In this document: one piece after another, positions 1 to 55,608 of the stretch
Layout: the number at the start of each line of letters is the position of its first letter
How positions within the stretch are numbered: the first letter of the stretch is position 1
From: Christensenella sp. UBA1782
GTDB lineage: Bacteria; Bacillota; Clostridia; Christensenellales; DTU072
DNA: 55,608 nt
NCBI GenBank assembly: GCA_002315475.1
Contig: DCGI01000050.1
Coordinates: forward strand, 139-55,746
Reading direction: 5' to 3'
Notes under the pieces: model-generated
Databases searched by the model: none
Told to the model about the DNA's origin: nothing
The model's input: the letters and a program-made list of their open reading frames with translations, nothing else
Position numbers and translations under genes: made by a program

Positions 1-4
1 AGCT

Positions 5-1114
5 ATGGCAGCAGGCAAGTACGTTGTTGTACAGACCGCTCCGGCAGTCCGTGCGGCACTCGGTGAAGAATTCGGCATGAAAATCGGCACGCCCGTTACC
101 GGCAAGATGGTAGCCGCACTCCGCAGACTCGGCTATAAAAAGGTATTCGATACCGACTTTGCCGCAGACCTCACCATCATGGAAGAAGCTACCGAATTGC
201 TTACCAGAATCAAGCACGATAGCGCACTCCCGATGATCACGTCCTGCTCGCCCGGTTGGGTAAACTATGCGGAATACTACTATGGCGATCAACTCAGCCA
301 TTTGTCTTCCTGCAAGTCCCCTCACGAAATGATGGGTGCTATTTTGAAATCCTACTATGCCGAAAAGATCGGTGTGGATCCCAAAGACATTTTCGTCGTA
401 TCCATCATGCCTTGCTCCTGCAAGAAGTTCGAAAAGAACCGTCCCGAAATGGAAAACAACGGTTTGCGTGACGTAGATGCCGTATTGACCACCAGAGAAC
501 TCGGCAGAGTCATTCGCCGTTCCGGTATCTTATTCGACAGACTTCCCGACGAAGACTTTGATACCGACCTCGTACACGATGCCACCGGTGCCGGTGTTAT
601 TTTCGGTGTAACCGGCGGCGTTATGGAAGCCGCTCTCCGTACCGCTTATTTCGTTTTGACCGGTAAAGAAAGAGAAGGCGTTGAATTCCACGAAGTACGC
701 GGTTTCGAAAACATCCGCGAAGCCAAATTCGACCTCGCCGGCAATAAGATTAAAGTTGCCGTAACCAGCGGTATGAGAGGAGCTAAAGTTCTGTTGGATC
801 AAATCCGCGAAGGAAAATCTCCCTACACCTTTATCGAAATCATGGGTTGCCCCGGTGGTTGCGTAAACGGCGGCGGACAACCGTACGTTCGTGACGTATT
901 CCTCCCCAACGAAGATGCCGACATCATGGAAACCTATATCCAAAAGAGAGCCTCCGCCCTCTATTCGGAAGACCAAAGAAGCGTCCTTCGTCAATCCCAT
1001 AATAACCCGCAAATTCAAGCTTTGTATACGGAATTCTTGGGCAAACCCAATTCTCACAAGGCTCACGAACTATTGCATACTACCTACAACCCGAATCGCA
1101 AACGTTTTGACTGA
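5..1114 (+). CDS. [FeFe]-hydrogenase catalytic (H-cluster) domain, 5'-truncated by the window edge
   Basis: H-cluster signatures L1 'TSCSPGW' (variant of TSCCPGW), L2 'MPCSCKKFE' and L3 'EIMGCPGGCVNGGGQP'. Collinear by eye with the C-terminal half of Clostridium pasteurianum CpI (recalled). The ORF is open to the window start. Confidence 0.9.
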   Translation: MAAGKYVVVQTAPAVRAALGEEFGMKIGTPVTGKMVAALRRLGYKKVFDTDFAADLTIMEEATELLTRIKHDSALPMITSCSPGWVNYAEYYYGDQLSHLSSCKSPHEMMGAILKSYYAEKIGVDPKDIFVVSIMPCSCKKFEKNRPEMENNGLRDVDAVLTTRELGRVIRRSGILFDRLPDEDFDTDLVHDATGAGVIFGVTGGVMEAALRTAYFVLTGKEREGVEFHEVRGFENIREAKFDLAGNKIKVAVTSGMRGAKVLLDQIREGKSPYTFIEIMGCPGGCVNGGGQPYVRDVFLPNEDADIMETYIQKRASALYSEDQRSVLRQSHNNPQIQALYTEFLGKPNSHKAHELLHTTYNPNRKRFD

Positions 1115-1170
1115 GCATAGTACGTCTCTTTGCGGCAGCAAAACAAAACACATGCAATAACATCTAAAAA

Positions 1171-1209
1171 ATCCCGTCTGCAAATCCATGCGGATGGGAT
1201 TTTTAGTTT
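1171..1209 (+). terminator. Rho-independent terminator after the hydrogenase gene
   Basis: About 12-bp stem with G-U pairs (ATCCCGTCTGCA / TGCGGATGGGAT), followed by TTTTAGTTTT. Confidence 0.55.
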
Positions 1210-1281
1210 TACCGACTTGGGGAAGTTAGGATTTTTTACAAAAACGCACTCTGCGAGTCCGTTTATTTATGAAAGGGGTAG

Positions 1282-1313
1282 AAAAAATGCCGAGAATACG
1301 ACGATTCTCGGCA
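1282..1313 (-). terminator. Rho-independent terminator after the WYL regulator gene
   Basis: Perfect 10-bp stem TGCCGAGAAT/ATTCTCGGCA with a 6-nt loop. On the minus strand it is followed by TTTTTT (plus-strand A-run 1282-1287), just downstream of the stop at 1327. Confidence 0.7.
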
Positions 1314-1326
1314 ATATCGTAAAAAA

Positions 1327-2294
1327 TTATTTCATCATGCAACGGATGATTTCCTGAACTTCGTCTTGTAACCATTTCGGTTCGATGATTTCGCAATCGG
1401 TACCGAAGCCCAAAACGAATTTGACGGTATTATAGTGATAGTGCATATCACATTCCAACATCGTATGGTTTTGGTCGATGGGCGTTACGATTTGATGCAA
1501 GCCGTACTTGTATTCCTGCACGTACATGGCGGGTTTTCCGGTAAAGCAAAGCTTGATATGAATCCATTCGTTACTGCCTTTATCGGCACGATTACTCCAA
1601 TCTCCTCCATGCTTCAAGCCGTTTTCGTCCAAATAATCCCGTTCGTTATAGGAAAGTTTTATCTGAAATTTCTCATTCGTAACCGAAAATTTTTGAATAC
1701 GGTTGAGTTTGAAATACGCAAAATTTTCGAAAGATTCGCAATAACCGATGACAAACCACGCATTGTTGTGCATAAAAAGTCGGTACGGATGAATTTTTCT
1801 CGTACGCACGACGTTGTCGTTGGACAAAAAGTCAATCGTGATTTTTAACTTTTGTTGAATACATTGTTCTATCGTTTGGTACCGTTCTTTCAGCTCCTCA
1901 CTGCTCATGGCAAGGGTAATGCCGGGAATAATGAAAGTTTCCTGAGAAATCGGCAACCGCTCGATAGAAGAAAAAATACGGGAAATCGCCATTTGAAAGA
2001 CTTTGGCATCCAAAAAATCTCCCCTCGAAAGAAGGTAGTCGGTACCGATTTGTAATACTTTTTTTCTTCGTTACTCAGATTTAACGACGGAATCAAAGAA
2101 CCTTGTTCCAGTTTATAACCGCCGTATTTTCCGGGTATACTGACAATATAATACCCCGCTTCTTCCAGTTCTTTTTTATACTCAATCACGTTACGCGGAT
2201 TGGTTTCCAAAAGCTCTGCCAATTCGGTACACTTATAAACCCGTCCCGAACGCAGAATCTGGAGCATTTGAATACACATTGACGCTTTGCCCAT
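1327..2294 (-). pseudogene. HTH-WYL domain transcriptional regulator (BrxR/CapW-like class), reading frame broken at an A7 run
   Basis: The N-terminal ORF (1905-2294) has a winged-HTH 'YKCTELAELLETNPRNVIEYKKELEEAGY'. The C-terminal ORF (1327-2013) has a WYL core 'HPYRLFMHNNAWFVIGYC...FKLNRI' plus a C-terminal extension. The frames join if the coding-strand A7 (plus-strand T7 at 2059-2065) were A8, giving '...NEEKKVLQIGTDYLLSRGDFLD...'. Confidence 0.75.
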
Positions 2295-2321
2295 CTTTTC
2301 CTCCGTTTTGGAAATGCGGGG

Positions 2322-3320
2322 CTACTCGAATTGTTTTTCTACCGTACACTTCATCTTTTTGGAAGTGGTGAATCCGGTTGAGACTTCAATTTCCACCGTT
2401 ACACGCACGACCGAACAGTCATACAACTCGTCGTCCAGTTTTATGGTATTCCTCCCTTCGTTTAACTTAATACTTGGGTGTTCTCCGTTCTTTTGACGGA
2501 TATAGGCCTTAATGGACTTTATTTTTTTGCCACCGACATAGGTTGCGTTAATAACAAAATTCAAAAAACGTTTTCCCTTGCCGAAGCCGAATAAACCCGT
2601 TTGCGTCAAGAATCCGTCACCGTCCAACATTTCCACGCTGAAAGTATCCTTGCCTTCTTGCACTTGGGCACTCGACGGCATAACGTTGCGTTCGAAAATC
2701 GGTTCTTCTTGTTCGACCGGAACGGGTTCGTAGTTCGGCACCTCTTCCGGTTCCATGGATAACAAATAATCCACGTTATCGATTTTTACTTCTGCGAGCG
2801 AAGGGGTTTTTAACGTATCGATTAAGTAGTCTATCATGTAGTTATAGTCACGAACCATGATAACTATCTCGCGTTTTACTTCCTCCTCTAACTTATGTTT
2901 TTGGTCATTGGCTTGACCATTGGTAAAACGAAGATCTCTCTGTAAATCATTTTTGCCCAAAAGCATCCAGCACATATACTCTATGGCTACCGAAGGATTC
3001 CCGGAAAGGCTCTTTCCATCCTCATCCGTCTGTAACATACGCGGTGCATCCATGACACCGTCCAGTATCAAAGCGATTTTGGTCACAAGAATTTGGAAAT
3101 TCGTTACAAAGGAATTACGATTCTTATTCCTGATGGCACGTTTGGTTTCATTATACCAGTTTTGCACCGTATTCAACGCAATTTTTTCCCGAATATAAGC
3201 ATCGGCGTCGGGTTTTATTACCAAAGGTACTACTCGTTGCCGCAATGTATGTTTCTTTGGGTGCTTTTGAACATCGTTTTCCGGTTTCGTTCCGCTTGTA
3301 TTTTGTTGTTGATTATCCAT
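2322..3320 (-). CDS. hypothetical protein: helical N-domain, acidic/Pro linker, beta-rich C-domain
   Basis: 332-aa ORF with ATG preceded by GGAG. It has its own sigma70-like promoter upstream, and the WYL gene follows 27 nt downstream with a GGAGGA RBS. No family recognised. Confidence 0.7.
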   Translation of the reverse strand: MDNQQQNTSGTKPENDVQKHPKKHTLRQRVVPLVIKPDADAYIREKIALNTVQNWYNETKRAIRNKNRNSFVTNFQILVTKIALILDGVMDAPRMLQTDEDGKSLSGNPSVAIEYMCWMLLGKNDLQRDLRFTNGQANDQKHKLEEEVKREIVIMVRDYNYMIDYLIDTLKTPSLAEVKIDNVDYLLSMEPEEVPNYEPVPVEQEEPIFERNVMPSSAQVQEGKDTFSVEMLDGDGFLTQTGLFGFGKGKRFLNFVINATYVGGKKIKSIKAYIRQKNGEHPSIKLNEGRNTIKLDDELYDCSVVRVTVEIEVSTGFTTSKKMKCTVEKQFE

Positions 3321-3481
3321 TTTCTTCTCCTTCGTTTACGTTACTGTTTTTTCTTTGCCGTTTGTCGGCAAAAATGTTTTTTCTTCTTGATAACAAAAGT
3401 CTTTTCCGAAAATCGGAAACGCGTCGGCACTCTGTTTCGCGACACTTTTTTCGTTGTCTTTACCGACTATTAGAATACAAT

Positions 3482-3510
3482 ACTTTTACCGTTTTGTCAA
3501 TGTATCTTTC
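3482..3510 (-). promoter_or_regulatory. sigma70-like promoter for the 2322-3320 / WYL transcription unit
   Basis: On the minus strand: TTGACA (3505-3510), exact 17-nt spacer, TATTCT (3482-3487). This would give a 5'UTR of about 155 nt. Confidence 0.45.
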
Positions 3511-3598
3511 CGAAAAAAGATACCGAACGACGTTACGGGAAAAAACAAAAAAGCATTATGATTAAGGGAACGGCGTAGGCGGTTCGTTCCGTTCTTTT

Positions 3599-4309
3599 TT
3601 ACAAAGTCTCGCTCAGCCAGCGCAAAATCGCCGTCCAACGTATATCGTGAATATCTACGGCTTTGCCCTCCATGCGAGGACAATCATACATACCGCTGAT
3701 GCAAAGATAATGCCCGTTGCAGGGACCGTCGTGAAAGATGCAATCGCCTTCCGAAAACGGGGTTTCCCGACCGCCGTTAGACTGCGTATTCGCCTGTTTA
3801 CTTGTAGAAGCACTTTTCTTCCCGACCGTAGGAGAAACGGACGTGGTCGGCGTAGCAACCGCATTTTGCCTGTTCGTCGATATGCTCGGTGCCGACGTCG
3901 GTGCCGTCAAGTTTCCCTCCGAGAGGGACGGTTCCGTCACGAACGGTGTAGGCACCCTCTTTTTTTTATCTTCCTTCGGTGCAATCGGCGTTTTTGCATA
4001 GTAATAATTGCCTTCTTGAGAAACGACCTCTCCCAATGTGTCTATTATTTCGAGAAATACTGCTTGCGACGCCTCTTCATAGACTTCGTAATACCGTAAT
4101 CGCAAAGACGAAACGTCTCCTTTTTCGGCAATGGCTGCGGCAAGCAATCCCATTTTTTGATCCAGCACGAAAAAACAGTCCGCTTGTTCTCGGGCATCCC
4201 AATCGTTTTGGCATAAATCGGCAAGACAGGCGTACACGTAAAAAGGATTACACAAAAACACGATATCGTGTGTCCTGCATACTGCGGCAAGTGCTTCTCG
4301 AAAACGCAA
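3599..4309 (-). CDS. hypothetical protein: N-terminal helical domain, Ser/Thr/Pro-rich linker, Cys/His-rich C-terminus
   Basis: 236-aa ORF with a TTG start 5 nt after AGGAGG. The low-complexity linker is 'TAPTSAPSISTNRQNAVATPTTSVSPTVGKKSASTSKQANTQS'. No family recognised. Confidence 0.65.
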   Translation of the reverse strand: MRFREALAAVCRTHDIVFLCNPFYVYACLADLCQNDWDAREQADCFFVLDQKMGLLAAAIAEKGDVSSLRLRYYEVYEEASQAVFLEIIDTLGEVVSQEGNYYYAKTPIAPKEDKKKRVPTPFVTEPSLSEGNLTAPTSAPSISTNRQNAVATPTTSVSPTVGKKSASTSKQANTQSNGGRETPFSEGDCIFHDGPCNGHYLCISGMYDCPRMEGKAVDIHDIRWTAILRWLSETL

Positions 4310-4403
4310 CGTATCCTCCTTTGTTTCCCATGCTCATAAAAAAACTTACTATACGTTCGTCGCAAAGTTCGACAAAGCCGTATAGCAAGCCTCTTTTTTT
4401 ATC

Positions 4404-5240
4404 TTATTGATAGCGTGCCTCTTGATAAAGGCGTCTGTTTGCTTCGGTGCGGAACATGACCGCCAAAGATACGTCGTCCCCGTATCCGGTTTTTTCACCG
4501 AGCCGAACAATCCAATCGTTTACGTTTTCTCTCTTGCCGTTCGCCAATTCCGTATAAACGGGCAAGATAAAGGATTTCGCAAAATTGGGTAAATTTTGAT
4601 AGGGGTTAATGATGCCGTCGGTGCAAAGGAATACGCCGTCATAGTCGCGAATATTGTAAAAATCCACGTGAATATGATAATAAGCGTCTTCCGAACACAT
4701 GGAATAGGTATAGTTTGCCACCGTTTCGTCGCTTGTTTCCTCTAAAATCGGCGTAACCACCCCTTTCTTGACGCCGAAAATACCACCGTCTCCCAAACTG
4801 ACGCAAAGTAGGTATTTTCCCAAAATCATGGCACCGTTTAAGGTCGTGCCGTAGGCTTTGGCAGGGTTGTTCTTCAAGCGGAATTGATCACGTTCGGAAA
4901 GCATTTCGATTTCCTTCTTCCCGATGTGATTCTGTTCCAAATCTTGTTCCACCAAAGCATTCCACCGACACAGAATATCCATTTTTATTTTGTTAAGAAC
5001 CTGTTCCTTCGGCTTGCCGTACAGAACCAACGAACGGACGCTCTTAAAAGCGTCGATGATGGCTTGACAGGCAAACTTACTGCCTCTGTCGCTTCGAATA
5101 TACACGTCTGATCCGTGTCCGTCGCAAACGGCAACAATCGTCCTCGTTTCGTCATGATAGGATACGGAAAAATCCTGACAGGGTTTTCCCGTTTTTAAGT
5201 GAGAAAACCCCACGTTGGTTTTGTTAAAAAACTCAATCAT
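4404..5240 (-). CDS. PP2C-family Ser/Thr protein phosphatase (TerY-P triad component)
   Basis: PP2C motifs 'CQDF', 'VAVCDGHGS', 'LGDGG', 'LCTDGI' and 'GDDVSLAV'. I place the start at the internal ATG (5240), which overlaps the upstream vWA stop by 8 nt; the ORF track extends to 5303. Confidence 0.85.
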   Translation of the reverse strand: MIEFFNKTNVGFSHLKTGKPCQDFSVSYHDETRTIVAVCDGHGSDVYIRSDRGSKFACQAIIDAFKSVRSLVLYGKPKEQVLNKIKMDILCRWNALVEQDLEQNHIGKKEIEMLSERDQFRLKNNPAKAYGTTLNGAMILGKYLLCVSLGDGGIFGVKKGVVTPILEETSDETVANYTYSMCSEDAYYHIHVDFYNIRDYDGVFLCTDGIINPYQNLPNFAKSFILPVYTELANGKRENVNDWIVRLGEKTGYGDDVSLAVMFRTEANRRLYQEARYQ

Positions 5241-6024
5241 CCTGCCACTCCCACGAGTCAATATCGTCGCTGATAGTCTGCTGTATTTGTTGTCTGATAT
5301 CATTTGTCACCTGATTTTCCGTATTTTGACCGATTCCCTGCGTTGTCGTACTGTCGGAGGACTTGACCTTTGAAGCCGTCATCACGATAATCTTAATAAT
5401 CTTTTCCAAAAGTTTTGCATCAAAGCAAGTAATGACGTCTCCGTTTTCACCGACGAAATCTCGAAGTACCTGCACCGTTCTGCCGTCATTTAACTCAATA
5501 GCGATGCCGTATCGAATTGCTACCTTAAACCATGGGAGTTTGTTCAAAATTTCCATTTCTTCCGTCAACGGCCACTTTGTCGGGTGCCCGTCCGTCAATA
5601 ACAACACGATGGGTGCCACGCCTCCGAAATCGGGCATAATGCCGCCTTTCGCTTCCTTTTTCAATAAGTCGGCAAGCTGCAAATAAGCCGTATGTAAATT
5701 GCTCCAACCACCGGCGCGGATATCCTTAAAATCAAATTCTTCCACCGCTTTCATCCTATCGTGATTCAACAAGAACGCTTCGGTAGAATAGGTGATAACC
5801 GTAAGATAAAAATCCACGTTGACGTTTTCGTTTTGTAAATCCGTCAAATACTGTTTGATGTCGTGAATAGCGTGATTCACTTGACCGATGCGTTCTCCCC
5901 GCATACTCGTGGAACAGTCCACCATGAGGATGACGTTCAAGCGTTGTTTAGCAATCTTCTCATCCATTCTGTCGGGTTTCCAAACAGGTTTTTCCGTATC
6001 GTTTCCTTGTATCGTTTCTGCCAT
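5233..6024 (-). CDS. TerY-like von Willebrand factor A (vWA) protein, copy 2
   Basis: MIDAS motif 'VDCSTSMRG' plus 'LLLTDGHPT'. S/T-rich then acidic Trp-containing tail 'SSDSTTTQG...DSWEWQDD'. Paralogous to 6206-6919. Confidence 0.85.
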   Translation of the reverse strand: MAETIQGNDTEKPVWKPDRMDEKIAKQRLNVILMVDCSTSMRGERIGQVNHAIHDIKQYLTDLQNENVNVDFYLTVITYSTEAFLLNHDRMKAVEEFDFKDIRAGGWSNLHTAYLQLADLLKKEAKGGIMPDFGGVAPIVLLLTDGHPTKWPLTEEMEILNKLPWFKVAIRYGIAIELNDGRTVQVLRDFVGENGDVITCFDAKLLEKIIKIIVMTASKVKSSDSTTTQGIGQNTENQVTNDIRQQIQQTISDDIDSWEWQDD

Positions 6025-6205
6025 ATTTCTTTCCTTTTTCTCCGATTCATGATTATGTGGAACGGTACGTAAAAATACCGTTTCGATGTCTTTTTCTCTC
6101 TTTTTGTAAAAATCCCTTCTTCAGAAACGAAGAACCCGTAAGAATCGGAAGTATACGTGCCCTAAGCGGCACGCAACTACTTCCTTTTCTTTTCGGGTTT
6201 CTTGA

Positions 6206-6919
6206 TCAGTTCCAACCGTCCTGTACTTCTTCGTCCAGCTTTTGAGCGATTTGTTGTTGCGTCGCTTGATTGTTGTCGGTTACTGCGGTATTGGTAGAAC
6301 TCGACTTTGCCTTCGATGCGGTGACGGCAATCACGCGAATGATTTTCCGAAGTGCTTCCGCCGTATATACCTGCAAAACGGTTTCCGGATTGCCGGTAAA
6401 GGACGTCAGAATGTTCATGGCTTCGTCACTCTTGATAAAAATCGCCAAAGCATACCGCAAAGCCGCTTTGAACCAGCCTCTCTTCTTTAAGGCGTTTAGG
6501 TGGGCTTCCCAATCGGGACTGGTCGGCAATCCGTCCGTCATCAAGATGAGGATGGGCGCCACACCGCCGAAGTCGGGCATTTGACCGCCGTCCGCTTGCT
6601 TCATCAGGCACTTTTCCAGTTTATCGAAAGCATCGGAAAGGTTGGTTTCTCCCTCGGGAGCAAGATCTGCCCACTTAAAATCGGAAACCGTCTTTCCTTC
6701 GTTATAAACCCACGATGCGTGATCGCTGAACTTTAACGCGTGAATCTTGATGATTGCTTCCGATGTGTCTTCTTGGATTTCGGGCATGATACTCATTACG
6801 TCACGAATGGCGTTATTGACCGCCCCCAACTTTTCTCCGCTCATCGAACCGGAATTATCGATAATAAAAATCAAATTCAGTTCTTGCCGTACGATACCGT
6901 TTTCTTCTCTGTCTGCCAT
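6206..6919 (-). CDS. TerY-like von Willebrand factor A (vWA) protein, copy 1
   Basis: MIDAS motif 'IDNSGSMSG' plus 'ILMTDGLPT'. Tail 'KSSSTNTAVTDNNQ...EEVQDGWN'. The start lies 2 nt after the kinase stop. Confidence 0.85.
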   Translation of the reverse strand: MADREENGIVRQELNLIFIIDNSGSMSGEKLGAVNNAIRDVMSIMPEIQEDTSEAIIKIHALKFSDHASWVYNEGKTVSDFKWADLAPEGETNLSDAFDKLEKCLMKQADGGQMPDFGGVAPILILMTDGLPTSPDWEAHLNALKKRGWFKAALRYALAIFIKSDEAMNILTSFTGNPETVLQVYTAEALRKIIRVIAVTASKAKSSSTNTAVTDNNQATQQQIAQKLDEEVQDGWN

Positions 6920-6921
6920 AG

Positions 6922-8223
6922 TTACTCAATCTCTCCTTGTGTTGTATTGTTGAATTGTATTGTTAAATTGCGTGCCAACAGTATGACGCCGTTTCCCGCA
7001 AATATTTTTTCCTTACCCGTTACGTCTCTGACCACCACTTCCTGCGGAAGAGCCAAACGCAATCCCCAAAGGCTCGGGTTGTTCTTGTTGGAGATTACCC
7101 TGCCGACCGGCGTGCAGTAATCGTCGGAATACTTATCTAAGTGATGCCTGAAGATTTCTTTGCCCAAATCCAACACGATACGGTGTCTGCCCACGTGCAA
7201 AACGCATACGTCCTTCGTCGGTTTTCCGCAATAGGGACAAATCTTATTCGGTTGTTTTTCTTCAAAGCCGTAGATATAGTCGCTTTGGCAATAGGGACAG
7301 GACATAACCTCGTCACGATATTTGCAAAGGAACTTATTCCACTCGATTTCCGTCGTTCTGGCGTTTTCTCGGTCGGTTAAGCCGTCCACAAAGGTACGAT
7401 GAAACGCCTCTTTGATATAAATCGGAATGGAGAGCCATTTCTTGATCAAGGCGGTATGATAGCCGCGAATCGGTCGATTGCTCCTGTCCGTTTTATGATA
7501 AACGAATACCGGATTCTTGCCGTACATTTCAAAAATGGCTTGTTCGTCCATTATCTCGTAGTCTTTGAGCTTTTCCCCTTCAAACGGTCTTCCTTTACAC
7601 AGTGCCATAAACAATACGACAGCCAAAGAGAACCGATCGGAGTGGGTATCGGGATTCATTTCTTTCCGAACCACTTCGGGTGCCATAAACTTGATGATGC
7701 CCTGAATACCTAAGTTGTTCTTGTCGGCGGTAACGTTATCGTTGTCGCAAATCAGCAAATCGCCGGTATTGGGATCCAAGAAAAAGCCGCCGTCGTTCAA
7801 GTCTTGATAGGAGTATCCTTTTTCGTGCAACTTCTTAAACGATGTACACAGACTGATGCACCACTTCACCATGATAAACTTGTTCTTAAACTGTGCCTTT
7901 TCGTCACCGTTGACGTACTTGGTAAAAGAAACATAGTTCTGCGGACGCAGATCCATCAAATAGCCGACTTTACCTTCGTATTCGAAATACCGTTTCGGCC
8001 ACAAGAAGGTTTCGGCGGGGCTGCCGCGATCGATCAAACTCTTCAAGTTCTTTTTGAACTCGGGTTTGACTTCATTGATGTACACCTTCAAAGCATACTT
8101 TGCGCCGTTCATGGAAACAAGATACACCTCGCCTTGCCCGCCTGCCCCCAAAAGGGACTCTACGACCAACTTGGTACCGTCCTCCAATGCAACAACTTCG
8201 TTCTGTTTTAGTTTCATTTGCAA
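6922..8223 (-). CDS. Ser/Thr protein kinase with C-terminal zinc ribbon (TerY-P triad kinase)
   Basis: Gly-loop 'LGAGGQGEVY', 'YALKV' Lys, degenerate catalytic loop 'YQDLNDGG', 'ICDNDN' in place of DFG, and 'FMAPEV'. These are followed by 'CPYCQ...CPYCG'. The ATG at 8217 is an alternative to the TTG at 8223. Confidence 0.85.
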   Translation of the reverse strand: MQMKLKQNEVVALEDGTKLVVESLLGAGGQGEVYLVSMNGAKYALKVYINEVKPEFKKNLKSLIDRGSPAETFLWPKRYFEYEGKVGYLMDLRPQNYVSFTKYVNGDEKAQFKNKFIMVKWCISLCTSFKKLHEKGYSYQDLNDGGFFLDPNTGDLLICDNDNVTADKNNLGIQGIIKFMAPEVVRKEMNPDTHSDRFSLAVVLFMALCKGRPFEGEKLKDYEIMDEQAIFEMYGKNPVFVYHKTDRSNRPIRGYHTALIKKWLSIPIYIKEAFHRTFVDGLTDRENARTTEIEWNKFLCKYRDEVMSCPYCQSDYIYGFEEKQPNKICPYCGKPTKDVCVLHVGRHRIVLDLGKEIFRHHLDKYSDDYCTPVGRVISNKNNPSLWGLRLALPQEVVVRDVTGKEKIFAGNGVILLARNLTIQFNNTTQGEIE

Positions 8224-8283
8224 TCCGTCCTTTTTTATTATTACCGCCCCGTTTTTTATGCGGTTTGGGTTGTTGTGTTTTTC

Positions 8284-8904
8284 CTATCCTTGAATGCTCT
8301 TGGCGCCCAGACAAAGGGTAACCTTTTCGACCATCTCTTGATTCTTGGATGCTTCGCAATGCTTTTTGATGGCAATAAGGTTCTTAAAGAGTTTTTCGGT
8401 ATGTTCTTGCAACACAAACCGTTCGTTTTCCAAACTCTCTATCGAACCGCCGTTATGTTGTAACGAGCAGATTCTGTCGATCGACTTAAAGACCATCTTG
8501 TAGAGCTTTAAGGTCTTGTCTTTGTCGGGAGAGTATTCGAGGATGCTCTCGTCGATAACCGGCAAAGCCGAAAGAACAAAGTCGGCTGTTTCCAACGCTT
8601 TTACGCCTTTCGCGTGGTTTTTCGACAGCTCACGAATGGCTTCGCCCCCTCTTTGCATACCTTCCTTCTTGATGGAAGATATGACGGCGGTCTTGGTATC
8701 GACGTACTTAAAGTGAATCACCGCGTCGATGTCGTCCTTGTTCAGATACGTGCTGTTAATCAAATCCCTGCAAGTGACGGTTTTCAAAAACATGGGATGC
8801 ACGATGGGAACGGGTAAATCCACGAAACCGATTTGATCCGAAATGGTTCCCGACGTCTTTTTGAAAGACTTGATTTCTTTACTTTGTAAAAATTCTATCT
8901 TCAT
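8284..8904 (-). CDS. small protein resembling the N-terminal clamp / clamp-helix region of RNA polymerase beta-prime (no Zn ribbon, no catalytic domain)
   Basis: Segments match E. coli RpoC (recalled) by eye: 'GFVDLPVPIVHPMFLKT' vs 'GHIELASPTAHIWFLKS', 'FVLSALPVIDESIL' vs 'ILTVLPVLPPDLRP', and 'TLKLYKMVFKSIDRICSLQ...ENERFVLQEHTEKLFKN' vs '[20 protein letters not shown]...[17 protein letters not shown]'. RBS GAGAGG. Confidence 0.6.
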   Translation of the reverse strand: MKIEFLQSKEIKSFKKTSGTISDQIGFVDLPVPIVHPMFLKTVTCRDLINSTYLNKDDIDAVIHFKYVDTKTAVISSIKKEGMQRGGEAIRELSKNHAKGVKALETADFVLSALPVIDESILEYSPDKDKTLKLYKMVFKSIDRICSLQHNGGSIESLENERFVLQEHTEKLFKNLIAIKKHCEASKNQEMVEKVTLCLGAKSIQG

Positions 8905-8943
8905 ACTGTACCTCTCTTAAGTATAGATGTTTTTTCCTTTGTC

Positions 8944-9168
8944 TTAGACAAAATCGTTATTGTTTATCGATAAACCGTATCGATGTCCGACTTGTGCCAA
9001 ACCTCCCTGTCCTGCGACGTCGCCTTCGTGCTCGTCGCTTTCTTGCGGCAGATTTGGATTTTTGAAAAACAGTGGATGCACTTCGAAAAAGGGAAACTCC
9101 GTAAAACCGACTTGTTCCTAAACAATTCCCGATACTTTCCTAAAAAACGGTAAGTCTTTCGCGTGCAA
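8944..9168 (-). pseudogene. decayed third copy of the beta-prime-clamp-like gene (in-frame TAG, truncated)
   Basis: The minus-strand frame reads '(TTG)HAKDLPFFRKVSGIV*EQVGFTEFPFFEVHPLFFKN...'. It aligns with 'SKEIKSFKKTSGTISDQIGFVDLPVPIVHPMFLKT' of 8284-8904. The TAG is at 9118-9120, and similarity is lost after the VHPLF motif. Confidence 0.4.
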
Positions 9169-9224
9169 TCAATCGACTTTTATTTGGTACACCTCTCTGT
9201 TTTCCATTGTAGACCAATTCCGTA

Positions 9225-9761
9225 TTACTTGTCAATAGGTAAACCTCCTTTTTTTTCGTTTTTTCCCAATTCTTTGACAAGGGAGCAAAGACTTTCCTGC
9301 AATAACGCTTTTTCGGTCTGCCGAATGGCTTCGGGTATCTCCATGCTCAGGAGCAGTCGCAAGCGGTTACTGCGGTTCAAGACGCGTACGTAAGCTATTT
9401 TCAAAGTTTCGGGATCGGCGTCTCGGGGATACTCCTTTTGGTAGAGTACGGGGAAGGAATGGAGCACGTACTTCTCGGATAACGTCGTCTTGCCCTTGTA
9501 TTGCGCCCATAATTCCGTTACGCCGTCCGTTCCCGTATTGCCGCTCGGTAAAACCTTTCGGTAGGTTACGATCTTTTTCAGTTCCGTCTTTTTCATTTGA
9601 CTCCGACAAAGCAGCTCTTTGCACTCGTCCGATTCCAAAAACAGCGGATGAATCATCGCTATCGGGAAAAGGATGTTGCCGCCTTCCCCTCGAAGAATGA
9701 GGGTAGGATCCGTAATAATTCTTTCCGTTCGTTCGTTCCTCTTTTTTTCTGCCATAAGCAC
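9225..9761 (-). CDS. small protein resembling the N-terminal clamp / clamp-helix region of RNA polymerase beta-prime, paralog 2
   Basis: Matching segments are 'GNILFPIAMIHPLFLES', 'YVLHSFPVLYQKEYP' and 'TLKIAYVRVLNRSNRLRLLLSMEIPEAIRQTEKALLQESLCSLV' (close to RpoC '[16 protein letters not shown]...[13 protein letters not shown]'). GTG start at 9761 or ATG at 9755, after a GAAGGAG RBS. Confidence 0.6.
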   Translation of the reverse strand: MLMAEKKRNERTERIITDPTLILRGEGGNILFPIAMIHPLFLESDECKELLCRSQMKKTELKKIVTYRKVLPSGNTGTDGVTELWAQYKGKTTLSEKYVLHSFPVLYQKEYPRDADPETLKIAYVRVLNRSNRLRLLLSMEIPEAIRQTEKALLQESLCSLVKELGKNEKKGGLPIDK

Positions 9762-9773
9762 CGTTTCTCCTTC

Positions 9774-10328
9774 TTATTTCTTGTATATTTTTCGTTTCCC
9801 CGTCCGCACGTCATAAATGCTGATCGGGAACAATTCGAATCTTGCAAATTGTTCGATGGCTTTATAGACTTCCACGATTCTTTTCGGCGTCGGCAACCCT
9901 TCGGTAAAGAGGTAGACTCCTTTTGCCAACTGATCGTACACCGATGCGCTTATATTCGTCTGCATAACCGACAAATTCAAAGAAATCTCATAGAGTGCTT
10001 CCGGCGTCGCCACGGCGTAACGGGCATCCGCTCTGCCTTTATCGTCGTATCTGTCATAGTCATCGTTGATTTTGACAATTTGCGGAACCAACTCTTGCAC
10101 GATATTTTCGGCATTTACCTCTCCCTTCATATACTTTTTCCCGCTTTCCGTAAGGACTTGAAAGGTTAAAAAGTCCCCCGAGGCGGCAAACATGGCGTTC
10201 TGTCCGGCGATTTTGGCAATGTGTAAATTATCCTCCAACAGATAATCGGCTTCCGACATATCACACAATTCTTCTTTGCTCGATACACCGATATAGGTCG
10301 TTTCGTCGTCTTTTATGGCTACAAACAT
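9774..10328 (-). CDS. proteasome-beta/HslV-like Ntn-hydrolase-fold paralog 4 (no Thr1; predicted inactive)
   Basis: Start reassigned to the ATG at 10328 ('MFVAIKDDETTYIGVSS'), with GGGAGG upstream, 2 nt after the preceding stop. Same length and N/C-terminal strand pattern as the three upstream paralogs. Confidence 0.55.
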   Translation of the reverse strand: MFVAIKDDETTYIGVSSKEELCDMSEADYLLEDNLHIAKIAGQNAMFAASGDFLTFQVLTESGKKYMKGEVNAENIVQELVPQIVKINDDYDRYDDKGRADARYAVATPEALYEISLNLSVMQTNISASVYDQLAKGVYLFTEGLPTPKRIVEVYKAIEQFARFELFPISIYDVRTGKRKIYKK

Positions 10329-10330
10329 AC

Positions 10331-10915
10331 TTACTTTACCTCCCTTACGGTCAACGTTAAGTCCTTCGTGTTGACGGTGACGAACCTGTCGCCGATATCT
10401 TCGTAATAAGCCGAACACTTCTTAAAAATGGTTCCGAATTGTTCTTCCACGTCCTTTTCCGGTCGAATCGCCGCCAAACAAGGCGTACACATAGAAGAGA
10501 TATTCCCCACGCTGCGATACGACCGATAGCGTACCACCCCAAAACCGCTGCAGATTTCAAACAAATCCCCGTCGTGCGCTATCAGTAAAGGGGCTTCCAT
10601 GTTGCACGTTTCCTCTCTTCCCAACCAGTTTCTTTCCTTATAAAAGCGATAGACGGCGGGAAGAATGTGCGTTATTATTTGTTTGAACGTCAATTTACCG
10701 TTCTTATCCAACGGGAACAATTCGGGATGAGACAGTAACTCTTGTCCGCGACTTTCGTTGCCGTCCGGACGAGCGACCAAAACGCCTTCTTCCGTTTTCA
10801 AAATGGGCAAGACGGGCTCAAAAGAATCGTCCATCTTGCGTCCCGACGATATCCTCATGACGTTTGCTCCGAAATAAACCACGTTATCCCGTACGTAACT
10901 CAATAGTACCGACAT
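10331..10915 (-). CDS. proteasome-beta/HslV-like Ntn-hydrolase-fold paralog 3 (Ser at position 2, Asn at the Asp17 position)
   Basis: 'MSVLLSYVRDNVVYFGANV...' and a C-terminus 'FVTVNTKDLTLTVREVK' that parallels paralog 1 'FLLIDSKDLTFTEVEA'. 16-nt overlap with the upstream gene. Confidence 0.55.
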   Translation of the reverse strand: MSVLLSYVRDNVVYFGANVMRISSGRKMDDSFEPVLPILKTEEGVLVARPDGNESRGQELLSHPELFPLDKNGKLTFKQIITHILPAVYRFYKERNWLGREETCNMEAPLLIAHDGDLFEICSGFGVVRYRSYRSVGNISSMCTPCLAAIRPEKDVEEQFGTIFKKCSAYYEDIGDRFVTVNTKDLTLTVREVK

Positions 10916-11478
10916 AAATCCTCCTTTGCGTACACGACTCTCTTTTCACCCGTAACCGTATCCAGCAAAGCCAACGGATACAAGTCGTTATGCGTCTCTT
11001 TCCGGAATTTTTCGACAAAATCCATGATTCTTTCTTCGGCGGGTTTCCCTCTGTTTTCCGCTAAAACGGCATAACCGAAATCGGCGTATATGCAGTGCAG
11101 AAGGTCTCCCTTTCGTTCAAAAAGCAGAAAATCCACGGAAATATCGTAGATTTTCCCGTCGACGAACAGGGTAAGGGTATTCCTCCAAGTATCGTTTTCG
11201 AGGAATCCCGTTCGTTCGACAGTCTCTCGAATGGCAGGAATCATATCCCGTAGGATACTCTCTTTGCTCTTCGCCATTTCCCATATCGCATCATCATGTA
11301 TAAGGGCGTCGGTGCAACCGTTAAAAACGGAAAAACATCCCAGAATTCCGCCGTTTTCATTTTTCCGAATGGGCAGATTCTCGTCACAAACGTAGTCGCA
11401 TTCCGAAAGAAAATCGGTATCCCATGTGTTGGAAACGGCCAGCAACGCTCCTTTTTCCTTTTCTATACAGATAATCAT
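10900..11478 (-). CDS. proteasome-beta/HslV-like Ntn-hydrolase-fold paralog 2 (no Thr1; predicted inactive)
   Basis: 'MIICIEKEKGALLAVSNTW...' and an internal 'LRDMIPAIRETVERTGF' that parallels 'VRDIIPKMKKWLGENKL' of paralog 1. ATGA overlap with paralog 1. Confidence 0.55.
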   Translation of the reverse strand: MIICIEKEKGALLAVSNTWDTDFLSECDYVCDENLPIRKNENGGILGCFSVFNGCTDALIHDDAIWEMAKSKESILRDMIPAIRETVERTGFLENDTWRNTLTLFVDGKIYDISVDFLLFERKGDLLHCIYADFGYAVLAENRGKPAEERIMDFVEKFRKETHNDLYPLALLDTVTGEKRVVYAKEDLCRYY

Positions 11479-12044
11479 GCTTCCACCTCCGTAAACGTTA
11501 AATCCTTACTGTCGATGAGTAAAAACGGTGCGTCGACACCCGACGAATAACGGGTGGAACACCGCAATCCTTCCAAAAGTGTTTCTTCCGCCGACTTCGA
11601 CTCGTCTACGTCAAGCAGTTTCGCCGTTGCAAAATCGCAACCGCAACCGATCGCATATCGGTCGGTAATCCGTATCGTCTTCCATCTGTCTACGATAGCG
11701 TACAGTTTATCCTTCCACGCCAACAGGAAAGAATTGTTTACCGTTCCGTTTTCCTCCAACAATTTGTTTTCCCCCAGCCACTTCTTCATCTTCGGAATAA
11801 TATCCCGCACGATCAAATCTTTGGTCAATCCCTCTTCGCCTATCATGAATTCGTCTTCGTGTTGCCACAAAAGTTGCGAAACCCGCACCAAACCGGAACT
11901 GCCTATCAATAAACCGTCCCGCAGCTTGTGAATCTTCTTCGTTTCCTTCCGGGAATTGTTGCTCTTTTGCACGCCGACAGACGTCTGCGTGTCGGTTCCC
12001 ATGTACACCGTTCCGTTCCGAACTATTCCGATAATAACCGTCAT
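11475..12044 (-). CDS. proteasome-beta/HslV-like N-terminal-threonine hydrolase (putative catalytic subunit)
   Basis: 'MTVIIGIVRNGTVYMGTDTQTS...KKIHKLRDGLLIGSSG...YAIGCGCDFA' aligns by eye with HslV '[23 protein letters not shown]...KKVRRLYNDKVIAGFAGG...LAIGSGG'. Thr directly after Met, and Asp17- and Lys33-equivalents are retained. RBS AAGGAGGA. Confidence 0.65.
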   Translation of the reverse strand: MTVIIGIVRNGTVYMGTDTQTSVGVQKSNNSRKETKKIHKLRDGLLIGSSGLVRVSQLLWQHEDEFMIGEEGLTKDLIVRDIIPKMKKWLGENKLLEENGTVNNSFLLAWKDKLYAIVDRWKTIRITDRYAIGCGCDFATAKLLDVDESKSAEETLLEGLRCSTRYSSGVDAPFLLIDSKDLTFTEVEA

Positions 12045-12108
12045 AGTCTATCCTCCTTAGTATTTACTCCTATTATATAAACGTTTGTTCCATTATTTAT
12101 GTTATGAT

Positions 12109-13944
12109 TCATTTCTCGCTCCCTTCTTTGTAAGAAATTTCGGTGATTTGCAAAAACAATTCTTCGTCGTCCCATGCGTGCAGTCCCGCATACTCCAAAA
12201 AGGCTTCTTCCACGTTCTTTTCACTCTCTTCGCAGTAGGTTTTTCCCTCCCCGTCAAAGAACTTCAAATAGATTTCTTTGGCGGCATCGAACCCTTTTTC
12301 GCAACCGGTGCCGTATACCTCCAACACCGACAAGTCGGCAAGTGCGTACGAAAGATAATAGCAGGGAGATTCTATCACGACGTACCGCCAATAGCTTTCG
12401 TTCCCTTCCATGCCGTACGTTTTTGCGATTTCGGCAAAAGCGGTATCGTACTCGCTCTGTGGAATACTCCCCTCGTAAACCTTTCTTTCGAATTCGTCCA
12501 CGGCGCAAGCGAGCAAAATCGAGCTGCATATCGAATCCATTTGTGCGCATTGTACGTACTTATAGACACTGCTGCCGCGTGCTTGCAAAGTCTCTTGCAG
12601 ATACGTCAACAAAAGGAATTCGTCCCCTATCGACTGCATTTCCTTAATGTCGTAAGAATCGTACTCCGCACCGCAAATATCGGCAAAATAATGCCCGTAT
12701 TCATGCACGAACGTGAATAACGTGGAATAGTTTTCCCTTTCCATATATAAGATAGGCTTTTCCAAACCTTCGTTCACGTAGGTAAAAGCTCCCGCATAGG
12801 CGTTTTCTCCCGTACCGATATAGTAATTTCCCTCTTTGAAAATGTCGTTGGCACAGTCGAAAAAGTTATATTCGGATGTCGCGTTCTCCCCCATCCTTTC
12901 CAAATACGACGCAAGCGTTTCCGAAGCGATGACGGAGGTTTCTATCGATTCCGCAAGCAACGCCGTCAAAGTACTAAGCCACGTCGGCATCCTCCCGAAA
13001 AACAATCCGATTCCGTCCCCGACTCCCATATCGGAATAGAGATTTTCGAAAAGTTCTTCGCTGTACTCCGAAAATTCCCGATAATACGGTACGATATACT
13101 CCTTCACCAACGCTTGCATTTCTTCGATTTCGGCAAGGTCTACGCTCCGTCCGTACAGGTTTTCCTGCGCGTATTGATAAAAGGTATCGTATCCGGCAAG
13201 AACGGCGTAGCGATTATTCTTTTCCACGTAATCTTTATATAAGGATAATACCTCTTCGCTGTTCGTCGGATCGGAAATTTTCCGAAACGCCCGTTCGATT
13301 TCGTTGATTTCGGACGTTAAAGCGGCTTGTTCCTGCGCTTTGTCGCCGAGCGAAAGAACGGCGTCGACGTCGTCCTGCGTCCAGCCGTCTTCCTCGCTGA
13401 AAAAGTATTCTCGGTACTCCGTTTCGTAAACCAACGGAAATAAAGAAAGGTAGTTTTCGTTATAATCGGCGAGCACCTGCGATATTTCTTCGTAATCGTC
13501 GGCGTATTCGATACAGTCCAAACAGTACCGAACGTAAGCGTACGCCTCCTGCACTTCCAAGTATTCTTGATAGCCGCAATAGCGGTCGTATATTTCTTCA
13601 AACGCTTTATTCTTTTGATACAGTTCACTGTCCTTGACAAAGCCGTCGGTGTTCTCGTCATACCGATCCGCCGCCGCAATCGCCGTCTTGACGTCCCGTA
13701 AAGCCGTAGCGATTTCCCCCTCTTTTTCTTCGTCGTACGAATAGACGAAAACGTCTTGATAGATGTTCAGACTTTCCCGTCTTGACGTATGCGGGCATCC
13801 CTCTTGCTCGCAAGAAGCCACTCGAATATAATCGTCCGCATACGAATAGCTGCAAGTATGCTCGGGTACCGTATCGAAAACGGTGCAACCGAACAGTAAC
13901 GTACACAGAACCGCACACAAAACGCCAATGCCTACCTTTTTCAT
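12109..13944 (-). CDS. lipoprotein zinc metallopeptidase, M3 (oligoendopeptidase F)-like
   Basis: Signal peptide plus lipobox 'LCTLLFGC'. HExxH motif 'FVHEYGHYF' with a downstream Glu ('DIKEMQSIGDEF'). Strong GGAGGA RBS. Confidence 0.65.
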   Translation of the reverse strand: MKKVGIGVLCAVLCTLLFGCTVFDTVPEHTCSYSYADDYIRVASCEQEGCPHTSRRESLNIYQDVFVYSYDEEKEGEIATALRDVKTAIAAADRYDENTDGFVKDSELYQKNKAFEEIYDRYCGYQEYLEVQEAYAYVRYCLDCIEYADDYEEISQVLADYNENYLSLFPLVYETEYREYFFSEEDGWTQDDVDAVLSLGDKAQEQAALTSEINEIERAFRKISDPTNSEEVLSLYKDYVEKNNRYAVLAGYDTFYQYAQENLYGRSVDLAEIEEMQALVKEYIVPYYREFSEYSEELFENLYSDMGVGDGIGLFFGRMPTWLSTLTALLAESIETSVIASETLASYLERMGENATSEYNFFDCANDIFKEGNYYIGTGENAYAGAFTYVNEGLEKPILYMERENYSTLFTFVHEYGHYFADICGAEYDSYDIKEMQSIGDEFLLLTYLQETLQARGSSVYKYVQCAQMDSICSSILLACAVDEFERKVYEGSIPQSEYDTAFAEIAKTYGMEGNESYWRYVVIESPCYYLSYALADLSVLEVYGTGCEKGFDAAKEIYLKFFDGEGKTYCEESEKNVEEAFLEYAGLHAWDDEELFLQITEISYKEGSEK

Positions 13945-14045
13945 GAGTATCTTTCCTCCGTCGTTAGTATTTTCCTTTCCGAAGCCGACCTTTTCGGAAA
14001 GAAGGGAAAAAGCCTTACGAAAAGCCTTCTCCCCCCTCTATCTTA

Positions 14046-15359
14046 TCAAGAATTCTGCATAAGTGCAACCAATTCTTGATAATCCAGCTGTTTCCTGTCT
14101 ATCAAGGCTTCGGCAATACGGGTGATTTCCTCGCGGTGTTCTTCCATAAGGAAACGCACGATCTTATCGCTTTCGGACAGAACGGAAACGACGAAATCAT
14201 GCCGTCTTACTTCGAGGGTATCACTGACACCGTAACGGCGAACCGACGACTGGAATTGACAGTTTTCATAGCCGTAGAATCCTTCTTCGCACATACCGTT
14301 GATGATTTCCTGCGCCTTGGCAAGGTCGGAAACGCAACCCGCCATACGCTTGCCGAGGAACACTTCGGTCGCGATGCCGCCCGCTATTGCCACCCGAACG
14401 GTCTGCTCCAGGCTTTCCTTCGTACTGTAGTCGTCCTTTTCGGAACGGTTCAAGATGCTACCGGTCGAGCTTCCCTGCGGAATAATCGAAGCGTTGATGA
14501 TATGCTTCTTGTAGTACAGACTGATAAAGGCGTGTCCCGCTTCGTGGTAAGCCGTCGCTTTCAGCCTTTCGGAATTGTCCAAATCAATCGTCTTCGGAAT
14601 GTCACGCAAGGTTACCCGTTTCATGGCGGAGATAATGTCGGCTGTCGTGATGGTGTCGCCACGACGCTGTACGCTGTTGATGACCGCTTCGTTGGCGATA
14701 CACTCTATATCGGCACAACTGCATCCCGCCGTATCCAGTACCAGACCTTGTATGTCGACGGAATCGTCCAACTTGATTTGACGGGTATAGTAGTCGAATA
14801 TCGCCTTTCTGTCCCCTTCTTCGGGTAAATGGAACTGCAACATACGATCAAACCGTCCCGTACGCAGGAGGGTATCGCTCAACAAACGTAAATCGTTTGC
14901 CGTAGCGATGACGATGGATTTGCCTTCCCGACCGATGGCGTCGATGGCTTGCATCAGTATCTTTTGGGTGTTCAGGTTTTCGGGAACGTCGTATTGCCAC
15001 TTGTCATACCCCGCAAACTTATCGATTTCGTCGATGAAAATGATGCATTTGCCGATTTCGTGTGCCTGCGCAAAGGTATCCACAATCAGCTTATCGATAT
15101 TGACGCCCTTCGTCAAGCCTTCGGCTTCGCTCACTTCCAACAACGGTACCTCGCTCGCCTTGCTGATGGCTTTCACCACTTTGGTCTTGCCCATGCCCGG
15201 TTTGCCGTACAACAAAAAGCCTTTCGGGAAGCGAGCGCCGCTCGCAAGGTATTCCTCTTCCCGAATCAACATGTCCACTACGCCCATGGCGTCCTTCTTG
15301 ATACTTTCGTAGCCGGCGATTTCGTTAAAAATTTCTTGTATTCTTTCTTGACTGTTCAT
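14046..15359 (-). CDS. soluble FtsH-like protease: AAA+ ATPase fused to an M41 zinc peptidase, no transmembrane segment
   Basis: Walker A 'GKPGMGKT', Walker B 'IIFIDEID', SRH 'TANDLRLLSDTLLRTGRFDR', M41 'AYHEAGHAF'. The N-terminus starts directly with the AAA module. Confidence 0.85.
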   Translation of the reverse strand: MNSQERIQEIFNEIAGYESIKKDAMGVVDMLIREEEYLASGARFPKGFLLYGKPGMGKTKVVKAISKASEVPLLEVSEAEGLTKGVNIDKLIVDTFAQAHEIGKCIIFIDEIDKFAGYDKWQYDVPENLNTQKILMQAIDAIGREGKSIVIATANDLRLLSDTLLRTGRFDRMLQFHLPEEGDRKAIFDYYTRQIKLDDSVDIQGLVLDTAGCSCADIECIANEAVINSVQRRGDTITTADIISAMKRVTLRDIPKTIDLDNSERLKATAYHEAGHAFISLYYKKHIINASIIPQGSSTGSILNRSEKDDYSTKESLEQTVRVAIAGGIATEVFLGKRMAGCVSDLAKAQEIINGMCEEGFYGYENCQFQSSVRRYGVSDTLEVRRHDFVVSVLSESDKIVRFLMEEHREEITRIAEALIDRKQLDYQELVALMQNS

Positions 15360-15366
15360 GCTTCGT

Positions 15367-16521
15367 TTACTCCTGTTCTTGCATTTGATTGGTCGCTTTC
15401 ATGTAGTTTTCCATTGCTTTTACGTCAAATTCCGCAATGGAAGTTCGGACGGTTTTCCCCGCCTTTTCAATATCCGACATGCCGATAAAACCGGCTTTGC
15501 CCGTTTCGATTTCTCGCTCGATGGCAAACATTTTGGCACATTCGCACATTTCAACGGTATCCGCTCCACTGTAGTTTTCTGTCAGGCGAACCACTTCCTC
15601 CTCGCAGTAGTCCTCTCCCATCGGTGCTCCGTCGAACGACAGAGCAATCAATTTCTTCCTTGCTTCTTCGCTGGGTAACGGTACGTATATCTTCCTGTTG
15701 AACCGTCCCGGTCGCAAGAATGCGGTATCCACGTCCCATGGACGGTTGGTCGCCGCAAGTATCACCAAATTATGATTGCCGTTCTCTTCGAATCCGTCCA
15801 TTTGGTTGAGTAGTTCATGCACCACTCTGTTCATCGCTTCGTTCCCTTCGCCCGAACGTTTCATGCCGATAGCTTCAAACTCGTCGAAGAAAATAATGGC
15901 TTTTCCGCTCTGACGAGCCTTATCGAACAGCTCTTTGATGTTTCCTTCGCTTTCGCCGAACCACTTGGAAAGCAGGTCGGAACACTTTATCGGAAAGAAA
16001 CTGGCTTGCATATCCTTGGCGATGGCTTTGGCAATCATGGTCTTCCCCGTACCCGGCAAGCCGTACAGCAGGATACCCCCTCCCGTCTTCTTGTTGTACC
16101 GCTTATATAAGGACGGGTACATGAACGGGTAAACTACCTGTCTGCGGATTTCCTCCTTCACGTCCTCCAAACCGGCTACCCTGTCCATAGCGTTTTCCTT
16201 CTTCTTGAACATTTCGCTGAACTCGTTGATGGGTATATTCAGTCCCATGGCGGTGTCCTCGATGTTGGTAAAAAGGGTTTCGTAAGACGAAGCGTCCGAC
16301 AAATCGACACACCTGTCCAACAGTTGTTTGGCCTTATCGATAAAACTCGGACGCAACTCGAAAGCAACGTTCCTTGCGATGTTCAAAAGCGTCCCTACCG
16401 CACAAACGATGGCTCGCTTTCCCGTTTCTTCGTTACGCAGAGAAAACTGCTCCAAAGCATACCGATAAAACTTCAAAAAGGTCTCTTGTTCTTGTTTGAT
16501 ACAATCTTGTTTACGATTCAT
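15367..16521 (-). CDS. classic-clade AAA ATPase (Vps4/katanin/CDC48-like) with an N-terminal helical (MIT-like?) domain
   Basis: 'GILLYGLPGTGKT', 'IIFFDEFE', 'ILAATNRPWDVDTAFLRPGRFNR'. About 115 aa of helical N-terminal region. Confidence 0.85.
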   Translation of the reverse strand: MNRKQDCIKQEQETFLKFYRYALEQFSLRNEETGKRAIVCAVGTLLNIARNVAFELRPSFIDKAKQLLDRCVDLSDASSYETLFTNIEDTAMGLNIPINEFSEMFKKKENAMDRVAGLEDVKEEIRRQVVYPFMYPSLYKRYNKKTGGGILLYGLPGTGKTMIAKAIAKDMQASFFPIKCSDLLSKWFGESEGNIKELFDKARQSGKAIIFFDEFEAIGMKRSGEGNEAMNRVVHELLNQMDGFEENGNHNLVILAATNRPWDVDTAFLRPGRFNRKIYVPLPSEEARKKLIALSFDGAPMGEDYCEEEVVRLTENYSGADTVEMCECAKMFAIEREIETGKAGFIGMSDIEKAGKTVRTSIAEFDVKAMENYMKATNQMQEQE

Positions 16522-16697
16522 TCATGCTCCTATGTTGTAAAAAAAAATGGTTGAAAATTTGCAAAAAACTGCAAAAAATGAGAAAGAAAAGGGTAAAATA
16601 TATACGGAAACCGGAGCGTCAAAAAATGCTCCGAAAAAATACTCCTCTCTTACCCTTTCTCCTCTATTTGTAGTTCCCTCTTACGGAACTTCTTTCC

Positions 16698-17057
16698 TTA
16701 TGCAATTTCGTCTTCTTCGTCGTACATACCTCTCAGCCGTTCCTCCATACGGGCGTATTGTACGCTGGGTTTCTTGAAAAACTTCTTAGAAGTCTTTAGC
16801 AAGATAATGATGTTGCTTTCTTTCTCAACTTCAACGATGGCTCTGTAAATACGTTCATAAGCCTTCTGTACGGCTACGTTCTTGCTTTTGGATAACGCTA
16901 AAACGTCGTCCAACAACATTCCGCCGTTCTTAGAAAAGAGCTTATCAACCAAAGCACAATACTTTTGCGTAAACAAAAAGTATTTTTGGTTATTCGCGTT
17001 CATAAAAAAGGTGAGTTTTCCAAATCTGCTTGCATCACAAAAAACGGTAATTTTCAT
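16698..17057 (-). CDS. hypothetical 119-aa protein with an acidic C-terminal tail
   Basis: ATG with an AGGAGGA RBS upstream. Ends in 'GMYDEEDEIA'. No family recognised. Confidence 0.55.
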   Translation of the reverse strand: MKITVFCDASRFGKLTFFMNANNQKYFLFTQKYCALVDKLFSKNGGMLLDDVLALSKSKNVAVQKAYERIYRAIVEVEKESNIIILLKTSKKFFKKPSVQYARMEERLRGMYDEEDEIA

Positions 17058-17190
17058 TCGTAAAAAAATCCTCCTATAGATTTTACGGTGTGGTGTTTTT
17101 GGTTAAAAAAAATCGGATTTATTGTCATCCGACAAGGTAAAGTACCCCTTCTTTTTTCTGGGTACCAAGGCACGACTATAAAAAAAATTT

Positions 17191-17219
17191 CATCCCCTTA
17201 TACTATGTATAAGGGGATG
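17191..17219 (-). terminator. Strong (bidirectional) rho-independent terminator after the polymerase-like gene
   Basis: 12-bp perfect stem CATCCCCTTATA / TATAAGGGGATG with a 5-nt loop, and T-runs on both strands. Confidence 0.75.
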
Positions 17220-17283
17220 TTTTTTGTATTTTGGAAAATTTTACAAAAAAACGGAAAAAAATTGTTAACTTTTGCGAGCGAGC

Positions 17284-19998
17284 CTATCTCTTCCCGAAGG
17301 TATAGCCGCAAAGGTTGACGGTGCCGTTCGGCATCTCGTACAGCTCGGGTAGCGAAGTCGTCCCCTTCTGCAAAAGGGTACGCACGAGGGGATTGTTCTC
17401 CTGCAAAATCGCCGAATAAAACAACCAGTCTTCCTCTTGTTGTTTTTCGCACCACTGAACGAGCAGACGTATTACGTTTTCACTGCCAATCATTTTTTGA
17501 ATCTCGATATCCCGTTCCTGACGCATTTGCATAATATCTTCTTGGATGATTTCCTGTTCGGACTCCGCAAGATTACCTAACAAAAAGTACTTGAACTTTA
17601 GTTTCTTTTCATAACGACGGTATATTTTCATGATTGCGTTCTTGCGGGCGTAGTCGGTCGAGGTCGTCTTTTGGGAAACCTCTCCGAATAGGGCGGATAT
17701 GGGTAGCAACTCCAATTTACCCTCTCTCCCCTCCCGTAAATCGCAACGGTCATTCACGCAACTTAAAATCAAATCCATCGGCGTTTTGTACAGGCGAAAC
17801 GTACCGGATACGCCCCGATGATTTTTCTTCGCCTTTATTTCTTCGATGCATTGGAAAAATTGCGGTTTTGCCAAAAAGTCATCCTTGATGTATTTTTCGC
17901 TTAACTCTTTCATGATTCCCTTGCAATCCACCCCGAAGTTTCTTTTCGCCTTATCGATTTCGATACCCGACAGAACGGAGAGGATACAAATATCGTGATA
18001 GATTTCCCGGCAGAAATCGCTATCTTCCGGCTTTCCCGAAGAGAGTTTTTCCCACAGAATACCGTTGAGCCGTTGCGAAAGGTTGACGATTTGCCCGATG
18101 GCGTTTTCACTGTTATAGATATCCACTTGGGTTAAGTCTAACGTTTCGCCGTCTTTTTCGTCAATGGCGCAGACGGGGACTTTGAAGAGGTCGTAATTCT
18201 TTTCGGCATTACGAACCAACGTCGGATCGGAAGTCATCAACATGGTATCGGAGTCGTAGTCGCATCCGTTCAAACGCTGTTGTACGTTTTCGCCGACGGC
18301 GTTGACGCAAACGATATTGTTCCCTAAGTCAAAATACTCCCAAACGTCGTCTTTCGTTTTGTTGGTGACAAGATACAGATTGCCCATCGTGATATGGGGT
18401 GAACGGGCGCAAAGGATTTTTTCTCCGTCTTGAAAACGCATACACCGCACTTCCCCTTTTTGCAGAGTGAGGTTTTCGGGAGAATACGTTCCGATGACCG
18501 ACCGTAACAATTCGGGGCCGTTGCCGAACAGGGTGGCGTTGGTACCGTCGACGAGGAAATGCCCTTTTTTCATCATTTCTTTCATCGACCGTATTGCCGT
18601 TTCCCGAAAATTATAATATAATCGTGTTTTACGGAAACCTTCGTTGTGCCGAATGAGGGAAAAAATCAATTGGGAACGGTTAAGCAGACTATCTTCCCAC
18701 GCTACGGTGTCCGTCGACTCCTGTTCCTCTTTTTCCCGATTGGAGAGGTTGGAATAATAATAACACATGACGGACGGATCTTCGTTCATTTGTTTGATCA
18801 GGTTAAAATTCCCTTCCAAAAAGGAATAAATGCTTTCTTGGTCGATTTGTACGGTGTTCAATAATTGATAGCTTGTACTTACCATCCTTCCGTTAAAAAA
18901 CTTCGTTCTTTTATCGGTCTTAACCACGCCGAAGGTATCGGTCACGTTATTTGCCCAGTTTTGTATGTTTTCCGACGAAAGTTTCGTATCCTTGCAAAAT
19001 TTCAGATATTTCAAACTACTCGGCGTGGTAATCATGACGATTTGATGAATATCGGTCGCCAGCGTCACGCCGCCGTTTTCGGTCAAAACGGATAAATCGG
19101 TGATGCCGTTATCGGCAAACCATTTTTGAATTTTGGTACGGAAGGCACAAGACTTGAAAAACTTATTCCGCAAAAGCATCATGTGCTTATCGGCGTACCC
19201 GTCTTGAAAAACGCTTTCGTCGAGGAGCGCCTCCCCGTCCCAAATGGTATTGGTTACGATGGCTTTTCCCTGCTCGGCAACGATTTTTCCGTCCTCTTCC
19301 CGCACGCTGACCACTTCTTCTTCAAACGAAGAATACCGATCGGGTACAAACAGTATACCCTCCAAAGGAATACGAACCACGCCTTTTAACGAGCTGAGAG
19401 AAAGGGCTTTATAGGCTTCCCACGTCGCCAGCTTTACGGGATTCCATTTCAAACCGCATTCGCCCCATTTTTCCATGCTCCGCAATAAAGATTTTTGAAT
19501 GAAAAGGCATTTCCCCATACGACTGCTGCCGGCACTTCTTTTATAGCGCACGTACTCGACGCCGTTTATGCAAAAACCGTTTTCGTACAGTTTTCTTCGG
19601 AGCTTGAAAACGTCGAGGAGAACCTTTCCTTTCGGTTTCTTTTCTTGCTCGGTGTCCTTGCCTTTCTTTTTCTTCTTTTGGGATACTCTTTTGGCTTTTT
19701 GTTCTTCGGTCTCCTCCACCTTTTCCCGAAGGCACCGATCAAAATCCACGTTGACGACGGCGAGGGTATACGAAAAACCCTTTTCGTCTTGAAACGAAAA
19801 CTTCTTTCGTTCTTTTTTCGCATAGATATTTTGTAATTCTACCGAGTCAAGCGACCAATCCAACACGTTGGAAAACAACGTATAATACTTCTCGTTTTTT
19901 TCGGCAGGCAGAACATACCCTTGCTCGGGATTTTCCAACGAGGATCTGACGATGTCGCACGCTTCCAGCGAGAGAATTCTAAAACTATTTTTTCCCAT
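17284..19998 (-). CDS. RdRP/YonO-like single-polypeptide two-barrel (DPBB) RNA polymerase homolog
   Basis: Collinear with hallmarks of the eukaryotic-type RdRP family. First barrel: 'NGVEYVRYKRSAGSSRMGKCLFI', 'YKALSLSS', 'IWDGEALLDESV'. Second barrel: 'ILCARSPHITMGNLYLV', then the catalytic 'NGCDYDSDTMLMT' (DYDSD at 18247-18261; compare DxDGD of RdRPs and NADFDGD of beta-prime). Downstream: 'AIGQIVNLSQ' and 'ICILSVLSGIEIDKAKRNFGVD'. Confidence 0.7.
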   Translation of the reverse strand: MGKNSFRILSLEACDIVRSSLENPEQGYVLPAEKNEKYYTLFSNVLDWSLDSVELQNIYAKKERKKFSFQDEKGFSYTLAVVNVDFDRCLREKVEETEEQKAKRVSQKKKKKGKDTEQEKKPKGKVLLDVFKLRRKLYENGFCINGVEYVRYKRSAGSSRMGKCLFIQKSLLRSMEKWGECGLKWNPVKLATWEAYKALSLSSLKGVVRIPLEGILFVPDRYSSFEEEVVSVREEDGKIVAEQGKAIVTNTIWDGEALLDESVFQDGYADKHMMLLRNKFFKSCAFRTKIQKWFADNGITDLSVLTENGGVTLATDIHQIVMITTPSSLKYLKFCKDTKLSSENIQNWANNVTDTFGVVKTDKRTKFFNGRMVSTSYQLLNTVQIDQESIYSFLEGNFNLIKQMNEDPSVMCYYYSNLSNREKEEQESTDTVAWEDSLLNRSQLIFSLIRHNEGFRKTRLYYNFRETAIRSMKEMMKKGHFLVDGTNATLFGNGPELLRSVIGTYSPENLTLQKGEVRCMRFQDGEKILCARSPHITMGNLYLVTNKTKDDVWEYFDLGNNIVCVNAVGENVQQRLNGCDYDSDTMLMTSDPTLVRNAEKNYDLFKVPVCAIDEKDGETLDLTQVDIYNSENAIGQIVNLSQRLNGILWEKLSSGKPEDSDFCREIYHDICILSVLSGIEIDKAKRNFGVDCKGIMKELSEKYIKDDFLAKPQFFQCIEEIKAKKNHRGVSGTFRLYKTPMDLILSCVNDRCDLREGREGKLELLPISALFGEVSQKTTSTDYARKNAIMKIYRRYEKKLKFKYFLLGNLAESEQEIIQEDIMQMRQERDIEIQKMIGSENVIRLLVQWCEKQQEEDWLFYSAILQENNPLVRTLLQKGTTSLPELYEMPNGTVNLCGYTFGKR

Positions 19999-20004
19999 AG
20001 GGAA

Positions 20005-20033
20005 AGTATACCGAAAAAAAAGCTTTTCGTCAA
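20005..20033 (-). promoter_or_regulatory. sigma70-like promoter of the polymerase-like gene, with leaderless geometry
   Basis: On the minus strand: TTGACG (20028-20033), 17-nt spacer, TATACT (20005-20010). Only 6 nt (TTCCCT, no SD) separate it from the ATG at 19998. Confidence 0.5.
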
Positions 20034-20063
20034 CCGTTCCGCTTCCACCTTTTTGGGAAAACG

Positions 20064-20828
20064 CTATACTTTTTCATAATCGTTCGGTTTCCGCACGAAA
20101 GCAATCTCCTCTTCTCGACACGCCCCGAACTTTTTATAGTTTTCCCGTGCCGTATTCAGCGAAACGCCGTTACACGAAAACGCCCGATCGGGATCGTTTA
20201 CGGACACGTCGTCGTCCTCCCAATAACAAACGGGGCAGATAAAGAAGGTTCCGTTCGGCTTCTCGCTAAACGTCTTTTGTCCGCAACAGGGACAGGGAAA
20301 ACTTTCCAACGTGGGCAAGCCTTCTTCCGTCATTTTCCATCCTTTCAAAAGCTGTTCTTCTTGCAAAGCCTCGCGAAGGTACTCGTCCAAATACGGAAAA
20401 ACGTGGTTCTTCTTGACAAATTCCACCATTTCTTCGTAAGAGTAGAAATAGAACAAAAGCTTTTTGGAACGGATTTTTCCCTCGTTTTTCGGGAAAAAAG
20501 TTAAGGAAAACATGGAAAAAAACCGTCCCATGTGGATATGTAAAACATCCTTTTTTTCTAATTTTTTCTTGTTTTGGTAAAAAGCGTTTTCGTCTTGTCG
20601 GAAATTCTGCCTTTTGTACAAAATCGCACCCATTATCAAAAAAATCCCGAACGACAACACCCACATCACGACGAAAGCCAAATTCACCCACAGTGCCGTC
20701 GATCCGAAATCGTCGTCCCCGAATACCGAAACCACCATAATCAACCCGTCCAACACCACGTAAATCGGCAACAGTACGTATAACCCGATCGAACAAGCCA
20801 TCTTCCACATAAAATTCTTTCGTTTCAT
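20064..20828 (-). CDS. membrane protein with a C-terminal cysteine-rich CPCC domain
   Basis: Three predicted TM helices after 'MKRKNFMWKMACSIGLYVLL'. C-terminus 'CPCCGQKTF...FICPVCYWEDDD' matches the CPCC-family signature. The ORF track extends to 20960, but I prefer the ATG at 20828. Confidence 0.6.
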   Translation of the reverse strand: MKRKNFMWKMACSIGLYVLLPIYVVLDGLIMVVSVFGDDDFGSTALWVNLAFVVMWVLSFGIFLIMGAILYKRQNFRQDENAFYQNKKKLEKKDVLHIHMGRFFSMFSLTFFPKNEGKIRSKKLLFYFYSYEEMVEFVKKNHVFPYLDEYLREALQEEQLLKGWKMTEEGLPTLESFPCPCCGQKTFSEKPNGTFFICPVCYWEDDDVSVNDPDRAFSCNGVSLNTARENYKKFGACREEEIAFVRKPNDYEKV

Positions 20829-20834
20829 GCCCCC

Positions 20835-20863
20835 ATTATAACAAATATCTTTCCTTTTTTCCA
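20835..20863 (-). promoter_or_regulatory. extended -10 promoter for the CPCC gene, with leaderless geometry
   Basis: On the minus strand: TGGAAA (20858-20863), 17-nt spacer ending in TGt, TATAAT (20835-20840). Then 6 nt (GGGGGC) to the ATG at 20828. Confidence 0.35.
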
Positions 20864-21000
20864 GTATTTTTCCGATGAGTTTTGTAAAAAAAATCCTATG
20901 TCGGTTTTTTTTGCCCACGATAGGTATATCCCGCATATCCTTGAAAAGATTTTTTTCCATATATCTCGAAACCGTTCGTGAAAAATACCGAGAAGGGGGG

Positions 21001-21029
21001 TTGTAACGAAAAGAGAAATGTTGTATACT
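21001..21029 (+). promoter_or_regulatory. sigma70-like promoter of the fucU-fucI unit
   Basis: TTGTAA (21001-21006), 17-nt spacer, TATACT (21024-21029). RBS AAGGAG at 21038-21043. Confidence 0.5.
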
Positions 21030-21050
21030 ATTAAAAAAAGGAGAAACGTC

Positions 21051-21482
21051 ATGTTAAAAAACGTACCGAAACTACTGAGTCCCGAACTGCTCAAAATACT
21101 TTGCGAAATGGGACATGGCGACGAAATCGTCCTCGCCGATGCAAACTTTCCCGCCGAAGCACTGGCTAAACGCGTCATCCGCGCCGACGGGATCGGCGGT
21201 GTCGCTCTGCTTTCCGCTCTGCTGACCGTGATGCCGCTCGACACCTATTCCGAACGGAATTTTCTTTTAATGGAACTTACGGAATCCGATAAAAAGAAAG
21301 GAAATCCGCCCATTTGGAACGCGTACGAAGAAGTGGCGAATTCCTTAGATCCCAACGTGAGAACAGGCTATCTCGAACGGTTCGATTTTTACGAAAGAGC
21401 CAAAAACGCTTACGCCGTCATCGCATCCGGAGAAGAAGCCGTTTATGCAAATATTTTACTGAAAAAAGGAGTCATCCAATAA
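21051..21482 (+). CDS. fucU: L-fucose mutarotase (RbsD/FucU family)
   Basis: '[35 protein letters not shown]' is close to E. coli FucU '[35 protein letters not shown]' (recalled). The ATG at 21051 has an AAGGAG RBS. Confidence 0.9.
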   Translation: [143 protein letters not shown]

Positions 21483-21507
21483 GGAGAAAAGAGAAGGAGA
21501 AAAGAGT

Positions 21508-23333
21508 ATGAAAAAATTAGTCGGAGAGTATCCCGTCATCGGTATCCGTCCCATCGTCGACGGACGTCAAGGTCCCATGCGCCTCAGAGAAAGTCTGGAA
21601 GATCAAGTCATGGCTATGGCGTCTTCCGCCAAAACCCTTTTGGAAAAATCGGTCTTTTATTCGGACGGAACCCCCGTCAAGGTCGTTATTTTTCCGCACA
21701 CCATCGGGCGTGTTCCCGAGTCCGCCGCTTGTGCGGAGTATTTCCGTAAAGAAGGGGTGCAAATTACGATTTCGGTAACCCCTTGTTGGTGTTACGGTTC
21801 CGAAACCATGGATATGGATCCTCTTACGATAAAAGCGGTATGGGGCTTTAACGGAACCGAACGTCCGGGTGCCGTTTATCTTGCTTCCGTCCTCGCCACC
21901 CACGCGCAAAAAGGTCTGCCGGCGTTCGGTATTTACGGACACGAAGTGCAGGATCGAGAGCAGGTTTCCTGCATCCCCGACGACGTACGAGAAAAGCTTC
22001 TTCGCTTTGCCGGAGCCGCCGTAGCCGTAGCCACCATGCGCGGAAAAAGCTACCTGCAAATCGGTTCGATTACCATGGGAATCGGCGGTTCGGTTTTGGA
22101 CAGTTCTTTCTTGGAAGAGTATCTCGGGATGCGTGTGGAATCGGTGGACGAAGTGGAGATTCTGCGACGCATGGAAGAAGGAATTTATAACGAAGAAGAC
22201 TATCGAAAAGCACTCGCTTGGACAGAAAAACACTGCAAAGAAGGTAGGGACGATAATCCCGATTTCGTAGAATTTTTGGGAGAAAAGCGAAAAATAAAAT
22301 TCACCCCCGAAGAGAAAAAAAGCAGTGGGAATTCACCATCAAAATGTATTGTATCCTCAAAGATTTGATGCGAGGCAGCGATCGCCTTCCCGCCGGTTTT
22401 GACGAAGAACGTTTGGGGCATAACGCCATTTGTGCCGGCTTTCAAGGGCAACGGCAGTGGACGGATCACTGGCCGAACTGCGACTATCCCGAAGCCGTTT
22501 TGAATTCTTCTTTCGACTTCGAGGGAAAGAAAGAACCGATGATTTTCGCCACCGAAAACGATATTTTGAACGGTATTTCGATGTTGTTTATGAACCTCCT
22601 GACGGGTAGAGCGCAGATTTTTGCCGACGTCAGAACCTTTTGGTCGCCCGAAGCAACCAAACGTGTTACGGGATATGATTTGGAAGGCAAAGCCAAAGAA
22701 AACGGCGGTATCATTCACCTGCTGAATTCGGGTGCCGCTTGTCTGGATGCCTGCGGAGAATGTCGTGACGAACAAGGCAATCCCGTCATGAAAAGATGGT
22801 GGGAAGTCACCGAAAACGATATTCAAAAAATGACCGACGCCACCGTTTGGTGCGAAGCCGGTTTTGATAATTTTCGAGGGGGCGGCTTCTCCTCGCATTT
22901 CGTTACGCGTGCCGAAATGCCGGCGACGATGATTCGTTTGAACCTCGTCAAAGGACTCGGTCCCGTTATGCAGATTGCCGAAGGTTGGACGGTTCGACTT
23001 CCCGACGAAGTAACCGATACCTTAATGGAACGTACCAATCCGACGTGGCCGTGCACTTGGTTCACCCCTCGTTGTAACGGAAAAGGCGCATTCGCTTCGG
23101 CATACGACCTCATGAATCATTGGGGCGCCAATCACGGAGCCATTTCCTACGGGCATATCGGCGCCGACCTCATCACCCTTTGTTCCATGTTGCGTATACC
23201 CGTTTCTCTGCACAACGTCGACGAAGAAAAAATCTTCCGTCCCGCCTGCTTTAACGCCTTCGGCATGGATAAAGAAGGACAGGATTACCGCGCCTGTCAA
23301 GCTTACGGCCCGCTCTATAAAAATATCCGCTGA
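21508..23333 (+). pseudogene. fucI: L-fucose isomerase, reading frame broken at an A7 run
   Basis: The two ORFs (21508-22368 and 22344-23333) are collinear with E. coli FucI: 'IGIRPIVDGR', 'TPCWCYGSETMDMDP', 'FQGQRQWTD', 'ATENDILNG', '[11 protein letters not shown]', '[20 protein letters not shown]', '[14 protein letters not shown]'. The frames join if the A7 at 22315-22321 were A8. Confidence 0.85.
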
Positions 23334-23369
23334 AACGGCAGATACGAAAGATAAACTTTTTTCTAAAAG

Positions 23370-23405
23370 ACGTGCCCCCTCAGCCTTTCGAGCGAGGGGG
23401 CACGT
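23370..23405. terminator. bidirectional terminator between the convergent fucI and amidohydrolase genes
   Basis: 12-bp GC-rich stem ACGTGCCCCCTC / GAGGGGGCACGT. Confidence 0.6.
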
Positions 23406-23429
23406 TGAAACGATTCCTTTTTTTACCGA

Positions 23430-24713
23430 CTATTTTCGAATAAACGATTCCAATTCTTTTTCCGCTTTTCTGCATTTACGAAAACGTATGTTATGCACTT
23501 TTTCCCCTTTGGCAAAAACCATACTCAGGTGCCGCAAGGCGGTGATGTCTTCCAAAGGATTTTGGTCGCAAACAATCAAATCGGCGTACTTTCCGACTTC
23601 GATACTACCCGTTTCGGCATCGATGCCGGCTATTTCGGCATTCCGTTTGGTAGCCGTATACAAAGCAAAGGACGGCGTCACGCCGCAAAAAGTAACAAAA
23701 TACAGGATTTCCCGCCACATATCGTAATGGGTAATATACGGACAGCCGGTATCCGTCCCCAATCCTACGGGAATACCTTTTTCCAAACATTTTTTAGCAC
23801 AATCCACAATACCTTGAAAAACGATTTTTCCGTTATACCGACTCAGTTCCGTAGCGTGGCTGACGGCAGGATCGAAAAACGCAAACGGCAAAGACGGCGA
23901 CAACGTGGCAACGAGCGCCGCACGCCGTTCTTGAAATAAAGAAAGAATCTCTTCATCCGGCTCGGCACCGTGTTCGACGGTGTCCACGCCGTTTTGCAAG
24001 GCGATACGAACACCCTCGGGACTTTCTACGTGCGCCGCAACGATCATACCCCTTTTATGCGCCTCTTTGCACGCTTCTCGGACGTACTCGGCGGGCATCT
24101 TAACCTCTCCGGGTTCCCCCTTCACTTTGGCATCCAACACACCGCCCGTTATCATCAGTTTGATAAGGTCGGGTTTGTCCTCGGCGATTTTTTTAACGTA
24201 CAGTCTTGCTTCTTCTTTGCTTTTCGCTTCGTACGCAAGAGAACCCGCCATGTGTCCGTCGGGAACGGAAATTGCCATATTGGCGGCAAGAATGGCGGGG
24301 CCTATCGTCTTACCGCTATTTATTTCGTCTCGAATCTCGGAATCCATCGACAACAGTCCCCCCACCGTACGAATGGTGGTAACGCCGCTTTTTAATTGTG
24401 TCAAGGCATTTTGGTAACAGACTTTCTTCATGATTTTTTGTAATAAAGACAATCTATACAGCAAGCCGACCAGTTTTTTCGGATCGGATTCTTTTTTCTT
24501 AGGAAATCCGTTTGCCGGCAGATGAACGTGCAAATTGATGAGACCGGGTAAAACGTACCGTCCGTTCAAATCGATTATTTCGCAACCTTTACCGTCAAAA
24601 GGTTCGTCTTGAATCGCCACGATTTTTTTATCTTCGATCAAAATGACCTTTCCGCTTACGGGTACCATGTCTTTTTTCCCGTCTAAAAGAATTCCGTTTC
24701 TTAATGCAAGCAT
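23430..24713 (-). CDS. metal-dependent amidohydrolase-superfamily protein
   Basis: 'LPGLINLHVHLP' HxH motif and a later 'DTVEHG'. Size and layout are typical of amidohydrolase family members; substrate unknown. Confidence 0.75.
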   Translation of the reverse strand: MLALRNGILLDGKKDMVPVSGKVILIEDKKIVAIQDEPFDGKGCEIIDLNGRYVLPGLINLHVHLPANGFPKKKESDPKKLVGLLYRLSLLQKIMKKVCYQNALTQLKSGVTTIRTVGGLLSMDSEIRDEINSGKTIGPAILAANMAISVPDGHMAGSLAYEAKSKEEARLYVKKIAEDKPDLIKLMITGGVLDAKVKGEPGEVKMPAEYVREACKEAHKRGMIVAAHVESPEGVRIALQNGVDTVEHGAEPDEEILSLFQERRAALVATLSPSLPFAFFDPAVSHATELSRYNGKIVFQGIVDCAKKCLEKGIPVGLGTDTGCPYITHYDMWREILYFVTFCGVTPSFALYTATKRNAEIAGIDAETGSIEVGKYADLIVCDQNPLEDITALRHLSMVFAKGEKVHNIRFRKCRKAEKELESFIRK

Positions 24714-24819
24714 ATTTTTCCTCCGTTTTTTACAAAGAACAGTATACTGTTCTTTACTTAAACGTAGGCAAAAAAATACCTTTTTCCGAGATTTGTTTCA
24801 ATTTCTTTTTTCGAGAATA

Positions 24820-25377
24820 TCAAAAAGTTTCCGACAGGTTTTTCCCATACACCACAACGCCGAACCCTCGAAAGATCCTCCGAAATCCGCGTTTTCGATA
24901 GAAAGCGTTTCCCTTCTTGTTACCGGCTCCGCAAAGAAGATGGACGTCTTTTTTTTGTTCTCGCAAAAAAGAAAAAAGCCGCTCCGTCAAAGCCGTTCCT
25001 ATACCTTCTTTTTGGTAGGCGGGTAAAATATCTATATGTAAATGCGCAGGATACTTTGCAAAAAACCCGTGTGCCGCCATCTCCGCAAGATAGGTTATCC
25101 ACCCCCGTTTGTCCAACTGAAAAATCCGTCGCAAATAGGGTTTCATCCGCTTGCGATAGCTTCGATAATCGGTAGCGCAAAGGATATATCCGATTGGGCG
25201 ATTTTCCCCGTCGACGGCGACGAAAACCGTTTCGTTTTGATAATAGTAGTCGACGTAGCGCAAGCACAGACTTTCCCGTTTCGCCTTGCTTTCAAGCTTT
25301 TCTTCGCAAGTGTCCAAACAAATTTTCCGAAGGAATTCTTCATCGCCCCGTTGATAGTTTCTTATCTCATAATTCAT
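24820..25377 (-). CDS. GNAT-family N-acetyltransferase
   Basis: The acetyl-CoA motif region 'HIDILPAYQKEGIGTAL' and 'AFYRKRGF' are typical of GNAT. Confidence 0.8.
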   Translation of the reverse strand: MNYEIRNYQRGDEEFLRKICLDTCEEKLESKAKRESLCLRYVDYYYQNETVFVAVDGENRPIGYILCATDYRSYRKRMKPYLRRIFQLDKRGWITYLAEMAAHGFFAKYPAHLHIDILPAYQKEGIGTALTERLFSFLREQKKDVHLLCGAGNKKGNAFYRKRGFRRIFRGFGVVVYGKNLSETF

Positions 25378-25380
25378 AGT

Positions 25381-26649
25381 TTAGGATTCCTTATTGCATG
25401 TTTCGGATATAGAAACGGGATATTTCTTATATCTTCGTTGCATTACGGCAAATACGAAAATCGCCGAAAGCGGAATGATCGTGGCAAAGCAGATTCCCGC
25501 GCGGATGGCGAGTGCATCGGGCGTCAGTCCGAGGGAAAGGGCGACTTGGTTGCCTCCGTCCGACGCAAGCACGACGTCGGCAATAATGCCGACGAGTTGC
25601 GGCACGAGCGAGGCGCCCAAGTCGCCCCCCGCCGCCATCATGGCGTATAACGCCACCCCGCCTTGCGGCACTCTTTCCGACGATACGATTAAACTGCCCG
25701 GCCACAGCATAGACACGAAAAATCCCGTCAACGCACAGCCGATAAGTCCCAATACGGGGATAGGCGAAGCAAAGGCTATCACGTAGCAAACGCCGGCTCC
25801 GACGGCACCGAAAAACAAAACCTTTACGGCGTTTTTCCCGAACTTCCCGTACAGACTTCTACCCAGTCCCAGCATGGCTCCGAACAGTGCCACGCCGAAA
25901 ATATCCCCCCATATTTTTTCGATTCCGAAGGCTTGCTCGACGTAGCTCGAACACCACTGCGAAACGGTACATTCCGCCGCGCCCCCTAAAAAGATGCAAA
26001 GCACGCATAAAATCACGTCTTTGTTTTTTAACAGCGACAAAGATTTTTCCGCCTTTTTCGGCGTTTCCATTTTCGGAACGGGAGCACCGAGAAAGAGAAT
26101 CGCCGAAAGGAGCGGAAGCAAGGCAAAAAGGAAAGGTATGTAAAACCAATTTTGACTCCCCGCGAAAAACAGGAAAACCGTCGTCAGAATCACCACGAAC
26201 ACCACGCCCCACGCATAACAGGAATGTAGTTTGCTGAGCAACCGTTCGGGATTGTCGGAAGGTAAAGAAGCTATGGTGGGGCTGGTCAAAACTTCGGCAA
26301 GACCGCCCGCAATCGAAAAAACGACGGTACTGAGTGCCAGTCCCCAATACATGGTTTCTTTCGTAAAAACAAAGGGCGTCAAGCCGTACAGAATCAACCC
26401 CGCCACCATAAAAACGGGCGTCAATTTCATCGACAAGGCAAAATTAAACTTGTGCGAAAAAAAGGAAAATACCAAATCAATCAAGAGTTGTGCGGTAAAG
26501 TTTATCGCGACGAGCAGTCCCAATAAGGAGTAGGACAAACCGTATGCCTCTTTGAATATCAAAAAAAGCAAGGGAGAAAGGTTTGCCGTAATCGCCGTAG
26601 ACAAACAAGTCAAATAGCAAGCATATTTCGTTCTGTTATATTGTTTCAT
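25381..26649 (-). CDS. MFS-type transporter
   Basis: 422 aa with about 12 hydrophobic segments and a basic central loop 'PKMETPKKAEKSLSLLKNKD'. Confidence 0.7.
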   Translation of the reverse strand: MKQYNRTKYACYLTCLSTAITANLSPLLFLIFKEAYGLSYSLLGLLVAINFTAQLLIDLVFSFFSHKFNFALSMKLTPVFMVAGLILYGLTPFVFTKETMYWGLALSTVVFSIAGGLAEVLTSPTIASLPSDNPERLLSKLHSCYAWGVVFVVILTTVFLFFAGSQNWFYIPFLFALLPLLSAILFLGAPVPKMETPKKAEKSLSLLKNKDVILCVLCIFLGGAAECTVSQWCSSYVEQAFGIEKIWGDIFGVALFGAMLGLGRSLYGKFGKNAVKVLFFGAVGAGVCYVIAFASPIPVLGLIGCALTGFFVSMLWPGSLIVSSERVPQGGVALYAMMAAGGDLGASLVPQLVGIIADVVLASDGGNQVALSLGLTPDALAIRAGICFATIIPLSAIFVFAVMQRRYKKYPVSISETCNKES

Positions 26650-26665
26650 CTCTCTAAAAAATCAA

Positions 26666-26688
26666 TGCCGTCCCAAAAAGGGGCGGCA
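26666..26688 (-). terminator. terminator after GH27 gene A
   Basis: On the minus strand: TGCCGCCCC-TTTTT-GGGACGGCA followed by TTGATTTTTT. Confidence 0.5.
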
Positions 26689-26710
26689 CGATACGATACT
26701 TTCCAAAAGG

Positions 26711-28360
26711 TTATTGCAGTTTCCAAATCAAAACGCCGTGTGCAGGAACGGTTGCCGATAGTTTCGTTACGTTTTCCTGTGTCGTTTCTTCCCAAAGGTC
26801 GATTGCCGTATAGCTCTCTTTCGCCACGTCCTTAACGTATTCTTCCTTTTGCAAGTCGGCAAGGGAAAACTCGAACGGTAAAGGCTTTTTGGCTTTATTT
26901 AACACGCACAAGGCGATAGCACCGTCGGCAAGCGGACGAACCAACACGTCCAAAGCTTTCTTGGAACGAAGAATTCTCTTGGCTTGTTTGCCGAGAGCGT
27001 CTTGGTCGACGGCAATCAAATTCTTGTTTTTCAAAATGGCAAGATGTTCGGGTTTCATGTTGGTGACGTCGTTCCCCAAAAGGAGGGGAGAAGCCATCAT
27101 GCACCACAAGGCAAAGTGCGCTCTGTTTTCGTCGATGGTCAAGTCGCCGTTCCCGACTTCCAACATATCGGGATCGTTCCAGTGTCCGGGGGAAGCGTAC
27201 TTATAAAGAATAACGTTCTTTTCGTACAAGTCCATGATACTCTTCCACGTCCAACCGATGTCCCCCGTCGTACGCCACAAATTACTGATGGTATAGCCCC
27301 ATTCGTGCGGAGAAGAATTTCCCCAACAACACAACGAATAGGCTACGGGTTTTTGTCTTTCTCCTTTTTCTTCGGAAACTTTTTCCACCGCCCGAAGCAG
27401 TGCGTCGCTCATCGCGGCATACTGCAAGAAGGTACTGTCGGCGACGTTTCCGATCGGGTTAAAGATATCGATAAAGTTATTCCCTTCCGTCATGTCGACA
27501 ATCACACGAACGGGCGCAACGCGACAAGGCTTATTGAAAAAGCCGGGATCGAGTAATACTATCTTGCCTTCATTGACGCGTACGGCGGAAACCGTTTCTT
27601 TTTCGGTCGTATGAGGACAAGGATACCTTAGGTCGAGAGAAACCACGTATTTTCCTTTTTTCGGTGCTTGAAACAAGAACTTCGCAAGTCCTCTGTTGGC
27701 ATCCAGCCCTTTGATGAATTCTTTCTTGGCACCATGATTCGGATGGTGGTGACAGGCTCCCAAAACAAGCTTTGCGGTACCCGAAAGTGCGGCGTTCTTG
27801 GCGGGTATGTATTGTTCTGCATCCGTCCCGAGCGGGGTAACCGAAATGCCGAAAAGCTCCGGACCTTTTTGGGAATACATCTTATGATAGCAATAGTCGT
27901 ACTTTAAGTATTCGATACCCCAACGCACGAATTGACAAGCATCGTTGTATTCGTTTTTGAAGCTTGCGGGGAGACTTTGGCAGGTGAGCGTACCGTTACT
28001 GGAATAGATGCCGACTTTGAAACCGAGCGCATTGATCTCCTTGACGAATCCGTCCATACCCTTCGGAAACTTGACGTAGTCGCAAATGAGCTTTCCTTCT
28101 TCGTCCCGTCTGTCGGCTTCCCAATAGTCGTCTAAGTTCAAATAGGAATATCCCGCTTCCAACAGTCCGCTTTCCCGTATGGCTTCCGCCATTTTTACCA
28201 ACATTCTGTGATTGATGTTTTCCTTAAAATAGTTCCATGAGTTCCAACCCATAGGGGGCGTCATGCACAAACCGTTATAGAACGGTTCGGTGCGATACAT
28301 TTGTGTGATTTGAGCTTGCTTAAAGATCTTTTTGGGAAGTTTGCAAGAAGTACAAGTCAT
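26711..28360 (-). CDS. GH27 alpha-galactosidase / alpha-N-acetylgalactosaminidase family, with a large internal insertion (paralog A)
   Basis: 'PPMGWNSWNYF', 'YLNLDDYWE' and 'YLKYDYC' (nucleophile region), then 'YSLCCWG' and 'WNDPDMLEVGN'. No signal peptide. Confidence 0.85.
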   Translation of the reverse strand: MTCTSCKLPKKIFKQAQITQMYRTEPFYNGLCMTPPMGWNSWNYFKENINHRMLVKMAEAIRESGLLEAGYSYLNLDDYWEADRRDEEGKLICDYVKFPKGMDGFVKEINALGFKVGIYSSNGTLTCQSLPASFKNEYNDACQFVRWGIEYLKYDYCYHKMYSQKGPELFGISVTPLGTDAEQYIPAKNAALSGTAKLVLGACHHHPNHGAKKEFIKGLDANRGLAKFLFQAPKKGKYVVSLDLRYPCPHTTEKETVSAVRVNEGKIVLLDPGFFNKPCRVAPVRVIVDMTEGNNFIDIFNPIGNVADSTFLQYAAMSDALLRAVEKVSEEKGERQKPVAYSLCCWGNSSPHEWGYTISNLWRTTGDIGWTWKSIMDLYEKNVILYKYASPGHWNDPDMLEVGNGDLTIDENRAHFALWCMMASPLLLGNDVTNMKPEHLAILKNKNLIAVDQDALGKQAKRILRSKKALDVLVRPLADGAIALCVLNKAKKPLPFEFSLADLQKEEYVKDVAKESYTAIDLWEETTQENVTKLSATVPAHGVLIWKLQ

Positions 28361-28381
28361 AATTTCCTCCGTAAATTTTTT

Positions 28382-29743
28382 TTATTTAATAAATGCCGAA
28401 AAGGCTTTATAGGCTTCGTATAAGTCGGCTTTACTGATAAGCTCGTAGGGTGCGTGCATGGACAGTACGGGGACGCCTACGTCCACCGTATCGATATTTC
28501 TGTTGGCGAGGAACATAGCCACCGTTCCGCCACCGCCCAAATCCACTCTGCCGAGTTCACCCGTTTGCCATACGACGTTCTCCTCCGCAAAGATCTTGCG
28601 CAGGTACCCGACGTATTCGGCGGAAGCGTCGTTACTGCCCGACTTTCCTCTGGCTCCGGTAAACTTCGTCATTGCCACGCCGCTACCGGCATAGGAAACG
28701 TTGTTCCGTTCGAAAGCTTCCGAAAAATTCGGATCGAACGCCGAAGTCACGTCTGCCGACAGACACATACTCTTAGAGCGTACCAACGCCGAAGAAACAC
28801 CCAAATCGGCACAAAGTTTATCCAGTATATCCTGAATCAAAAAACACTGCATACCGCTGTTTCCTTCGCTGCCTATTTCCTCTTTATCGGCAAGGATAGT
28901 CAGCACCGTTTGTTCGGTTTCGGTATGCAAACTCGCCGTAATTTCGGGATAGGCGCAAACTCTGTCGTCGTGTCCGTAGCTTGCCACGAAACTTCGGTCA
29001 AAGCCGACGTCTCTCGCCTTATATGCGGGTACGACTTCTATTTCCGAACTCAAAAAGTCCTCTTCTTCCATGCCGTATTTTTCGTGCAGGAAAGCAAGAA
29101 CCTTTTTCTTCACGTTCTTCTTTTCTTCACCGGCAAGTGCCATGCTTCCTACGATTACGTTTAGGTTTTCGGCTTTGAATGCGGTGGCAACGGGTTCTTT
29201 GACAAGATCTTGAGAGAGATGCGGAAGCAAATCCGAAATATAAAAGACGGGTTCGTTTTCCTCCTCGCCGATACAAATCTTGACTTTCTCGCCGTTTTTC
29301 AAAACCACCACGCCGTGTAACGAAAGCGGAATGGTCAGCCATTGATATTTTTTTATGCCACCGTAATAGTGGGTTTTCAGATAGGCAATATCGCTTTCCT
29401 CGTAAAGGGGTACCTGCTTCAAGTCCAATCTCGGACTGTCCACGTGTGCGACCATGATGCGTATCCCGTTTTCGGCGAGGTTTTTACTGCCCACACGCAA
29501 AAGAAAAAGTCCTTTTCCGCGATTGTTGTAGTACACCTTATCGCCCGCTTGTAACTTCGTGGAAAAATCGAACGGCTTATACCCTTCCTTTTCCACCATG
29601 GCGACGGTTTCTTCCACCGTTTCCCGTTCCGTCTTTCCATGATTCAAAAAATCTTTGTAGCCTTCGGCATACGCCAGTATTTTGGACAATTTTTCGGCAT
29701 CCGCCGTTTCGAACACGTTGGTTCTCGAATACGTTAAATCCAT
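28382..29743 (-). CDS. M18-family aminopeptidase (aminopeptidase 1-like)
   Basis: Overall layout and motifs 'VAHVDSPRLD', 'YGHDDRVC', 'DKEEIGS' and 'VLSMHAPYE' are typical of M18. Confidence 0.8.
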   Translation of the reverse strand: MDLTYSRTNVFETADAEKLSKILAYAEGYKDFLNHGKTERETVEETVAMVEKEGYKPFDFSTKLQAGDKVYYNNRGKGLFLLRVGSKNLAENGIRIMVAHVDSPRLDLKQVPLYEESDIAYLKTHYYGGIKKYQWLTIPLSLHGVVVLKNGEKVKICIGEEENEPVFYISDLLPHLSQDLVKEPVATAFKAENLNVIVGSMALAGEEKKNVKKKVLAFLHEKYGMEEEDFLSSEIEVVPAYKARDVGFDRSFVASYGHDDRVCAYPEITASLHTETEQTVLTILADKEEIGSEGNSGMQCFLIQDILDKLCADLGVSSALVRSKSMCLSADVTSAFDPNFSEAFERNNVSYAGSGVAMTKFTGARGKSGSNDASAEYVGYLRKIFAEENVVWQTGELGRVDLGGGGTVAMFLANRNIDTVDVGVPVLSMHAPYELISKADLYEAYKAFSAFIK

Positions 29744-29800
29744 TGTTTCATCTCCTTATGCTAAAAGTATACCACAGCTTTTCTTTTTTTTCAAGGGGGG

Positions 29801-29828
29801 TTGAAAAATAGAAAGAATATAGTATAAT
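29801..29828 (+). promoter_or_regulatory. consensus sigma70 promoter with leaderless geometry
   Basis: TTGAAA (29801-29806), 16-nt spacer, TATAAT (29823-29828). Then 6 nt (AAGGAT) to the ATG at 29835. Confidence 0.5.
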
Positions 29829-29834
29829 AAGGAT

Positions 29835-31154
29835 ATGACGAAAAAAATAATAATTGCCGGTGCGGGACACGGCGGACTTCTTTGTGCCGTAAAACTTGCA
29901 CAACACGACTTTGACGTTTTGGTTTTGGAACGAAACGTCCCCGAAACGCTGGGACACGACTGGGAAGATCGGTTTTCCTTTCCCCTTTTGGAACGGTACT
30001 TGAACGTTTCCGAAAAAGACTTACCCGTCGGATGTTTTCGCGTGCGCGGAGACTGTACGTTTATCAGTCCCGACAAAACCGCTCATATCGACATCTTCTA
30101 CGGCGACAGACCGCAAAAAATCATGTGGCGTCAAGCTTTGATCGGATTACTCGTCGACCGAGCCGAAAAAGCCGGCGTACGATTCCTTTTCGGCGAAACC
30201 GTTTTATCCCCCGTCGTTCGGGAGAATACCGTATGCGGCGTACGTACCGATAAAGGGGAATACCTCGCCGACCTCGTCGTCGACGCCTGCGGCGTCTTCT
30301 CTCCCCTACGCACCCGTCTCCCGTCCGCCTTCGGCATCGAAGCGGAACCGAAAAGCGGGGACTTGTTTTATGCCTACCGCGCCTATTTTGACAAGACGAA
30401 AGGGGAGAAACCCACCCTGCCTTTTGAGGTATATCTTTGTCACGAAGGAGAAGCGGGGCTCTCTTGGCTCTGTACCAACGAAAACTCGGTCGACATCTTA
30501 ATCGGCAGAATCTACCCCCTTTCGCCCGAAAAAGTCCAAAAAGAATTGGATACTTTTCGCCGAGAACACGATTGGGTGGGTGAAAAAATCCTAAACGGCG
30601 GTTCTTATGCCGTCCTACCCGTCCGCAAACCTTTGCCTCTCATGGTGGCAAACGGCTACGTCGCCGTCGGTGACAGTGCCTTTATGACCACGCCGCTGAA
30701 CGGTATGGGTATCGACTTATCCATGCAGGCGGGAGAACTGTTGGCAGACACCCTTCTTGCCGCACCCGATTTTTCGGCGGCATCCCTTTGGCAATACAAT
30801 CGGCTCTACCATATTCGCTTTGCTTCCGTCCTGCAGAATCTCGGCTTGAAAAACGCCCTCCTGACCATGCCGGAAGGCTATGTGGATTTTCTCTTCAAAA
30901 ACGGCATCATCCTCGCAGCCGACCTTTCGGGAGAAGGAAAAAACAAAACGCCCGCCATTCTCTTAGGGAAGTTTATTCGAGGCATGCGGAAACCCAAAGC
31001 GTTCTTTGCCGTCCTAAAAGGTATCTTTGCGGGCGGAAAAGTGGCTTCGCTCTATGCTAAACCGCCCAAAACTTACTCCCTCCCCGCCATTCAAAAATGG
31101 GCGAAAAAAATCGCCGCATACGACGTAACGTACGGCGATTCTTTGTCCGAGTAA
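29835..31154 (+). CDS. FAD-dependent oxidoreductase (geranylgeranyl-reductase-like family)
   Basis: N-terminal dinucleotide fold 'KIIIAGAGHGGLLCAVKLAQHDFDVLVLER', and 'GDSAFMTTPLNGMG' near the C-terminal third. Confidence 0.75.
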   Translation: MTKKIIIAGAGHGGLLCAVKLAQHDFDVLVLERNVPETLGHDWEDRFSFPLLERYLNVSEKDLPVGCFRVRGDCTFISPDKTAHIDIFYGDRPQKIMWRQALIGLLVDRAEKAGVRFLFGETVLSPVVRENTVCGVRTDKGEYLADLVVDACGVFSPLRTRLPSAFGIEAEPKSGDLFYAYRAYFDKTKGEKPTLPFEVYLCHEGEAGLSWLCTNENSVDILIGRIYPLSPEKVQKELDTFRREHDWVGEKILNGGSYAVLPVRKPLPLMVANGYVAVGDSAFMTTPLNGMGIDLSMQAGELLADTLLAAPDFSAASLWQYNRLYHIRFASVLQNLGLKNALLTMPEGYVDFLFKNGIILAADLSGEGKNKTPAILLGKFIRGMRKPKAFFAVLKGIFAGGKVASLYAKPPKTYSLPAIQKWAKKIAAYDVTYGDSLSE

Positions 31155-31227
31155 AGATTGGAGAATCGTTTCCTCTTTCGGTATACGGATGAAACCGAGA
31201 AAAACGAAAAAGCGGATTTTGCGAAAA

Positions 31228-31704
31228 TCATTTTTCTTGTATTTGTTTTCCGCTCCAATGTTCTATTTCTATTTCAAACATTTGAACGGCTTTGCCCGAA
31301 CGAGCGATTTCTTCTTGAACCGATCGTTCGTTCGGATAGTATTTTCGAGCGAACTTTTCGATAAATTCCCTACGAACTTCTTGATTCTCTATCAATCGGC
31401 ACTTTCCGAAAACGACAACGCTCTGCACGTACGGTGCCCACGATTCCCCTTGTACGGATTCGTTTCCGAATACCGTAAAGCAAACTTTATCGCATTTTCG
31501 GATTGCGTCGACTTTATACCCGATGCGAGCACCATGAAAATAAATTTTTTCCGTTTCTTCACAAAACCAATAGTTTATCGGAACCGCATACGGATACCCG
31601 TTTTCCCCGTTTACCGAAAGTACTCCTCTCCGTTCCCGCACAAGTAACCGTTTTACTTCCTCTAAGCCGATTTCATTTTTCTTCTTTCTGATTTCCCGAA
31701 ACAT
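31228..31704 (-). CDS. pyridoxamine 5'-phosphate oxidase-like FMN-binding split-barrel protein
   Basis: 'RRGVLSVNGENGYPYAVPINYWF...IYFHGA' is typical of the PNPOx-like family. Start moved to the ATG at 31704 (GGAAGGA upstream); the longer ORF-track start overlaps the upstream gene. Confidence 0.7.
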   Translation of the reverse strand: MFREIRKKKNEIGLEEVKRLLVRERRGVLSVNGENGYPYAVPINYWFCEETEKIYFHGARIGYKVDAIRKCDKVCFTVFGNESVQGESWAPYVQSVVVFGKCRLIENQEVRREFIEKFARKYYPNERSVQEEIARSGKAVQMFEIEIEHWSGKQIQEK

Positions 31705-31724
31705 CGTTTTTCCTTCCGCCGTTT

Positions 31725-32483
31725 TCAAAGTTTCTTTCCCGTTTCTTCCAAGTAGTACCGACGTTTTCCACGAGAACGAAGCCCGTACTCGATGGCTTTT
31801 TGCGGACAAGTACAGATGCACGCCTGACATTGGGTGCAGTTTCCGTTCCACGTCGGCTGACCGTTTTGCATTTTGATATTGGCAAGAGGGCAGACTCTTT
31901 CGCATTTTCCGCAACCCGTACAGGATTTTTTCACAAAGAATTTTTTATCGTTTGTCAACACTTTATAAAAAAACGGATTGCTTGCCTTTACGACAAAACC
32001 AAAAGGCTCCGTACGAGCGATTTTTTCGCCTTTTTGGATTGTCTCCGCTATTTTATCCATCTTCTTTTCACCGCTTCGGATGATTTTTTCGGCAAGAAAT
32101 TGCGGGGGTGCCATAAAAAGCGTAATATAGTTTTCCGGCATAATGATTTTTCTTACACCCATAAAGACCAAACCCTTTTCGTCGCAAAGGCGTTTCAACA
32201 GTATCGTCGAACCGATTTGGTCGTTACTGATTCCGCACGTCATCACAAAGTAGCAAGGTTTGTGCGGTACGAACTTCCCCTGCCGAATAAAGTTTTCCAA
32301 CGCCTTCGGGATATAACTTGCGTACGTCGGGCAAACGAAAACGAGCGGAGAATCCGTCGTGTCCTCGTAGGTTTCTCCCGTCCTGATATAATGAGCGGAA
32401 TTCGTAAACGTATCCCGTAACGCACCGGCAAGCCGAATAGCCAAATGCCGACTGTTGCCCGTACCCGAAAAATAGATGACCAT
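31725..32483 (-). CDS. flavodoxin-like domain fused to a 2x[4Fe-4S] ferredoxin domain (EFR1-like)
   Basis: 'MVIYFSGTGNS' flavodoxin-like start and C-terminal 'CTGCGKCERVCP...CTQCQACICTCP'. The ATG at 32483 lies 6 nt after GGAGG. Confidence 0.75.
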   Translation of the reverse strand: MVIYFSGTGNSRHLAIRLAGALRDTFTNSAHYIRTGETYEDTTDSPLVFVCPTYASYIPKALENFIRQGKFVPHKPCYFVMTCGISNDQIGSTILLKRLCDEKGLVFMGVRKIIMPENYITLFMAPPQFLAEKIIRSGEKKMDKIAETIQKGEKIARTEPFGFVVKASNPFFYKVLTNDKKFFVKKSCTGCGKCERVCPLANIKMQNGQPTWNGNCTQCQACICTCPQKAIEYGLRSRGKRRYYLEETGKKL

Positions 32484-32507
32484 AAAAAACCTCCTTTTTT
32501 TCAAAAA

Positions 32508-32531
32508 AGCCCGACCGCAAACGGTCGGGCT
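32508..32531 (-). terminator. terminator after the FNR-like reductase gene
   Basis: On the minus strand: AGCCCGACCG-TTTG-CGGTCGGGCT followed by TTTTTTG. Confidence 0.7.
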
Positions 32532-32565
32532 TTCGTATTGTTTTTTTTACAAAGCGTACAATCCG

Positions 32566-33774
32566 TTAGTCTGCCATCGGCGGCACGTCGATTTCTACGT
32601 CGCTAATCGGGAAGGTACAGCAAGGATGCACGTATCCGTAATCCAAGTCGGCAAGTCTTCTGCCGTCCACCGACTTCGGAACGTATACGTCGCCTTTTAC
32701 CAAACGGGAGTGGCAATAGCCGCAAATTCCGCTTCTGCATTCGCTCGGAGCGGCAATACCCGCTTTTTCCATGGAAACGAGCAAGGTGTCGTTGGCTTTG
32801 GCGTCGATTTCAAAGGTTTCGTCGCACATCTTCACCGTCAACTTAAACACGCTGTCTTTGACCGCTTGCGGATAGTCTTCGTTCTTTTCGGGATGATGAT
32901 ATTCTCCGAAAAGTTCGTGACGAACGAACTTTCTGCGAATACCGAGCTTTTCGATTTCTTTATCGAGAGCGTTATACATCGCTTGCGGTCCGCACATAAA
33001 GATCGAATAATCGCCCTCCGGTGCGTACTTCTTAATAAGGTCGGCAGTGATGAAACCGCTTTCATAACCTTCGGCTTCTTCGTCGCTCAACACGTTAATA
33101 AGTTTGAATTTATCGGTTTTTTGTTCAAGAGCGCGGAATTCATCCAAAAACAAAATATCTTTTTGGGTTCTGGAGCCGTAGAGCAAAGTAAGAGAGCAGT
33201 CTTCGTCGCCGTCGGCTATCGCCTTTGCGAGGGAATAGAACGGCGTAATACCGCTTCCGCCGGCAAGACCGATGACCGTCTTTGCGTCACGAAGGGGTTC
33301 GTAGGTGAATACACCCAAAGGAGCCGAAGCGTCCAATTCGGTGCCGACCGTCCAGTTATCCAAAACGTAGGCAGAACAAAGTCCGCCGTCCACTCTCTTA
33401 ACGGTAAGGGTGTATTTGCCTTCCAACGATTCTTTCGGAGAAGACGACAGCGAGTACGGACGAGAAATGCGAGCGTTCCCGACGGTCAGACGCAAGCAAA
33501 TATATTGTCCTGCCGAAAAGTAAGCCAGTACTTCGGTGCCTTTCTTTTTATCGGGAGCGAACACGAAAGTTTTGACGTCTTTGCCGTGCTCGATAATGTC
33601 GGTAACCACCAAGTGTTGCACGACGGGGTGTAATCTGTTTTTAATCTGATTTTGCAAATAAGAATTATTATCGGGAATATCGGCGGTAGAACCGTTTTGA
33701 ATGGCAACGAACCGCTTCAGCAATCTTTTCGGGAAACCCGTAATATTCATTCCTTTTAACATTGTTTTAGCCAT
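32566..33774 (-). CDS. ferredoxin-NAD(P)+ reductase-type flavoprotein with a C-terminal plant-type [2Fe-2S] domain
   Basis: FAD motif 'RPYSLSS', NAD motif 'GLAGGSGITPFYS', [2Fe-2S] motif 'CRSGICGYCHS...C'. Confidence 0.8.
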   Translation of the reverse strand: MAKTMLKGMNITGFPKRLLKRFVAIQNGSTADIPDNNSYLQNQIKNRLHPVVQHLVVTDIIEHGKDVKTFVFAPDKKKGTEVLAYFSAGQYICLRLTVGNARISRPYSLSSSPKESLEGKYTLTVKRVDGGLCSAYVLDNWTVGTELDASAPLGVFTYEPLRDAKTVIGLAGGSGITPFYSLAKAIADGDEDCSLTLLYGSRTQKDILFLDEFRALEQKTDKFKLINVLSDEEAEGYESGFITADLIKKYAPEGDYSIFMCGPQAMYNALDKEIEKLGIRRKFVRHELFGEYHHPEKNEDYPQAVKDSVFKLTVKMCDETFEIDAKANDTLLVSMEKAGIAAPSECRSGICGYCHSRLVKGDVYVPKSVDGRRLADLDYGYVHPCCTFPISDVEIDVPPMAD

Positions 33775-33776
33775 GA

Positions 33777-35294
33777 TTATTTACCCTCCTTTTTGAGTCT
33801 TGCCACGACCTGCAAAGCGGCGTCGTGTCCGGTTTGGTACGAGCTGTTATAACCGTCACCGAAGTCGGAGTGTCCGCCGACAAAGGTCAAGCCGGGTATT
33901 TTCGGTTCCATTTTAGAACCGACCGAACGAAGCATAACGTTATCCCAGCCGCTCGTTTCATATCCGTAAATGGCACCCTTCGGCGTATTGAGGTATCTCG
34001 CAAAGGTAACCGGCGTAGCAATGGCGATTTCTTCGATATGGGACATAATGTCGATGCCCATCGTCTTTTCATAGTCTTCGATATAGTGACGAACAAATTC
34101 GTTCTTGAACTTCTTATAGTTCTCCGCCGTAACGTCGGTCGGGAAATCTCCGTCGAACATCGGCAACGTAAAGAACAGCATACAGGTTCCTTTCGGCGAG
34201 CAGTCGGGCAGGACTTCGTTCAAGCAGTTGACGATATAATAGTTTTTATCGATGCCGCAACGTTCGTATTGTTCTCGGGTGTTCGAAGTGGTGGTCACGA
34301 AAACGGTATAGTCTTTTACGCCCAATTCTTCTTTGGAACAATCCATACCCAAATAGGCGGTAACCATCGACAAGCCGAGTTTACGAGCATTGGTATACTT
34401 TACCGAAGTCTTCGGGATGTATTTTTTATCAATCATGTTATAGATGGTATTGGGGATGGCGTTGGAAATGACTTCTTTGGCGTAAACTTCTTTTCCATGC
34501 ACTTTGACGCCGATTACTCTGCCTTTCTTATCGAAGAGAAGTCCCTGTGCGGGGCTGTTGTACCAAATATCTCCGCCGTTCTCGTAAATGGATTTGCAGA
34601 CGGCAAGGGATAATTCGTGAGAACGGTGTTGCGGCATGGCAGGTTTGTCGTAGACATACGACCAAACCATGTTGGCAAACTGCATACCGATTAAGTCGTC
34701 GGTCGGCACCCCCAAATACGACCAATACGTCTTCAAAATCGCTTGTGCCTTTTTCGGCATCTTCAAGTAATCGAGAAGATAGTCGGTCGAATAACAACCC
34801 GCTTTCACGAAGTCGATATAATCGGAAAAGAATTTTACCGGAACGGTAACCGAACCCATATAATCCATCGCATCGGCGGTCATTTTGGCAAGCGTCAAGA
34901 ATTTTTCCGCACTTTCGCGAGAACCGGGGACGGCTTTTTCCAAAGAATCGACAAAACCTTCCACCCCGCTTTTGACGATGGCGTCGTATCCGTCCTCTCC
35001 CTTGTTAATAACGCGGAAAAGGTCGTTATCGTACGACCACTTTATGTCGGCACCCAATCCGTCAAAAAATCTGTACACCATAGCCGGATGTTCTTTCGTA
35101 CCCACGTAGCAAAGTTCGTGCAAAGACGGCTCAAACTCGAACCGACCTCTCACAAAGCTGGACGCACAACCACCGGGGATATTGTGTTTTTCGAGCAACA
35201 ACGTCTTTAAGCCGTTTTTGGCACAGTACGCCGCACTCATTAAGCCACCGTTACCGGCACCGATAACGATTACATCATATTTGTTTTGGCTCAT
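33777..35294 (-). CDS. NAD(P)/FAD-dependent oxidoreductase, phytoene-desaturase (CrtI)-like family
   Basis: 'YDVIVIGAGNGGLMSAAYCAKNGLKTLLLEKHNIPGGC' and a C-terminal 'FVGGHS' region. Confidence 0.75.
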   Translation of the reverse strand: MSQNKYDVIVIGAGNGGLMSAAYCAKNGLKTLLLEKHNIPGGCASSFVRGRFEFEPSLHELCYVGTKEHPAMVYRFFDGLGADIKWSYDNDLFRVINKGEDGYDAIVKSGVEGFVDSLEKAVPGSRESAEKFLTLAKMTADAMDYMGSVTVPVKFFSDYIDFVKAGCYSTDYLLDYLKMPKKAQAILKTYWSYLGVPTDDLIGMQFANMVWSYVYDKPAMPQHRSHELSLAVCKSIYENGGDIWYNSPAQGLLFDKKGRVIGVKVHGKEVYAKEVISNAIPNTIYNMIDKKYIPKTSVKYTNARKLGLSMVTAYLGMDCSKEELGVKDYTVFVTTTSNTREQYERCGIDKNYYIVNCLNEVLPDCSPKGTCMLFFTLPMFDGDFPTDVTAENYKKFKNEFVRHYIEDYEKTMGIDIMSHIEEIAIATPVTFARYLNTPKGAIYGYETSGWDNVMLRSVGSKMEPKIPGLTFVGGHSDFGDGYNSSYQTGHDAALQVVARLKKEGK

Positions 35295-35343
35295 ATTTAC
35301 CTCCCTATTCTTGTTTTTTATATATAAATATATATCAAAAGGT

Positions 35344-35372
35344 AGTATAACATTATTTTATCCTCTTGACAA
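35344..35372 (-). promoter_or_regulatory. sigma70-like promoter of the redox gene cluster
   Basis: On the minus strand: TTGTCA (35367-35372), 17-nt spacer, TATACT (35344-35349). Confidence 0.5.
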
Positions 35373-35431
35373 TAATTTTTTGAAAATTTCTTGCAAAGTT
35401 TTGTTGCGAAACCTCCCCTCGTAATAAGGCA

Positions 35432-36490
35432 TTAGATTGATACCATCTCTTTGTCGATATGGGGGAAATCAAAGGAAGGCATATCCGTTTCCGTTTTGGC
35501 ATGGCTTTCCGCAACGCCGGGTTTATCGACGGCAAAGCGATAGACGGTGTCGTAGTGCAGTCCGGCGCAAAGCGTCATGGTGCGTTCGGTATTGTTATAA
35601 ACTGAGCTCCACAACGTAATAATCGGGTAACCGCGTTTATGGATATAGTCGAGGTGGCAGTTTTCCAAAATCCGCATTGCCTCCCCTTCGGTGACCGTTT
35701 TCTTCTCGGCAAGGGTATCCAAAATGTATTGCCTTCTTTCATAGCCGAATCCTTTGGAATTATCTCCGTCCGCTTGGATAAAATAATTGGTCAAACTTTG
35801 CGTACCCGACGAGTACGTTATGCGTATCTCGTTCCGCACGTATTCCACAATAACGCTTTTACCGCTTGCATCGGTGATTTGAAAATGATAGTTGCAAAAT
35901 ACCGAATCGTGCATGGCGCAGTTTTCAAAAACCGAAACCGCTTCTTCCACCGTCGCACAAGTGTCCAGCACCGCCCGAATGACGGTCGTCGTCGTTTGCG
36001 GCGTGCGTACCCGTTTTTGATTGGTCGGTTTGGTTTTTATCTCCAATACCGCTATCGCCAAGCCTTTTTCGTTAATACCGTCCATACAAACGTACGGCGC
36101 AAGAAGCAACCTTCCCGCCCCTTTTTTGTCGGCTTTTCGTATGTTCTTTTTCCCGAAAAGCATAAACGTCGCATTGGCGACGGCTACGCTTTTATACCCC
36201 TTTTCGGGACTTGTCCAAACCACCAACAAAGGCGCGTCCATATAGTCGAAGTTCCTACCCATAACGAATTGCCCGTTCGGGGTTCTGCCGTTAAAAGAGG
36301 AACAGGCAAACGACCTCTTCTGCCGTCCCATCTCCCGCAAGACGAATCCGAGCAACCCGCCGATAGAACGAACTCCCTTTTGTAAAACTCTTTCCAACCC
36401 GTACCCGTTACGGTACACGAGGGTATAAACGGTATCGTCGATTCGACGAAAAGAGCGTACGGTTTCTTCCTGCTCAGTCGTCCTTTTCAT
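35432..36490 (-). CDS. Cys-nucleophile Ntn hydrolase (C45 peptidase / choloylglycine-hydrolase-like)
   Basis: 'FACSSFNGRTPNGQFVMGRNFDYMD' fits the Cys-nucleophile plus GRNFD pattern of this superfamily. ATG at 36490 with GGAG 8 nt upstream. Confidence 0.55.
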   Translation of the reverse strand: MKRTTEQEETVRSFRRIDDTVYTLVYRNGYGLERVLQKGVRSIGGLLGFVLREMGRQKRSFACSSFNGRTPNGQFVMGRNFDYMDAPLLVVWTSPEKGYKSVAVANATFMLFGKKNIRKADKKGAGRLLLAPYVCMDGINEKGLAIAVLEIKTKPTNQKRVRTPQTTTTVIRAVLDTCATVEEAVSVFENCAMHDSVFCNYHFQITDASGKSVIVEYVRNEIRITYSSGTQSLTNYFIQADGDNSKGFGYERRQYILDTLAEKKTVTEGEAMRILENCHLDYIHKRGYPIITLWSSVYNNTERTMTLCAGLHYDTVYRFAVDKPGVAESHAKTETDMPSFDFPHIDKEMVSI

Positions 36491-38120
36491 TCCTTTTCTC
36501 CTGCGTATAAACTTCTTGAACGGCATAAAACGCCGCCTTCTTTTCTCGTCTGTCACTGACTAAACCTTTGTTACATTTCCCGCCTACGCGATGATAAAAC
36601 TCTATCGGATCGATGCGACAATCGCAAAACTGCCACACGAATACACCGACGATTTCGGGAACCGACATGTAGTATCGAGCATTCTCCCGTAAGACTTTTG
36701 CCTGATACTCCTCGCTCCACTCCTCGGGTACGTCGCTGTGAAAACCGTACAGTCCCGAAGCACCGAACTCGCTGATAAGGACGGGTTTGCCTCTGCCGCC
36801 CGCCTCCCGTATCCGCGCATAAACCTGCGGAAACATATCGCAAGGTTTCCGTTCGTCCTGCCACCCGTAATAGAGATTCAACGAAACCACGTCCGCCAAG
36901 TCGAAACAACGGGAAGTAAACGGACGACAGCTTGCAAAGGTTACCGGACGGGAAGCGTCTAAACTTTTCAGTTGCGCTATATGCTTTTTATAGATTCTTC
37001 TTCCCAACCGCGTCGTATCGGAACACTCGTTTAGGCATCCCCAAATCACGATAGAAGGATGCCCGATATGCCATTTCATCATTTCTTCGCCACAGTCGAA
37101 AAGCTGCTTTTCGAAAAGAGGATGGTACATTTTTTTGACGTCGAAGCCTCTCGTATGGGTTTCTTCCCAAACGAGAAAACCCATTTCGTCGCAAGCGTCC
37201 AAAAACAAACTCGAATTGGGATAATGGCTTGTCCGTATGGCATTCACGCCCAATTCTTTCAGAAGTGCCAAATCTTTTTGCATGCCCTCCAAGGGAACGG
37301 CAGAACCGCTTGTTCCGTAGCTTTCGTGCCGATTGACACCTTTCAAAAAGTATTTTTTACCGTTGACGTACACGCCGTCGACACGTGTTTCCACCGTACG
37401 AAAACCCGTCCTTTCGACGAGGTCGTCCACCGCCGTATCGCCCTGCCGCAGCTCGAAACGAACCTCGTACAAAACGGGATTTTCGGGGCTCCAAGCCCGG
37501 ACGCCTTCCAAATAAAATATCCGCTTTTCGGGGAAGGCGTTCAGCCTTCCCAACGGGAAATTTTTGCCGTCACAGAGGGCAAAAATTTCCCCCTGTCCCT
37601 CCCCCCTTATTTCACAGGACAATCCCCATCCTTTCTCGGTACGGAAAGGCACGAGACCGACCGCATCGATATAGCTATCCGCTATATATTCCATTTGACA
37701 ATCTCGGATGATACCGCCGTAGGAATAATAATCGTTGGGGACGTGCAGAGCCGAACGGAAACCGTATCGATTGTTTACTTCCACTTCCAAAAGATGTTTA
37801 CCCGCCTCCACGACGTCGGTGGTACAGGCAAAAGGGGTAAACGCGTTATAGTGTTTTCCGATGATTTTTCCGTCCAAACGGACGGTGGCGAAAAAGCTGA
37901 CGCCTTCGAAATAGAACCGCAATCTTGTCTTCGGCGTTTCCACCGTTTTGCTATATACCACCGTTCCTTTGTAGGTAGACAGTTGCGGATATCGTTCCCA
38001 AACGGAAGGAACGGCAGTATCGCACTCGAAGCGGTTTTTTGCCTTCATGTGCCACGTTCCGCTTAACGGTACGACCGGTCTTACCGTATGGGTTTGAAAA
38101 AGTCTGGTTCCGCAATGCAT
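36474..38120 (-). CDS. GH2 glycoside hydrolase (beta-glucuronidase/beta-galactosidase-like)
   Basis: 'VNRHE', 'NAIRTSHYP', acid/base region 'VIWGCLNECS', nucleophile region 'LISEFGA'. Start set to the ATG at 38120, 1 nt after the upstream stop. Confidence 0.8.
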   Translation of the reverse strand: MHCGTRLFQTHTVRPVVPLSGTWHMKAKNRFECDTAVPSVWERYPQLSTYKGTVVYSKTVETPKTRLRFYFEGVSFFATVRLDGKIIGKHYNAFTPFACTTDVVEAGKHLLEVEVNNRYGFRSALHVPNDYYSYGGIIRDCQMEYIADSYIDAVGLVPFRTEKGWGLSCEIRGEGQGEIFALCDGKNFPLGRLNAFPEKRIFYLEGVRAWSPENPVLYEVRFELRQGDTAVDDLVERTGFRTVETRVDGVYVNGKKYFLKGVNRHESYGTSGSAVPLEGMQKDLALLKELGVNAIRTSHYPNSSLFLDACDEMGFLVWEETHTRGFDVKKMYHPLFEKQLFDCGEEMMKWHIGHPSIVIWGCLNECSDTTRLGRRIYKKHIAQLKSLDASRPVTFASCRPFTSRCFDLADVVSLNLYYGWQDERKPCDMFPQVYARIREAGGRGKPVLISEFGASGLYGFHSDVPEEWSEEYQAKVLRENARYYMSVPEIVGVFVWQFCDCRIDPIEFYHRVGGKCNKGLVSDRREKKAAFYAVQEVYTQEKRNEKDD

Positions 38121-38121
38121 C

Positions 38122-40017
38122 TTATTCCTCATACTTTTGCAGTACAAACGCAAAATTATTATCGGGTGCGCCCTCGTCGTTCAAAAGTCCGTCGGTAAAG
38201 TTTTCGATAAATGCGTCGATGATATTACTCAAATGAATATATACCTTGTCGTCTTCTTCGAATTCCGAATAATCGAGATAATCGCCGTATCCGTCCGCCA
38301 ACAACACGTCGGTATACTGTGTAACGGCGGGAAGTTCAAGGATCTCTAAAAGTCCGCCGTCGACAATACCGTCCAACAACGCCTTGATGGTCGAGGCGTT
38401 GTTTGTGGCGTCCGATAATTCGATTTTGAGCTTTTCAATAAAACCGATTTTTGCAATAACGGGGATTTCTCCGATAATGCCGAGTAAATCGTTTTTACAG
38501 ACTTCCAATTTTCCTTCGGTATATAATTTTTCCAAATCGCCGGAAATATCGTATGCCGAAATATCCTCGTTGCATGCGTGAATCCGTTCGGTCAAACGAA
38601 AGTCGCTCAACGTCCGTACGGCGGTGTAAACGGCGTATTTCAACAAAGCAAGATGGTCGTCCCCTTCCTCCAATTTTTCGTCCCCGCCAAAGTTCTTTTT
38701 GACGAAGTATACGACGACGCTGCAAACGGTATCGCAATCGTCCACGACGGGAATATCTATACCGTACTCCGAACATATCGACTTCAAATTCTTTTGACCG
38801 GAATACAGCGGCATATAGAAGAAATCGGAAGCCGCTTTCGATAGGTCGAGGAAGAGTTGATTAGCGTCTTCGGTGCCTTCCGCACCCAGCATTGCCAAGA
38901 TTTCATCCCAATCCACTTTTTCATAGTAATGGGTACCGAACGCCGTATTTTCGTACTCCAAAACGTATTGTTGCAGGTTCGAAACGATTTCCTGTCTTTC
39001 CTCCTGCGAATAGAATGCGGGGATATAATCGGGATTGACGGAAGGGATGCTTTCGGTAGTAATGCGAACCTCTTTTCCGTCGTCCGTAAAGGTACGAACG
39101 GGTAACGTGGTAAAGGTTAAAGAACCCGTTTCCACCTCGTAGAAGGTGTAGTCTTCGTGCGTATACGTAGCGATATCCTGTTGATGCACGTGTCCGCAAA
39201 AACCGAACGAAACGTCGTAGTCTTCCAACACCTGCAAAAATTCTTCTCGTCTGTTGATATAGGTAAATTGTCCCGCTAAATCGCCGACGTGCGAAAGGAC
39301 GGGAAAGTGCGTAATCAAGAAGGGTTCTTTACCGTCCGAACGACATTGAAGCAGTTGAAAGTACAACCAGTCCAACAATTCGTCGGTTACGTCGGGCAAG
39401 TGCCGTCCCTCGAGGGAGCCGTCCTCTTCGAGGGTATAATGTGCGGTATCCACCGCAATTAACCGATATTTCTCATTCAGTTCCGCCGTATACGAAAGGG
39501 TGTTTTCGTCCCGTTCCAATGCTTCGTTATAACCGAAATCGGCGTAGATTTCGGCAAATTCTTCGGGCGAAACGTTGTCGATACTTTCGCTTATTTCCTT
39601 TTTATAGGACTTGGAATAATTGTTTATATCATGGTTTCCGTTGATGACGAAACACTTTTTTCCCGCCTGTTCCGCGCGAGCAAGCTGTCGAGCGACCTCT
39701 TGGTGCGCCACTTTGGCACCGTCGTCGGTCAAGTCGCCGGTGATAATCAGTACCGGACTGTCGCTTGCGATAAAGTTATCGATTGCCGTCCGAAACAGTG
39801 CTTCGGTTAAGCCGAAAACCTTTTCGTTTTTCCTGACCTTTTCATACAAACTTGCCGTCATCGTATCCCCGTACTGCTCCGAACTCACGATATGAATATC
39901 GGAAAAAACGGTGAAATTCGTTTGTTCCGCCTTGTCGTTACATCCCGATAACGTACAAACCGACAGTATGCCGATAAGCGTCACCAAAACCATCATAACC
40001 ATACATCTTTTTTTCAT
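38122..40017 (-). CDS. lipoprotein calcineurin-like metallophosphoesterase with a large C-terminal extension
   Basis: Lipobox 'CTLSGC'. Phosphoesterase motifs 'VFSDIHI', 'ITGDLTDDG', 'INGNHD' and 'CGHVHQ'. Confidence 0.8.
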   Translation of the reverse strand: MKKRCMVMMVLVTLIGILSVCTLSGCNDKAEQTNFTVFSDIHIVSSEQYGDTMTASLYEKVRKNEKVFGLTEALFRTAIDNFIASDSPVLIITGDLTDDGAKVAHQEVARQLARAEQAGKKCFVINGNHDINNYSKSYKKEISESIDNVSPEEFAEIYADFGYNEALERDENTLSYTAELNEKYRLIAVDTAHYTLEEDGSLEGRHLPDVTDELLDWLYFQLLQCRSDGKEPFLITHFPVLSHVGDLAGQFTYINRREEFLQVLEDYDVSFGFCGHVHQQDIATYTHEDYTFYEVETGSLTFTTLPVRTFTDDGKEVRITTESIPSVNPDYIPAFYSQEERQEIVSNLQQYVLEYENTAFGTHYYEKVDWDEILAMLGAEGTEDANQLFLDLSKAASDFFYMPLYSGQKNLKSICSEYGIDIPVVDDCDTVCSVVVYFVKKNFGGDEKLEEGDDHLALLKYAVYTAVRTLSDFRLTERIHACNEDISAYDISGDLEKLYTEGKLEVCKNDLLGIIGEIPVIAKIGFIEKLKIELSDATNNASTIKALLDGIVDGGLLEILELPAVTQYTDVLLADGYGDYLDYSEFEEDDKVYIHLSNIIDAFIENFTDGLLNDEGAPDNNFAFVLQKYEE

Positions 40018-40145
40018 GTTTACCTCCGCGTTGCGATACTATTAAGAATAATACCATATAAACGCCGTAAAATCAATATTGGGTATTGAAAAAATCCATA
40101 CTTTTTGTTATACTTATCTCATTCTTTACTTATGAGGTTTTTATT

Positions 40146-40955
40146 ATGTCCTTCGTCGATTTTTTAAGAATGTTCTTCGGTTGGGAAGACAACCGCGAAG
40201 CCGCCGGCTTTTTGTCCTGGAAACACTTGCTTTTCGTTACCGTTTATATTGCGATAGCCACCGTTCTTGCCGTTTTTCTTGCCAAAAAGCATAAAAACGG
40301 AACCGAAAAAGAAAAACTGCGGGTTTTGAAAATCGCTTCCGTCGTCATGTTATCGTGCGAAGCACTCAAAATCGTCATCATTTCCGTTCGTTCTCAAGAC
40401 GCCCTCGCCTTTCTCGGTATGTTGCCCTTATTCTTATGCAGCATCCACCTCTTTTCCATTGCTTTGGGTGCATTTACCAAAGGCGTGGTGCAAGAAGCGG
40501 CGTTGACGTTCTTGTACGTCTTCGGTATCCTCAGCAGCCTCGCCGGAACCTATCTTGCCGGAAACTATTTCGGAAGCAGTGCCGTTTTCAGTTTTGACTT
40601 AATGGTAAGCGTCACCACGCACACCATTTCCGGTTTTTCTTCTCTCTACCTTATCTTGGTGGGACTCATCAAAATCGACAAGAAAAAGGTCATCGAATGC
40701 GCCGCCATTCTCTTTGTGTTCACCATTCTCGCCCACCTCGCCAACGTTCTTTTGGAACCCACTTCCTACGAAAGCAACTATATGTTCCTGTCCCGTTCTT
40801 CGGGTACGCCCTTTGCCATCGTAGACACCATGGTCGGCGGCAACAAGGTTCTTTACGGCGTCATGGTCGCTCTTTTGCAATACGCCTATATGTTTGCCTT
40901 CTTGGGCGTTTACTTCCTCATTAAAAAATTACAGGCAAAGAAAAAAGTCGCATAA
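40146..40955 (+). CDS. polytopic integral membrane protein (possibly YwaF/TMEM164-like)
   Basis: About 7 hydrophobic segments. ATG at 40146 after GAGG. Upstream promoter TTGAAA-17-TATACT. The family assignment is tentative. Confidence 0.55.
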   Translation: MSFVDFLRMFFGWEDNREAAGFLSWKHLLFVTVYIAIATVLAVFLAKKHKNGTEKEKLRVLKIASVVMLSCEALKIVIISVRSQDALAFLGMLPLFLCSIHLFSIALGAFTKGVVQEAALTFLYVFGILSSLAGTYLAGNYFGSSAVFSFDLMVSVTTHTISGFSSLYLILVGLIKIDKKKVIECAAILFVFTILAHLANVLLEPTSYESNYMFLSRSSGTPFAIVDTMVGGNKVLYGVMVALLQYAYMFAFLGVYFLIKKLQAKKKVA

Positions 40956-41026
40956 CCTACCCCTCTCTGCGTCGCCAAAGCCGTCCGAAATACGAACGGC
41001 TTTTTGTTTTAACGTATTTTGTCAAT

Positions 41027-41596
41027 ATGGAACATATAAACATATTATCCTATGCGCATGCCGAAGAATTCCGAACTTGGCTCGCCGAACACGCCCAAAC
41101 CGAAAAAGAATGTTGGCTTGTTTTACAACGGGGAAAGCCCGTCGATACCAATGTTTTTTATTATTTGGACGCCGTCGAAGAAGCCCTTTGCTTCGGATGG
41201 ATTGACGGCACGCTCGGGTTGGTAAACGGCGTTCGGATGCAACGTTTTTCTCCGAGAAGGGAGGGTTCCGCTTGGACGGAACTCAATAAAGAGCGGGCAA
41301 GACGCTTGGAAAAAACGGGGCGTATGACGGCGTACGGAAGGAGGGTTCTGCCCAACCTTTCGATGCCGTTCGTCCTGCATCCCGTCATCGAACAAAAAAT
41401 TCGGGCGGAAAACCTTTGGGAAACCTTTCTTGCCTTTCCGCCTCTCTACCAACGGGTACGCGGTTACAACCTCGCCTTTTCTTTGACAAAATTGCCGGAC
41501 TCCTTTCCGAAAGCGTGGGAAAACTTTGTCAAACACACCCGAAACGGGGAAACCTACGGGGAGTGGAACGACTACGGCAGACTGCTTTCTTACTGA
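41027..41596 (+). CDS. YdeI/OmpD-associated (bacteriocin-protection) family protein
   Basis: 'FRTWLAEHAQTEKECWLVL' and 'YLDAVEEALCFGWIDG' are typical of the YdeI/DUF1801-type family. Confidence 0.65.
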   Translation: MEHINILSYAHAEEFRTWLAEHAQTEKECWLVLQRGKPVDTNVFYYLDAVEEALCFGWIDGTLGLVNGVRMQRFSPRREGSAWTELNKERARRLEKTGRMTAYGRRVLPNLSMPFVLHPVIEQKIRAENLWETFLAFPPLYQRVRGYNLAFSLTKLPDSFPKAWENFVKHTRNGETYGEWNDYGRLLSY

Positions 41597-41649
41597 AACT
41601 TCGTCGCCAAACGGCGACCGACGGAGCGAATCCTTCGCTCCGTAAAAAA

Positions 41650-41745
41650 GGTGCGGGGAGACACATTCTCCCCGCACCCCTTTTGTTTTCGGAAGAGGGG
41701 TTTTGGGGAGGAAACCTTTTTCAAAAGGGTTCCTCCCCGCACCCC
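41650..41745. repeat. GC-rich palindromic intergenic repeat, copy A (two hairpin modules; acts as a bidirectional terminator)
   Basis: Module 1 is GGTGCGGGGAG-ACACATT-CTCCCCGCACC followed by CCTTTTG. Module 2 is GGGGAGGAAACCTTTTTCAAAAGGGTTCCTCCCC. Related copies lie at 49235-49328 and 55504-55608. Confidence 0.7.
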
Positions 41746-43628
41746 TACTCTTCCGTTTCCTCCATAAGTTGCGTCCATTCTTCCAGCAAAGGTGCTTCCT
41801 CCGCCTCCAATTTTTGTATTTCCAGATTGATTTCCTCGATTTTTTTATAATCGGTATAAACGGAAGCGTCTTCGCTGATTCTTCTTTCCAATACACTCTT
41901 TTTTTGGTCAAAAGCCGCTATTTTCCCCTCCAAAACCCCTATTCTATGCAACTTCTTTTTACGTTCGTTCTCGGCGGAAAGGGGTTTTTCTTTTTTTACG
42001 ACCTCTCTTTTTTCTTCAACCGTTTCTTCGGTGGGACGGATTTCTTCATATTCATGATACCGGCAATCATACAAATTCAAATTTCCGTTCTCAAATACGG
42101 TGATTCTGTCACAAACCATATCAATAAAATATCGGTCGTGCGAAACGGTGATGACCGTTCCTTTATAGGCGGCAAGCATACTTTCCAAGGTATCTTTGCC
42201 GATGATGTCCATGTGGTTGGTCGGTTCGTCCAAAACGAGAACGTTCGGTTTGTTTTTGAAGATTTTGCAGAGAGCAAGCCGCACTTTTTCTCCGCCCGAC
42301 AATTCGTCGACCGTCTTAAAAACGTCTTCTCCCGAAAATAAAAACGCCCCCAACGAACTTCGGACTTCCTCGTCGGTCAATAAAGGGAAAGCGTCGTGAA
42401 AAAACTCAAATACCGTCAGCGGAGAAGAATTTTGCGTCAAGGTTTGATCAAAATACCCTACGTCGGCATGCAAACCGAATTTTGCAAACCCCGAAAGCGG
42501 AGGTATGCTTTTCATCAAAGTGCGGATTAGCGTGGATTTTCCGCACCCGTTTCTGCCGATGATTCCCAATTTTTGTCCCCGTTTGATAACGGTATCGATA
42601 GTACCGAGCGGTTCGGTATAACCAAAAACAAGCTTGTCGAAAACCACCGTTTTTTCCACCGTTTCTTCGGTGGGTTGAAAGGAAACCCGAAAGGTAGCGT
42701 TATCATAACCTACGGGGGTATTGACGGCGCCGATTCGCTCGATTTGTTTGAGTTTCGCCTGCGCCATAGCCGCTTTATGGGCTTTGTAACGAAATCGCTC
42801 CACCAAAGCGGACAGACGCTCGATTTCCTTTTTCCGAGCCATGCTGTCTTTTAAGGCTTTTTCGTAGTTTTCTTTCTTTTGTTTCACGAATGCGGTATAG
42901 TTTCCCATGTATTTTTTGGTTTCTCCGTATTCGATTTCATAGACGATACGGACGGTTTTATCCAAAAACATACGGTCGTGCGAAACGATAATACAGGCGT
43001 TTTTATACTCTTGCAAATAGTTTTCCAACCATTCGATGGCTTCCAAATCCAGATGATTGGTCGGTTCGTCCAATAAAAGCACTTCGGGTTTGGACAGTAG
43101 CAACGTCAAAAGAGATACTTTCGTCCGCTGTCCGCCCGAAAAAGCACATAGCGGTTTTTTCAGATCCTCGGTAGAAAAACCGAATTTTTTGACGGCGGTC
43201 AGGTATTCTTTTTTATAGGTATAGCCGCCCAATCGTTCATAATCCTCGTGTAAACGGGAATACGTATGCACCGCATTTTCGTCCTTTTCCATTTTGCAAA
43301 GGTACGTTTCCATCTGTTCTTCTATATCCGTCAAGGTGCGATACGCCGAAAGGATTTCTTCTTCCATCGTCCTTTTTTCGGTGCTGTCAAAGGCCTGTTT
43401 TAAGTGCCCGATAACGGGATTCCCGCTTTTGTAAAATCCGAAAGTCTGCTCTCCCGTCCCTTCTACAAGTTCCACTTCTCCCGTCAACGCTTTCAAAAGG
43501 GTGGTTTTTCCGCAGCCGTTTCTACCCACAACGGCTATTTTTTCGCCGTCGTGAACGGTAAAATCTATTTGCGAAAGAATGGGTTCGCCGTCATACTCGA
43601 CGCAACCGTTACAGATGGATATTTGCAT
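41745..43628 (-). CDS. ABC-F family ATPase (two ABC domains, no TM domain, C-terminal coiled coil)
   Basis: Two Walker A motifs 'GRNGCGKTT' and 'GRNGCGKST', two signatures 'LSGGQRTKV' and 'LSGGEKVRL', an inter-domain linker, and a Glu/Lys-rich C-terminal helix. Confidence 0.85.
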   Translation of the reverse strand: MQISICNGCVEYDGEPILSQIDFTVHDGEKIAVVGRNGCGKTTLLKALTGEVELVEGTGEQTFGFYKSGNPVIGHLKQAFDSTEKRTMEEEILSAYRTLTDIEEQMETYLCKMEKDENAVHTYSRLHEDYERLGGYTYKKEYLTAVKKFGFSTEDLKKPLCAFSGGQRTKVSLLTLLLSKPEVLLLDEPTNHLDLEAIEWLENYLQEYKNACIIVSHDRMFLDKTVRIVYEIEYGETKKYMGNYTAFVKQKKENYEKALKDSMARKKEIERLSALVERFRYKAHKAAMAQAKLKQIERIGAVNTPVGYDNATFRVSFQPTEETVEKTVVFDKLVFGYTEPLGTIDTVIKRGQKLGIIGRNGCGKSTLIRTLMKSIPPLSGFAKFGLHADVGYFDQTLTQNSSPLTVFEFFHDAFPLLTDEEVRSSLGAFLFSGEDVFKTVDELSGGEKVRLALCKIFKNKPNVLVLDEPTNHMDIIGKDTLESMLAAYKGTVITVSHDRYFIDMVCDRITVFENGNLNLYDCRYHEYEEIRPTEETVEEKREVVKKEKPLSAENERKKKLHRIGVLEGKIAAFDQKKSVLERRISEDASVYTDYKKIEEINLEIQKLEAEEAPLLEEWTQLMEETEE

Positions 43629-43634
43629 ATTTTC

Positions 43635-44372
43635 CTACTTTTTTAATATGAATTTTTCTATACCTTGACAAACGCCGATATACTTTTTCGTCGCGGTAAA
43701 GGTAGCGACTTTTTGTAACGATTCGGGAGCACCGTACATGGCTACCGACTTGCCCGCAACCTGCAACATGGCGATGTCGTTATTGTTGTCCCCGAAAGCG
43801 ACGGTATCCTCAACGGGAACGTTCAGATATGCGCATACACGCCGTATTCCGTCGGCTTTGGTACAACCTTTTTGAAATAAATCTGCGTAATTGTGCATTC
43901 GATAGCACTCCGAAAACGGTAGACTTTCGTCAAGAATTTCTTGCGAAACGTTCCGACGGTATTCCAGTTTATGAATATGGAAAGTTTTTCTTCTCTCCCA
44001 AACTTCGGCTACGTTCTTCACCGCGTTACGCCGCTCTGCAAACAGAAAAAAACTATCCTCCGAGCCGTCAAAAGCCATGGGAATCCTGTGTTTTTCGGCT
44101 ATTTTCAAAATGCCTTCTAAACATTTTTCGTCAAAAGTCTGTTCAAAAATAACTTTTCCGTTTACTTCTATATAAGCACCGGCACACACCAAACCGTCCC
44201 ACCGAATATGCCGAAAAACCGGCTTCGGTATAGAAGGTTTGGAACGTCCTGTGTTCAAAAACACAAGATTTCCTTCCTTTTGTGCCGTTTTTATGGCACG
44301 AATCACCCGTATCGGCATCCACCGATGCCGATATAAAATGGTTCCGTCAATGTCAAAAAATAATATTTTCAT
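43635..44372 (-). CDS. Cof-type HAD-IIB phosphatase
   Basis: 'ILFFDIDGTIL', 'LNTGRS' and a C-terminal 'FGDNNNDIAM'. Confidence 0.8.
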   Translation of the reverse strand: MKILFFDIDGTILYRHRWMPIRVIRAIKTAQKEGNLVFLNTGRSKPSIPKPVFRHIRWDGLVCAGAYIEVNGKVIFEQTFDEKCLEGILKIAEKHRIPMAFDGSEDSFFLFAERRNAVKNVAEVWERRKTFHIHKLEYRRNVSQEILDESLPFSECYRMHNYADLFQKGCTKADGIRRVCAYLNVPVEDTVAFGDNNNDIAMLQVAGKSVAMYGAPESLQKVATFTATKKYIGVCQGIEKFILKK

Positions 44373-45562
44373 TCCTTTTTTCCTGCCAAAGCCTTTGCTT
44401 CTTCTTCTCTCTTTTTACAGATTTCCGACCATTTCGGCAAATGCACCAAAGAAGCGTTTAATTCCTGCATGGCTTTCGGAATATCGATTTTTTGCGGACA
44501 AACCCTTGCGCACGCACCGCAACCGATACAAGCGGAAGGATGTTTTTCGGGCGGCAAAGCCTCCATCTGCATGGAAGCCGTCAATCCCCCTTCGTAGCCA
44601 AACCGAATATCGTTATACGATTTTATCAAATTCGGAATATCCAATCCCGCCGGGCAACCGTCCACGCAGTACCGACAGGCGGTACAAGGCAAAGAGTTTT
44701 TCATCCCTTCGGCAAGTTGCAACAACAGTTCTCTTTCGCTCGCATCGAGCTCCCTCCGTTCGGAAAACGTCCGTACGTTTTCTTCCACCTGCCTCTCCTC
44801 CGACATACCGCTCAGCGTTACGATAACGTTCGGCAAACCCTGCAAAAAGCGGAATGCCCAAGACGGATTGCTCCAATCGGGACGTACGGCACGCAGTTTT
44901 TCTTCTTCCGACTTTTGCAAGGCGGCAAGACGCCCGCCTCGGACGGGTTCCATAACCCAAACGGGTATTCCCTGTTCGGTCAAAAAATCGTATTTTTCTT
45001 TTCCTTCTTGCAAAGTCCAATCCAAATAATTGAGCTGTATTTGACAAAATTCCATTAAATTCGGATATTTTCGGACAAATTCTCGAATGTTATCCGGTCT
45101 TCCGTGCGTGGAAAAGCCGAGATGTTTGATTCTGCCTTTTTCTTTTTGCCGTAGAAAATAGTCGACGATGCCCCAGCGTTTATCGTTATAGACGTCTATG
45201 GATTTTTCATAGACGTTATGTAGCAGATAAAAGTCGAAATACTCCACGCCGCACTTTTGCAGTTGTCTCTCAAAAACCTCTTCGGGATGATAGGATGCGG
45301 CAATCTGATGCCCCGGATATTTGGTGGCAAGATAAAAAGACTCTCTGTCCGCCTTTTTCAAAATTTTACCGGTAACAATCTCGGAATATCCCCCATGATA
45401 AGGAAAAGCGGTGTCAAAATAGTTGACACCGTATTCCAAAGCGTACCGAAACATTCTTTCCGTTCTTTCTTCGTCGATTCGTCCGTTTTCCGAAAGGGGT
45501 AAACGCATCGTACCGAAGCCGAGTGCGGAAATTTTCTTTCCTTGAAACTCGTTATAATACAT
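44369..45562 (-). CDS. aldo/keto reductase fused to a C-terminal 2x[4Fe-4S] ferredoxin-like domain
   Basis: 'LGFGTMRLP' and 'NYFDTAFPYHGG' in the AKR core. C-terminal 'CTACRYCVDGCP' and 'CIGCGACARVCP'. Confidence 0.8.
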   Translation of the reverse strand: MYYNEFQGKKISALGFGTMRLPLSENGRIDEERTERMFRYALEYGVNYFDTAFPYHGGYSEIVTGKILKKADRESFYLATKYPGHQIAASYHPEEVFERQLQKCGVEYFDFYLLHNVYEKSIDVYNDKRWGIVDYFLRQKEKGRIKHLGFSTHGRPDNIREFVRKYPNLMEFCQIQLNYLDWTLQEGKEKYDFLTEQGIPVWVMEPVRGGRLAALQKSEEEKLRAVRPDWSNPSWAFRFLQGLPNVIVTLSGMSEERQVEENVRTFSERRELDASERELLLQLAEGMKNSLPCTACRYCVDGCPAGLDIPNLIKSYNDIRFGYEGGLTASMQMEALPPEKHPSACIGCGACARVCPQKIDIPKAMQELNASLVHLPKWSEICKKREEEAKALAGKKE

Positions 45563-45573
45563 GGATTTTCCCT

Positions 45574-46824
45574 TTATTCCTCGTGCGGAAGGGTACTTCC
45601 GCCGTACGGCATAACGTATACCGTACTGTCTTCGCCAAGCACTCTCGTCGCTTCTTCAAAAGCTGTTTTTACGTCCTTAAAGGGCGTAAATCCCATTTTT
45701 TCGACAATTTTATCGGCAAAAGAGCTGACAAAAAATATTCGACAACGTTGCATAACCAAGGCGATTGCCGCCGCTTTATGCCCCCCGAGTACAAAGTTTT
45801 TACGAATCTCGACGGGCATTTCTTCGGCAGTTTTCTGCGTCATCCATTCTTCAAACAGAGCCGAACCGAACCCTTCTCCGCATTCGGCAAGCCAAATAAG
45901 GATGCCCCCGTCTCGAACGGCGTGTTTGGCGTTATCCAAAGCTTTCTGCGCCTGATACATGTTTTGGTCTTTCGGGTAGCCACCCGCACTGACCACCACG
46001 ATGTCGGCACGTTGTCGGATTTCTATTTTATACAGTTGGTCTAAAAATTTACAACCTTCTCGATGTGCCGAAATATAATCGCCGGCAACGCAACGAATAA
46101 TCTGTTTATGCTCATCCAAAACCACGTTGACGATATAATCAATCGGCAACAGTTTTTCGCAAACCTCGTCGATGTCCTTACGGACGGGACTGTTCAAGTT
46201 CCCCGCATACGCTTCGCCGTCCACCATCATGGAGTGATTCTGCCGAATGGCTTCTCTCGTGGAAACGCCGGGCATGATTGCCTTACTGCCCCCACTGTAA
46301 CCGGCAAAATAATGATACTCGATATTGCCCATGCAAATACGAAAATCGGCTTCCACAACGGGCGTAAATACCGATACTTCGGTGCCTTTTTGGGTTTTTC
46401 CCAAATACGTCACTTGCCGTTCCGAACTGTCCAAACATCGGAATTTTCGATAAATATCTTCCCCGACAAGGCGTATTTTTTCCTCCTCGGTATGGGCACG
46501 ATGGCTACCTAAGGCAAAGACGATAAAAATATCTTCTTCTCGTATGCCGCCTTGCACCAATCTTTTTATCACCGAAGGTAAAACTGATTTTGAAGGCATG
46601 GGACGCGTTATATCGCTGGTGACGATACAAACTTTTTGTCCCGCTTTGACACAGTTTTCCAAAAGCGGCTTTCCGATAGGCGCGTTTAATCCCCGCTCCA
46701 CCTCCGCTGTTCCACATGAAACAATTTCTACATGGTTCGGCGTAAGAACGCCCAAAAGTCTCTCTTGCGAACAGGAAAAGCAAACCTCTTGTTTTCCGTA
46801 ATGTAATTCCGTTTCCATACGCAT
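45574..46824 (-). CDS. LarA-family (nickel-pincer cofactor) racemase/epimerase-like protein
   Basis: N-terminal DUF2088-type region with 'IVTSDITRPMPS' and a C-terminal 'GGHKAAAIA'. Size about 415 aa. The start overlaps the pgk stop by 1 nt. Confidence 0.7.
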   Translation of the reverse strand: MRMETELHYGKQEVCFSCSQERLLGVLTPNHVEIVSCGTAEVERGLNAPIGKPLLENCVKAGQKVCIVTSDITRPMPSKSVLPSVIKRLVQGGIREEDIFIVFALGSHRAHTEEEKIRLVGEDIYRKFRCLDSSERQVTYLGKTQKGTEVSVFTPVVEADFRICMGNIEYHYFAGYSGGSKAIMPGVSTREAIRQNHSMMVDGEAYAGNLNSPVRKDIDEVCEKLLPIDYIVNVVLDEHKQIIRCVAGDYISAHREGCKFLDQLYKIEIRQRADIVVVSAGGYPKDQNMYQAQKALDNAKHAVRDGGILIWLAECGEGFGSALFEEWMTQKTAEEMPVEIRKNFVLGGHKAAAIALVMQRCRIFFVSSFADKIVEKMGFTPFKDVKTAFEEATRVLGEDSTVYVMPYGGSTLPHEE

Positions 46825-48062
46825 TATTTTGCAGTCAACATGGCTTGCACGAGGGGCAGAACTTTTCCGCTGAGGAATCGAACCATAGCACCGCCCGCCG
46901 TACAGACGTAACCGATTTTTTCGGTATCAATAAATTTCGATGCCGCACTGACGGTATCGCCGCCGCCGATGACGGTATATGCTTCCGTCGTTTCAATGGC
47001 TTTCCAAACCTGTTCGGTTCCGTACGCAAAGAGCGGATTTTCATAGACGCCCGCAGGTCCGTTGGTAAACACCGTCTTGGCTTTTTGGATTTCTTCGGCA
47101 AAGATTTTTGCCGTTTTGTGTCCGATATCTAAAAAGGATGCGTCGTTTAACGGCAAATCTTTTACGTCGATTTCTGCCCGTTTCCCGTCCTTTTCATACG
47201 CAAAATCGACAGGAAGAACAAATTTTTCACCGTAGAGTGCCAATAATTCTTTGGCAGGTTCTACAAACGCAAGCAAATCTTTGCCGGCGAGCCACTTTTC
47301 GTAGGCTTCGCCCACCTTGACGCCCGCGGCGACGTGCATAATGACGCCGGTTACGCCGCAAGCTAAGATTTTGTCCGCCGTACCCTTCTCCAAAACCTGT
47401 TTCATCATCCCGAAAGCGTCGGAGATTTTGGCTCCGCCCAATACGAACAAACAAGGTTTTTCGGCTTCCGTCATCACCTTATAGAGGGCTTCGTATTCAT
47501 GGAAAAACAGAGGCCCCGCATAGGAAGGCATAAGCTTTTGAAACGCCACCATGCTGGGGCAGTTTCGATGAGCGGCACTGAATGCGTCGTTGACGTACAA
47601 GTCGAACAACGGGGCAAGTCGCCGCACCAAATAGGTGGACTGCATAGCTTCCGCCGTCAATTTGACGTCCTTTTCGAACGTGGAAACCTCTTCGGTCAAG
47701 TATCGAAGATTGCCGAGCAAAACCGCTTCTCCTCTCCGCAAAGAACGGACGCTTTCCAGAGCGGCATCCCCGCAAACGTCGTCGATATAACGAACGGGAT
47801 ACCCGCTCAATTCGGAGAGAATTTTTGCGTGTTCCGCCAAAGGAATCAGATTTTGATAGTCAAGTGTATCCCCTTGATGGGCAATAATAGCCACTTTTGC
47901 ACCGTTTTCAAGCAAATATTGCAAAGTCGGCACGGTTTTCTTCAAACGATTTTTACTGACGATTTTTTGATTCTCGTCAATCGGCGAATTGATGTCGGGA
48001 CGGAACAAAACGAATTTGTCCGCCACGTCTACGCCGATAATATTTTTGATAGGAAGTGCCAT
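46824..48062 (-). CDS. pgk: phosphoglycerate kinase, archaeal-type sequence pattern
   Basis: 'FRPDINSP', 'VAIIAHQGD', 'HAKILSEL', 'YIDDVCGDAA' and 'LLGNLRYLTEE' resemble archaeal PGKs (HQ-type) rather than the bacterial 'SHLGRP' type (recalled). Confidence 0.8.
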   Translation of the reverse strand: MALPIKNIIGVDVADKFVLFRPDINSPIDENQKIVSKNRLKKTVPTLQYLLENGAKVAIIAHQGDTLDYQNLIPLAEHAKILSELSGYPVRYIDDVCGDAALESVRSLRRGEAVLLGNLRYLTEEVSTFEKDVKLTAEAMQSTYLVRRLAPLFDLYVNDAFSAAHRNCPSMVAFQKLMPSYAGPLFFHEYEALYKVMTEAEKPCLFVLGGAKISDAFGMMKQVLEKGTADKILACGVTGVIMHVAAGVKVGEAYEKWLAGKDLLAFVEPAKELLALYGEKFVLPVDFAYEKDGKRAEIDVKDLPLNDASFLDIGHKTAKIFAEEIQKAKTVFTNGPAGVYENPLFAYGTEQVWKAIETTEAYTVIGGGDTVSAASKFIDTEKIGYVCTAGGAMVRFLSGKVLPLVQAMLTAK

Positions 48063-48064
48063 GG

Positions 48065-49108
48065 TTATTTCTTAAAGCAAGTCTTCCACTTGCCGATTCC
48101 GAGATATTCGTTGGTTTTTGCCGTTGCTTCCGCTCCCGTCGTCTGCATGCTCATGCAAGCACGAATACCGTCGATGGTTTCGGGGATGGTGACGGCTTCC
48201 TGCGGAATGTTGATGGCGTACATGATGGAATCACCCGTTTCCACGATGCTGTCTTCCCAAAGAGCAATTTCGTACATATCGCCGCGCGGATTACCGAGGT
48301 CGCGGGCATACTTAAAGAGGGAAGCGTTCCCTTTGAATCCTTCGTCGGTGCTGACCACACGAATACGAGGATGCGACTTAAAGGCTTCTAAAGCCATTTC
48401 TTTGGTAATCTTTTGTTTTCCGGTGGCTACGACGGTGATGATATGCCCATGCGTAATCGGGGTATGTACCAAAATACCGGTTGCCTCCACGTGCGGCATG
48501 ATAGTCATAAGGTCGAGAGCCTGATGAGAAGGTGCCTTATCGATTTGGAGAGCGTTGGTCAAACCTCTGTGGTAATCGCCGGGATCCGCCACACGGCGAA
48601 TAATGGTGATAGCGACTCTGTCAATACCGAATTTTCTGTCCAAACAGTCGACGCTGCGAATCAATCCCGTCGTATTGCAACTGGTCAATTTCAAATACCG
48701 TTTGTCGATGCCCGCTTCGTAGTTGGCATAGCCATGGAAGAATACGTCGGCAATGCTGTTCTTTTCGCCGCCTTGGAAAATGGCTCTTACGTTATATTTG
48801 TCGTAAATCTCTTTGTTCTTGGCACCGATACCGCCGGGTGCGGAATCCAAAACAACGTCTACTTTTTGAATAAGGTCGATTAAAGAACCTTTAACGGGAA
48901 TACCCAATTCATCGAATTCCCCTTTCTTCTCCATATCTACGAGATAAAGGTCATACGGCATCCCTTTTTCGAAAAGTGCCCGAATGGCAAGGGTGGGAGC
49001 GAGGTCGGCTACGCCGACAAGTTCCATGTCGCCTTGACGGAACACGCCGTCGGCAAGTCTTTGTCCGATTGTACCGTAGCCTACTACGGCTACTTTAACT
49101 TTTTTCAT
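48065..49108 (-). CDS. gap: type II (archaeal-type) phosphorylating glyceraldehyde-3-phosphate dehydrogenase
   Basis: 'KVAVVGYGTIGQRLADG', 'GGIGAKN', 'IFQGGEK', catalytic 'TSCNTTGL' and 'PSHQ'. Start set to the ATG at 49108 (GGAAGG RBS); the ORF track extends into the promoter/repeat region. Confidence 0.85.
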   Translation of the reverse strand: MKKVKVAVVGYGTIGQRLADGVFRQGDMELVGVADLAPTLAIRALFEKGMPYDLYLVDMEKKGEFDELGIPVKGSLIDLIQKVDVVLDSAPGGIGAKNKEIYDKYNVRAIFQGGEKNSIADVFFHGYANYEAGIDKRYLKLTSCNTTGLIRSVDCLDRKFGIDRVAITIIRRVADPGDYHRGLTNALQIDKAPSHQALDLMTIMPHVEATGILVHTPITHGHIITVVATGKQKITKEMALEAFKSHPRIRVVSTDEGFKGNASLFKYARDLGNPRGDMYEIALWEDSIVETGDSIMYAINIPQEAVTIPETIDGIRACMSMQTTGAEATAKTNEYLGIGKWKTCFKK

Positions 49109-49172
49109 AATGAAATAACCTTCCTTTTTTATTTTGGTCGGGATTGTCCCCGTACTTTTATAGTATATATAT

Positions 49173-49200
49173 ACTATAATACGATTTTTGAAAATGTCAA
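49173..49200 (-). promoter_or_regulatory. sigma70-like promoter of the gap-pgk-larA-like operon
   Basis: On the minus strand: TTGACA (49195-49200), 16-nt spacer, TATAGT (49173-49178). It overlaps a 20-bp perfect palindrome at 49159-49178. Confidence 0.5.
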
Positions 49201-49234
49201 GCCTTTTTCTTTTTTCCTTCTCTTTCTTCCGCTT

Positions 49235-49328
49235 CCGAAGGTGGGGTGCGGGGAGCACATCTCCCCGCAAGCCCTTTTGAAGGTGGGGGAAAAGGGGGCG
49301 GAAACTTTTGGCAAAAGTTTCCGCCCCC
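49235..49328. repeat. GC-rich palindromic intergenic repeat, copy B
   Basis: CCGAAGGTGGGGTGCGGGGAGCACATCTCCCCGCAAGCCCTTTTGAAGGTGGGGG, followed by the perfect hairpin GGGGGCGGAAACTTTTG-G-CAAAAGTTTCCGCCCCC. The latter serves as terminator for the upstream acetyltransferase gene. Confidence 0.7.
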
Positions 49329-49342
49329 TTCCGTTGTTCCGG

Positions 49343-50104
49343 TTATTCTCCGTCAAACTCGGCTCCGCCTTTTTGGAACCACTTATCTTTTAAGGTATAG
49401 TGGTTCAGTTCTTCCGGCGTTTCCCCTTCCTCCGTCCTTCGTTTTCGGACGGGCTTTGCGGGGATGCCGGCGACGACGGTAAAGTCGTCTACGTCTTTGG
49501 TGACGACGGCTCCGGTCGCCACAATGGCACCCTTGCCGATATGTACACCGGCAAGAACGGTACTTGCGGTATAGATTTTTGCATATTCTCCGATTTCCAC
49601 CCCGTTATACGTCCTTATCATGTGGTCACTTTCGGAGTGTCCGTGCGTAAATATTTTGGCGTATTCGGTCATCATGGAATAATCCCCGAACTTGACGCCG
49701 CCTTTGGCGTCTATATAACAACAATGATTCCATGCGACGTTATCGCCGACTTCAATCAAGTTTCCGAAATTAAATCTCGTACCCTCGTTGGCAATAAAAC
49801 CGTCTCCGCATTTTTTGAACAGCTTTTTTGCAAGGATTCTGCGAAACGGAATGCTGAACGCACAGTTGATACCGAGCGGCACGCGATCAATCAACTCCCA
49901 CAAAATATGCAGATACCGCTGTTCTTGCGTGTAAGGATATTCCTCGGCACGAGGGAGATAATCGTTCCAAAGCCGAAAGCTCTCGATTTCTTCCTTTTCG
50001 CAGGAAAAACCGATTAAACGCAAAACTTCCGTCATGCTGTCGGTGGTTAAACCTTCCTTCACGAATTGTTGAATTCTTTGCAGTTTTTCGTCTGTACTAC
50101 CCAT
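49343..50104 (-). CDS. hexapeptide-repeat (left-handed beta-helix) acetyltransferase
   Basis: Hexapeptide repeats in 'VGDNVAWNHCCYIDAKGGVKFGDYSMM...VEIGEYAKIYTASTVLAGVHIGKGAIVATGAVV'. Start set to the ATG at 50104. Confidence 0.8.
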   Translation of the reverse strand: MGSTDEKLQRIQQFVKEGLTTDSMTEVLRLIGFSCEKEEIESFRLWNDYLPRAEEYPYTQEQRYLHILWELIDRVPLGINCAFSIPFRRILAKKLFKKCGDGFIANEGTRFNFGNLIEVGDNVAWNHCCYIDAKGGVKFGDYSMMTEYAKIFTHGHSESDHMIRTYNGVEIGEYAKIYTASTVLAGVHIGKGAIVATGAVVTKDVDDFTVVAGIPAKPVRKRRTEEGETPEELNHYTLKDKWFQKGGAEFDGE

Positions 50105-50111
50105 TTTTTCC

Positions 50112-51770
50112 TTAAAACAGTTTCCAAACCATAACGCCATGCGCCGGAACGTTGGCTTCCAAAGTTTTTCCCGTCGTCGTTTCTTCCGTCCACTCGTTAC
50201 GAACGGTATATTCCTCTTTGGCGAGGCTTGCGACGTATTCTTCTTTGCTTAACTCGGAAAGGTCGAAAGAAAATTTCTGAGATTTGTTCTTCTTGTTCAA
50301 CACAAGGAGTGCAATGGAGCCATCCGACAAAGGACGTACCAAAACGTCGAATTTACCCGTTTGTATACGTTTTGCCTGTTTTCCGAGCGTATCTTGGTCG
50401 ATAGCAATCAGATTCTTATTCAAAATAATATCCAAATGTTCTTGCTTCATGGTGGTGACGTCGTTACCGAGCAACAGCGGAGCCGCCATCATGCACCATA
50501 AAGAAAAGTGCGCTCTGTTTTCGTCCAACGTCAAGTCGCCGTTACCGACTTCCAACATATCGGGATCGTTCCAGTGTCCCGAAGACGCGTACGCATATAA
50601 CTTAACGTTGATTTCGTACAACCGCATGATGCTTTTCCACGTCCACGAAATATCGCCGGTGGTTCTCCAAAGGTTGGCTACCCCGCTCCCCCATTCCCAA
50701 GGCTTATTTCTGCCCCATTCACAAACGGAAAACGCAATCGGCTTCTTTTGTACACCCGTTTCCGCCGAAACGTTTTGTACGGCGGCTATCAAAGCGTTAC
50801 TCATGGTCAAATAGTTTATCATGGCACTGTCGGCACGATTCCCGATAGGGTTGAAAATACGGATGGTATTGTTGCCTTTCTTGAATTTCACAAGGAACCG
50901 AACGGGCGGCACGTGGCAGGGACGTCTGGTTTTTCCGGGTTCGAAGAACATCGGCTCACCGTCGTTGACAATCATCCCTCCCATGATTTCGAAGGGAATC
51001 AAATCGGAAATCACCCGAACGGGATAACGATGATGAACGGTAACGTAGTACTCTCCCTCTTTTTCCGCTTGATACAGGAAAGTAGCACTCCCCTTGTTGG
51101 CGTCCAATCCGACGATAACCGGACTCTTTTTGTTATGTTCGGGCATGCAACCATGATAATTGTTGATTCTCTTGGCTAATTTTGCCGTACCTTCCAATAA
51201 CGCTTTTTCGGCACCGATAATCGTTTCTTCGTCGCTCCCCTTCTCGGTGACGCCGATACAGAAAATCTGCGGCCCCCGTCGGGTAGACATTTTGTGATAG
51301 CAATAGTCATATTTTAAGTATTCGATACCCCACCTTGCGAATTGACAGGCATCCATGTATTCTTTTCCGAGAGAAGCGGGCAAACCTTGACAGGTCATCG
51401 TGCCGTTACTGGAATAAATACCTACTTTGAAACCGATTTCGTTTATTTTTTGCACAAAACTTTGCATACCGTTCGGAAAACGGACGGGATCGGCTTGCAA
51501 TTTGCCGTCGGGATCTCTCTTATCGTCCTCCCAATAATCGTCCAAATTCAAAAACGAATAGCCGGCATCCAATAAGCCTTTTTCTCGAATGGCTTTCGCC
51601 ATTTCGATAAACATCTTTTCGTTAATGTTGTGCTTAAAATAGTTCCAACTGTTCCAACCCATCGGCGGAGCGAGCAGAAGCCCGTTATCCATCGGTTCGG
51701 TACGGTAAATGTCGGTTACGTTTTGTTTGTACATAAATTTGCTTTTAATTTTACAAGCAGGACAAGTCAT
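50112..51770 (-). CDS. GH27 alpha-galactosidase family, paralog B (same internal insertion)
   Basis: Same motifs as 26711-28360 ('PPMGWNSWNYF', 'YLKYDYC', 'FSVCEWG', 'WNDPDMLEVGN'). Roughly two-thirds identical to paralog A by eye. Confidence 0.85.
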   Translation of the reverse strand: MTCPACKIKSKFMYKQNVTDIYRTEPMDNGLLLAPPMGWNSWNYFKHNINEKMFIEMAKAIREKGLLDAGYSFLNLDDYWEDDKRDPDGKLQADPVRFPNGMQSFVQKINEIGFKVGIYSSNGTMTCQGLPASLGKEYMDACQFARWGIEYLKYDYCYHKMSTRRGPQIFCIGVTEKGSDEETIIGAEKALLEGTAKLAKRINNYHGCMPEHNKKSPVIVGLDANKGSATFLYQAEKEGEYYVTVHHRYPVRVISDLIPFEIMGGMIVNDGEPMFFEPGKTRRPCHVPPVRFLVKFKKGNNTIRIFNPIGNRADSAMINYLTMSNALIAAVQNVSAETGVQKKPIAFSVCEWGRNKPWEWGSGVANLWRTTGDISWTWKSIMRLYEINVKLYAYASSGHWNDPDMLEVGNGDLTLDENRAHFSLWCMMAAPLLLGNDVTTMKQEHLDIILNKNLIAIDQDTLGKQAKRIQTGKFDVLVRPLSDGSIALLVLNKKNKSQKFSFDLSELSKEEYVASLAKEEYTVRNEWTEETTTGKTLEANVPAHGVMVWKLF

Positions 51771-51897
51771 AAATGTTATACTCCTCGGTATTGATTGTTA
51801 TTATTATGCCATAAATCCCCGAAAAAAGCAAGTCCCGGTTTTGAAAGCCGTTGGAGAAGAATCGTTTTCAAAATCGGCTTTTGCCGCCTTTTACGGA

Positions 51898-53202
51898 TTA
51901 TTGCGCTTGCTTATCTTCGAAAATTGATACGGGTTCGGCAAAAGAACCGTAAAAGAATCCCTCTACGACGCGTACCAAACAAGCGTTGAGCTTTTCAACG
52001 GTAACGTCGGGAATTTCGGGATCGAGGTGACTGCCGCCGATACCCGAGTGGTCGGTTATATATATGGACGTGCCACCCGTCGTGATAGCCGATTGACGAG
52101 CAAGATATTCCGTCAACGCGTCACTGCTGCTGGCAAGAATGGGACAAATACGAATACCCTTTTCTGTGGCTGCGTCCACCGCCTTTTTGTAGGTGGTTTT
52201 GTTCTTTTCGGCACTATGCGGAGGGGCGTCGTGCAAGTGAAAAATCAGCTTCGTGCCGCCCGACCACTGTTTCTCGGTCGCAAGAGCAAGCGCCTCGTCG
52301 ACCGCTTCTTCATAGTCGCCGCCGCCCGTAGCCTCTTTGGATTTTAAGAATTGTTGTTGCTTATCGTACCCCGTCTTGTCTTTGATGTCGACGAAATCGG
52401 AATAAGCGAATTTTTCATCGTCACCGTCGTCCCGATAAAAGAGAAAGGCAAGATTGACGTCGGCATTGGTACGGGACGCAATCGTTTGTATGACGTCGGC
52501 AAGTTCGGCTTGCAAATATTCCATTTCGTCCCCCATCGAACCGGTTGCGTCGATGACGAACATGATTTCCAAAAGGTTGCTTTTCTTTTTCCCTTCGCTC
52601 GTCTGCACGACGACGTCCTTGTTGTCTTCGTCAAACGTGCCTTCGCCGATAGCCTCTCCGCCGGCTGCAAAAACGGTTATCGTCCCTTCCGTAAAAGAAG
52701 GAAACAAATACGCCACACCCGCGTTATCGGTTACCGCCGTATAGGTTTCTCCCGATTCACTCTCCGCCGTCAGTTTTACGTTCGGCACTTTTTCTTCCTC
52801 GCACAAAACGGTGACTCGGATGCGGTTCAACGAAGTAAAGCCCCAAAGATCGCCTTTGTTCACCCGTTCCAACCACTTTCCGTCCGTTTCCTGCCCTTTC
52901 TGAAAAAGTAAACGATAATCGGCGTAATGCTCGTTATCGTTCCACTCGAAACAAGTAATCTGTCCGGCGACGATTTCCCGCTCGGCGGATTCTTCGGTTT
53001 CACTTGTCGAAGAAGTAGCCTTTTCGGAAGTTATTTCCATGTATTCCCCGTAATCGTACAGACCGTCGATTTCCGAATCGGAATAAAACACATACCTGCC
53101 TATACTTCCGTCCCCCGTCAAATCATAGGTTTTGCCACAAGCCGAAAGAGCAAACAAACACAGACAGAGCGTCAACAAGAATAAAAATCTTTTTTTGTTC
53201 AT
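51898..53202 (-). CDS. secreted lipoprotein with a C-terminal vWA domain
   Basis: Start set to 'MNKKRFLFLLTLCLCLFALSAC' (lipobox; GGAGGA RBS). vWA MIDAS 'VIDATGSMGDE'. Confidence 0.75.
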   Translation of the reverse strand: MNKKRFLFLLTLCLCLFALSACGKTYDLTGDGSIGRYVFYSDSEIDGLYDYGEYMEITSEKATSSTSETEESAEREIVAGQITCFEWNDNEHYADYRLLFQKGQETDGKWLERVNKGDLWGFTSLNRIRVTVLCEEEKVPNVKLTAESESGETYTAVTDNAGVAYLFPSFTEGTITVFAAGGEAIGEGTFDEDNKDVVVQTSEGKKKSNLLEIMFVIDATGSMGDEMEYLQAELADVIQTIASRTNADVNLAFLFYRDDGDDEKFAYSDFVDIKDKTGYDKQQQFLKSKEATGGGDYEEAVDEALALATEKQWSGGTKLIFHLHDAPPHSAEKNKTTYKKAVDAATEKGIRICPILASSSDALTEYLARQSAITTGGTSIYITDHSGIGGSHLDPEIPDVTVEKLNACLVRVVEGFFYGSFAEPVSIFEDKQAQ

Positions 53203-53317
53203 ACTATCCTCCATAACCTTATTATAACGAATAACCCGTTTTCTGTCAATACGCAAAGATTTTTGAGCAATCGGACTTCCTTGGTATAAAAAAACAAAAC
53301 GGAACCATACTGATACC

Positions 53318-53584
53318 ATGGAAACGAATCTTATACAAAACGATAAGAGGAGTACGATTCTTTTCGTGCTGGGCATCCTTGCCTTTGTCGCAACCGTCGT
53401 ACTCTTTATCATCGGATATCCCGCCGTCGGCGGAATCTCCATCGCCACCCTTTGCGTAGGCGGTTTGGCTATGGTACATTTCTTGATTGCCTGCCACGCC
53501 CGAAACGGTTGGGTGCGTATGTTCAGCGCATTGTTCCTTGCGACTTTATCGGTATTGATAACCATAACGGCACTTGCGCTCTAA
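53318..53584 (+). CDS. small (88-aa) membrane protein
   Basis: Three hydrophobic segments, followed directly by a strong terminator. Confidence 0.5.
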   Translation: METNLIQNDKRSTILFVLGILAFVATVVLFIIGYPAVGGISIATLCVGGLAMVHFLIACHARNGWVRMFSALFLATLSVLITITALAL

Positions 53585-53628
53585 AAAAAAGCGTCGCACC
53601 CGTTCTTTGAGGGTGCGACGCCTTTTTT
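53583..53628. terminator. bidirectional rho-independent terminator
   Basis: A8 tract, 11-bp stem GCGTCGCACCC / GGGTGCGACGC, then T6. It sits between convergent genes. Confidence 0.8.
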
Positions 53629-53929
53629 ACATAAATCCTTCGTTAAACAGGTATACCAATAAGGCAACCAAGCGGTCGGATTCCTTCTGAACCTGATATC
53701 GTGAAAGTCCGCTTTGTGCAGCAAATTTTCGCACCGAGATATGCTCGGTAAAGATAGAAAGCAACTCTCTTTCACATTTTTTCAAGCCGTTCATGCACCG
53801 TTCCAAAAAGGCCGTTTCTTCGTCTTTGACGCCGAGAACTTTCTCTTTTACCTTTCTGTCACGGTACGTTGCGAGAAGGTTTTTCACCGCATCGTCCGTC
53901 CATCTTATAAGATCTCCACCTCCAACCAT
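53627..53929 (-). CDS. small sigma-70 region-4-like HTH protein (ArpU/DUF1492-like?)
   Basis: 'LKKCERELLSIFTEHISVRKFAAQSGLSRYQVQKESDRLVALL' fits a sigma region-4 type HTH. Start set to 'MVGGGDLIRW', overlapping the upstream ORF end. Confidence 0.4.
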   Translation of the reverse strand: MVGGGDLIRWTDDAVKNLLATYRDRKVKEKVLGVKDEETAFLERCMNGLKKCERELLSIFTEHISVRKFAAQSGLSRYQVQKESDRLVALLVYLFNEGFM

Positions 53930-54231
53930 TTTCGAATGGAACCGTTTTGTTCCATCTCGTCGCAATAGTCGCAAACCTCACAAATCCCTTGTAAAATCCA
54001 CAACCGCATCATACCGAAATCGTACCCTTTTTTCAGGAAAAGCAACAGTTCTTTTTCGCTTCCTATATCCGTCATAACGATCTTCTTTTCCTCGTTGTCT
54101 TCGTCGGAAATCAACAGTTTTTCCACGCTTTCCTTCATTTCGTTATACGGAAAAGGTCTCATACATACGATCTCTTCATAATCAAAAATCGCCCCTTTCG
54201 AGACCACAATCTTGTTAATAATCGGTATCAC
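53905..54231 (-). CDS. hypothetical protein
   Basis: 108-aa ORF apparently translationally coupled to the downstream HTH gene. The start codon is uncertain (GTG directly abuts GGAGG). No family recognised. Confidence 0.35.
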   Translation of the reverse strand: MIPIINKIVVSKGAIFDYEEIVCMRPFPYNEMKESVEKLLISDEDNEEKKIVMTDIGSEKELLLFLKKGYDFGMMRLWILQGICEVCDYCDEMEQNGSIRKWLEVEIL

Positions 54232-54491
54232 CTCCGTCTGCGTTTTCAGAACTTCTTTGCAAAGATTGTTTATATGTACATATTATCATATTACCCTATT
54301 CCCATGCAAGGAAGAACCGCCGCTAATTTTGTTCTCTTTTGTCTTTTATGTACCAATTTTGGTACATATCGTCGAATACCGTTTTTGCGTCGAAAAACCC
54401 CTCGAAATCAGGAATTTTCCCGTCTCCGTCGGATTCTTTTTCGGTTTTGCACCGAGTTTTGTGCGAGAATCGTCGTATCGATAAAAATTTC

Positions 54492-54519
54492 TTGATTTTT
54501 TCCTATTTTTTGTTATACT
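54492..54519 (+). promoter_or_regulatory. sigma70-like promoter of the 54584 membrane-protein gene
   Basis: TTGATT (54492-54497), 16-nt spacer, TATACT (54514-54519). Confidence 0.45.
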
Positions 54520-54583
54520 ATATATATGAAAGTTTCGAAAAAAACAGTACAAAAGCTTTTTACGGGAAAGGAGTAATCGCAAT

Positions 54584-55474
54584 ATGCCCATCAAACATGC
54601 TTTTTCCATTTTTTTATGCAACCTGAAATTGGTCGTCAAAATCGCCTTGATGATTTTGATCGTTTTGCTGATTGCGTTCGGTGTCTTTATCGTCATTTTG
54701 AAACCGCTCTACATAGATTTGCGTTCGGTCATCGAAACGCAAAGTTTCCTCGTGGCACCGGGCGACCTCATCAACCACCCGTTTTTGACGGTGGAACACT
54801 TGATTCAGTCGTATATGACCTTTTTTGACCAAGTGGGTTGGGAAAAGACTTTGACCGGCGTCATTTTGCTTTTCGTCGGCTTAAAATTCTTTTTGACGTT
54901 GCCCCTGCTTCCCGCGACCAAAGTTTTATATATAAAAATGAGTACGGGTTTTGATATCGGCATCACCAACGCTTTTATTTCGACGGGCTTCCAAAACCTT
55001 CTTTTGGCACTCTGTTGTACCGTTGTGTTTTCCATAACCGATTTGGGTATTTTGGCGGGATTGTTGGCACTGCTGCCCGTACTGTACAGAGGGTTAAAAC
55101 TCGTTGCGTTGCCCATCGTTTTTATCCTCTATCTCGTCTTGCAATCGGCGCGGATGGCTATCATTTGCCAATGGCTTCCCGAAATTTGTGCGGGTGAATC
55201 GAAGAATATTTTTAAGAACCTCAAAAACGCCTTGATGTTTTCGGTAAAACGTTTTCCGAAGAATTTTCTGTGCGTTCTCTTTATCAATATATTATTATTC
55301 GGCATCGTAACTTCCACCTTCATCTTTTCCTTCGGTGTCATTCCCATCGTTACCATACCGATGTATTTCGTTTTGTACTGTACGTTAACCTTGACTTTGA
55401 ACTTTTCCTATCACAAAACCAAGTACTATATCGATAACGGTTCTACCGTATATACGCCGAATCGTTTGTTTTAA
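54584..55474 (+). CDS. polytopic membrane protein, unknown family
   Basis: 296 aa with at least 6 hydrophobic segments. RBS GGAG 10 nt upstream, and a terminator hairpin downstream. Confidence 0.65.
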   Translation: MPIKHAFSIFLCNLKLVVKIALMILIVLLIAFGVFIVILKPLYIDLRSVIETQSFLVAPGDLINHPFLTVEHLIQSYMTFFDQVGWEKTLTGVILLFVGLKFFLTLPLLPATKVLYIKMSTGFDIGITNAFISTGFQNLLLALCCTVVFSITDLGILAGLLALLPVLYRGLKLVALPIVFILYLVLQSARMAIICQWLPEICAGESKNIFKNLKNALMFSVKRFPKNFLCVLFINILLFGIVTSTFIFSFGVIPIVTIPMYFVLYCTLTLTLNFSYHKTKYYIDNGSTVYTPNRLF

Positions 55475-55503
55475 TAAAAAACTTTTTTTCTTATACTGTC
55501 AAA

Positions 55504-55608
55504 GGGGAGAAAACCTTTCCAAAAGTGTTTTCTCCCCTTTTTTATCCTCTTTTTCCAAAGGCGGGGAGCACGTCTCCACGCCACCCTTTTGAAGGTGGGG
55601 CGTGGGGG
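55504..55608. repeat. GC-rich palindromic intergenic repeat, copy C (modules in swapped order; runs off the window end)
   Basis: Module 2 is GGGGAGAAAACCTTTCCAAAAGTGTTTTCTCCCC followed by T6, acting as terminator. Module 1 is GGCGGGGAGCACGTCTCCACGCCACCCTTTTGAAGGTGGGGCGTGGGGG. Confidence 0.65.

Follow-up and report, generated by a model that had tools for sequence, protein, structure and literature searches.

Introduction

Known bacterial proteasome homologues (HslUV, BPH and Anbu) are homo-oligomers. The clamp helices of beta-prime (E. coli beta-prime ~260-309) are the docking site of sigma region 2 and NusG. YonO, the late-gene polymerase of a prophage, is a processive DNA-dependent RNA polymerase that is unrelated to the host core enzyme and transcribes a dedicated gene set (PMC5467207). 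According to PMC11090510, which summarises Anantharaman, Iyer & Aravind 2012 and Gao et al. 2020, TerY-P modules both join other defence systems and defend alone, and duplicated vWA genes have been reported beside CDC48-like AAA+ genes.

Here we analyse a 19-kb island on a gut Clostridia chromosome, contained in a window (the whole stretch of DNA analysed) of 55,608 nucleotides from Christensenella sp. UBA1782. The island is probably an undescribed conflict system, since its core recurs in other genomes yet matches no named system.

Results

Gene organization of the island

All genes of the island lie on the minus strand, and the ORF coordinates agree with the chain that the initial annotation had traced from 19998 down to 1327, including its junctions: overlaps of 4 nt (11475-11478) and 16 nt (10900-10915), and gaps of 2 nt (10329-10330 and 6920-6921) and 7 nt (15360-15366). 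An 8-nt overlap at 5233-5240 holds if the PP2C gene starts at 5240, the start used by independent gene calls in two other assemblies. Nearly all of the proposed domain assignments were also recovered by dedicated tools, the YonO/RdRP-like polymerase, the four HslV/BPH-like paralogs and the TerY-P triad included. In transcription order, the features are:

17284..19998, minus strand: YonO/RdRP-type two-barrel single-subunit RNA polymerase, 904 aa (motif, phrog, tblastn and fold matches)
17145..17220, minus strand: cis element with a 13-bp hairpin, a T-run and a second hairpin (terminator-like scan, covariation)
16698..17057, minus strand: orf119 family, small basic protein accompanying polymerase and AAA (homologues in 17 loci)
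15367..16521, minus strand: classical-clade AAA+ ATPase, 384 aa, CDC48/PAN/FtsH/CdvC-like (PF00004 at 4.5e-43)
14046..15359, minus strand: soluble FtsH-like AAA-M41 metalloprotease, 437 aa (AAA and Peptidase_M41, HEAGH)
12109..13944, minus strand: accessory lipoprotein with an M3-like HExxH peptidase domain, 611 aa (lipobox LLFGC, HEYGH)
9774..12044, minus strand: four tandem HslV/BPH/proteasome-beta-like paralogs (prs), ~190 aa each (family profile)
9225..9755, minus strand: beta-prime clamp fragment 1, 176-178 aa (rpoC TIGR02386 positions 250-291, E=3.4e-6)
about 9058..9183, minus strand: remains of the N-terminal part of a third, decayed clamp-fragment gene (tblastn)
8284..8904, minus strand: beta-prime clamp fragment 2, 206 aa (weak RNA_pol_Rpb1_1 match)
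6922..8223, minus strand: TerY-P Ser/Thr kinase with C-terminal Zn-ribbon (CPYC...CPYC) and beta-rich tail (Pkinase at 1.8e-14)
5233..6919, minus strand: two TerY-like vWA proteins, 6206-6919 and 5233-6024 (VWA/VWA_2 matches)
4404..5240, minus strand: PP2C phosphatase (PP2C_2 at 2e-32)
3599..4309, minus strand: orf236 family, always 3' of PP2C (homologues in L007 and L044)
2322..3320, minus strand: orf332, an orphan of this lineage only (no family matches)
1327..2294, minus strand: HTH_11, WYL and WCX regulator in two overlapping ORFs (Pfam and PADLOC WYL matches)

The polymerase, both AAA proteins, the M41 domain, PP2C and at least one HslV-like paralog retain their catalytic motifs, and the MIDAS sites of both vWA proteins are likewise intact. 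The junctions look operon-like, but one uninterrupted transcript is unlikely: a strong hairpin with a T-run (17191-17219; terminator-like scan) lies directly 3' of the polymerase gene, which weakens the picture of a single operon, and gaps of 180-320 nt separate genes at several places in the block. Promoter-like sites occur inside the block (e.g. 9235-9206), and a terminator-like hairpin lies at its end, past the WYL ORF (1288-1313).

The flanks, hydrogenase and fucose genes, are chromosomal housekeeping genes. The island contains no mobility genes, its GC content does not deviate, and neither a tRNA nor flanking direct repeats were found at its edges; no recognisable prophage or ICE surrounds it. 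No PADLOC model gives the island a system name, and literature searches found no description of it.

The polymerase and the hairpin element

The 904-aa polymerase is the invariant anchor of the gene neighbourhood. Its DYDSD motif is invariant in 30 homologues (more than 1600 exist), and it matches phrog_8308 (E=7e-89) and, by tblastn, the YonO-position ORF of a Spbetavirus (E=7e-9). With an AF2 model (pLDDT 72), Foldseek retrieved RDR2 and QDE-1 (E 1e-10 to 1e-6, probability 1.0). As judged from its motifs, the enzyme is catalytically intact.

The cis element begins 64 nt past the polymerase stop codon and has the hairpin core CCCTTATAC-N3-GTATAAGGG. The same hairpin sequence was identified at 19 related loci, and a hairpin of this conserved kind lies immediately 3' of the polymerase gene at every related locus. 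Compensatory changes affect 7 of 10 pairs (equally good shuffles, 0 of 500), and a covariance model scores 57.7 bits on the window element and places additional copies ahead of other modules in loci L066 and L063. At other loci the hairpin is followed by a box, of which the window has a degenerate version. Hairpin and T-run could form a simple terminator of polymerase transcription.

Proteolytic components

Members of the orf119 family adjoin the AAA gene in 17 loci; orf119 itself has no match in Pfam, NCBIfam, PHROG or PADLOC. The 384-aa AAA protein carries a ~110-aa helical domain at its N-terminus and intact Walker A and Walker B motifs, its top partial NCBIfam matches are CDC48, PAN and CdvC, and a ~380-aa ortholog adjoins the HslV-like tetrad in L007, L044 and L042. 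A search for a TM segment in the 437-aa AAA-M41 protein found none, and this architecture lies directly 3' of the polymerase gene in at least ten loci. The 611-aa lipoprotein matches TIGR02289 partially (4.5e-9), and an M3-like lipoprotein was otherwise seen only in L057, as a 1283-aa lipoprotein upstream of the polymerase.

The four prs ORFs (11475-12044, 10900-11478, 10331-10915 and 9774-10328) alternate N-terminal Thr/Ser types with non-catalytic types. Their family profile matches BPH (5ovu, 1e-6), 20S beta and HslV, and phrog_1040, which they also match, is an HslV family. In alignment, the order of active and inactive paralogs is identical in the window, L007 and L044; the tetrad is also present on metagenome contig L091. 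Given four distinct paralogs in fixed order, two of them non-catalytic, the sequences suggest a heteromeric ring.

The TerY-P triad and its downstream genes

Both vWA proteins retain the DxSxS MIDAS motif (DNSGS and DCSTS). Because no PADLOC model matches its vWA or PP2C proteins, the triad is not a close relative of validated TerY-P. The orf236 protein, which has no informative Pfam match, runs from an N-terminal domain through a low-complexity linker to a Cys-rich C-terminus; its homologues 3' of PP2C measure 284 aa in L007 and 443 aa in L044. No homologue of orf332 occurs in any related locus retrieved. The HTH and WYL domains that had been assigned to one regulator gene are present, but they are divided between two overlapping ORFs in different frames (HTH 1905-2294, WYL 1327-1908/2013). 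The split recurs in two other assemblies of the island, the L007 counterpart is a single 336-aa gene, and the split gene may be inactive.

Clamp fragments

The two proposed beta-prime clamp-helix fragments and the decayed third copy were all substantiated. Residues 120-162 of fragment 1 align without gaps to beta-prime 265-307 in many PDB chains, fragments 1 and 2 are 29% identical to each other, and tblastn with residues 1-42 of clamp206 detected the third copy at 38% identity, with stop codons in its translation. Fragment 2 has no further homologue among 5.8 billion clusters, its profile retrieved only Rpb1_1-domain proteins, and among 1.84 billion representatives the fragments have no relatives but genuine beta-prime. 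The structure model was poor (pLDDT 50), and a fold search on this low-confidence model gave no informative match. The fragments are absent from every related locus. Since the clamp fragments and orf332 are confined to this lineage, they are add-ons rather than core. Absent from related loci and with no relatives except beta-prime, the clamp mimics, on which the proposed bait logic rests, cannot serve the recurrent system as its core sensor.

Recurrence of the neighbourhood

The core, comprising the polymerase with the AAA and orf119-family genes, the HslV-like tetrad, TerY-P plus the partner gene that follows it, and WYL, co-occurs in shuffled order on the unrelated gut Clostridia contigs L007 and L044 and in part on L042, L057 and L073. 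The order in L007/L008 is polymerase, four prs, AAA, kinase, vWA, vWA, PP2C, orf236-like gene and WYL; in L044 it is polymerase, orf119, AAA, four prs, kinase, vWA, vWA, PP2C and orf236-like gene. The L007 and L044 polymerases are only ~45% identical to that of the window. The combination of polymerase, AAA_M41 and orf119 occurs in at least ten loci. With its components recurring together and rearranged in other genomes, the block is not a chance juxtaposition.

No other known example of this recurrent neighbourhood, which occurs on chromosomes of gut and rumen Clostridia, is as elaborate as the island. The plan of the neighbourhood is polymerase, conserved hairpin, and AAA+ unfoldase with its orf119 partner, followed by interchangeable modules: the AAA-M41 protease, the HslV/BPH-like tetrad, the TerY-P triad with its Cys-rich partner, and the WYL regulator. 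At some loci, from a small sample of neighbours, AbiZ/HsdR or LmuA/Avs-like genes were found nearby.

Discussion

The initial annotation interpreted the island as a candidate undescribed conflict system; its recurrence, its location outside any prophage or ICE and the lack of a PADLOC name support that interpretation in part; the bait logic is not supported, and the single-operon picture is weakened. We rate at about even the chance that the island is a conflict system of modular, proteolytic design, anchored by the polymerase and under the control of TerY-P and WYL. In such a sensor-switch-effector system, TerY-P would switch the vWA proteins by phosphorylation and WYL would serve as a repressor that senses a ligand; the two would gate an ATP-dependent degradation machine in which the AAA unfoldase would feed a heteromeric HslV-like chamber, with the AAA-M41 protease alongside. 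The sigma-independent polymerase would allow RNA synthesis without need for host RNA polymerase, and might serve either to express the downstream modules, from the conserved element, or to copy the nucleic acid of an invader. This lineage appears to have gained tandemly duplicated, fast-decaying beta-prime fragments that retain the clamp helices. Most plausibly, they would titrate a clamp-helix-binding factor or present it to the proteases; this would shut down host-RNAP-dependent, hence phage, transcription while the island polymerase continues. Given that the fragments are not conserved, this sigma-titration step is limited to this lineage at most. A conflict system would fit the modular, variable make-up, the duplication and decay of clamp genes and the AbiZ/HsdR or LmuA/Avs-like neighbours.

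Because sister clades of the polymerase reside on mobilizable elements (relaxase and serine recombinase) or phages, a mobile-element origin or role stays a live, if rather unlikely, alternative. The island would then be a domesticated or decaying module, its polymerase the element's transcriptase or a primase-like enzyme on transferred ssDNA, and its proteases, TerY-P and clamp fragments host-takeover or anti-defence cargo that might, for example, remove host sigma from action by degradation or titration and so let the sigma-independent polymerase dominate. Where the sequence reaches 3 kb or more past the polymerase gene (59 loci), NikA/MobC, a relaxase and a large serine recombinase are present in 31 loci and phage genes in four; 313 relatives lie on viral contigs, YonO itself is a prophage late-gene polymerase (PMC5467207), and the IME clade has a related hairpin/box element 3' of the polymerase gene. 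Triads of SNF2, MoxR and DUF2201, typical of mobile elements, accompany the polymerase in L009, L010, L057 and L066. However, island-type polymerases form a grade apart from the IME and phage clades in the tree, and no integrase, relaxase or structural gene lies within 10 kb in the window island or any AAA-group locus. The 80 viral polymerase loci and nine viral prs loci covered all lack the partner genes, and AAA, prs or TerY-P partners were found on no viral contig. The hydrogenase and fucose flanks, the edges free of tRNA and direct repeats, and the unremarkable GC content also argue against this alternative.

It is doubtful that separate systems, namely a TerY-P cassette with WYL, an AAA/HslV-like protease and an unrelated polymerase, merely sit side by side in a variable region with no joint mechanism. 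TerY-P-like triads do defend alone and attach to many systems (PMC11090510), a terminator-like hairpin stands between the polymerase and the other genes, internal promoter-like sites exist, and prs and TerY-P are missing from most polymerase loci; against this, the combination recurs rearranged in L007 and L044 despite their divergent polymerases, the AAA gene adjoins the polymerase or HslV-like paralogs in every AAA-group locus, and the tetrad was never seen beside a different anchor on contigs long enough to judge.

A host housekeeping or stress-response module, pairing an alternative RNA polymerase with regulated proteolysis under particular conditions, is improbable. In its favour, the flanks are housekeeping genes, the polymerase-AAA_M41 pair adjoins the same tRNA methyltransferase gene in several genomes, and Forrest et al. 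speculated on host use of chromosomal YonO-like genes (PMC5467207). Against it, the set of partner genes is patchy and varies greatly between loci, the proteins evolve fast (36% identity for the closest prsA homologue, no homologue for the clamp proteins), duplication is accompanied by decay, and the sister polymerases are on mobile elements.

Comparison with known systems

The island polymerase shares the DxDxD catalytic motif and a similar size (~850-900 aa) with YonO of Bacillus prophage SPbeta and the RdRPs of eukaryotic RNAi, QDE-1 and RDR2, its whole-chain fold matches RDR2/QDE-1, and its similarity to the Spbetavirus YonO-position ORF is detectable in sequence. Unlike SPbeta YonO, it is chromosomal, outside any phage late-gene circuit, and it is always paired with AAA+/protease genes, which SPbeta lacks. 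With HslUV/BPH/Anbu and archaeal PAN-20S, the tetrad shares the Ntn-hydrolase proteasome-beta fold family (by profile), an N-terminal Thr/Ser in some paralogs and an adjacent AAA+ gene; it differs from HslUV/BPH/Anbu in that its four paralogs are all distinct and keep a fixed order, two of them lacking a catalytic N-terminus, and from HslUV in its classical-clade (PAN/CDC48-like) AAA partner in place of HslU. The AAA module and Peptidase_M41 with HEAGH are those of FtsH, whereas the island protein lacks the N-terminal transmembrane/periplasmic region, and is therefore cytosolic, and is encoded beside a polymerase. The logic of AAA ATPase plus protease is common to the IetAS defence pair, but the island AAA domains match IetA models over the ATPase core only (NCBIfam IteA score 106, cut-off 510) and the island has no IetS subtilase. 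In the clamp fragments, the upstream motifs PxxxHPxFL and ALPV, read directly, resemble the beta-prime zipper/lid region; in contrast to beta-prime, these are stand-alone proteins of 176-206 aa without a Zn-finger or any catalytic part, duplicated, decaying and found in this lineage only. Finally, the triad shares with TerY-P its contiguous vWA, PP2C and Ser/Thr kinase genes, the kinase with a C-terminal Zn-ribbon, and, like the triads of CoCoNuT systems, it forms one module of something larger (PMC11090510). What it is linked to here, however, is a polymerase and proteasome-like proteases, not nucleases or McrBC, and it has a constant extra partner in the orf236 family.

Gene organization and flanks of the island

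The initial annotation had described an operon-like block of consecutive minus-strand genes, and gene calling recovered this unbroken chain from 19998 down to 1327. Its junctions are exact, with a 4-nt overlap at 11475-11478, a 16-nt overlap at 10900-10915, a 7-nt gap at 15360-15366 and 2-nt gaps at 10329-10330 and 6920-6921; the 8-nt overlap at 5233-5240 is valid with a PP2C start at 5240, the start chosen by independent gene callers in two other assemblies. The block is nevertheless not a simple single operon, because a conserved cis element follows the polymerase gene. The features discussed here are, in order of transcription:

17284-19998, minus strand: 904-aa predicted polymerase
16698-17057, minus strand: orf119
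9774-12044, minus strand: four HslV-like paralogs of about 190 aa (the tetrad)
9225-9755, minus strand: 178-aa beta-prime-derived clamp fragment
about 9058-9183, minus strand: N-terminal part of a decayed third clamp copy
8284-8904, minus strand: 206-aa beta-prime-derived clamp fragment (clamp206)
4404-8223, minus strand: kinase, two vWA proteins and PP2C
3599-4309, minus strand: orf236
2322-3320, minus strand: orf332
1327-2294, minus strand: HTH-WYL regulator

The island lies, as annotated, between hydrogenase and fucose genes, and its flanks are housekeeping genes: an [FeFe]-hydrogenase gene (5-1114) on one side and, beyond the polymerase, genes for FucU, fucose isomerase, an amidohydrolase, a GNAT protein, an MFS transporter, alpha-galactosidase and an M18 aminopeptidase. 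Its GC content (0.42-0.50) is not distinct from that of the remaining window. The L-fucose isomerase is encoded by two overlapping plus-strand ORFs (21508-22368 and 22344-23333, with N1/N2 and then N2/C domains), which suggests a frameshift or pseudogene. Directly upstream of the polymerase, the minus-strand gene at 20064-20960 specifies a 298-aa protein that contains hydrophobic segments and ends in a Cys_rich_CPCC domain; the related loci have no counterpart of it.

The regulator closing the chain has HTH_11, WYL and WCX domains, but not in one protein: they are spread over two overlapping ORFs in different frames, HTH_11 on one and WYL plus WCX on the other, and a WYL start at 1908 would make the overlap 4 nt. 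Unlike this version, the regulator of the related locus L007 is a single 336-aa gene. Because two independent assemblies (L109 and L110) show this split as well, it is not a read error of the window, and represents either a true two-gene arrangement or a fixed frameshift. Pfam, NCBIfam, PADLOC and PHROG searches returned no family match for orf119, orf236 or orf332.

A predicted YonO/RdRP-type polymerase

The 904-aa protein matches nothing in Pfam, NCBIfam or PADLOC, and matches phrog_8308, a family of unknown function, at 7e-89. Its NGCDYDSD motif, invariant among 30 aligned homologues, corresponds to the DxDxD metal-binding motif of the double-psi beta-barrel. By tblastn it aligns with a 924-aa ORF of Spbetavirus BUCT082 (E=7e-9, 23% identity, 62% of the query), which lies two genes upstream of an HU gene and also upstream of yonK, the position of yonO. 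Sequence and profile searches against PDB sequences gave nothing meaningful, fold comparison alone being informative. With an AlphaFold2 model, the top 21 Foldseek matches in the PDB were all RDR2 or QDE-1 (E 1e-10 to 8e-6, probability 1.0), over alignments of about 600-1030 columns, mostly 820-900; domain placement is approximate, given a pLDDT of 72 and a TM-score of about 0.44. The significant PDB fold matches are eukaryotic cellular RdRPs only. Motif, tblastn match and fold matches together bear out the initial RdRP/YonO-like call, and because of them we predict that the protein is a YonO/RdRP-type two-barrel polymerase. YonO itself acts as a processive, DNA-dependent RNA polymerase on a gene set dedicated to it, and chromosomal YonO-like polymerases have been without a known role since 2003-2017 (PMC5467207).

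AAA+ proteases and the HslV-like tetrad

The ATPase and peptidase genes proved to be what they had been taken for. The Vps4-like protein (384 aa) is a classical-clade AAA with intact Walker motifs, and the lipoprotein peptidase (611 aa) has a lipobox and an M3-like peptidase domain with HEYGH. The TM-less FtsH-like protease (437 aa) combines AAA and Peptidase_M41 with HEAGH; it resembles FtsH in pairing AAA with an HEXXH-bearing M41 domain, but differs in having no N-terminal membrane anchor: 45 residues precede Walker A, a hydrophobic segment is absent, and the TIGR01241 alignment begins only at model position 153.

For the four proteasome-beta/HslV-like paralogs, the family profile matches BPH (5ovu, 1e-6), 20S beta1 (2e-6) and HslV (9e-5), and the family also matches phrog_1040 (2.4e-9). 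Two types alternate along the tetrad: one has an N-terminal Met-Thr/Ser with GxD and IGxG motifs, the putative nucleophile, which removal of Met would expose, being Thr in 11475-12044 (MT...) and Ser in 10331-10915 (MS..., with Asn at the Asp17-equivalent position), and in the other two paralogs the N-terminal Thr/Ser nucleophile is lost. The order of active and inactive types is identical in the window, L007 and L044. A metagenome scan with the family profile, which returned mostly contigs too short for gene context, found the tetrad on contig L091 and two or three adjacent paralogs on L090, L092, L093 and L096. Word-indexed homologue searches with prsA and clamp206 returned almost nothing because both proteins evolve too fast. 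Single or double HslV-like genes, kin of the island paralogs, also occur in phage-like small-ORF contigs (L094, L095, L098-L107), which carry no polymerase, AAA or TerY-P genes.

To our knowledge, the known bacterial proteasome homologues (HslV, BPH and Anbu) are homo-oligomers. A fixed set of four HslV-like paralogs, half of them non-catalytic, beside a PAN/CDC48-like AAA would parallel in bacteria the alpha/beta differentiation of the 20S proteasome. We rejected an HslUV identity, as there is no HslU and the ATPase beside the paralogs is a classical-clade AAA (CDC48/PAN/CdvC best); the sole HslU match in the island, to the AAA-M41 protein (TIGR00390, E=1.9e-4), is marginal, far below the classical-clade matches and without a stretch that passes by itself. 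IetAS membership was likewise rejected, with IteA at 106 bits against a cut-off of 510 and no subtilase within the island.

A TerY-P-type phospho-signalling module

All parts of the proposed TerY-P triad were found. The kinase (Pkinase, 1.8e-14) carries a CPYC-x17-CPYC Zn-ribbon C-terminal to the kinase domain, both vWA proteins have VWA matches and keep the MIDAS DxSxS (DNSGS and DCSTS) plus TDG, and the adjoining PP2C (PP2C_2, 2e-32) keeps its metal-binding Asp motifs. In PADLOC, neither vWA protein nor PP2C has a match, and the kinase matches the mad6 and PD-T4-6 models only. The definition of TerY-P comprises a TerY-like vWA protein with a MIDAS motif, an adjacent PP2C gene and a Ser/Thr kinase that bears a Zn-ribbon or an OB fold at its C-terminus; the triad is seen as a phosphorylation switch that plugs into other defence systems, and related triads defend by themselves (PMC11090510). 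Judged by its domains, the island triad fits this architectural definition.

The combination recurs in diverged loci

More than 1600 homologues of the polymerase were detectable, none of them annotated, and scanning a single genome for each species gave 260 relatives. The 80 loci retained all belong to Clostridia-like MAGs from gut or rumen or to Pumilibacter muris, so that at least one cultured strain is included, with the mobilizable-element (IME) form (L026). We called ORFs in these loci, searched them with HMMs from the window proteins, clustered the remainder and checked key clusters against Pfam.

Genes downstream of the polymerase in 59 non-redundant loci with at least 3 kb of downstream sequence
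NikA/MobC, relaxase and large serine recombinase: 31/59
AAA or AAA-M41 plus an orf119-family gene: 12/59
With HslV-like paralogs as well, window included: 6/59
Phage genes (HU, integrase, terminase, portal): 4/59
Other genes: 6/59

The 31 loci with NikA/MobC, relaxase and large serine recombinase are mobilizable elements, and the main rival explanation of the island is a mobile-element takeover or a remnant module. The island itself shows no tRNA, integrase or convincing flanking repeats in a scan that included its flanks, and no integrase/recombinase, relaxase, structural genes, att repeats or tRNA target lies in or adjoining it, which places it outside any recognisable prophage, ICE or IME. 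Neighbour-joining analysis puts the AAA-associated polymerases in a grade apart from the compact IME clade and from the phage clade. IMG/VR yielded 313 polymerase relatives with at most 40% identity; in the 80 viral loci fetched and nine viral loci with HslV-like genes, there was no AAA, orf119, TerY-P, WYL or polymerase-HslV-like combination.

The same combination as in the window does occur in two other arrangements:

L007/L008: polymerase, four HslV-like paralogs, AAA, kinase, vWA, vWA, PP2C, orf236-like, WYL
L044: polymerase, orf119, AAA, four HslV-like paralogs, kinase, vWA, vWA, PP2C, orf236-like

Their polymerases are only about 45% identical to that of the window and their gene order differs from it, which argues that the combination is maintained and is no frozen inherited block. 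Such co-occurrence elsewhere speaks against chance juxtaposition, and an accidental stack of independent cassettes ranks after the mobile-element explanation.

Other genes also accompany the polymerase-AAA pair. In seven non-redundant loci (L001, L003, L011, L014, L018, L019 and L055), an ADP-ribosylglycohydrolase gene follows polymerase, AAA-M41 and orf119 genes; this block often adjoins a TRAM/tRNA U5-methyltransferase gene, and Fic/HTH genes lie near it in L001 and L011. Four loci hold a triad of SNF2-like helicase (about 1130 aa), MoxR-like AAA (about 370 aa) and DUF2201 metallopeptidase-vWA, upstream or downstream of polymerase-AAA:

L009: 4068-9890
L010: 2821-8595
L057: 11351-16941
L066: 15878-21525

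A conserved cis element follows the polymerase gene

After the polymerase stop, all loci with an AAA partner (the AAA-group) carry a hairpin with a T-run, a box and a second hairpin; loci of the IME clade carry a different hairpin and a related box.

Window, 17145-17220, minus strand: AAA-group element
L066: 15559-15632, AAA-group element
L063: 16023-16096, AAA-group element
L010: 1364-1384, AAA-group element
L016, L020, L021, L023-L048 and others: IME-type hairpin/box, 45-150 nt after the polymerase stop

The window hairpin (17191-17219) is a perfect 13-bp stem with a 3-nt loop and a T-run, and starts 64 nt past the stop. Hairpins of this same sequence, CCCTTATAC-N3-GTATAAGGG, lie 31-64 nt past the stop in 19 related loci whose proteins are about 45% identical. 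In the alignment, 99% of cells pair and seven of ten pairs show compensatory changes, which 0/500 shuffles and no slid register came near, and which a DNA palindrome (operator) would give equally. A covariance model found one copy per locus, with second copies before the SNF2 module in L066 and before orf119 in L063. The box GAGTAGTTyTTGTTATGC and the second hairpin follow in most loci, the box of the window being degenerate. No known Rfam family was found in the window. These observations show that the polymerase gene and what comes after it are linked by a conserved signal, which in the AAA-group may act as a terminator, as an operator or as a site that the polymerase recognises.

The IME-clade hairpin, TTTCCCTTTC-N3-GAAAGGGAA, is accompanied by the box GAGTAATCGGCGTAATAG, common to elements with MobA/VirD2-type and with MobL-type relaxases, and this pair could be an oriT or a YonO-family signal. 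For 53 of 73 loci, the best box match of the whole locus is found no more than 250 nt past the polymerase stop, a count that shows position, not discovery, because the matrix was built from such sites. In the SPbeta-like phage (L108, BUCT082; 8594-8640), a hairpin with CGTAATCAGCGTAAT lies about 340 nt upstream of yonK, and the 13-mer TAATCAGCGTAAT follows the hairpin here as well; a PWM scan of the phage for the box was not significant. Judging from the primers that Forrest et al. used, the P_YonO start they mapped lies about 1 kb upstream of this hairpin (PMC5467207). We treat the element as a YonO promoter as a lead only. Together with the AAA+ protease partnership, the conserved element offers a first testable handle on the role of chromosomal YonO-like polymerases.

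Beta-prime clamp fragments are lineage-specific accessories

Both beta-prime clamp mimics and the decayed third copy were identified by sequence. The two intact proteins are 29% identical, and residues 120-162 of the 178-aa protein align gap-free to beta-prime 265-307 (E. coli numbering; many PDB chains), which we take to be the clamp helices. They keep only the Rpb1 domain-1 segment around these helices, and functional beta-prime features (Zn-finger, catalytic DPBB, NADFDGD) are absent. Against 1.84 billion representatives, a profile of the pair strongly matched only the two themselves; weaker matches were RNA_pol_Rpb1_1 in 10/10 tested. The AlphaFold2 model of the clamp fragment was of low quality (pLDDT 50), and Foldseek gave nothing informative with it. 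Six proteins of 300-430 aa (P0127, P0131, P0132, P0134, P0141 and P0142), with only weak RNA_pol_Rpb1_1 over the clamp-helix region, may be other truncated beta-prime-like proteins or subunits of split phage RNAPs. Among sigma-70-like promoter matches in the region, the best (9206-9235, minus strand; TTGACA-18-TACAAT, 11/12) lies in the 320-nt gap with the decayed clamp remnant, immediately upstream of the gene for clamp206.

Only this lineage (the window and two near-identical assemblies) carries the clamp fragments and orf332, and the M3-like lipoprotein has one other occurrence, upstream of the polymerase in L057. These genes are accessories, marked by fast evolution, duplication and decay. 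The earlier proposal that the fragments act as baits therefore cannot describe the core mechanism. We know of no stand-alone beta-prime clamp-helix proteins; such proteins would be a new means of interfering with sigma or NusG docking.

Proposed function and comparison with known systems

The island is a recurrent, modular, chromosomal neighbourhood with intact catalytic motifs and a conserved cis element. That its core genes work together is quite probable, and a role in inter-genomic conflict stands at about an even chance, leaning slightly in favour; a host stress module, like the accidental stack, ranks after mobile-element takeover or remnant. The specific steps of a conflict mechanism are doubtful. 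TerY-P and WYL would gate an ATP-dependent degradation machine consisting of the AAA with a heteromeric HslV-like chamber, plus the AAA-M41 protease, the polymerase would supply RNA synthesis independent of host RNAP, and in this lineage the clamp-helix fragments might hinder factors that dock on the clamp helices.

Taken jointly, and improbable as a whole, these parts would form an immune or addiction machine of gut Clostridia, with an RNAi-type polymerase, a heteromeric protease, a TerY-P phospho-switch, hairpin-driven transcription and clamp decoys. The protease would be the first bacterial heteromeric proteasome-like one, in which a PAN/CDC48-like AAA drives two catalytic and two structural HslV-like subunits; the polymerase would recognise the hairpin after its own gene and transcribe effector modules independently of host RNA polymerase; and, in this lineage, stand-alone clamp-helix decoys would pull sigma, or NusG-like factors, off the host enzyme. 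If an RdRP-fold polymerase is tied to a conflict system, this would bear on the proposal that the RNAi polymerase of eukaryotes came from prokaryotes or mobile elements. With 260 species-level genome matches of the polymerase family, the system is common among uncultured Clostridia of human and animal guts.

Neither PADLOC nor the literature searched assigns the block to an already named system, and we found no published account of such a combination of genes. The individual domain families are all known. The assembly itself, an RdRP-fold polymerase with AAA+ proteases, a fixed four-paralog HslV-like set, TerY-P and WYL, appears undescribed and, as far as gene content tells, matches the make-up of no known system. 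We rate the island, with its predicted function, as categorically new as a system by its gene make-up.

Follow-up and report, generated by a model that had tools for sequence, protein, structure and literature searches.

What are two small genes that resemble the N-terminal clamp of the RNA polymerase (RNAP) beta-prime subunit doing on their own in a gut Clostridia chromosome, and what could their products bind? The window is the full 55,608-nt stretch of this chromosome that was analysed. Within it, the first-pass annotation had drawn attention to open reading frames of 206 and 178 aa, and both were present on the minus strand at exactly the coordinates it gave:

8284 to 8904, minus strand: P1, a 206-aa stand-alone beta-prime clamp-like protein (open reading frame, Pfam, hhalign, AF2, Foldseek)
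9225 to 9761, minus strand: P2, a 178-aa stand-alone beta-prime clamp-like protein (open reading frame, PDB, NCBIfam, AF2, Foldseek)

Both are intact genes with ribosome-binding sites. A Shine-Dalgarno sequence, AAGGAG, precedes P2, and GAGAGG lies 6 nt from the ATG of P1. Read from the ATG at position 9755, P2 has a length of 176 aa. The two proteins are paralogues (BLASTP E = 7e-9, 25% identity); the clamp helices are more diverged in P1, which has an extra C-terminal helix.

P1 and P2 are free-standing, cut-down homologues of the RNAP beta-prime clamp module (E. coli ~100–310), with its core strands and its clamp-helix coiled coil still in place. Sequence, profile-profile comparison and predicted fold agree on this identification. 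The Pfam check that had been proposed for it was less telling: PF04997 (RNA_pol_Rpb1_1) matched P1 at E = 1.1e-3 and 18.9 bits, below the gathering score of 39.7 bits, and the Pfam scan of P2 gave no match. The homology instead emerged from hhalign, PDB, NCBIfam and fold searches. P2 matched all bacterial beta-prime entries of the PDB at E. coli 265–307, the clamp helices (best E = 4e-4), as well as the NCBIfam rpoC models (3.4e-6); the sub-threshold Pfam match of P1 covered clamp-helix profile positions, as did the match of P2. Against an alignment of genuine beta-prime N-termini anchored on the real E. coli rpoC, a combined P1 and P2 profile scored a probability of 97.9% (hhalign, E = 3e-12). 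P1 alone reached 92.9% (E = 3.7e-7), with residues 16–192 aligned to E. coli 93–325. When the combined profile was searched against 1.84 billion proteins, 21 other sequences matched at E < 1e-3, all of which (21/21) carried PF04997. Conversely, independent profiles run against the open reading frames of the window matched P1 and P2 only; no other beta-prime- or beta-like frame in the window matched the beta-prime N-terminal profiles, and Pfam scans of the island proteins revealed no further RNAP domain.

Structure prediction, which the first-pass annotation had also suggested, produced confident models with a beta-prime clamp fold for both proteins (AlphaFold; pLDDT 83.1 and pTM 0.77 for P2, pLDDT 82.0 and pTM 0.79 for P1). 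In Foldseek searches of the PDB, the best 50 matches listed for each model were beta-prime chains in every case (50/50 each). That two proteins with 25% identity yield confident models of one fold implies a long divergence under structural constraint.

The segment-by-segment correspondence with RpoC that the first-pass annotation had proposed was partly borne out on recomputation, namely for GHIELASP..HIWFL, GAEAI, ILTVLPVLP and the clamp helices. It did not extend to the extreme N-terminus of P1. The proposed equivalence of its first ~20 residues with 'IKIALASPDMIRSWSFGEV' is due to chance: this part of the model has a pLDDT below 50, and the match scored no better than 79 of 500 shuffled sequences. 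Likewise, the first 30 residues could not be distinguished from shuffles in a comparison with the beta-prime N-terminus, and there is no N-terminal zipper segment. As annotated, both proteins lack the Zn ribbon, the E. coli ~190–235 insertion and everything downstream, including the catalytic parts. No Cys cluster in P1 or P2 aligned with the four Zn-ribbon Cys (E. coli 70–88), and both chains end just after the hairpin, without the catalytic double-psi beta-barrel (NADFDGD). Since they have neither the Zn ribbon nor the catalytic parts, P1 and P2 cannot be conventional polymerase subunits.

On RNAP, the clamp helices are where sigma factors, NusG and several phage takeover proteins chiefly land. 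In P1 and P2, they were assigned as follows:

9264 to 9413, minus strand: helical hairpin of P2, residues 117–166, the clamp helices (model and alignment)
8350 to 8523, minus strand: helical hairpin of P1, residues 128–185, the clamp helices (model and alignment)

The similarity of P2 to beta-prime is concentrated in this hairpin, which is 44% identical to E. coli 265–307, whereas the other aligned segments are 12–29% identical. The hairpin of P1 is 26% identical to the same E. coli segment. At the positions of E. coli R275/R278/E295/Q300/A302, P2 has R/R/E/Q/S (R130, E150 and S157 correspond to R275, E295 and A302), and we judged its sigma-contact set to be kept. P1 keeps the set in part, with S/E/H at R275/E295/A302 (S141, E161 and H168). 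In an alignment of P1, P2 and 17 members of a phage family of stand-alone proteins described below, R278, E295 and Q300 are invariant. In genuine beta-prime, the clamp helices are the docking site of sigma-2 and of the phage sigma-like protein gp36 (PMC12276001), and mutation of R275, E295 or A302 disrupts holoenzyme formation (PMC8321222). An isolated E. coli beta-prime fragment, 100–309, is a working sigma70-binding reagent (PMC2715106). Because the P2 hairpin is 44% identical to a near-invariant surface, and R275 and A302 are lost in P1, binding specificity may have shifted.

P1 and P2 lie in an island of ~20 kb with chromosomal flanks, together with the following features:

1327 to 2294, minus strand: an HTH protein and a WYL/WCX protein at the 3' end of the island, a candidate regulator
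4404 to 5303, minus strand: PP2C phosphatase (PP2C_2 2e-32)
6206 to 6919 and 5233 to 6024, minus strand: two paralogous TerY-like vWA proteins (VWA 5.6e-10 and 3.4e-8)
6922 to 8223, minus strand: Ser/Thr kinase of TerY-P type with a CPYC-x16-CPYC Zn ribbon (Pkinase 1.8e-14; motifs)
9206 to 9235, minus strand: sigma-70-type promoter-like site, TTGACA-18-TACAAT, at the 3' end of P2 (11/12, consensus match only)
9774 to 12044, minus strand: four paralogous HslV/proteasome-beta-like proteins of ~190 aa (paralogy; HslV/proteasome matches 1.1e-3 to 5e-3)
12109 to 16521, minus strand: an M3-oligoendopeptidase-like protein (611 aa), an FtsH-like AAA+/M41 protein (437 aa) and a second AAA+ protein (384 aa)
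17191 to 17219, minus strand: intrinsic-terminator-like hairpin with a 13-bp stem and a T-run, ~65 nt after the YonO-like gene
17284 to 19998, minus strand: 904-aa YonO/RdRP-like two-barrel polymerase, motif NGCDYDSDT (phrog_8308 6.6e-89)

A string of genes for the two AAA+ proteins, the M3-like peptidase and the four HslV-like proteins ends with P2. The HslV-like genes are directly upstream of P2, with a gap of 13–18 nt depending on the P2 start, and only the first of their products (11475–12044) keeps the N-terminal Thr. P1 appears to head a separate unit with the kinase, both vWA proteins and PP2C, so that the two paralogues appear to belong to different transcription units, P2 with the proteases and P1 with the kinase/vWA/PP2C triad; the evidence for this operon layout comes from scans for consensus promoters and terminators. 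The transcript predicted from the promoter-like site runs through P1-kinase-vWA-vWA-PP2C, with the kinase gene 60 nt downstream of P1. Its leader of ~290 nt upstream of P1 matched no Rfam family and showed no unusual folding (z = -1.4).

A TerY-P triad is defined by a TerY-like vWA protein, a PP2C and a Ser/Thr kinase with a Zn ribbon (PMC11090510). Downstream of P1 we found vWA proteins with a MIDAS DxSxS motif in both copies (DNSGS and DCSTS), a PP2C and a kinase whose Zn ribbon is C-terminal. PADLOC recognised neither the triad nor the mini-proteins as a known defence system, and at E <= 0.01 it gave no family match for PP2C or for the one vWA protein scanned. A kinase-based search of viral and metagenome contigs for related TerY-P islands returned nothing.

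The nearest relatives of P1 and P2 form an unnamed phage and prophage family of stand-alone beta-prime-N proteins of 316–424 aa in about 18 clusters (e.g. P0010, P0025, P0027 and P0031), with genuine beta-prime more distant. In hhalign, the combined profile matched this family with a probability of 99.4% and E = 1e-20, compared with the 3e-12 obtained for genuine beta-prime. A profile of the phage family in turn retrieved P2 (hmmsearch, 1.9e-15) and P1 (5.4e-9), and P1 matched a member directly in tblastn. Like P1 and P2, the phage proteins are free-standing and lack the Zn ribbon and the ~190–235 insertion; unlike them, they have in the alignment an N-terminal 'W.NTN...SNGEV' segment and a ~150-aa C-terminal helical extension. 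At 5/5 loci, all on phage-like contigs, the phage gene is directly followed by that of an Xre-HTH partner of ~375 aa. The partner protein had no informative match in the PDB.

Searches for closer relatives were negative. The 5.8-billion indexed protein set contained no orthologue of either protein, and an exhaustive search of 1.84 billion proteins found remote beta-prime relatives only. Neither the island (megablast against phage genomes) nor P2 (tblastn against phages) gave a match, a search of viral contigs with P0007 found nothing, and a family member compared with annotated phages matched host rpoC or contaminant fragments only. PHROGs, PADLOC and NCBIfam assigned P1 and P2 to no functional family beyond their beta-prime-like matches. 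A literature search found no prior description of such stand-alone clamp mini-proteins, in line with the first-pass annotation, which knew of none. P1 and P2 are thus orphans of one organism, and the three contigs on which they occur share 99.9% identity, which yields no dN/dS for P1 and P2 and means that purifying selection or a conserved link to the triad and the proteases is not demonstrable.

This gene pair and its island suggest an undescribed trapping or sensing of transcription factors away from the polymerase. The reading we prefer, at a probability of roughly 45%, is that P1 and P2 work as docking modules without a polymerase and, within a conflict island, trap sigma factors or proteins like them. 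Their clamp-helix face would bind a protein that normally docks there on RNAP, the likeliest candidate being a sigma-2 domain, from either a sigma factor or a phage sigma-like factor; we infer sigma-2 binding from the conserved contact residues and from how the E. coli fragment behaves in isolation. Of the two, P2 would be able to bind, and P1 would have diverged and may have specialised. The pair might serve to trap or bait phage factors on entry, in which case capture would be reported to the kinase switch or followed by hand-over to the proteases. Alternatively, it might be a controlled sink for host sigma, through which transcription would stop. Judged from their sequences, P1 and P2 are compatible with the earlier proposals of a decoy or bait and of a sigma or NusG sequestrator. 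A more far-reaching version seems unlikely to us. It would have bacteria and phages repeatedly excise the sigma-docking module as a free bait, with capture coupled in this island to the TerY-P switch and a heteromeric HslV-like/AAA+ protease. The prey of the two copies would then be phage takeover proteins that resemble sigma or target the clamp, or else host sigma.

The same clamp module could serve other masters. P1 and P2 might be phage-derived host-takeover genes, anti-sigma-like or competitors of RNAP, that are stranded in a degenerate mobile element and serve this element rather than host defence. Their nearest relatives do sit on phage and prophage contigs with integrase, lysin, DNA ligase and HicAB genes, and the island encodes a polymerase of the YonO-like kind that SPbeta-like phages typically have, as well as AAA+ proteins with PHROG matches. 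However, there is no integrase, structural gene, tRNA or flanking repeat in or around the island, the adjoining TerY-P and WYL genes are typical of host conflict islands, and the Xre-HTH partner of ~375 aa, constant in the phage family, has no homologue in the island. On balance, we regard such an origin as unlikely. Sequestration or recruitment of an elongation factor, with the clamp-helix tip binding the NGN domain of NusG or a NusG paralogue instead of sigma, is less probable. NusG/Spt5 NGN and RfaH are known to bind this tip, RfaH-bound RNAP entries of the PDB are among the fold matches of P1 and P2, and the hydrophobic tip residues LLLSMEIPEAI are kept in P2. Yet among polar residues, conservation is highest in the sigma-2.2 contact set, and no NusG-like gene was detected in the island. 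Its unannotated proteins showed neither a sigma-like nor a NusG-like domain.

It is a little more doubtful again that the pair are dominant-negative assembly mimics, poisoning RNAP assembly by binding beta or beta-prime surfaces against which the clamp N-terminal module normally packs, or nucleic-acid binders in the manner of the lid/rudder region. The clamp core strands are kept alongside the hairpin and both proteins are basic (pI 8.5 and 9.3), but the pair have lost or shortened the Zn ribbon, lid and rudder, and conservation in the core segments is poor next to that of the hairpin. Decay into functionless relics of a beta-prime-like gene would suit the orphan distribution, which provides no divergent orthologues for measuring selection; we consider it very improbable given two intact reading frames with ribosome-binding sites that encode one confidently modelled fold at 25% identity. 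The first-pass annotation had also suggested a detachable clamp for the YonO/RdRP-like polymerase, which matches an SPbeta-like phage at the yonO position. P1 and P2 share one island and one strand with the polymerase gene, 7.5–8.4 kb apart, and YonO-type enzymes have no clamp domains (PMC5467207). YonO nevertheless needs only a single chain to be active and processive (PMC5467207). A survey of 86 YonO-like loci (1.2 Mb, 6264 open reading frames; threshold E < 0.1) found a beta-prime-like frame in none (0/86). Such a frame was also absent from two fecal phage contigs and the SPbeta-like phage, and the sole recurrent YonO-like neighbour was an FtsH-like AAA+ protein. The comparative absence at 86 loci and the terminator-like hairpin after the polymerase gene led us to reject an accessory role, which we rate as the faintest of these prospects.

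With the genuine beta-prime N-terminal clamp module, P1 and P2 have homologous sequence and fold in common, including the core strands, GAEAI helix, LPVLP strand and coiled coil, and P2 keeps the sigma-2.2 contacts R275 and E295. Unlike genuine beta-prime, they comprise only 178–206 aa, have a shortened lid, lack the zipper segment, Zn ribbon, ~190–235 insertion, rudder and double-psi barrel, and are not encoded with a beta, alpha or omega subunit. The recombinant E. coli beta-prime 100–309 of the Burgess laboratory is a near-identical segment that folds and binds sigma alone (PMC2715106); it is, however, a laboratory construct of genuine beta-prime, whereas P1 and P2 are natural, much diverged genes known by sequence and model. 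As P2 is small, predicted to fold by itself and equivalent to a fragment that binds sigma70 in vitro, the idea lends itself to direct testing. Split beta-prime subunits (cyanobacterial gamma/RpoC1 and jumbo-phage fragments), which were among the fold and sequence matches, also have the N-terminal region on a separate polypeptide. They keep the Zn ribbon and NADFDGD and assemble with RNAP subunits, whereas P1 and P2 have neither element and no partner subunits nearby. All three TerY-P components are found directly downstream of P1, but no beta-prime-like component has been described for this triad, and the vWA gene is duplicated in the island of P1.

A functional parallel would be with anti-sigma factors and phage sigma-displacing proteins such as phiEco32 gp79, which share the proposed outcome, control of sigma access to RNAP (PMC12276001). 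The folds of anti-sigma factors are unrelated to those of P1 and P2. To our knowledge, none of them is a copy of an RNAP docking surface. The unnamed phage family, with its about 18 clusters, indicates that the principle may reach beyond one island. A bait of this kind would, if true, bring to prokaryotic immunity an 'integrated decoy' logic for transcription takeover that has not been described there before. More generally, a natural free-standing docking pad would be a new way of controlling or monitoring transcription without touching the polymerase. It would act as an anti-sigma factor that mimics the docking site, or as the sort of decoy sensor that plant immunity uses.

Two stand-alone proteins resembling the clamp of the RNA polymerase beta-prime subunit (RpoC), here P1 and P2, are encoded on the minus strand at exactly the coordinates claimed in the first-pass annotation:

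8284–8904, minus: P1, ORF of 206 aa
9225–9761, minus: P2, ORF of 178 aa (176 aa from the ATG two codons in, the gene callers' start)

Good Shine-Dalgarno sequences precede both genes, and the proteins are paralogues (25% identity over ~150 residues; BLASTP E=7e-9).

The proposed resemblance to beta-prime is real and was recovered by four routes: single-sequence comparison, exhaustive profile search, profile–profile alignment and predicted fold. In the PDB, P2 matched the bacterial beta-prime chains without exception, always at E. coli residues 265–307, the clamp helices (best E=4e-4). It was also matched by NCBIfam rpoC models (3.4e-6) and aligned to positions 256–298 of a 1216-position PHROG. 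The expected hit to Pfam RNA_pol_Rpb1_1 (PF04997) was obtained in part: P1 aligned to profile positions 234–291 of 312 at E=1.1e-3, which is below Pfam's threshold. A joint P1+P2 profile searched against 1.84 billion representative proteins retrieved only 21 others at E<1e-3, all 21 carrying PF04997. Using hhalign, the same profile was compared with an alignment of 54 genuine beta-prime N-termini, including the real E. coli rpoC as retrieved. The match (probability 97.9%, E=3e-12) paired GNILFPIAMIHPLFL with GHIELASPTAHIWFL, GTDGVTEL with GAEAIQAL and YVLHSFPVL with MILTVLPVL, in addition to the clamp helices; P1 alone reached 92.9% (E=3.7e-7) and P2 alone 94.5% (E=8e-8). When independent profiles were run against all ORFs of the window, P1 and P2 were the sole matches.

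AlphaFold gave confident models for P1 (pLDDT 82.0, pTM 0.79) and P2 (pLDDT 83.1, pTM 0.77). In Foldseek searches of the PDB, the best 50 matches listed for each model were all RNAP beta-prime chains (E 1e-5 to 7e-4; query-normalised TM-scores ~0.5–0.58 over ~210 columns). This result is not wholly independent of the sequence comparisons, because the modelling alignments included beta-prime relatives. As previously described, the Zn ribbon, the insertion before the clamp helices (E. coli ~190–235) and everything beyond the hairpin are missing from P1 and P2 in the hhalign and other alignments. The claimed match of the first ~20 residues of P1 to IKIALASPDMIRSWSFGEV did not hold: 79 of 500 shuffled sequences scored at least as well, and the segment has a pLDDT<50.

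The likeness of P2 to beta-prime is uneven, with 44% identity to E. coli in the clamp helices and 12–29% in the other aligned segments. The polar residues kept in P2 include E. coli R275, R278, E295 and Q300; at A302 it has S instead. R278, E295 and Q300 are invariant in an alignment of P1, P2 and 17 members of the phage family described below. Substitution at R275, E295 and A302 disrupts holoenzyme formation (PMC8321222), an isolated E. coli beta-prime 100–309 fragment binds sigma70 alone (PMC2715106), and the clamp-helix surface is the docking site of sigma-2 domains and of a phage sigma-like protein (PMC12276001). On our tentative reading, P2 would offer sigma-2-type domains a docking module separate from the polymerase. 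P1, with S at 275, H at 302 and an extra C-terminal helix, would on these grounds be a diverged copy of altered specificity.

Protein-set searches, including the exhaustive profile search, found no orthologues; P1 and P2 occur on three contigs, mutually 99.9% identical. Stand-alone proteins of 316–424 aa (~18 clusters at 90% identity) form a coherent, as yet unnamed family among the remote matches; all come from metagenome assemblies and have PF04997 as their sole annotation. Members combine a beta-prime N-terminal segment with a C-terminal helical extension and lack the Zn ribbon and the ~190–235 insertion. By hhalign, P1+P2 lies nearer to this family (99.4%, E=1e-20) than to beta-prime proper, and P1 matches one member directly by tblastn. 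The contigs are phage- or prophage-like (integrase, lysin, DNA ligase, HicAB pairs), and in 5/5 loci the next gene encodes a same-strand ~375-aa Xre-type HTH protein. The two-gene cassette was located on five comparison contigs:

L006, 10001–12473
L008, 2963–5293
L010, 5808–8140
L011, 2693–5025
L012, 10001–12354

It comprises a ~400-aa beta-prime-N-like protein and the Xre-HTH protein, which bears an uncharacterised ~300-aa domain; in L008, HicAB pairs lie on both flanks. Annotated phage genomes held no full-length family member, and a fold search of BFVD gave no small analogue. The existence of this family, and the closeness of P1/P2 to it, indicate that clamp modules have recurrently become free-standing, a theme so far undescribed, with P1/P2 as a further-reduced offshoot. 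We found no literature description of free-standing clamp-helix proteins, although coverage was partial and an earlier report is possible. Three metagenomic proteins from the profile search (P0008, P0014, P0015) have odd architectures, among them beta/beta-prime-like fusions (865–1277 aa) and an 877-aa protein that keeps the Zn ribbon and clamp but whose catalytic region is degenerate; these hint at other non-canonical beta-prime paralogues.

P1 and P2 lie in a single-strand island of ~20 kb, which is chromosomal, as it is flanked by Fe-hydrogenase/NADH-dehydrogenase and fucose-isomerase/amidohydrolase genes. Its order in the direction of transcription is:

CPCC-domain membrane protein, then 904-aa YonO/RdRP-like polymerase
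Strong terminator-like hairpin
AAA+ protein, FtsH-like AAA+/M41 protein, M3-oligoendopeptidase-like protein
9774–12044, minus: four paralogous genes in tandem, for ~190-aa proteins weakly resembling HslV/proteasome-beta
P2, 13–18 nt past the last HslV-like gene, depending on the P2 start
Near-consensus promoter-like site TTGACA-18-TACAAT (consensus scan)
P1
Ser/Thr kinase with CPYC-x16-CPYC Zn ribbon, two MIDAS-bearing vWA proteins, PP2C phosphatase
Two uncharacterised proteins
1327–2294, minus: HTH protein, then WYL/WCX protein

The polymerase matches phrog_8308 (6.6e-89), carries the motif NGCDYDSDT and is weakly matched by an SPbeta-like phage at its yonO position; relatives of the polymerase gene point to a gut member of the Clostridia as the probable source organism. 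Searches of the island for an integrase, a tRNA or flanking repeats were negative, and PADLOC called no known system there.

Among the HslV-like genes, which adjoin the M3-like peptidase and two AAA+ proteins, only the first (11475–12044) starts MTVIIGIVRNGTVYMGTD, with an HslV-like N-terminal Thr. The sequences suggest a proteasome-like heteromer in which one subunit type is active and the other three are not. The kinase (6922–8223, minus) has atypical catalytic motifs (YQD for HRD, DND at the expected DFG), keeps the Gly-rich loop, conserved Lys and APE motif, and extends ~90 aa of no assigned function beyond its Zn ribbon. The HTH (129 aa) and WYL/WCX (193–228 aa) proteins are separate, slightly overlapping ORFs; the usual form is a single HTH-WYL-WCX regulator. 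A 21-nt overlapping palindrome (ATCGATAAAC...GTTTATCGAT type; 8953–8984), 50–80 nt upstream of the P1 start within a ~290-nt leader, is a possible operator for these regulators. At the right border, L-fucose isomerase (21508–23333, plus) is split into overlapping ORFs of 286 aa (N1 and part of N2) and 329 aa (rest of N2 and C domain), reflecting a frameshift, pseudogene or assembly error.

The first-pass annotation had proposed a detachable clamp for the YonO-like polymerase. In 86 YonO-like loci (6 MAGs of Clostridia plus 80 contigs from metagenomes, mostly human gut; 1.2 Mb, 6264 ORFs), no ORF matched P1/P2, phage-family or genuine beta-prime N-terminal profiles at E<0.1, nor did any locus encode a relative of the kinase, the vWA proteins, PP2C, or the HslV-like or M3-like proteins of the island. 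The sole recurrent neighbour was an FtsH-like AAA+ protein (13/86). The SPbeta-like phage and two fecal phage contigs with YonO-like genes likewise lack P1/P2-like or beta-prime-like ORFs, and a single YonO chain suffices for activity (PMC5467207). We therefore rejected P1/P2 as a conserved polymerase accessory and regard the island as a mosaic; that they are a YonO subunit is barely credible. Contigs of gut Clostridia commonly carry YonO/RdRP-like genes, which recurrently pair with a gene for a soluble FtsH-like AAA+/M41 protein (L015–L019 and 13/86 loci; window 14046–19998); in 4/6 MAGs the two are adjacent. In one MAG (L015), the polymerase/AAA+ pair lies beside an SNF2 helicase, a MoxR-type AAA and a DUF2201 vWA-peptidase.

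Judging from sequence and analogy, we tentatively favour sigma-type binding within a conflict system, at a probability of roughly 45%. P1/P2 would act as traps in one of two ways. As bait, they would catch sigma-like or clamp-targeting factors of an incoming phage, with the kinase/phosphatase switch as readout or the proteases as destination; alternatively, they would be a regulated sink that takes up host sigma and arrests transcription. Relatives on phage-like contigs speak for a takeover gene of phage origin left in a decayed element, and the negative search for an integrase speaks against it; this reading is conceivable but unlikely. NusG-type binding appears improbable beside the sigma-contact residues retained in P2, and RNAP assembly mimicry or nucleic-acid binding quite improbable. 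With intact ORFs and Shine-Dalgarno sequences, a non-functional relic is very improbable.

Compared with the beta-prime subunit, P1 and P2 are clamp-module homologues and not subunits: they fall below Pfam's threshold and have no Zn ribbon, catalytic domain or nearby partner-subunit genes. They represent almost exactly the segment of the E. coli 100–309 fragment. They are related to the phage family but are not members, lacking its N-terminal segment, C-terminal segment and HTH partner. The kinase/vWA/vWA/PP2C set downstream of P1 has the architecture defined as the TerY-P triad, a kinase with Zn ribbon, vWA and PP2C (PMC11090510). In function, P1/P2 may resemble anti-sigma factors, but would do so through mimicry of the docking site.

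Follow-up and report, generated by a model that had tools for sequence, protein, structure and literature searches.

Conserved arrays of predicted active and inactive proteasome-like paralogues in Clostridia may encode a heteromeric peptidase

Introduction

Why should a bacterium encode four proteasome-like proteins side by side when only one of them appears able to cut? Mixed sets of homologous subunits are familiar from 20S proteasomes, such as the α and β subunits of archaea and actinobacteria, the two α and two β subunits of Rhodococcus, and the inactive β3, β4, β6, and β7 subunits of eukaryotes. The structurally solved bacterial proteasome homologues outside the true 20S, HslV and BPH, are homo-oligomeric rings (PMC8665760), BPH being encoded by a single gene and forming homo-heptameric double rings (PMC5777263; PMC8665760). 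For none of the 22 new homologue families found in a 2021 survey was an informative gene context or an AAA+ partner reported (PMC8665760). Here, we analyzed a window of 55,608 nucleotides from Christensenella sp. UBA1782, in which a sequence-only reading had proposed four tandem proteasome-β/HslV-like genes, one active and three inactive, whose products would share a heteromeric ring.

Results

Organization of the array

The four genes lie adjacent on the minus strand between 12044 and 9774, as first read, and are named P1 (11475..12044, 189 aa), P2 (10900..11478, 192 aa), P3 (10331..10915, 194 aa), and P4 (9774..10328, 184 aa). P1 and P2 overlap by 4 nt, P2 and P3 by 16 nt, and a 2-nt gap separates P3 from P4; together with a GGAGG-type Shine-Dalgarno sequence preceding each start, this spacing bears out the proposed translational coupling. 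The ATG of P4 at 10328, about which some doubt had been voiced, is right, judging from its own Shine-Dalgarno sequence, a public gene call that independently gives 184 aa, and orthologues starting with M[YF][IV]A. Sequence comparison resolves the array into two classes in the order A-B-A'-B', with P1 and P3 in class A and P2 and P4 in class B. P1 (class A, subfamily F1) is the predicted catalytic proteasome-like subunit and P3 (class A', F3) a degenerate catalytic-type paralogue, while P2 (class B, F2) and P4 (class B', F4) are predicted non-catalytic paralogues. The array is not one active gene accompanied by three unrelated dead copies.

Homology and fold of P1–P4

Pairwise BLASTP connects P1 with P3 (2e-14), P2 with P4 (4e-10), P1 with P2 (9e-6), and P1 with P4 (5e-5). 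Profile–profile comparisons between subfamilies gave probabilities of 98.95-100% and E values from 1e-17 to 1.5e-64; in hhalign, F1 matches F2 at 99.9% (E 1.3e-33) and F3 at E 1.5e-64, and P2 and P3 are tied to F1/F4 at no less than 99.6%. Family HMMs score P1 against F1 at 1.3e-65, P2 against F2 at 2.1e-56, and P3 against F3 at 2.1e-67, and P1 matches the 'HslV family' phrog_1040 at 2.4e-9. Among PDB sequences, the F1 profile retrieves HslV of T. maritima as top match (1.4e-13), BPH as second (2.4e-11), and β subunits (2e-10), whereas the F2 profile yields marginal β matches (0.016) and no α chain. A profile built from P1–P4 alone gave spurious monellin matches in the PDB and was set aside.

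The AF2 model of P1 (pLDDT 95.7, pTM 0.91) contains both helix pairs and is closest by Foldseek to BPH (5ovs, TM 0.78-0.80, E 5.6e-11), with β subunits, HslV, and Anbu matched at the same probability of 1.00. The model of P4 (pLDDT 82.6, pTM 0.84), a protein with a strongly conserved C-terminus ('FPISIYDVRTGKRKIY'), matches 20S α/β subunits (E ~5e-8, TM 0.60-0.65), α subunits best. BLASTP, profile comparisons, and AF2/Foldseek hence agree with the initial assignment of P1–P4 as mutual homologues of the proteasome-β/HslV superfamily, and all four are predicted to adopt the αββα Ntn-hydrolase fold of proteasome subunits (PF00227 / MEROPS T1). The proposed check against Pfam turned out mixed, in that P1 reaches 19.0 bits with PF00227, below the gathering cut-off of 22.4, and P2–P4 give no match, whereas family-profile searches are significant. 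Likewise, the suggested HslV likeness of P1 stands as a weak whole-length alignment but does not extend to orthology, as P1 scores 16.5 and 17 bits against NCBIfam HslV models with cut-offs of 157.75 (TIGR03692) and 137 (NF003964).

Catalytic residues

The catalytic set of proteasome-like peptidases consists of Thr1 or Ser1, Asp17, and Lys33, plus the Gly47 oxyanion hole (PMC8665760). In P1, whose gene comes first in the array, Thr directly follows Met (codon 12039-12041, minus strand), equivalents of Asp17 (11991-11993, minus strand) and Lys33 (11934-11936, minus strand) are present, and 'IGSSG' with the oxyanion Gly and 'AIGCGCD' are both found; T2, D18, K37, and G51 (Met numbering) are invariant or nearly so in the F1 alignment. 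No other array member has the full Thr1/Asp17/Lys33 triad, and P1 is the single member predicted to be competent for cutting. P3 retains Ser1 but has Asn at 17 and Pro at 33, while P2 and P4 miss all three, with no residue at position 1, S/T at 17, and P/H at 33 (in P2 the Pro of 'ENLPI'). The residue assignments of the sequence-only reading were thus correct; the N-termini, 'KKIHKL', 'LIGSSG', and 'AIGCGCD' that it quotes can all be found, whereas the 'xRDxIPxxxxxxxE' helix is loosely common, Pro alone being invariant.

Judged from these residues, an active A paired with a dead B is the rule across the family. Counted on the best 160 representatives of ~2,400, S/T1, D17, and K33 occur together in 67/71 F1 and 0/68 F2/F4 members (0/35 for F2), and class A' outside the window is often still of catalytic type (10/21 F3). 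Within the same set Ser1, not Thr, is the usual nucleophile of the P1-type family (60/71 F1).

Related arrays and selection

Family size was taken from an exhaustive HMM search, which recovered ~2,400 representatives at 50% identity, 486 at E ≤ 1e-10; word-indexed homologue searches had given 2-13 proteins, without F2/F3 orthologues. Ordered four-gene or two-gene A-B arrays were found in at least ten other Clostridia or metagenome loci (denoted L). The order F1-F2-F3-F4 recurs in L005 and L012, L017 has F1-F2-F3 and a fourth gene scoring 110.7 bits with F2 vs 98.7 bits with F4, L019 and L021 have A-B-A'-B' arrays of greater divergence, and L018, L020, L022, and L007 carry A-B pairs. A B gene follows the A gene in every locus with sufficient sequence to judge. 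Estimates of dN/dS amount to 0.07 for F1 (from a codon-aware alignment), 0.095 for F2, 0.08-0.22 for F3, and 0.09-0.16 for F4, indicating purifying selection on all four types, active and dead alike. The proposed heteromeric ring gains in likelihood from an array order that other lineages conserve and from purifying selection that acts on dead paralogues as well.

Searches with P1 and the F1 HMM identify single-gene phage "HslV-family" peptidases as the sister group of P1. GP65 of Geobacillus virus E3 is 29% identical to P1 (4e-13) and matches the F1 HMM at 1.5e-43, a Moorella phage protein matches it at 1.4e-30, and no B gene lies near either one. Motif scans detected no relatives in IMG/VR, nothing for the P4 motif in GTDB genomes, and just two short metagenome contigs; blastn of the region against phage genomes gave no match.

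Genes upstream of the array

As noted at the outset, two AAA genes stand upstream at 14046-16521. One (15367..16521, minus strand) encodes a single-domain, Cdc48/p97-D2-like ATPase of 384 aa (Pfam AAA 4.5e-43; PDB p97 1e-107, VAT 4e-97), a candidate unfoldase partner with an intact Walker A motif and an 'SKWFGE' pore loop that is conserved in array-linked orthologues; a C-terminal HbYX-type docking motif was not found in it. In L018 (1e-79) and L022 (1e-72), an orthologue immediately precedes the array, its stop overlapping with the start of the A gene in L022. The other (14046..15359, minus strand) encodes a soluble FtsH-like AAA and M41 metalloprotease (Pfam AAA 9e-24, Peptidase_M41 3e-21) that matches FtsH cytosolic regions over its full length, lacks a TM segment, retains HEAGH but not the aromatic residue of the pore loop, and has an orthologue in L022 (1e-49). 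IetA models of PADLOC match both proteins (4.6e-35 and 1.7e-26), covering the generic AAA core and no more. With Cdc48-D2-like and FtsH-like ATPases as neighbors and no HslU beside the array, the predicted AAA partner is Cdc48-like. SpoVK/Cdc48-like AAAs have been reported beside TerY-like vWA genes where no proteasome homologue occurs (PMC11090510), so that the ATPase of the window could belong to the vWA module described below rather than to the peptidase.

Between the AAA genes and the array stands a gene (12109..13944, minus strand) for a predicted lipoprotein of 611 aa with HEYGH, distantly similar to M3 oligoendopeptidases (NCBIfam TIGR02289 4.5e-9, far under cut-off). It has no homologue in related array loci and is unrelated to a 372-aa protein upstream of the L005 array, which argues against either being a conserved partner. 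A 904-aa phrog_8308 protein, which has no sequence relative in the PDB, was not counted in the system because it is absent from related loci and a strong bidirectional terminator (17191-17219) parts it from the operon.

Genes downstream of the array

The gene next to P4 (9225..9755, minus strand) encodes a miniature RNA polymerase β' N-terminal/clamp-helices-like protein of 176-178 aa (NCBIfam rpoC 3.4e-6), and a second one (8284..8904, minus strand) a 206-aa paralogue recognized by alignment (Pfam RNA_pol_Rpb1_1 0.0011). A profile of both proteins and an L018 domain matches solely β' chains in the PDB (E 1.8e-10 to 7e-7) and aligns to residues 234-309 of E. coli β'. The β' clamp helices are the docking site of σ factors and NusG.

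Further minus-strand genes encode a Ser/Thr kinase with a C-terminal zinc ribbon (6922..8217; Pfam Pkinase 1.8e-14, Zn-ribbon matches at residues 302-348), two TerY-like vWA proteins (6206..6919, Pfam VWA 5.6e-10; 5233..6024, Pfam VWA 3.4e-8), and a PP2C phosphatase (4404..5240; Pfam PP2C_2 2e-32). The TerY-P triad comprises a TerY-like vWA protein, PP2C, and a Ser/Thr kinase with C-terminal zinc ribbon in one operon (PMC11090510), all of which are present in the window, the vWA gene in duplicate, unlike in the triad. PMC11090510 cites Anantharaman et al. 2012 for the triad and Gao et al. 2020 for a report of its defence activity. Kinase orthologues stand directly downstream of the arrays in L002, L005, L018, and L020 (E 1e-176 to 1e-191); the first vWA protein has orthologues in L002, L005, L020, and L022, the second in L002, L005, and L020, and the phosphatase in L002 and L020, the vWA orthologue being the only TerY-P gene of L022. 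PADLOC holds no model for P1–P4 or for the vWA and PP2C genes, and the literature searched contained no association of TerY-P with proteasome-like peptidases. At 1327..2294 (minus strand), an HTH, WYL, and WCX regulator (Pfam HTH_11, WYL, WCX) appears to be broken into two ORFs that overlap; beside the L022 array locus, its homologue of 331 aa is intact.

The recurrent neighbors of the arrays are hence the Cdc48/p97-D2-like AAA, TerY-P kinase, vWA, and PP2C genes, and miniature β' clamp-helix proteins. Several arrays stand alone or in unrelated contexts, namely after a histidine kinase (L012), after an Hsp70-like ATPase and an FtsK/WXG100 cluster (L019, L021), before GrpB (L011) or ferritin-like and NUDIX genes (L008), and beside apparently housekeeping genes, as read by eye from N-terminal sequences (L017); neither AAA nor TerY-P is therefore an obligatory neighbor.

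Discussion

Of the known systems, HslV/HslVU (ClpQY) shares with P1 an Ntn Thr peptidase encoded beside an AAA+ unfoldase and a nucleophile freed by Met removal, but HslV is homo-hexameric and partnered by HslU, an AAA+ of the HslU/ClpX clade with an I domain, whereas the P1 family has mostly Ser1 and a classical-clade Cdc48-D2-like AAA as neighbor. BPH (5OVS/5OVT/5OVU) resembles P1 in its ~190 aa, the absence of a propeptide, and an N-terminal nucleophile with Asp17 and Lys33; it is 16% identical to P1 and a single gene rather than an ordered array of two or four active and dead paralogues. The logic of 20S α and β subunits is similar in layout, with catalytic and non-catalytic homologues encoded together, Cdc48/VAT/PAN-type AAA partners, and α subunits as top matches of the P4 model. 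Class B nevertheless differs from α in having no N-terminal H0 helix or gating extension, as it begins at strand S1 (E2-6 in the P4 model), one or two residues short, and no Pup or ubiquitin machinery is present. Because class B resembles class A (hhalign 1e-33) far more than any α and F2 has only marginal β matches, the dead class apparently arose independently. The closest annotated relatives of P1, the phage 'peptidase HslV family' (phrog_1040), differ as single genes without a class-B neighbor; from the distribution described in PMC8665760, they are probably the AAH group of Fuchs, Alva & Lupas 2021 (representative WP_035979212). IetAS-type pairs likewise combine an ATPase and a protease in a mobile island, although the window contains no IetS homologue, and IetS is a serine protease, not an Ntn peptidase. 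In the literature searched, we found no description of a bacterial proteasome homologue that is heteromeric, of a defence system resembling the proteasome, or of a decoy of the β' clamp helices.

The explanation we favor, with modest confidence, is that P1–P4 are subunits of one heteromeric proteasome-like peptidase (Ntn, MEROPS T1-type), with AAA feed and TerY-P switch in a mobile island. From homology, fold, catalytic-residue pattern, gene order, purifying selection, and recurrent neighbors we infer co-assembly, a ring stoichiometry, and proteolytic activity. P1 would supply the sole working active site, its N-terminal Thr being exposed by Met removal with no need for a propeptide; P3 would be a catalytically degenerate class-A copy, and P2 and P4 may act as structural or gating partners comparable to α or inactive β subunits of 20S. 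The array may have arisen by duplication of an ancestral A-B pair, itself possibly derived from a single-gene, phage-spread HslV/BPH-like peptidase. Most likely the upstream Cdc48-D2-like AAA hands unfolded substrates to the complex, which the downstream TerY-P module (kinase with Zn ribbon, two vWA proteins, PP2C) probably switches or targets by phosphorylation control; the whole may be part of a mobile stress or conflict cassette, probably anti-phage. Against this reading stand the missing HbYX-type motif of the AAA, the lipoprotein gene set between the AAA genes and the array, the arrays in unrelated contexts, the sub-threshold Pfam and NCBIfam scores of P1, and the absence of a PADLOC match for P1–P4. 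An ambitious extension, which we regard as improbable, is an independently evolved analogue of the 26S proteasome, with a core of A and B, Cdc48-like feed, vWA receptors comparable to Rpn10 under a kinase/PP2C switch, and a β' clamp-helix mimic selecting σ- or NusG-like (for example, phage) proteins for destruction; if true, it would amount to targeted degradation of transcription factors as immunity or regulation.

A single mixed ring need not exist if class B proteins assist the assembly of a homo-oligomeric A as dedicated chaperones, inhibit it as pseudo-subunit caps, or adapt substrates to it, or if A and B form separate homomeric rings stacked as α7β7β7α7. Prokaryotic 20S, HslV, and BPH as a rule consist of stacked homomeric rings (PMC8665760; PMC13022661), α subunits are the best matches of the P4 model, and both variants accord with a class B that is distinct and always dead, and with A-only phage singletons that presumably work alone. 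However, the B proteins do not have the N-terminal helix of α subunits, and the tightly coupled four-gene arrays, with two types of A and two of B in a gene dosage of 1:1:1:1, encode more than chaperones or caps would need; we consider this alternative unlikely.

The preferred heteromeric peptidase would also lose its role in bulk proteolysis if the array encoded a sequence-specific processing enzyme or a connectase-like transpeptidase with one dedicated target, such as a toxin precursor, a vWA protein of TerY-P, or a β'-like protein. Connectase, a monomeric ligase, is proteasome-like, and many of the new homologues may not form barrels (PMC8665760); one active site per four subunits in the window and variable array contexts without an obligatory unfoldase point the same way. 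The fold of P1, which includes both helix pairs, is nonetheless closest to that of BPH, β, and HslV, which form rings, and a Cdc48-like unfoldase with intact pore loop repeatedly adjoins the arrays, leaving this a long shot. That P1 is an ordinary HslV or prophage remnant and P2–P4 functionless, decaying duplicates can be given almost no credence: despite the weak whole-length alignment of P1 with HslV and phage-family genes in the island, such as phrog_8308, it is effectively refuted by scores of 16-17 bits vs cut-offs of 137-158 and no HslU, by P2–P4 orthologues that keep their order across lineages, and by their dN/dS of 0.08-0.22, and the motif scans of IMG/VR likewise speak against it.

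Under the preferred explanation, arrays that recur, often with an ATPase for unfolding and a kinase-based switch at their side, point to a multi-subunit, protein-degrading machine of bacteria that is hitherto undescribed. Permanently inactive subunits, which are conserved here and stand 1:1 beside active ones, apparently originated a second time and independently in this proteasome-like family, which with ~2,400 representatives is not tiny, and thereby offer a natural test case for why proteasomes gain dead subunits. The Cdc48-like AAA as recurrent neighbor, translationally coupled in one locus, makes the question of the unfoldase directly testable, and the link to a TerY-P switch and a β' clamp-helix mimic suggests that the mobile conflict island serves gut Clostridia in proteolysis that is both regulated and targeted.

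Results

The window is a chromosome fragment in which an island of ~1.3-21 kb, with all genes on the minus strand, lies between an Fe-hydrogenase gene (5-1114) and metabolic genes that extend from ~21.5 kb onward. Four adjacent open reading frames of this island, P1 (11475-12044, 189 aa), P2 (10900-11478, 192 aa), P3 (10331-10915, 194 aa) and P4 (9774-10328, 184 aa), are all encoded on the minus strand and each preceded by a GGAGG-type ribosome-binding site, with a 4-nt overlap between P1 and P2, a 16-nt overlap between P2 and P3 and a 2-nt gap between P3 and P4. Their lengths are identical in the public gene call of the identical contig. The ATG of P4, flagged as possibly wrong in the sequence-only reading, is backed by its Shine-Dalgarno sequence, the public gene call and orthologues starting M[YF][IV]AI.

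Several features surround this operon. A strong bidirectional terminator (17191-17219) separates it from a 904-aa protein (17284-19998, minus strand) that matches phrog_8308 (6.6e-89) and, weakly, a PHROG 'RNA-dependent RNA polymerase', and whose 'DYDSD' motif recalls two-barrel polymerases; no sequence relative of it was found in the PDB, and it is not conserved beside arrays in other loci. A 298-aa protein encoded at the island's far end (20064-20960, minus strand) carries a C-terminal cysteine-rich CPCC domain (PF14206, 1.3e-27). The L-fucose isomerase gene (21508-23333, plus strand) is apparently split into overlapping ORFs (21508-22368 and 22344-23333), which points to a frameshift/pseudogene or else to an error in the assembly.

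P1 matches PHROG 1040 'peptidase HslV family' (2.4e-9), scores slightly below the Pfam Proteasome threshold (19 versus 22.4 bits) and falls far below the NCBIfam HslV and archaeal β cut-offs. A profile of its subfamily F1, built from 71 sequences, identifies T. maritima HslV (1.4e-13), BPH (2.4e-11) and β subunits (~2e-10) among PDB sequences. The AF2 model of P1 (pLDDT 95.7, pTM 0.91) has BPH as its top structural match (TM 0.78-0.80), with archaeal β, HslV and Anbu next. P4 has no sequence match in any library searched; its model (pLDDT 82.6, pTM 0.84) resembles 20S α and β subunits (E ~5e-8, TM 0.60-0.65) and also phage HslV-like proteins. The F2 profile yields marginal β matches only (0.016) and is connected to F1 through hhalign. 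Together, the F1 profile matches, the P1 and P4 models and the hhalign link of F2 bear out the proteasome-like identity proposed from sequence.

All four proteins are paralogues, as had been read from shared motifs: pairwise BLASTP connects P1-P3 (2e-14), P2-P4 (4e-10), P1-P2 (9e-6) and P1-P4 (5e-5), and hhalign of subfamily alignments made from relatives gives E-values of 1.5e-64 (F1-F3) and 7e-52 (F2-F4) within pairs, and of 1e-33 (F1-F2), 9e-29 (F1-F4), 1e-23 (F2-F3) and 1e-17 (F3-F4) between them. The family therefore falls into two classes, a catalytic-type class A (F1 and F3) and a non-catalytic class B (F2 and F4). The A-B-A'-B' gene order in the window is as expected for duplication of an A-B pair.

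In P1, Met is followed directly by Thr, and equivalents of Asp17, Lys33 (located at the second K of 'KKIHKL') and Gly47 are present, as is 'AIGCGCD'. P2 and P4 lack the position-1 residue because they start one or two residues short, and their 'ENLP'/'DNLH' motifs put Pro or His where Lys33 would be, whereas P3 keeps Ser1 but carries Asn17 and Pro33. Since the triad is confined to P1, exactly one active subunit is predicted in the window, in line with the initial description of a single Thr1 subunit among four. Among the top 160 family representatives, Ser/Thr1, Asp17 and Lys33 co-occur in 67 of 71 F1 proteins (nucleophile Ser in 60, Thr in 9), 10 of 21 F3 and 0 of 68 F2/F4 proteins; other lineages may thus have two active subunits.

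An exhaustive HMM search covering 1.84 billion representatives returned 2,441 family matches at E ≤ 1e-3, 486 at ≤ 1e-10 and 22 at ≤ 1e-30. The F1-F2-F3-F4 order recurs in loci L005/L002 and L012. L011 has a contig-truncated F1 followed by F2-F3-F4, and in L017 F1-F2-F3 precede a fourth gene scoring as F2 with F4 a close second. L019 and L021 contain more divergent four-gene arrays, A-B two-gene arrays are found in L018, L020, L022 and L007, and the order differs in L014. Wherever the sequence sufficed for a judgement, an A gene had a B gene after it. Related loci with named hosts all come from Clostridia MAGs of human, deer, goat and rabbit guts. Among annotated proteins, those most closely related are encoded singly in phages: GP65 of Geobacillus virus E3 (F1 HMM match 1.5e-43) and a Moorella phage protein (1.4e-30). 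Neither has a B gene beside it, and motif scans of IMG/VR found no arrays. The exhaustive search also contained a 271-aa protein (P0071) in which an F4-like class-B subunit is followed at the C-terminus by an FtsK-gamma domain, a winged-helix DNA-binding module (Pfam 5.1e-22).

The two AAA genes noted upstream of the array encode AAA384, a 384-aa Cdc48-like ATPase (15367..16521, minus strand), and a soluble FtsH-like AAA+M41 protein (14046-15359, minus strand); a gene for an M3-like lipoprotein lies between them and the array. AAA384 is closest to the p97/Cdc48 D2 domain (1e-107) and archaeal VAT (4e-97), with an intact Walker A and the pore loop 'SKWFGE'. The AAA+M41 protein keeps its HEAGH zinc site and is devoid of a membrane anchor; both the window protein ('GLTKG') and its L022 orthologue (3873-5153) have lost the pore-loop aromatic, so substrate translocation may be absent. 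Genes downstream of the array encode a pair of small β'-like proteins, a Ser/Thr kinase that carries a Zn ribbon, two vWA proteins and a PP2C phosphatase, and further downstream two unknown proteins and a split HTH-WYL regulator. Kinase, vWA and PP2C together correspond to the definition of the TerY-P triad given in PMC11090510. The HTH_11 ORF (1905-2294, minus strand) overlaps the WYL-WCX ORF (1327-2013, minus strand) and looks like part of one frameshift-split regulator, of which an intact 331-aa homologue adjoins the L022 array locus.

Comparison of window proteins with related loci by phmmer placed AAA384 orthologues directly upstream of the arrays in L018 (1e-79) and L022 (1e-72); the L022 AAA gene ends in a stop codon that overlaps the ATG of the A gene, and this locus also has an orthologue of the AAA-M41 protein and a WYL regulator. 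Just downstream of the arrays of L002, L005, L018 and L020 sits the kinase (1e-176 to 1e-191), followed by vWA, vWA and PP2C in L002 and L020, and by vWA, vWA and the contig end in L005. A vWA gene is the only TerY-P member in L022.

The β' clamp-helices region is the σ/NusG docking site of RNA polymerase. The two proteins in the array-kinase gap (9225-9761, 178 aa, and 8284-8904, 206 aa, minus strand) are paralogous miniatures of the β' N-terminal/clamp-helices region, and their profile matches only β' chains in the PDB, with E from 1.8e-10 to 7e-7 over E. coli β' 234-309. They may act as a decoy or adaptor. The β'-like domain also occurs in L018 (910-2502), as part of a Sel1-repeat fusion protein encoded upstream of the array, and class-B subunit P0062 has a weaker β'-like C-terminal extension (E 2e-4; Pfam 0.006). 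The L002/L005 lineage has, in place of the β'-like genes between array and kinase, a conserved 42-aa hydrophobic peptide (MKKFFGFLVLSI...; L002 1433-1561, L005 3621-3749).

Arrays of two Clostridia MAGs follow an Hsp70-like ATPase (PF00012, 6e-33; L019 6348-7904, L021 6367-7929). An FtsK/SpoIIIE gene lies upstream in L021 (Pfam-tested), and L019 has upstream small ORFs that are WXG100-like by eye and a weak, below-threshold peptidase C39-like match. Here the ATPase partner is another one, and the surroundings are type-VII-secretion-like. The arrays of L012, L011 and L008 have no such partners, and the L017 array adjoins genes that look housekeeping by eye. Given these varied contexts, the stable unit is the four-gene (or two-gene) array, with AAA and TerY-P as recurrent yet facultative partners.

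Discussion

In prokaryotic 20S proteasomes the number of α and β types is one or a few (PMC8665760; PMC13022661). Fuchs, Alva and Lupas (2021) chose new homologues by conserved active-site residues and reported neither informative context nor an AAA+ partner for them (PMC8665760); class-B proteins would have slipped past that screen. F1 probably falls within, or next to, the phage-spread 'AAH' group of that study. Our literature search found no description of A/B arrays or of a tie to TerY-P or Cdc48-like AAAs.

Class-B proteins could be chaperones, caps or separate rings instead of ring partners of class A. The complex could likewise be a specific processing enzyme or ligase. A reading of the genes as decaying HslV copies is very improbable; orthologue dN/dS is 0.07 for F1, 0.095 for F2, 0.08-0.22 for F3 and 0.09-0.16 for F4, equally low in active and dead copies.

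The most economical reading is that the array product would be a hetero-oligomeric, self-compartmentalising Ntn peptidase, its active sites contributed by class-A and its architecture by class-B subunits. The sequence-only reading is borne out in all testable respects and refined to two classes arranged as paired duplicates. Homology, fold, residue pattern, synteny and selection are established by the analysis, and the heteromeric assembly, activity, AAA coupling, phospho-regulation and any role in defence are inferences from it. Even-numbered, hexameric rings would, speculatively, fit alternating subunits and a hexameric AAA. In this island, which may conceivably serve in defence, the Cdc48-like unfoldase would feed the peptidase and the TerY-P switch would control or target it.
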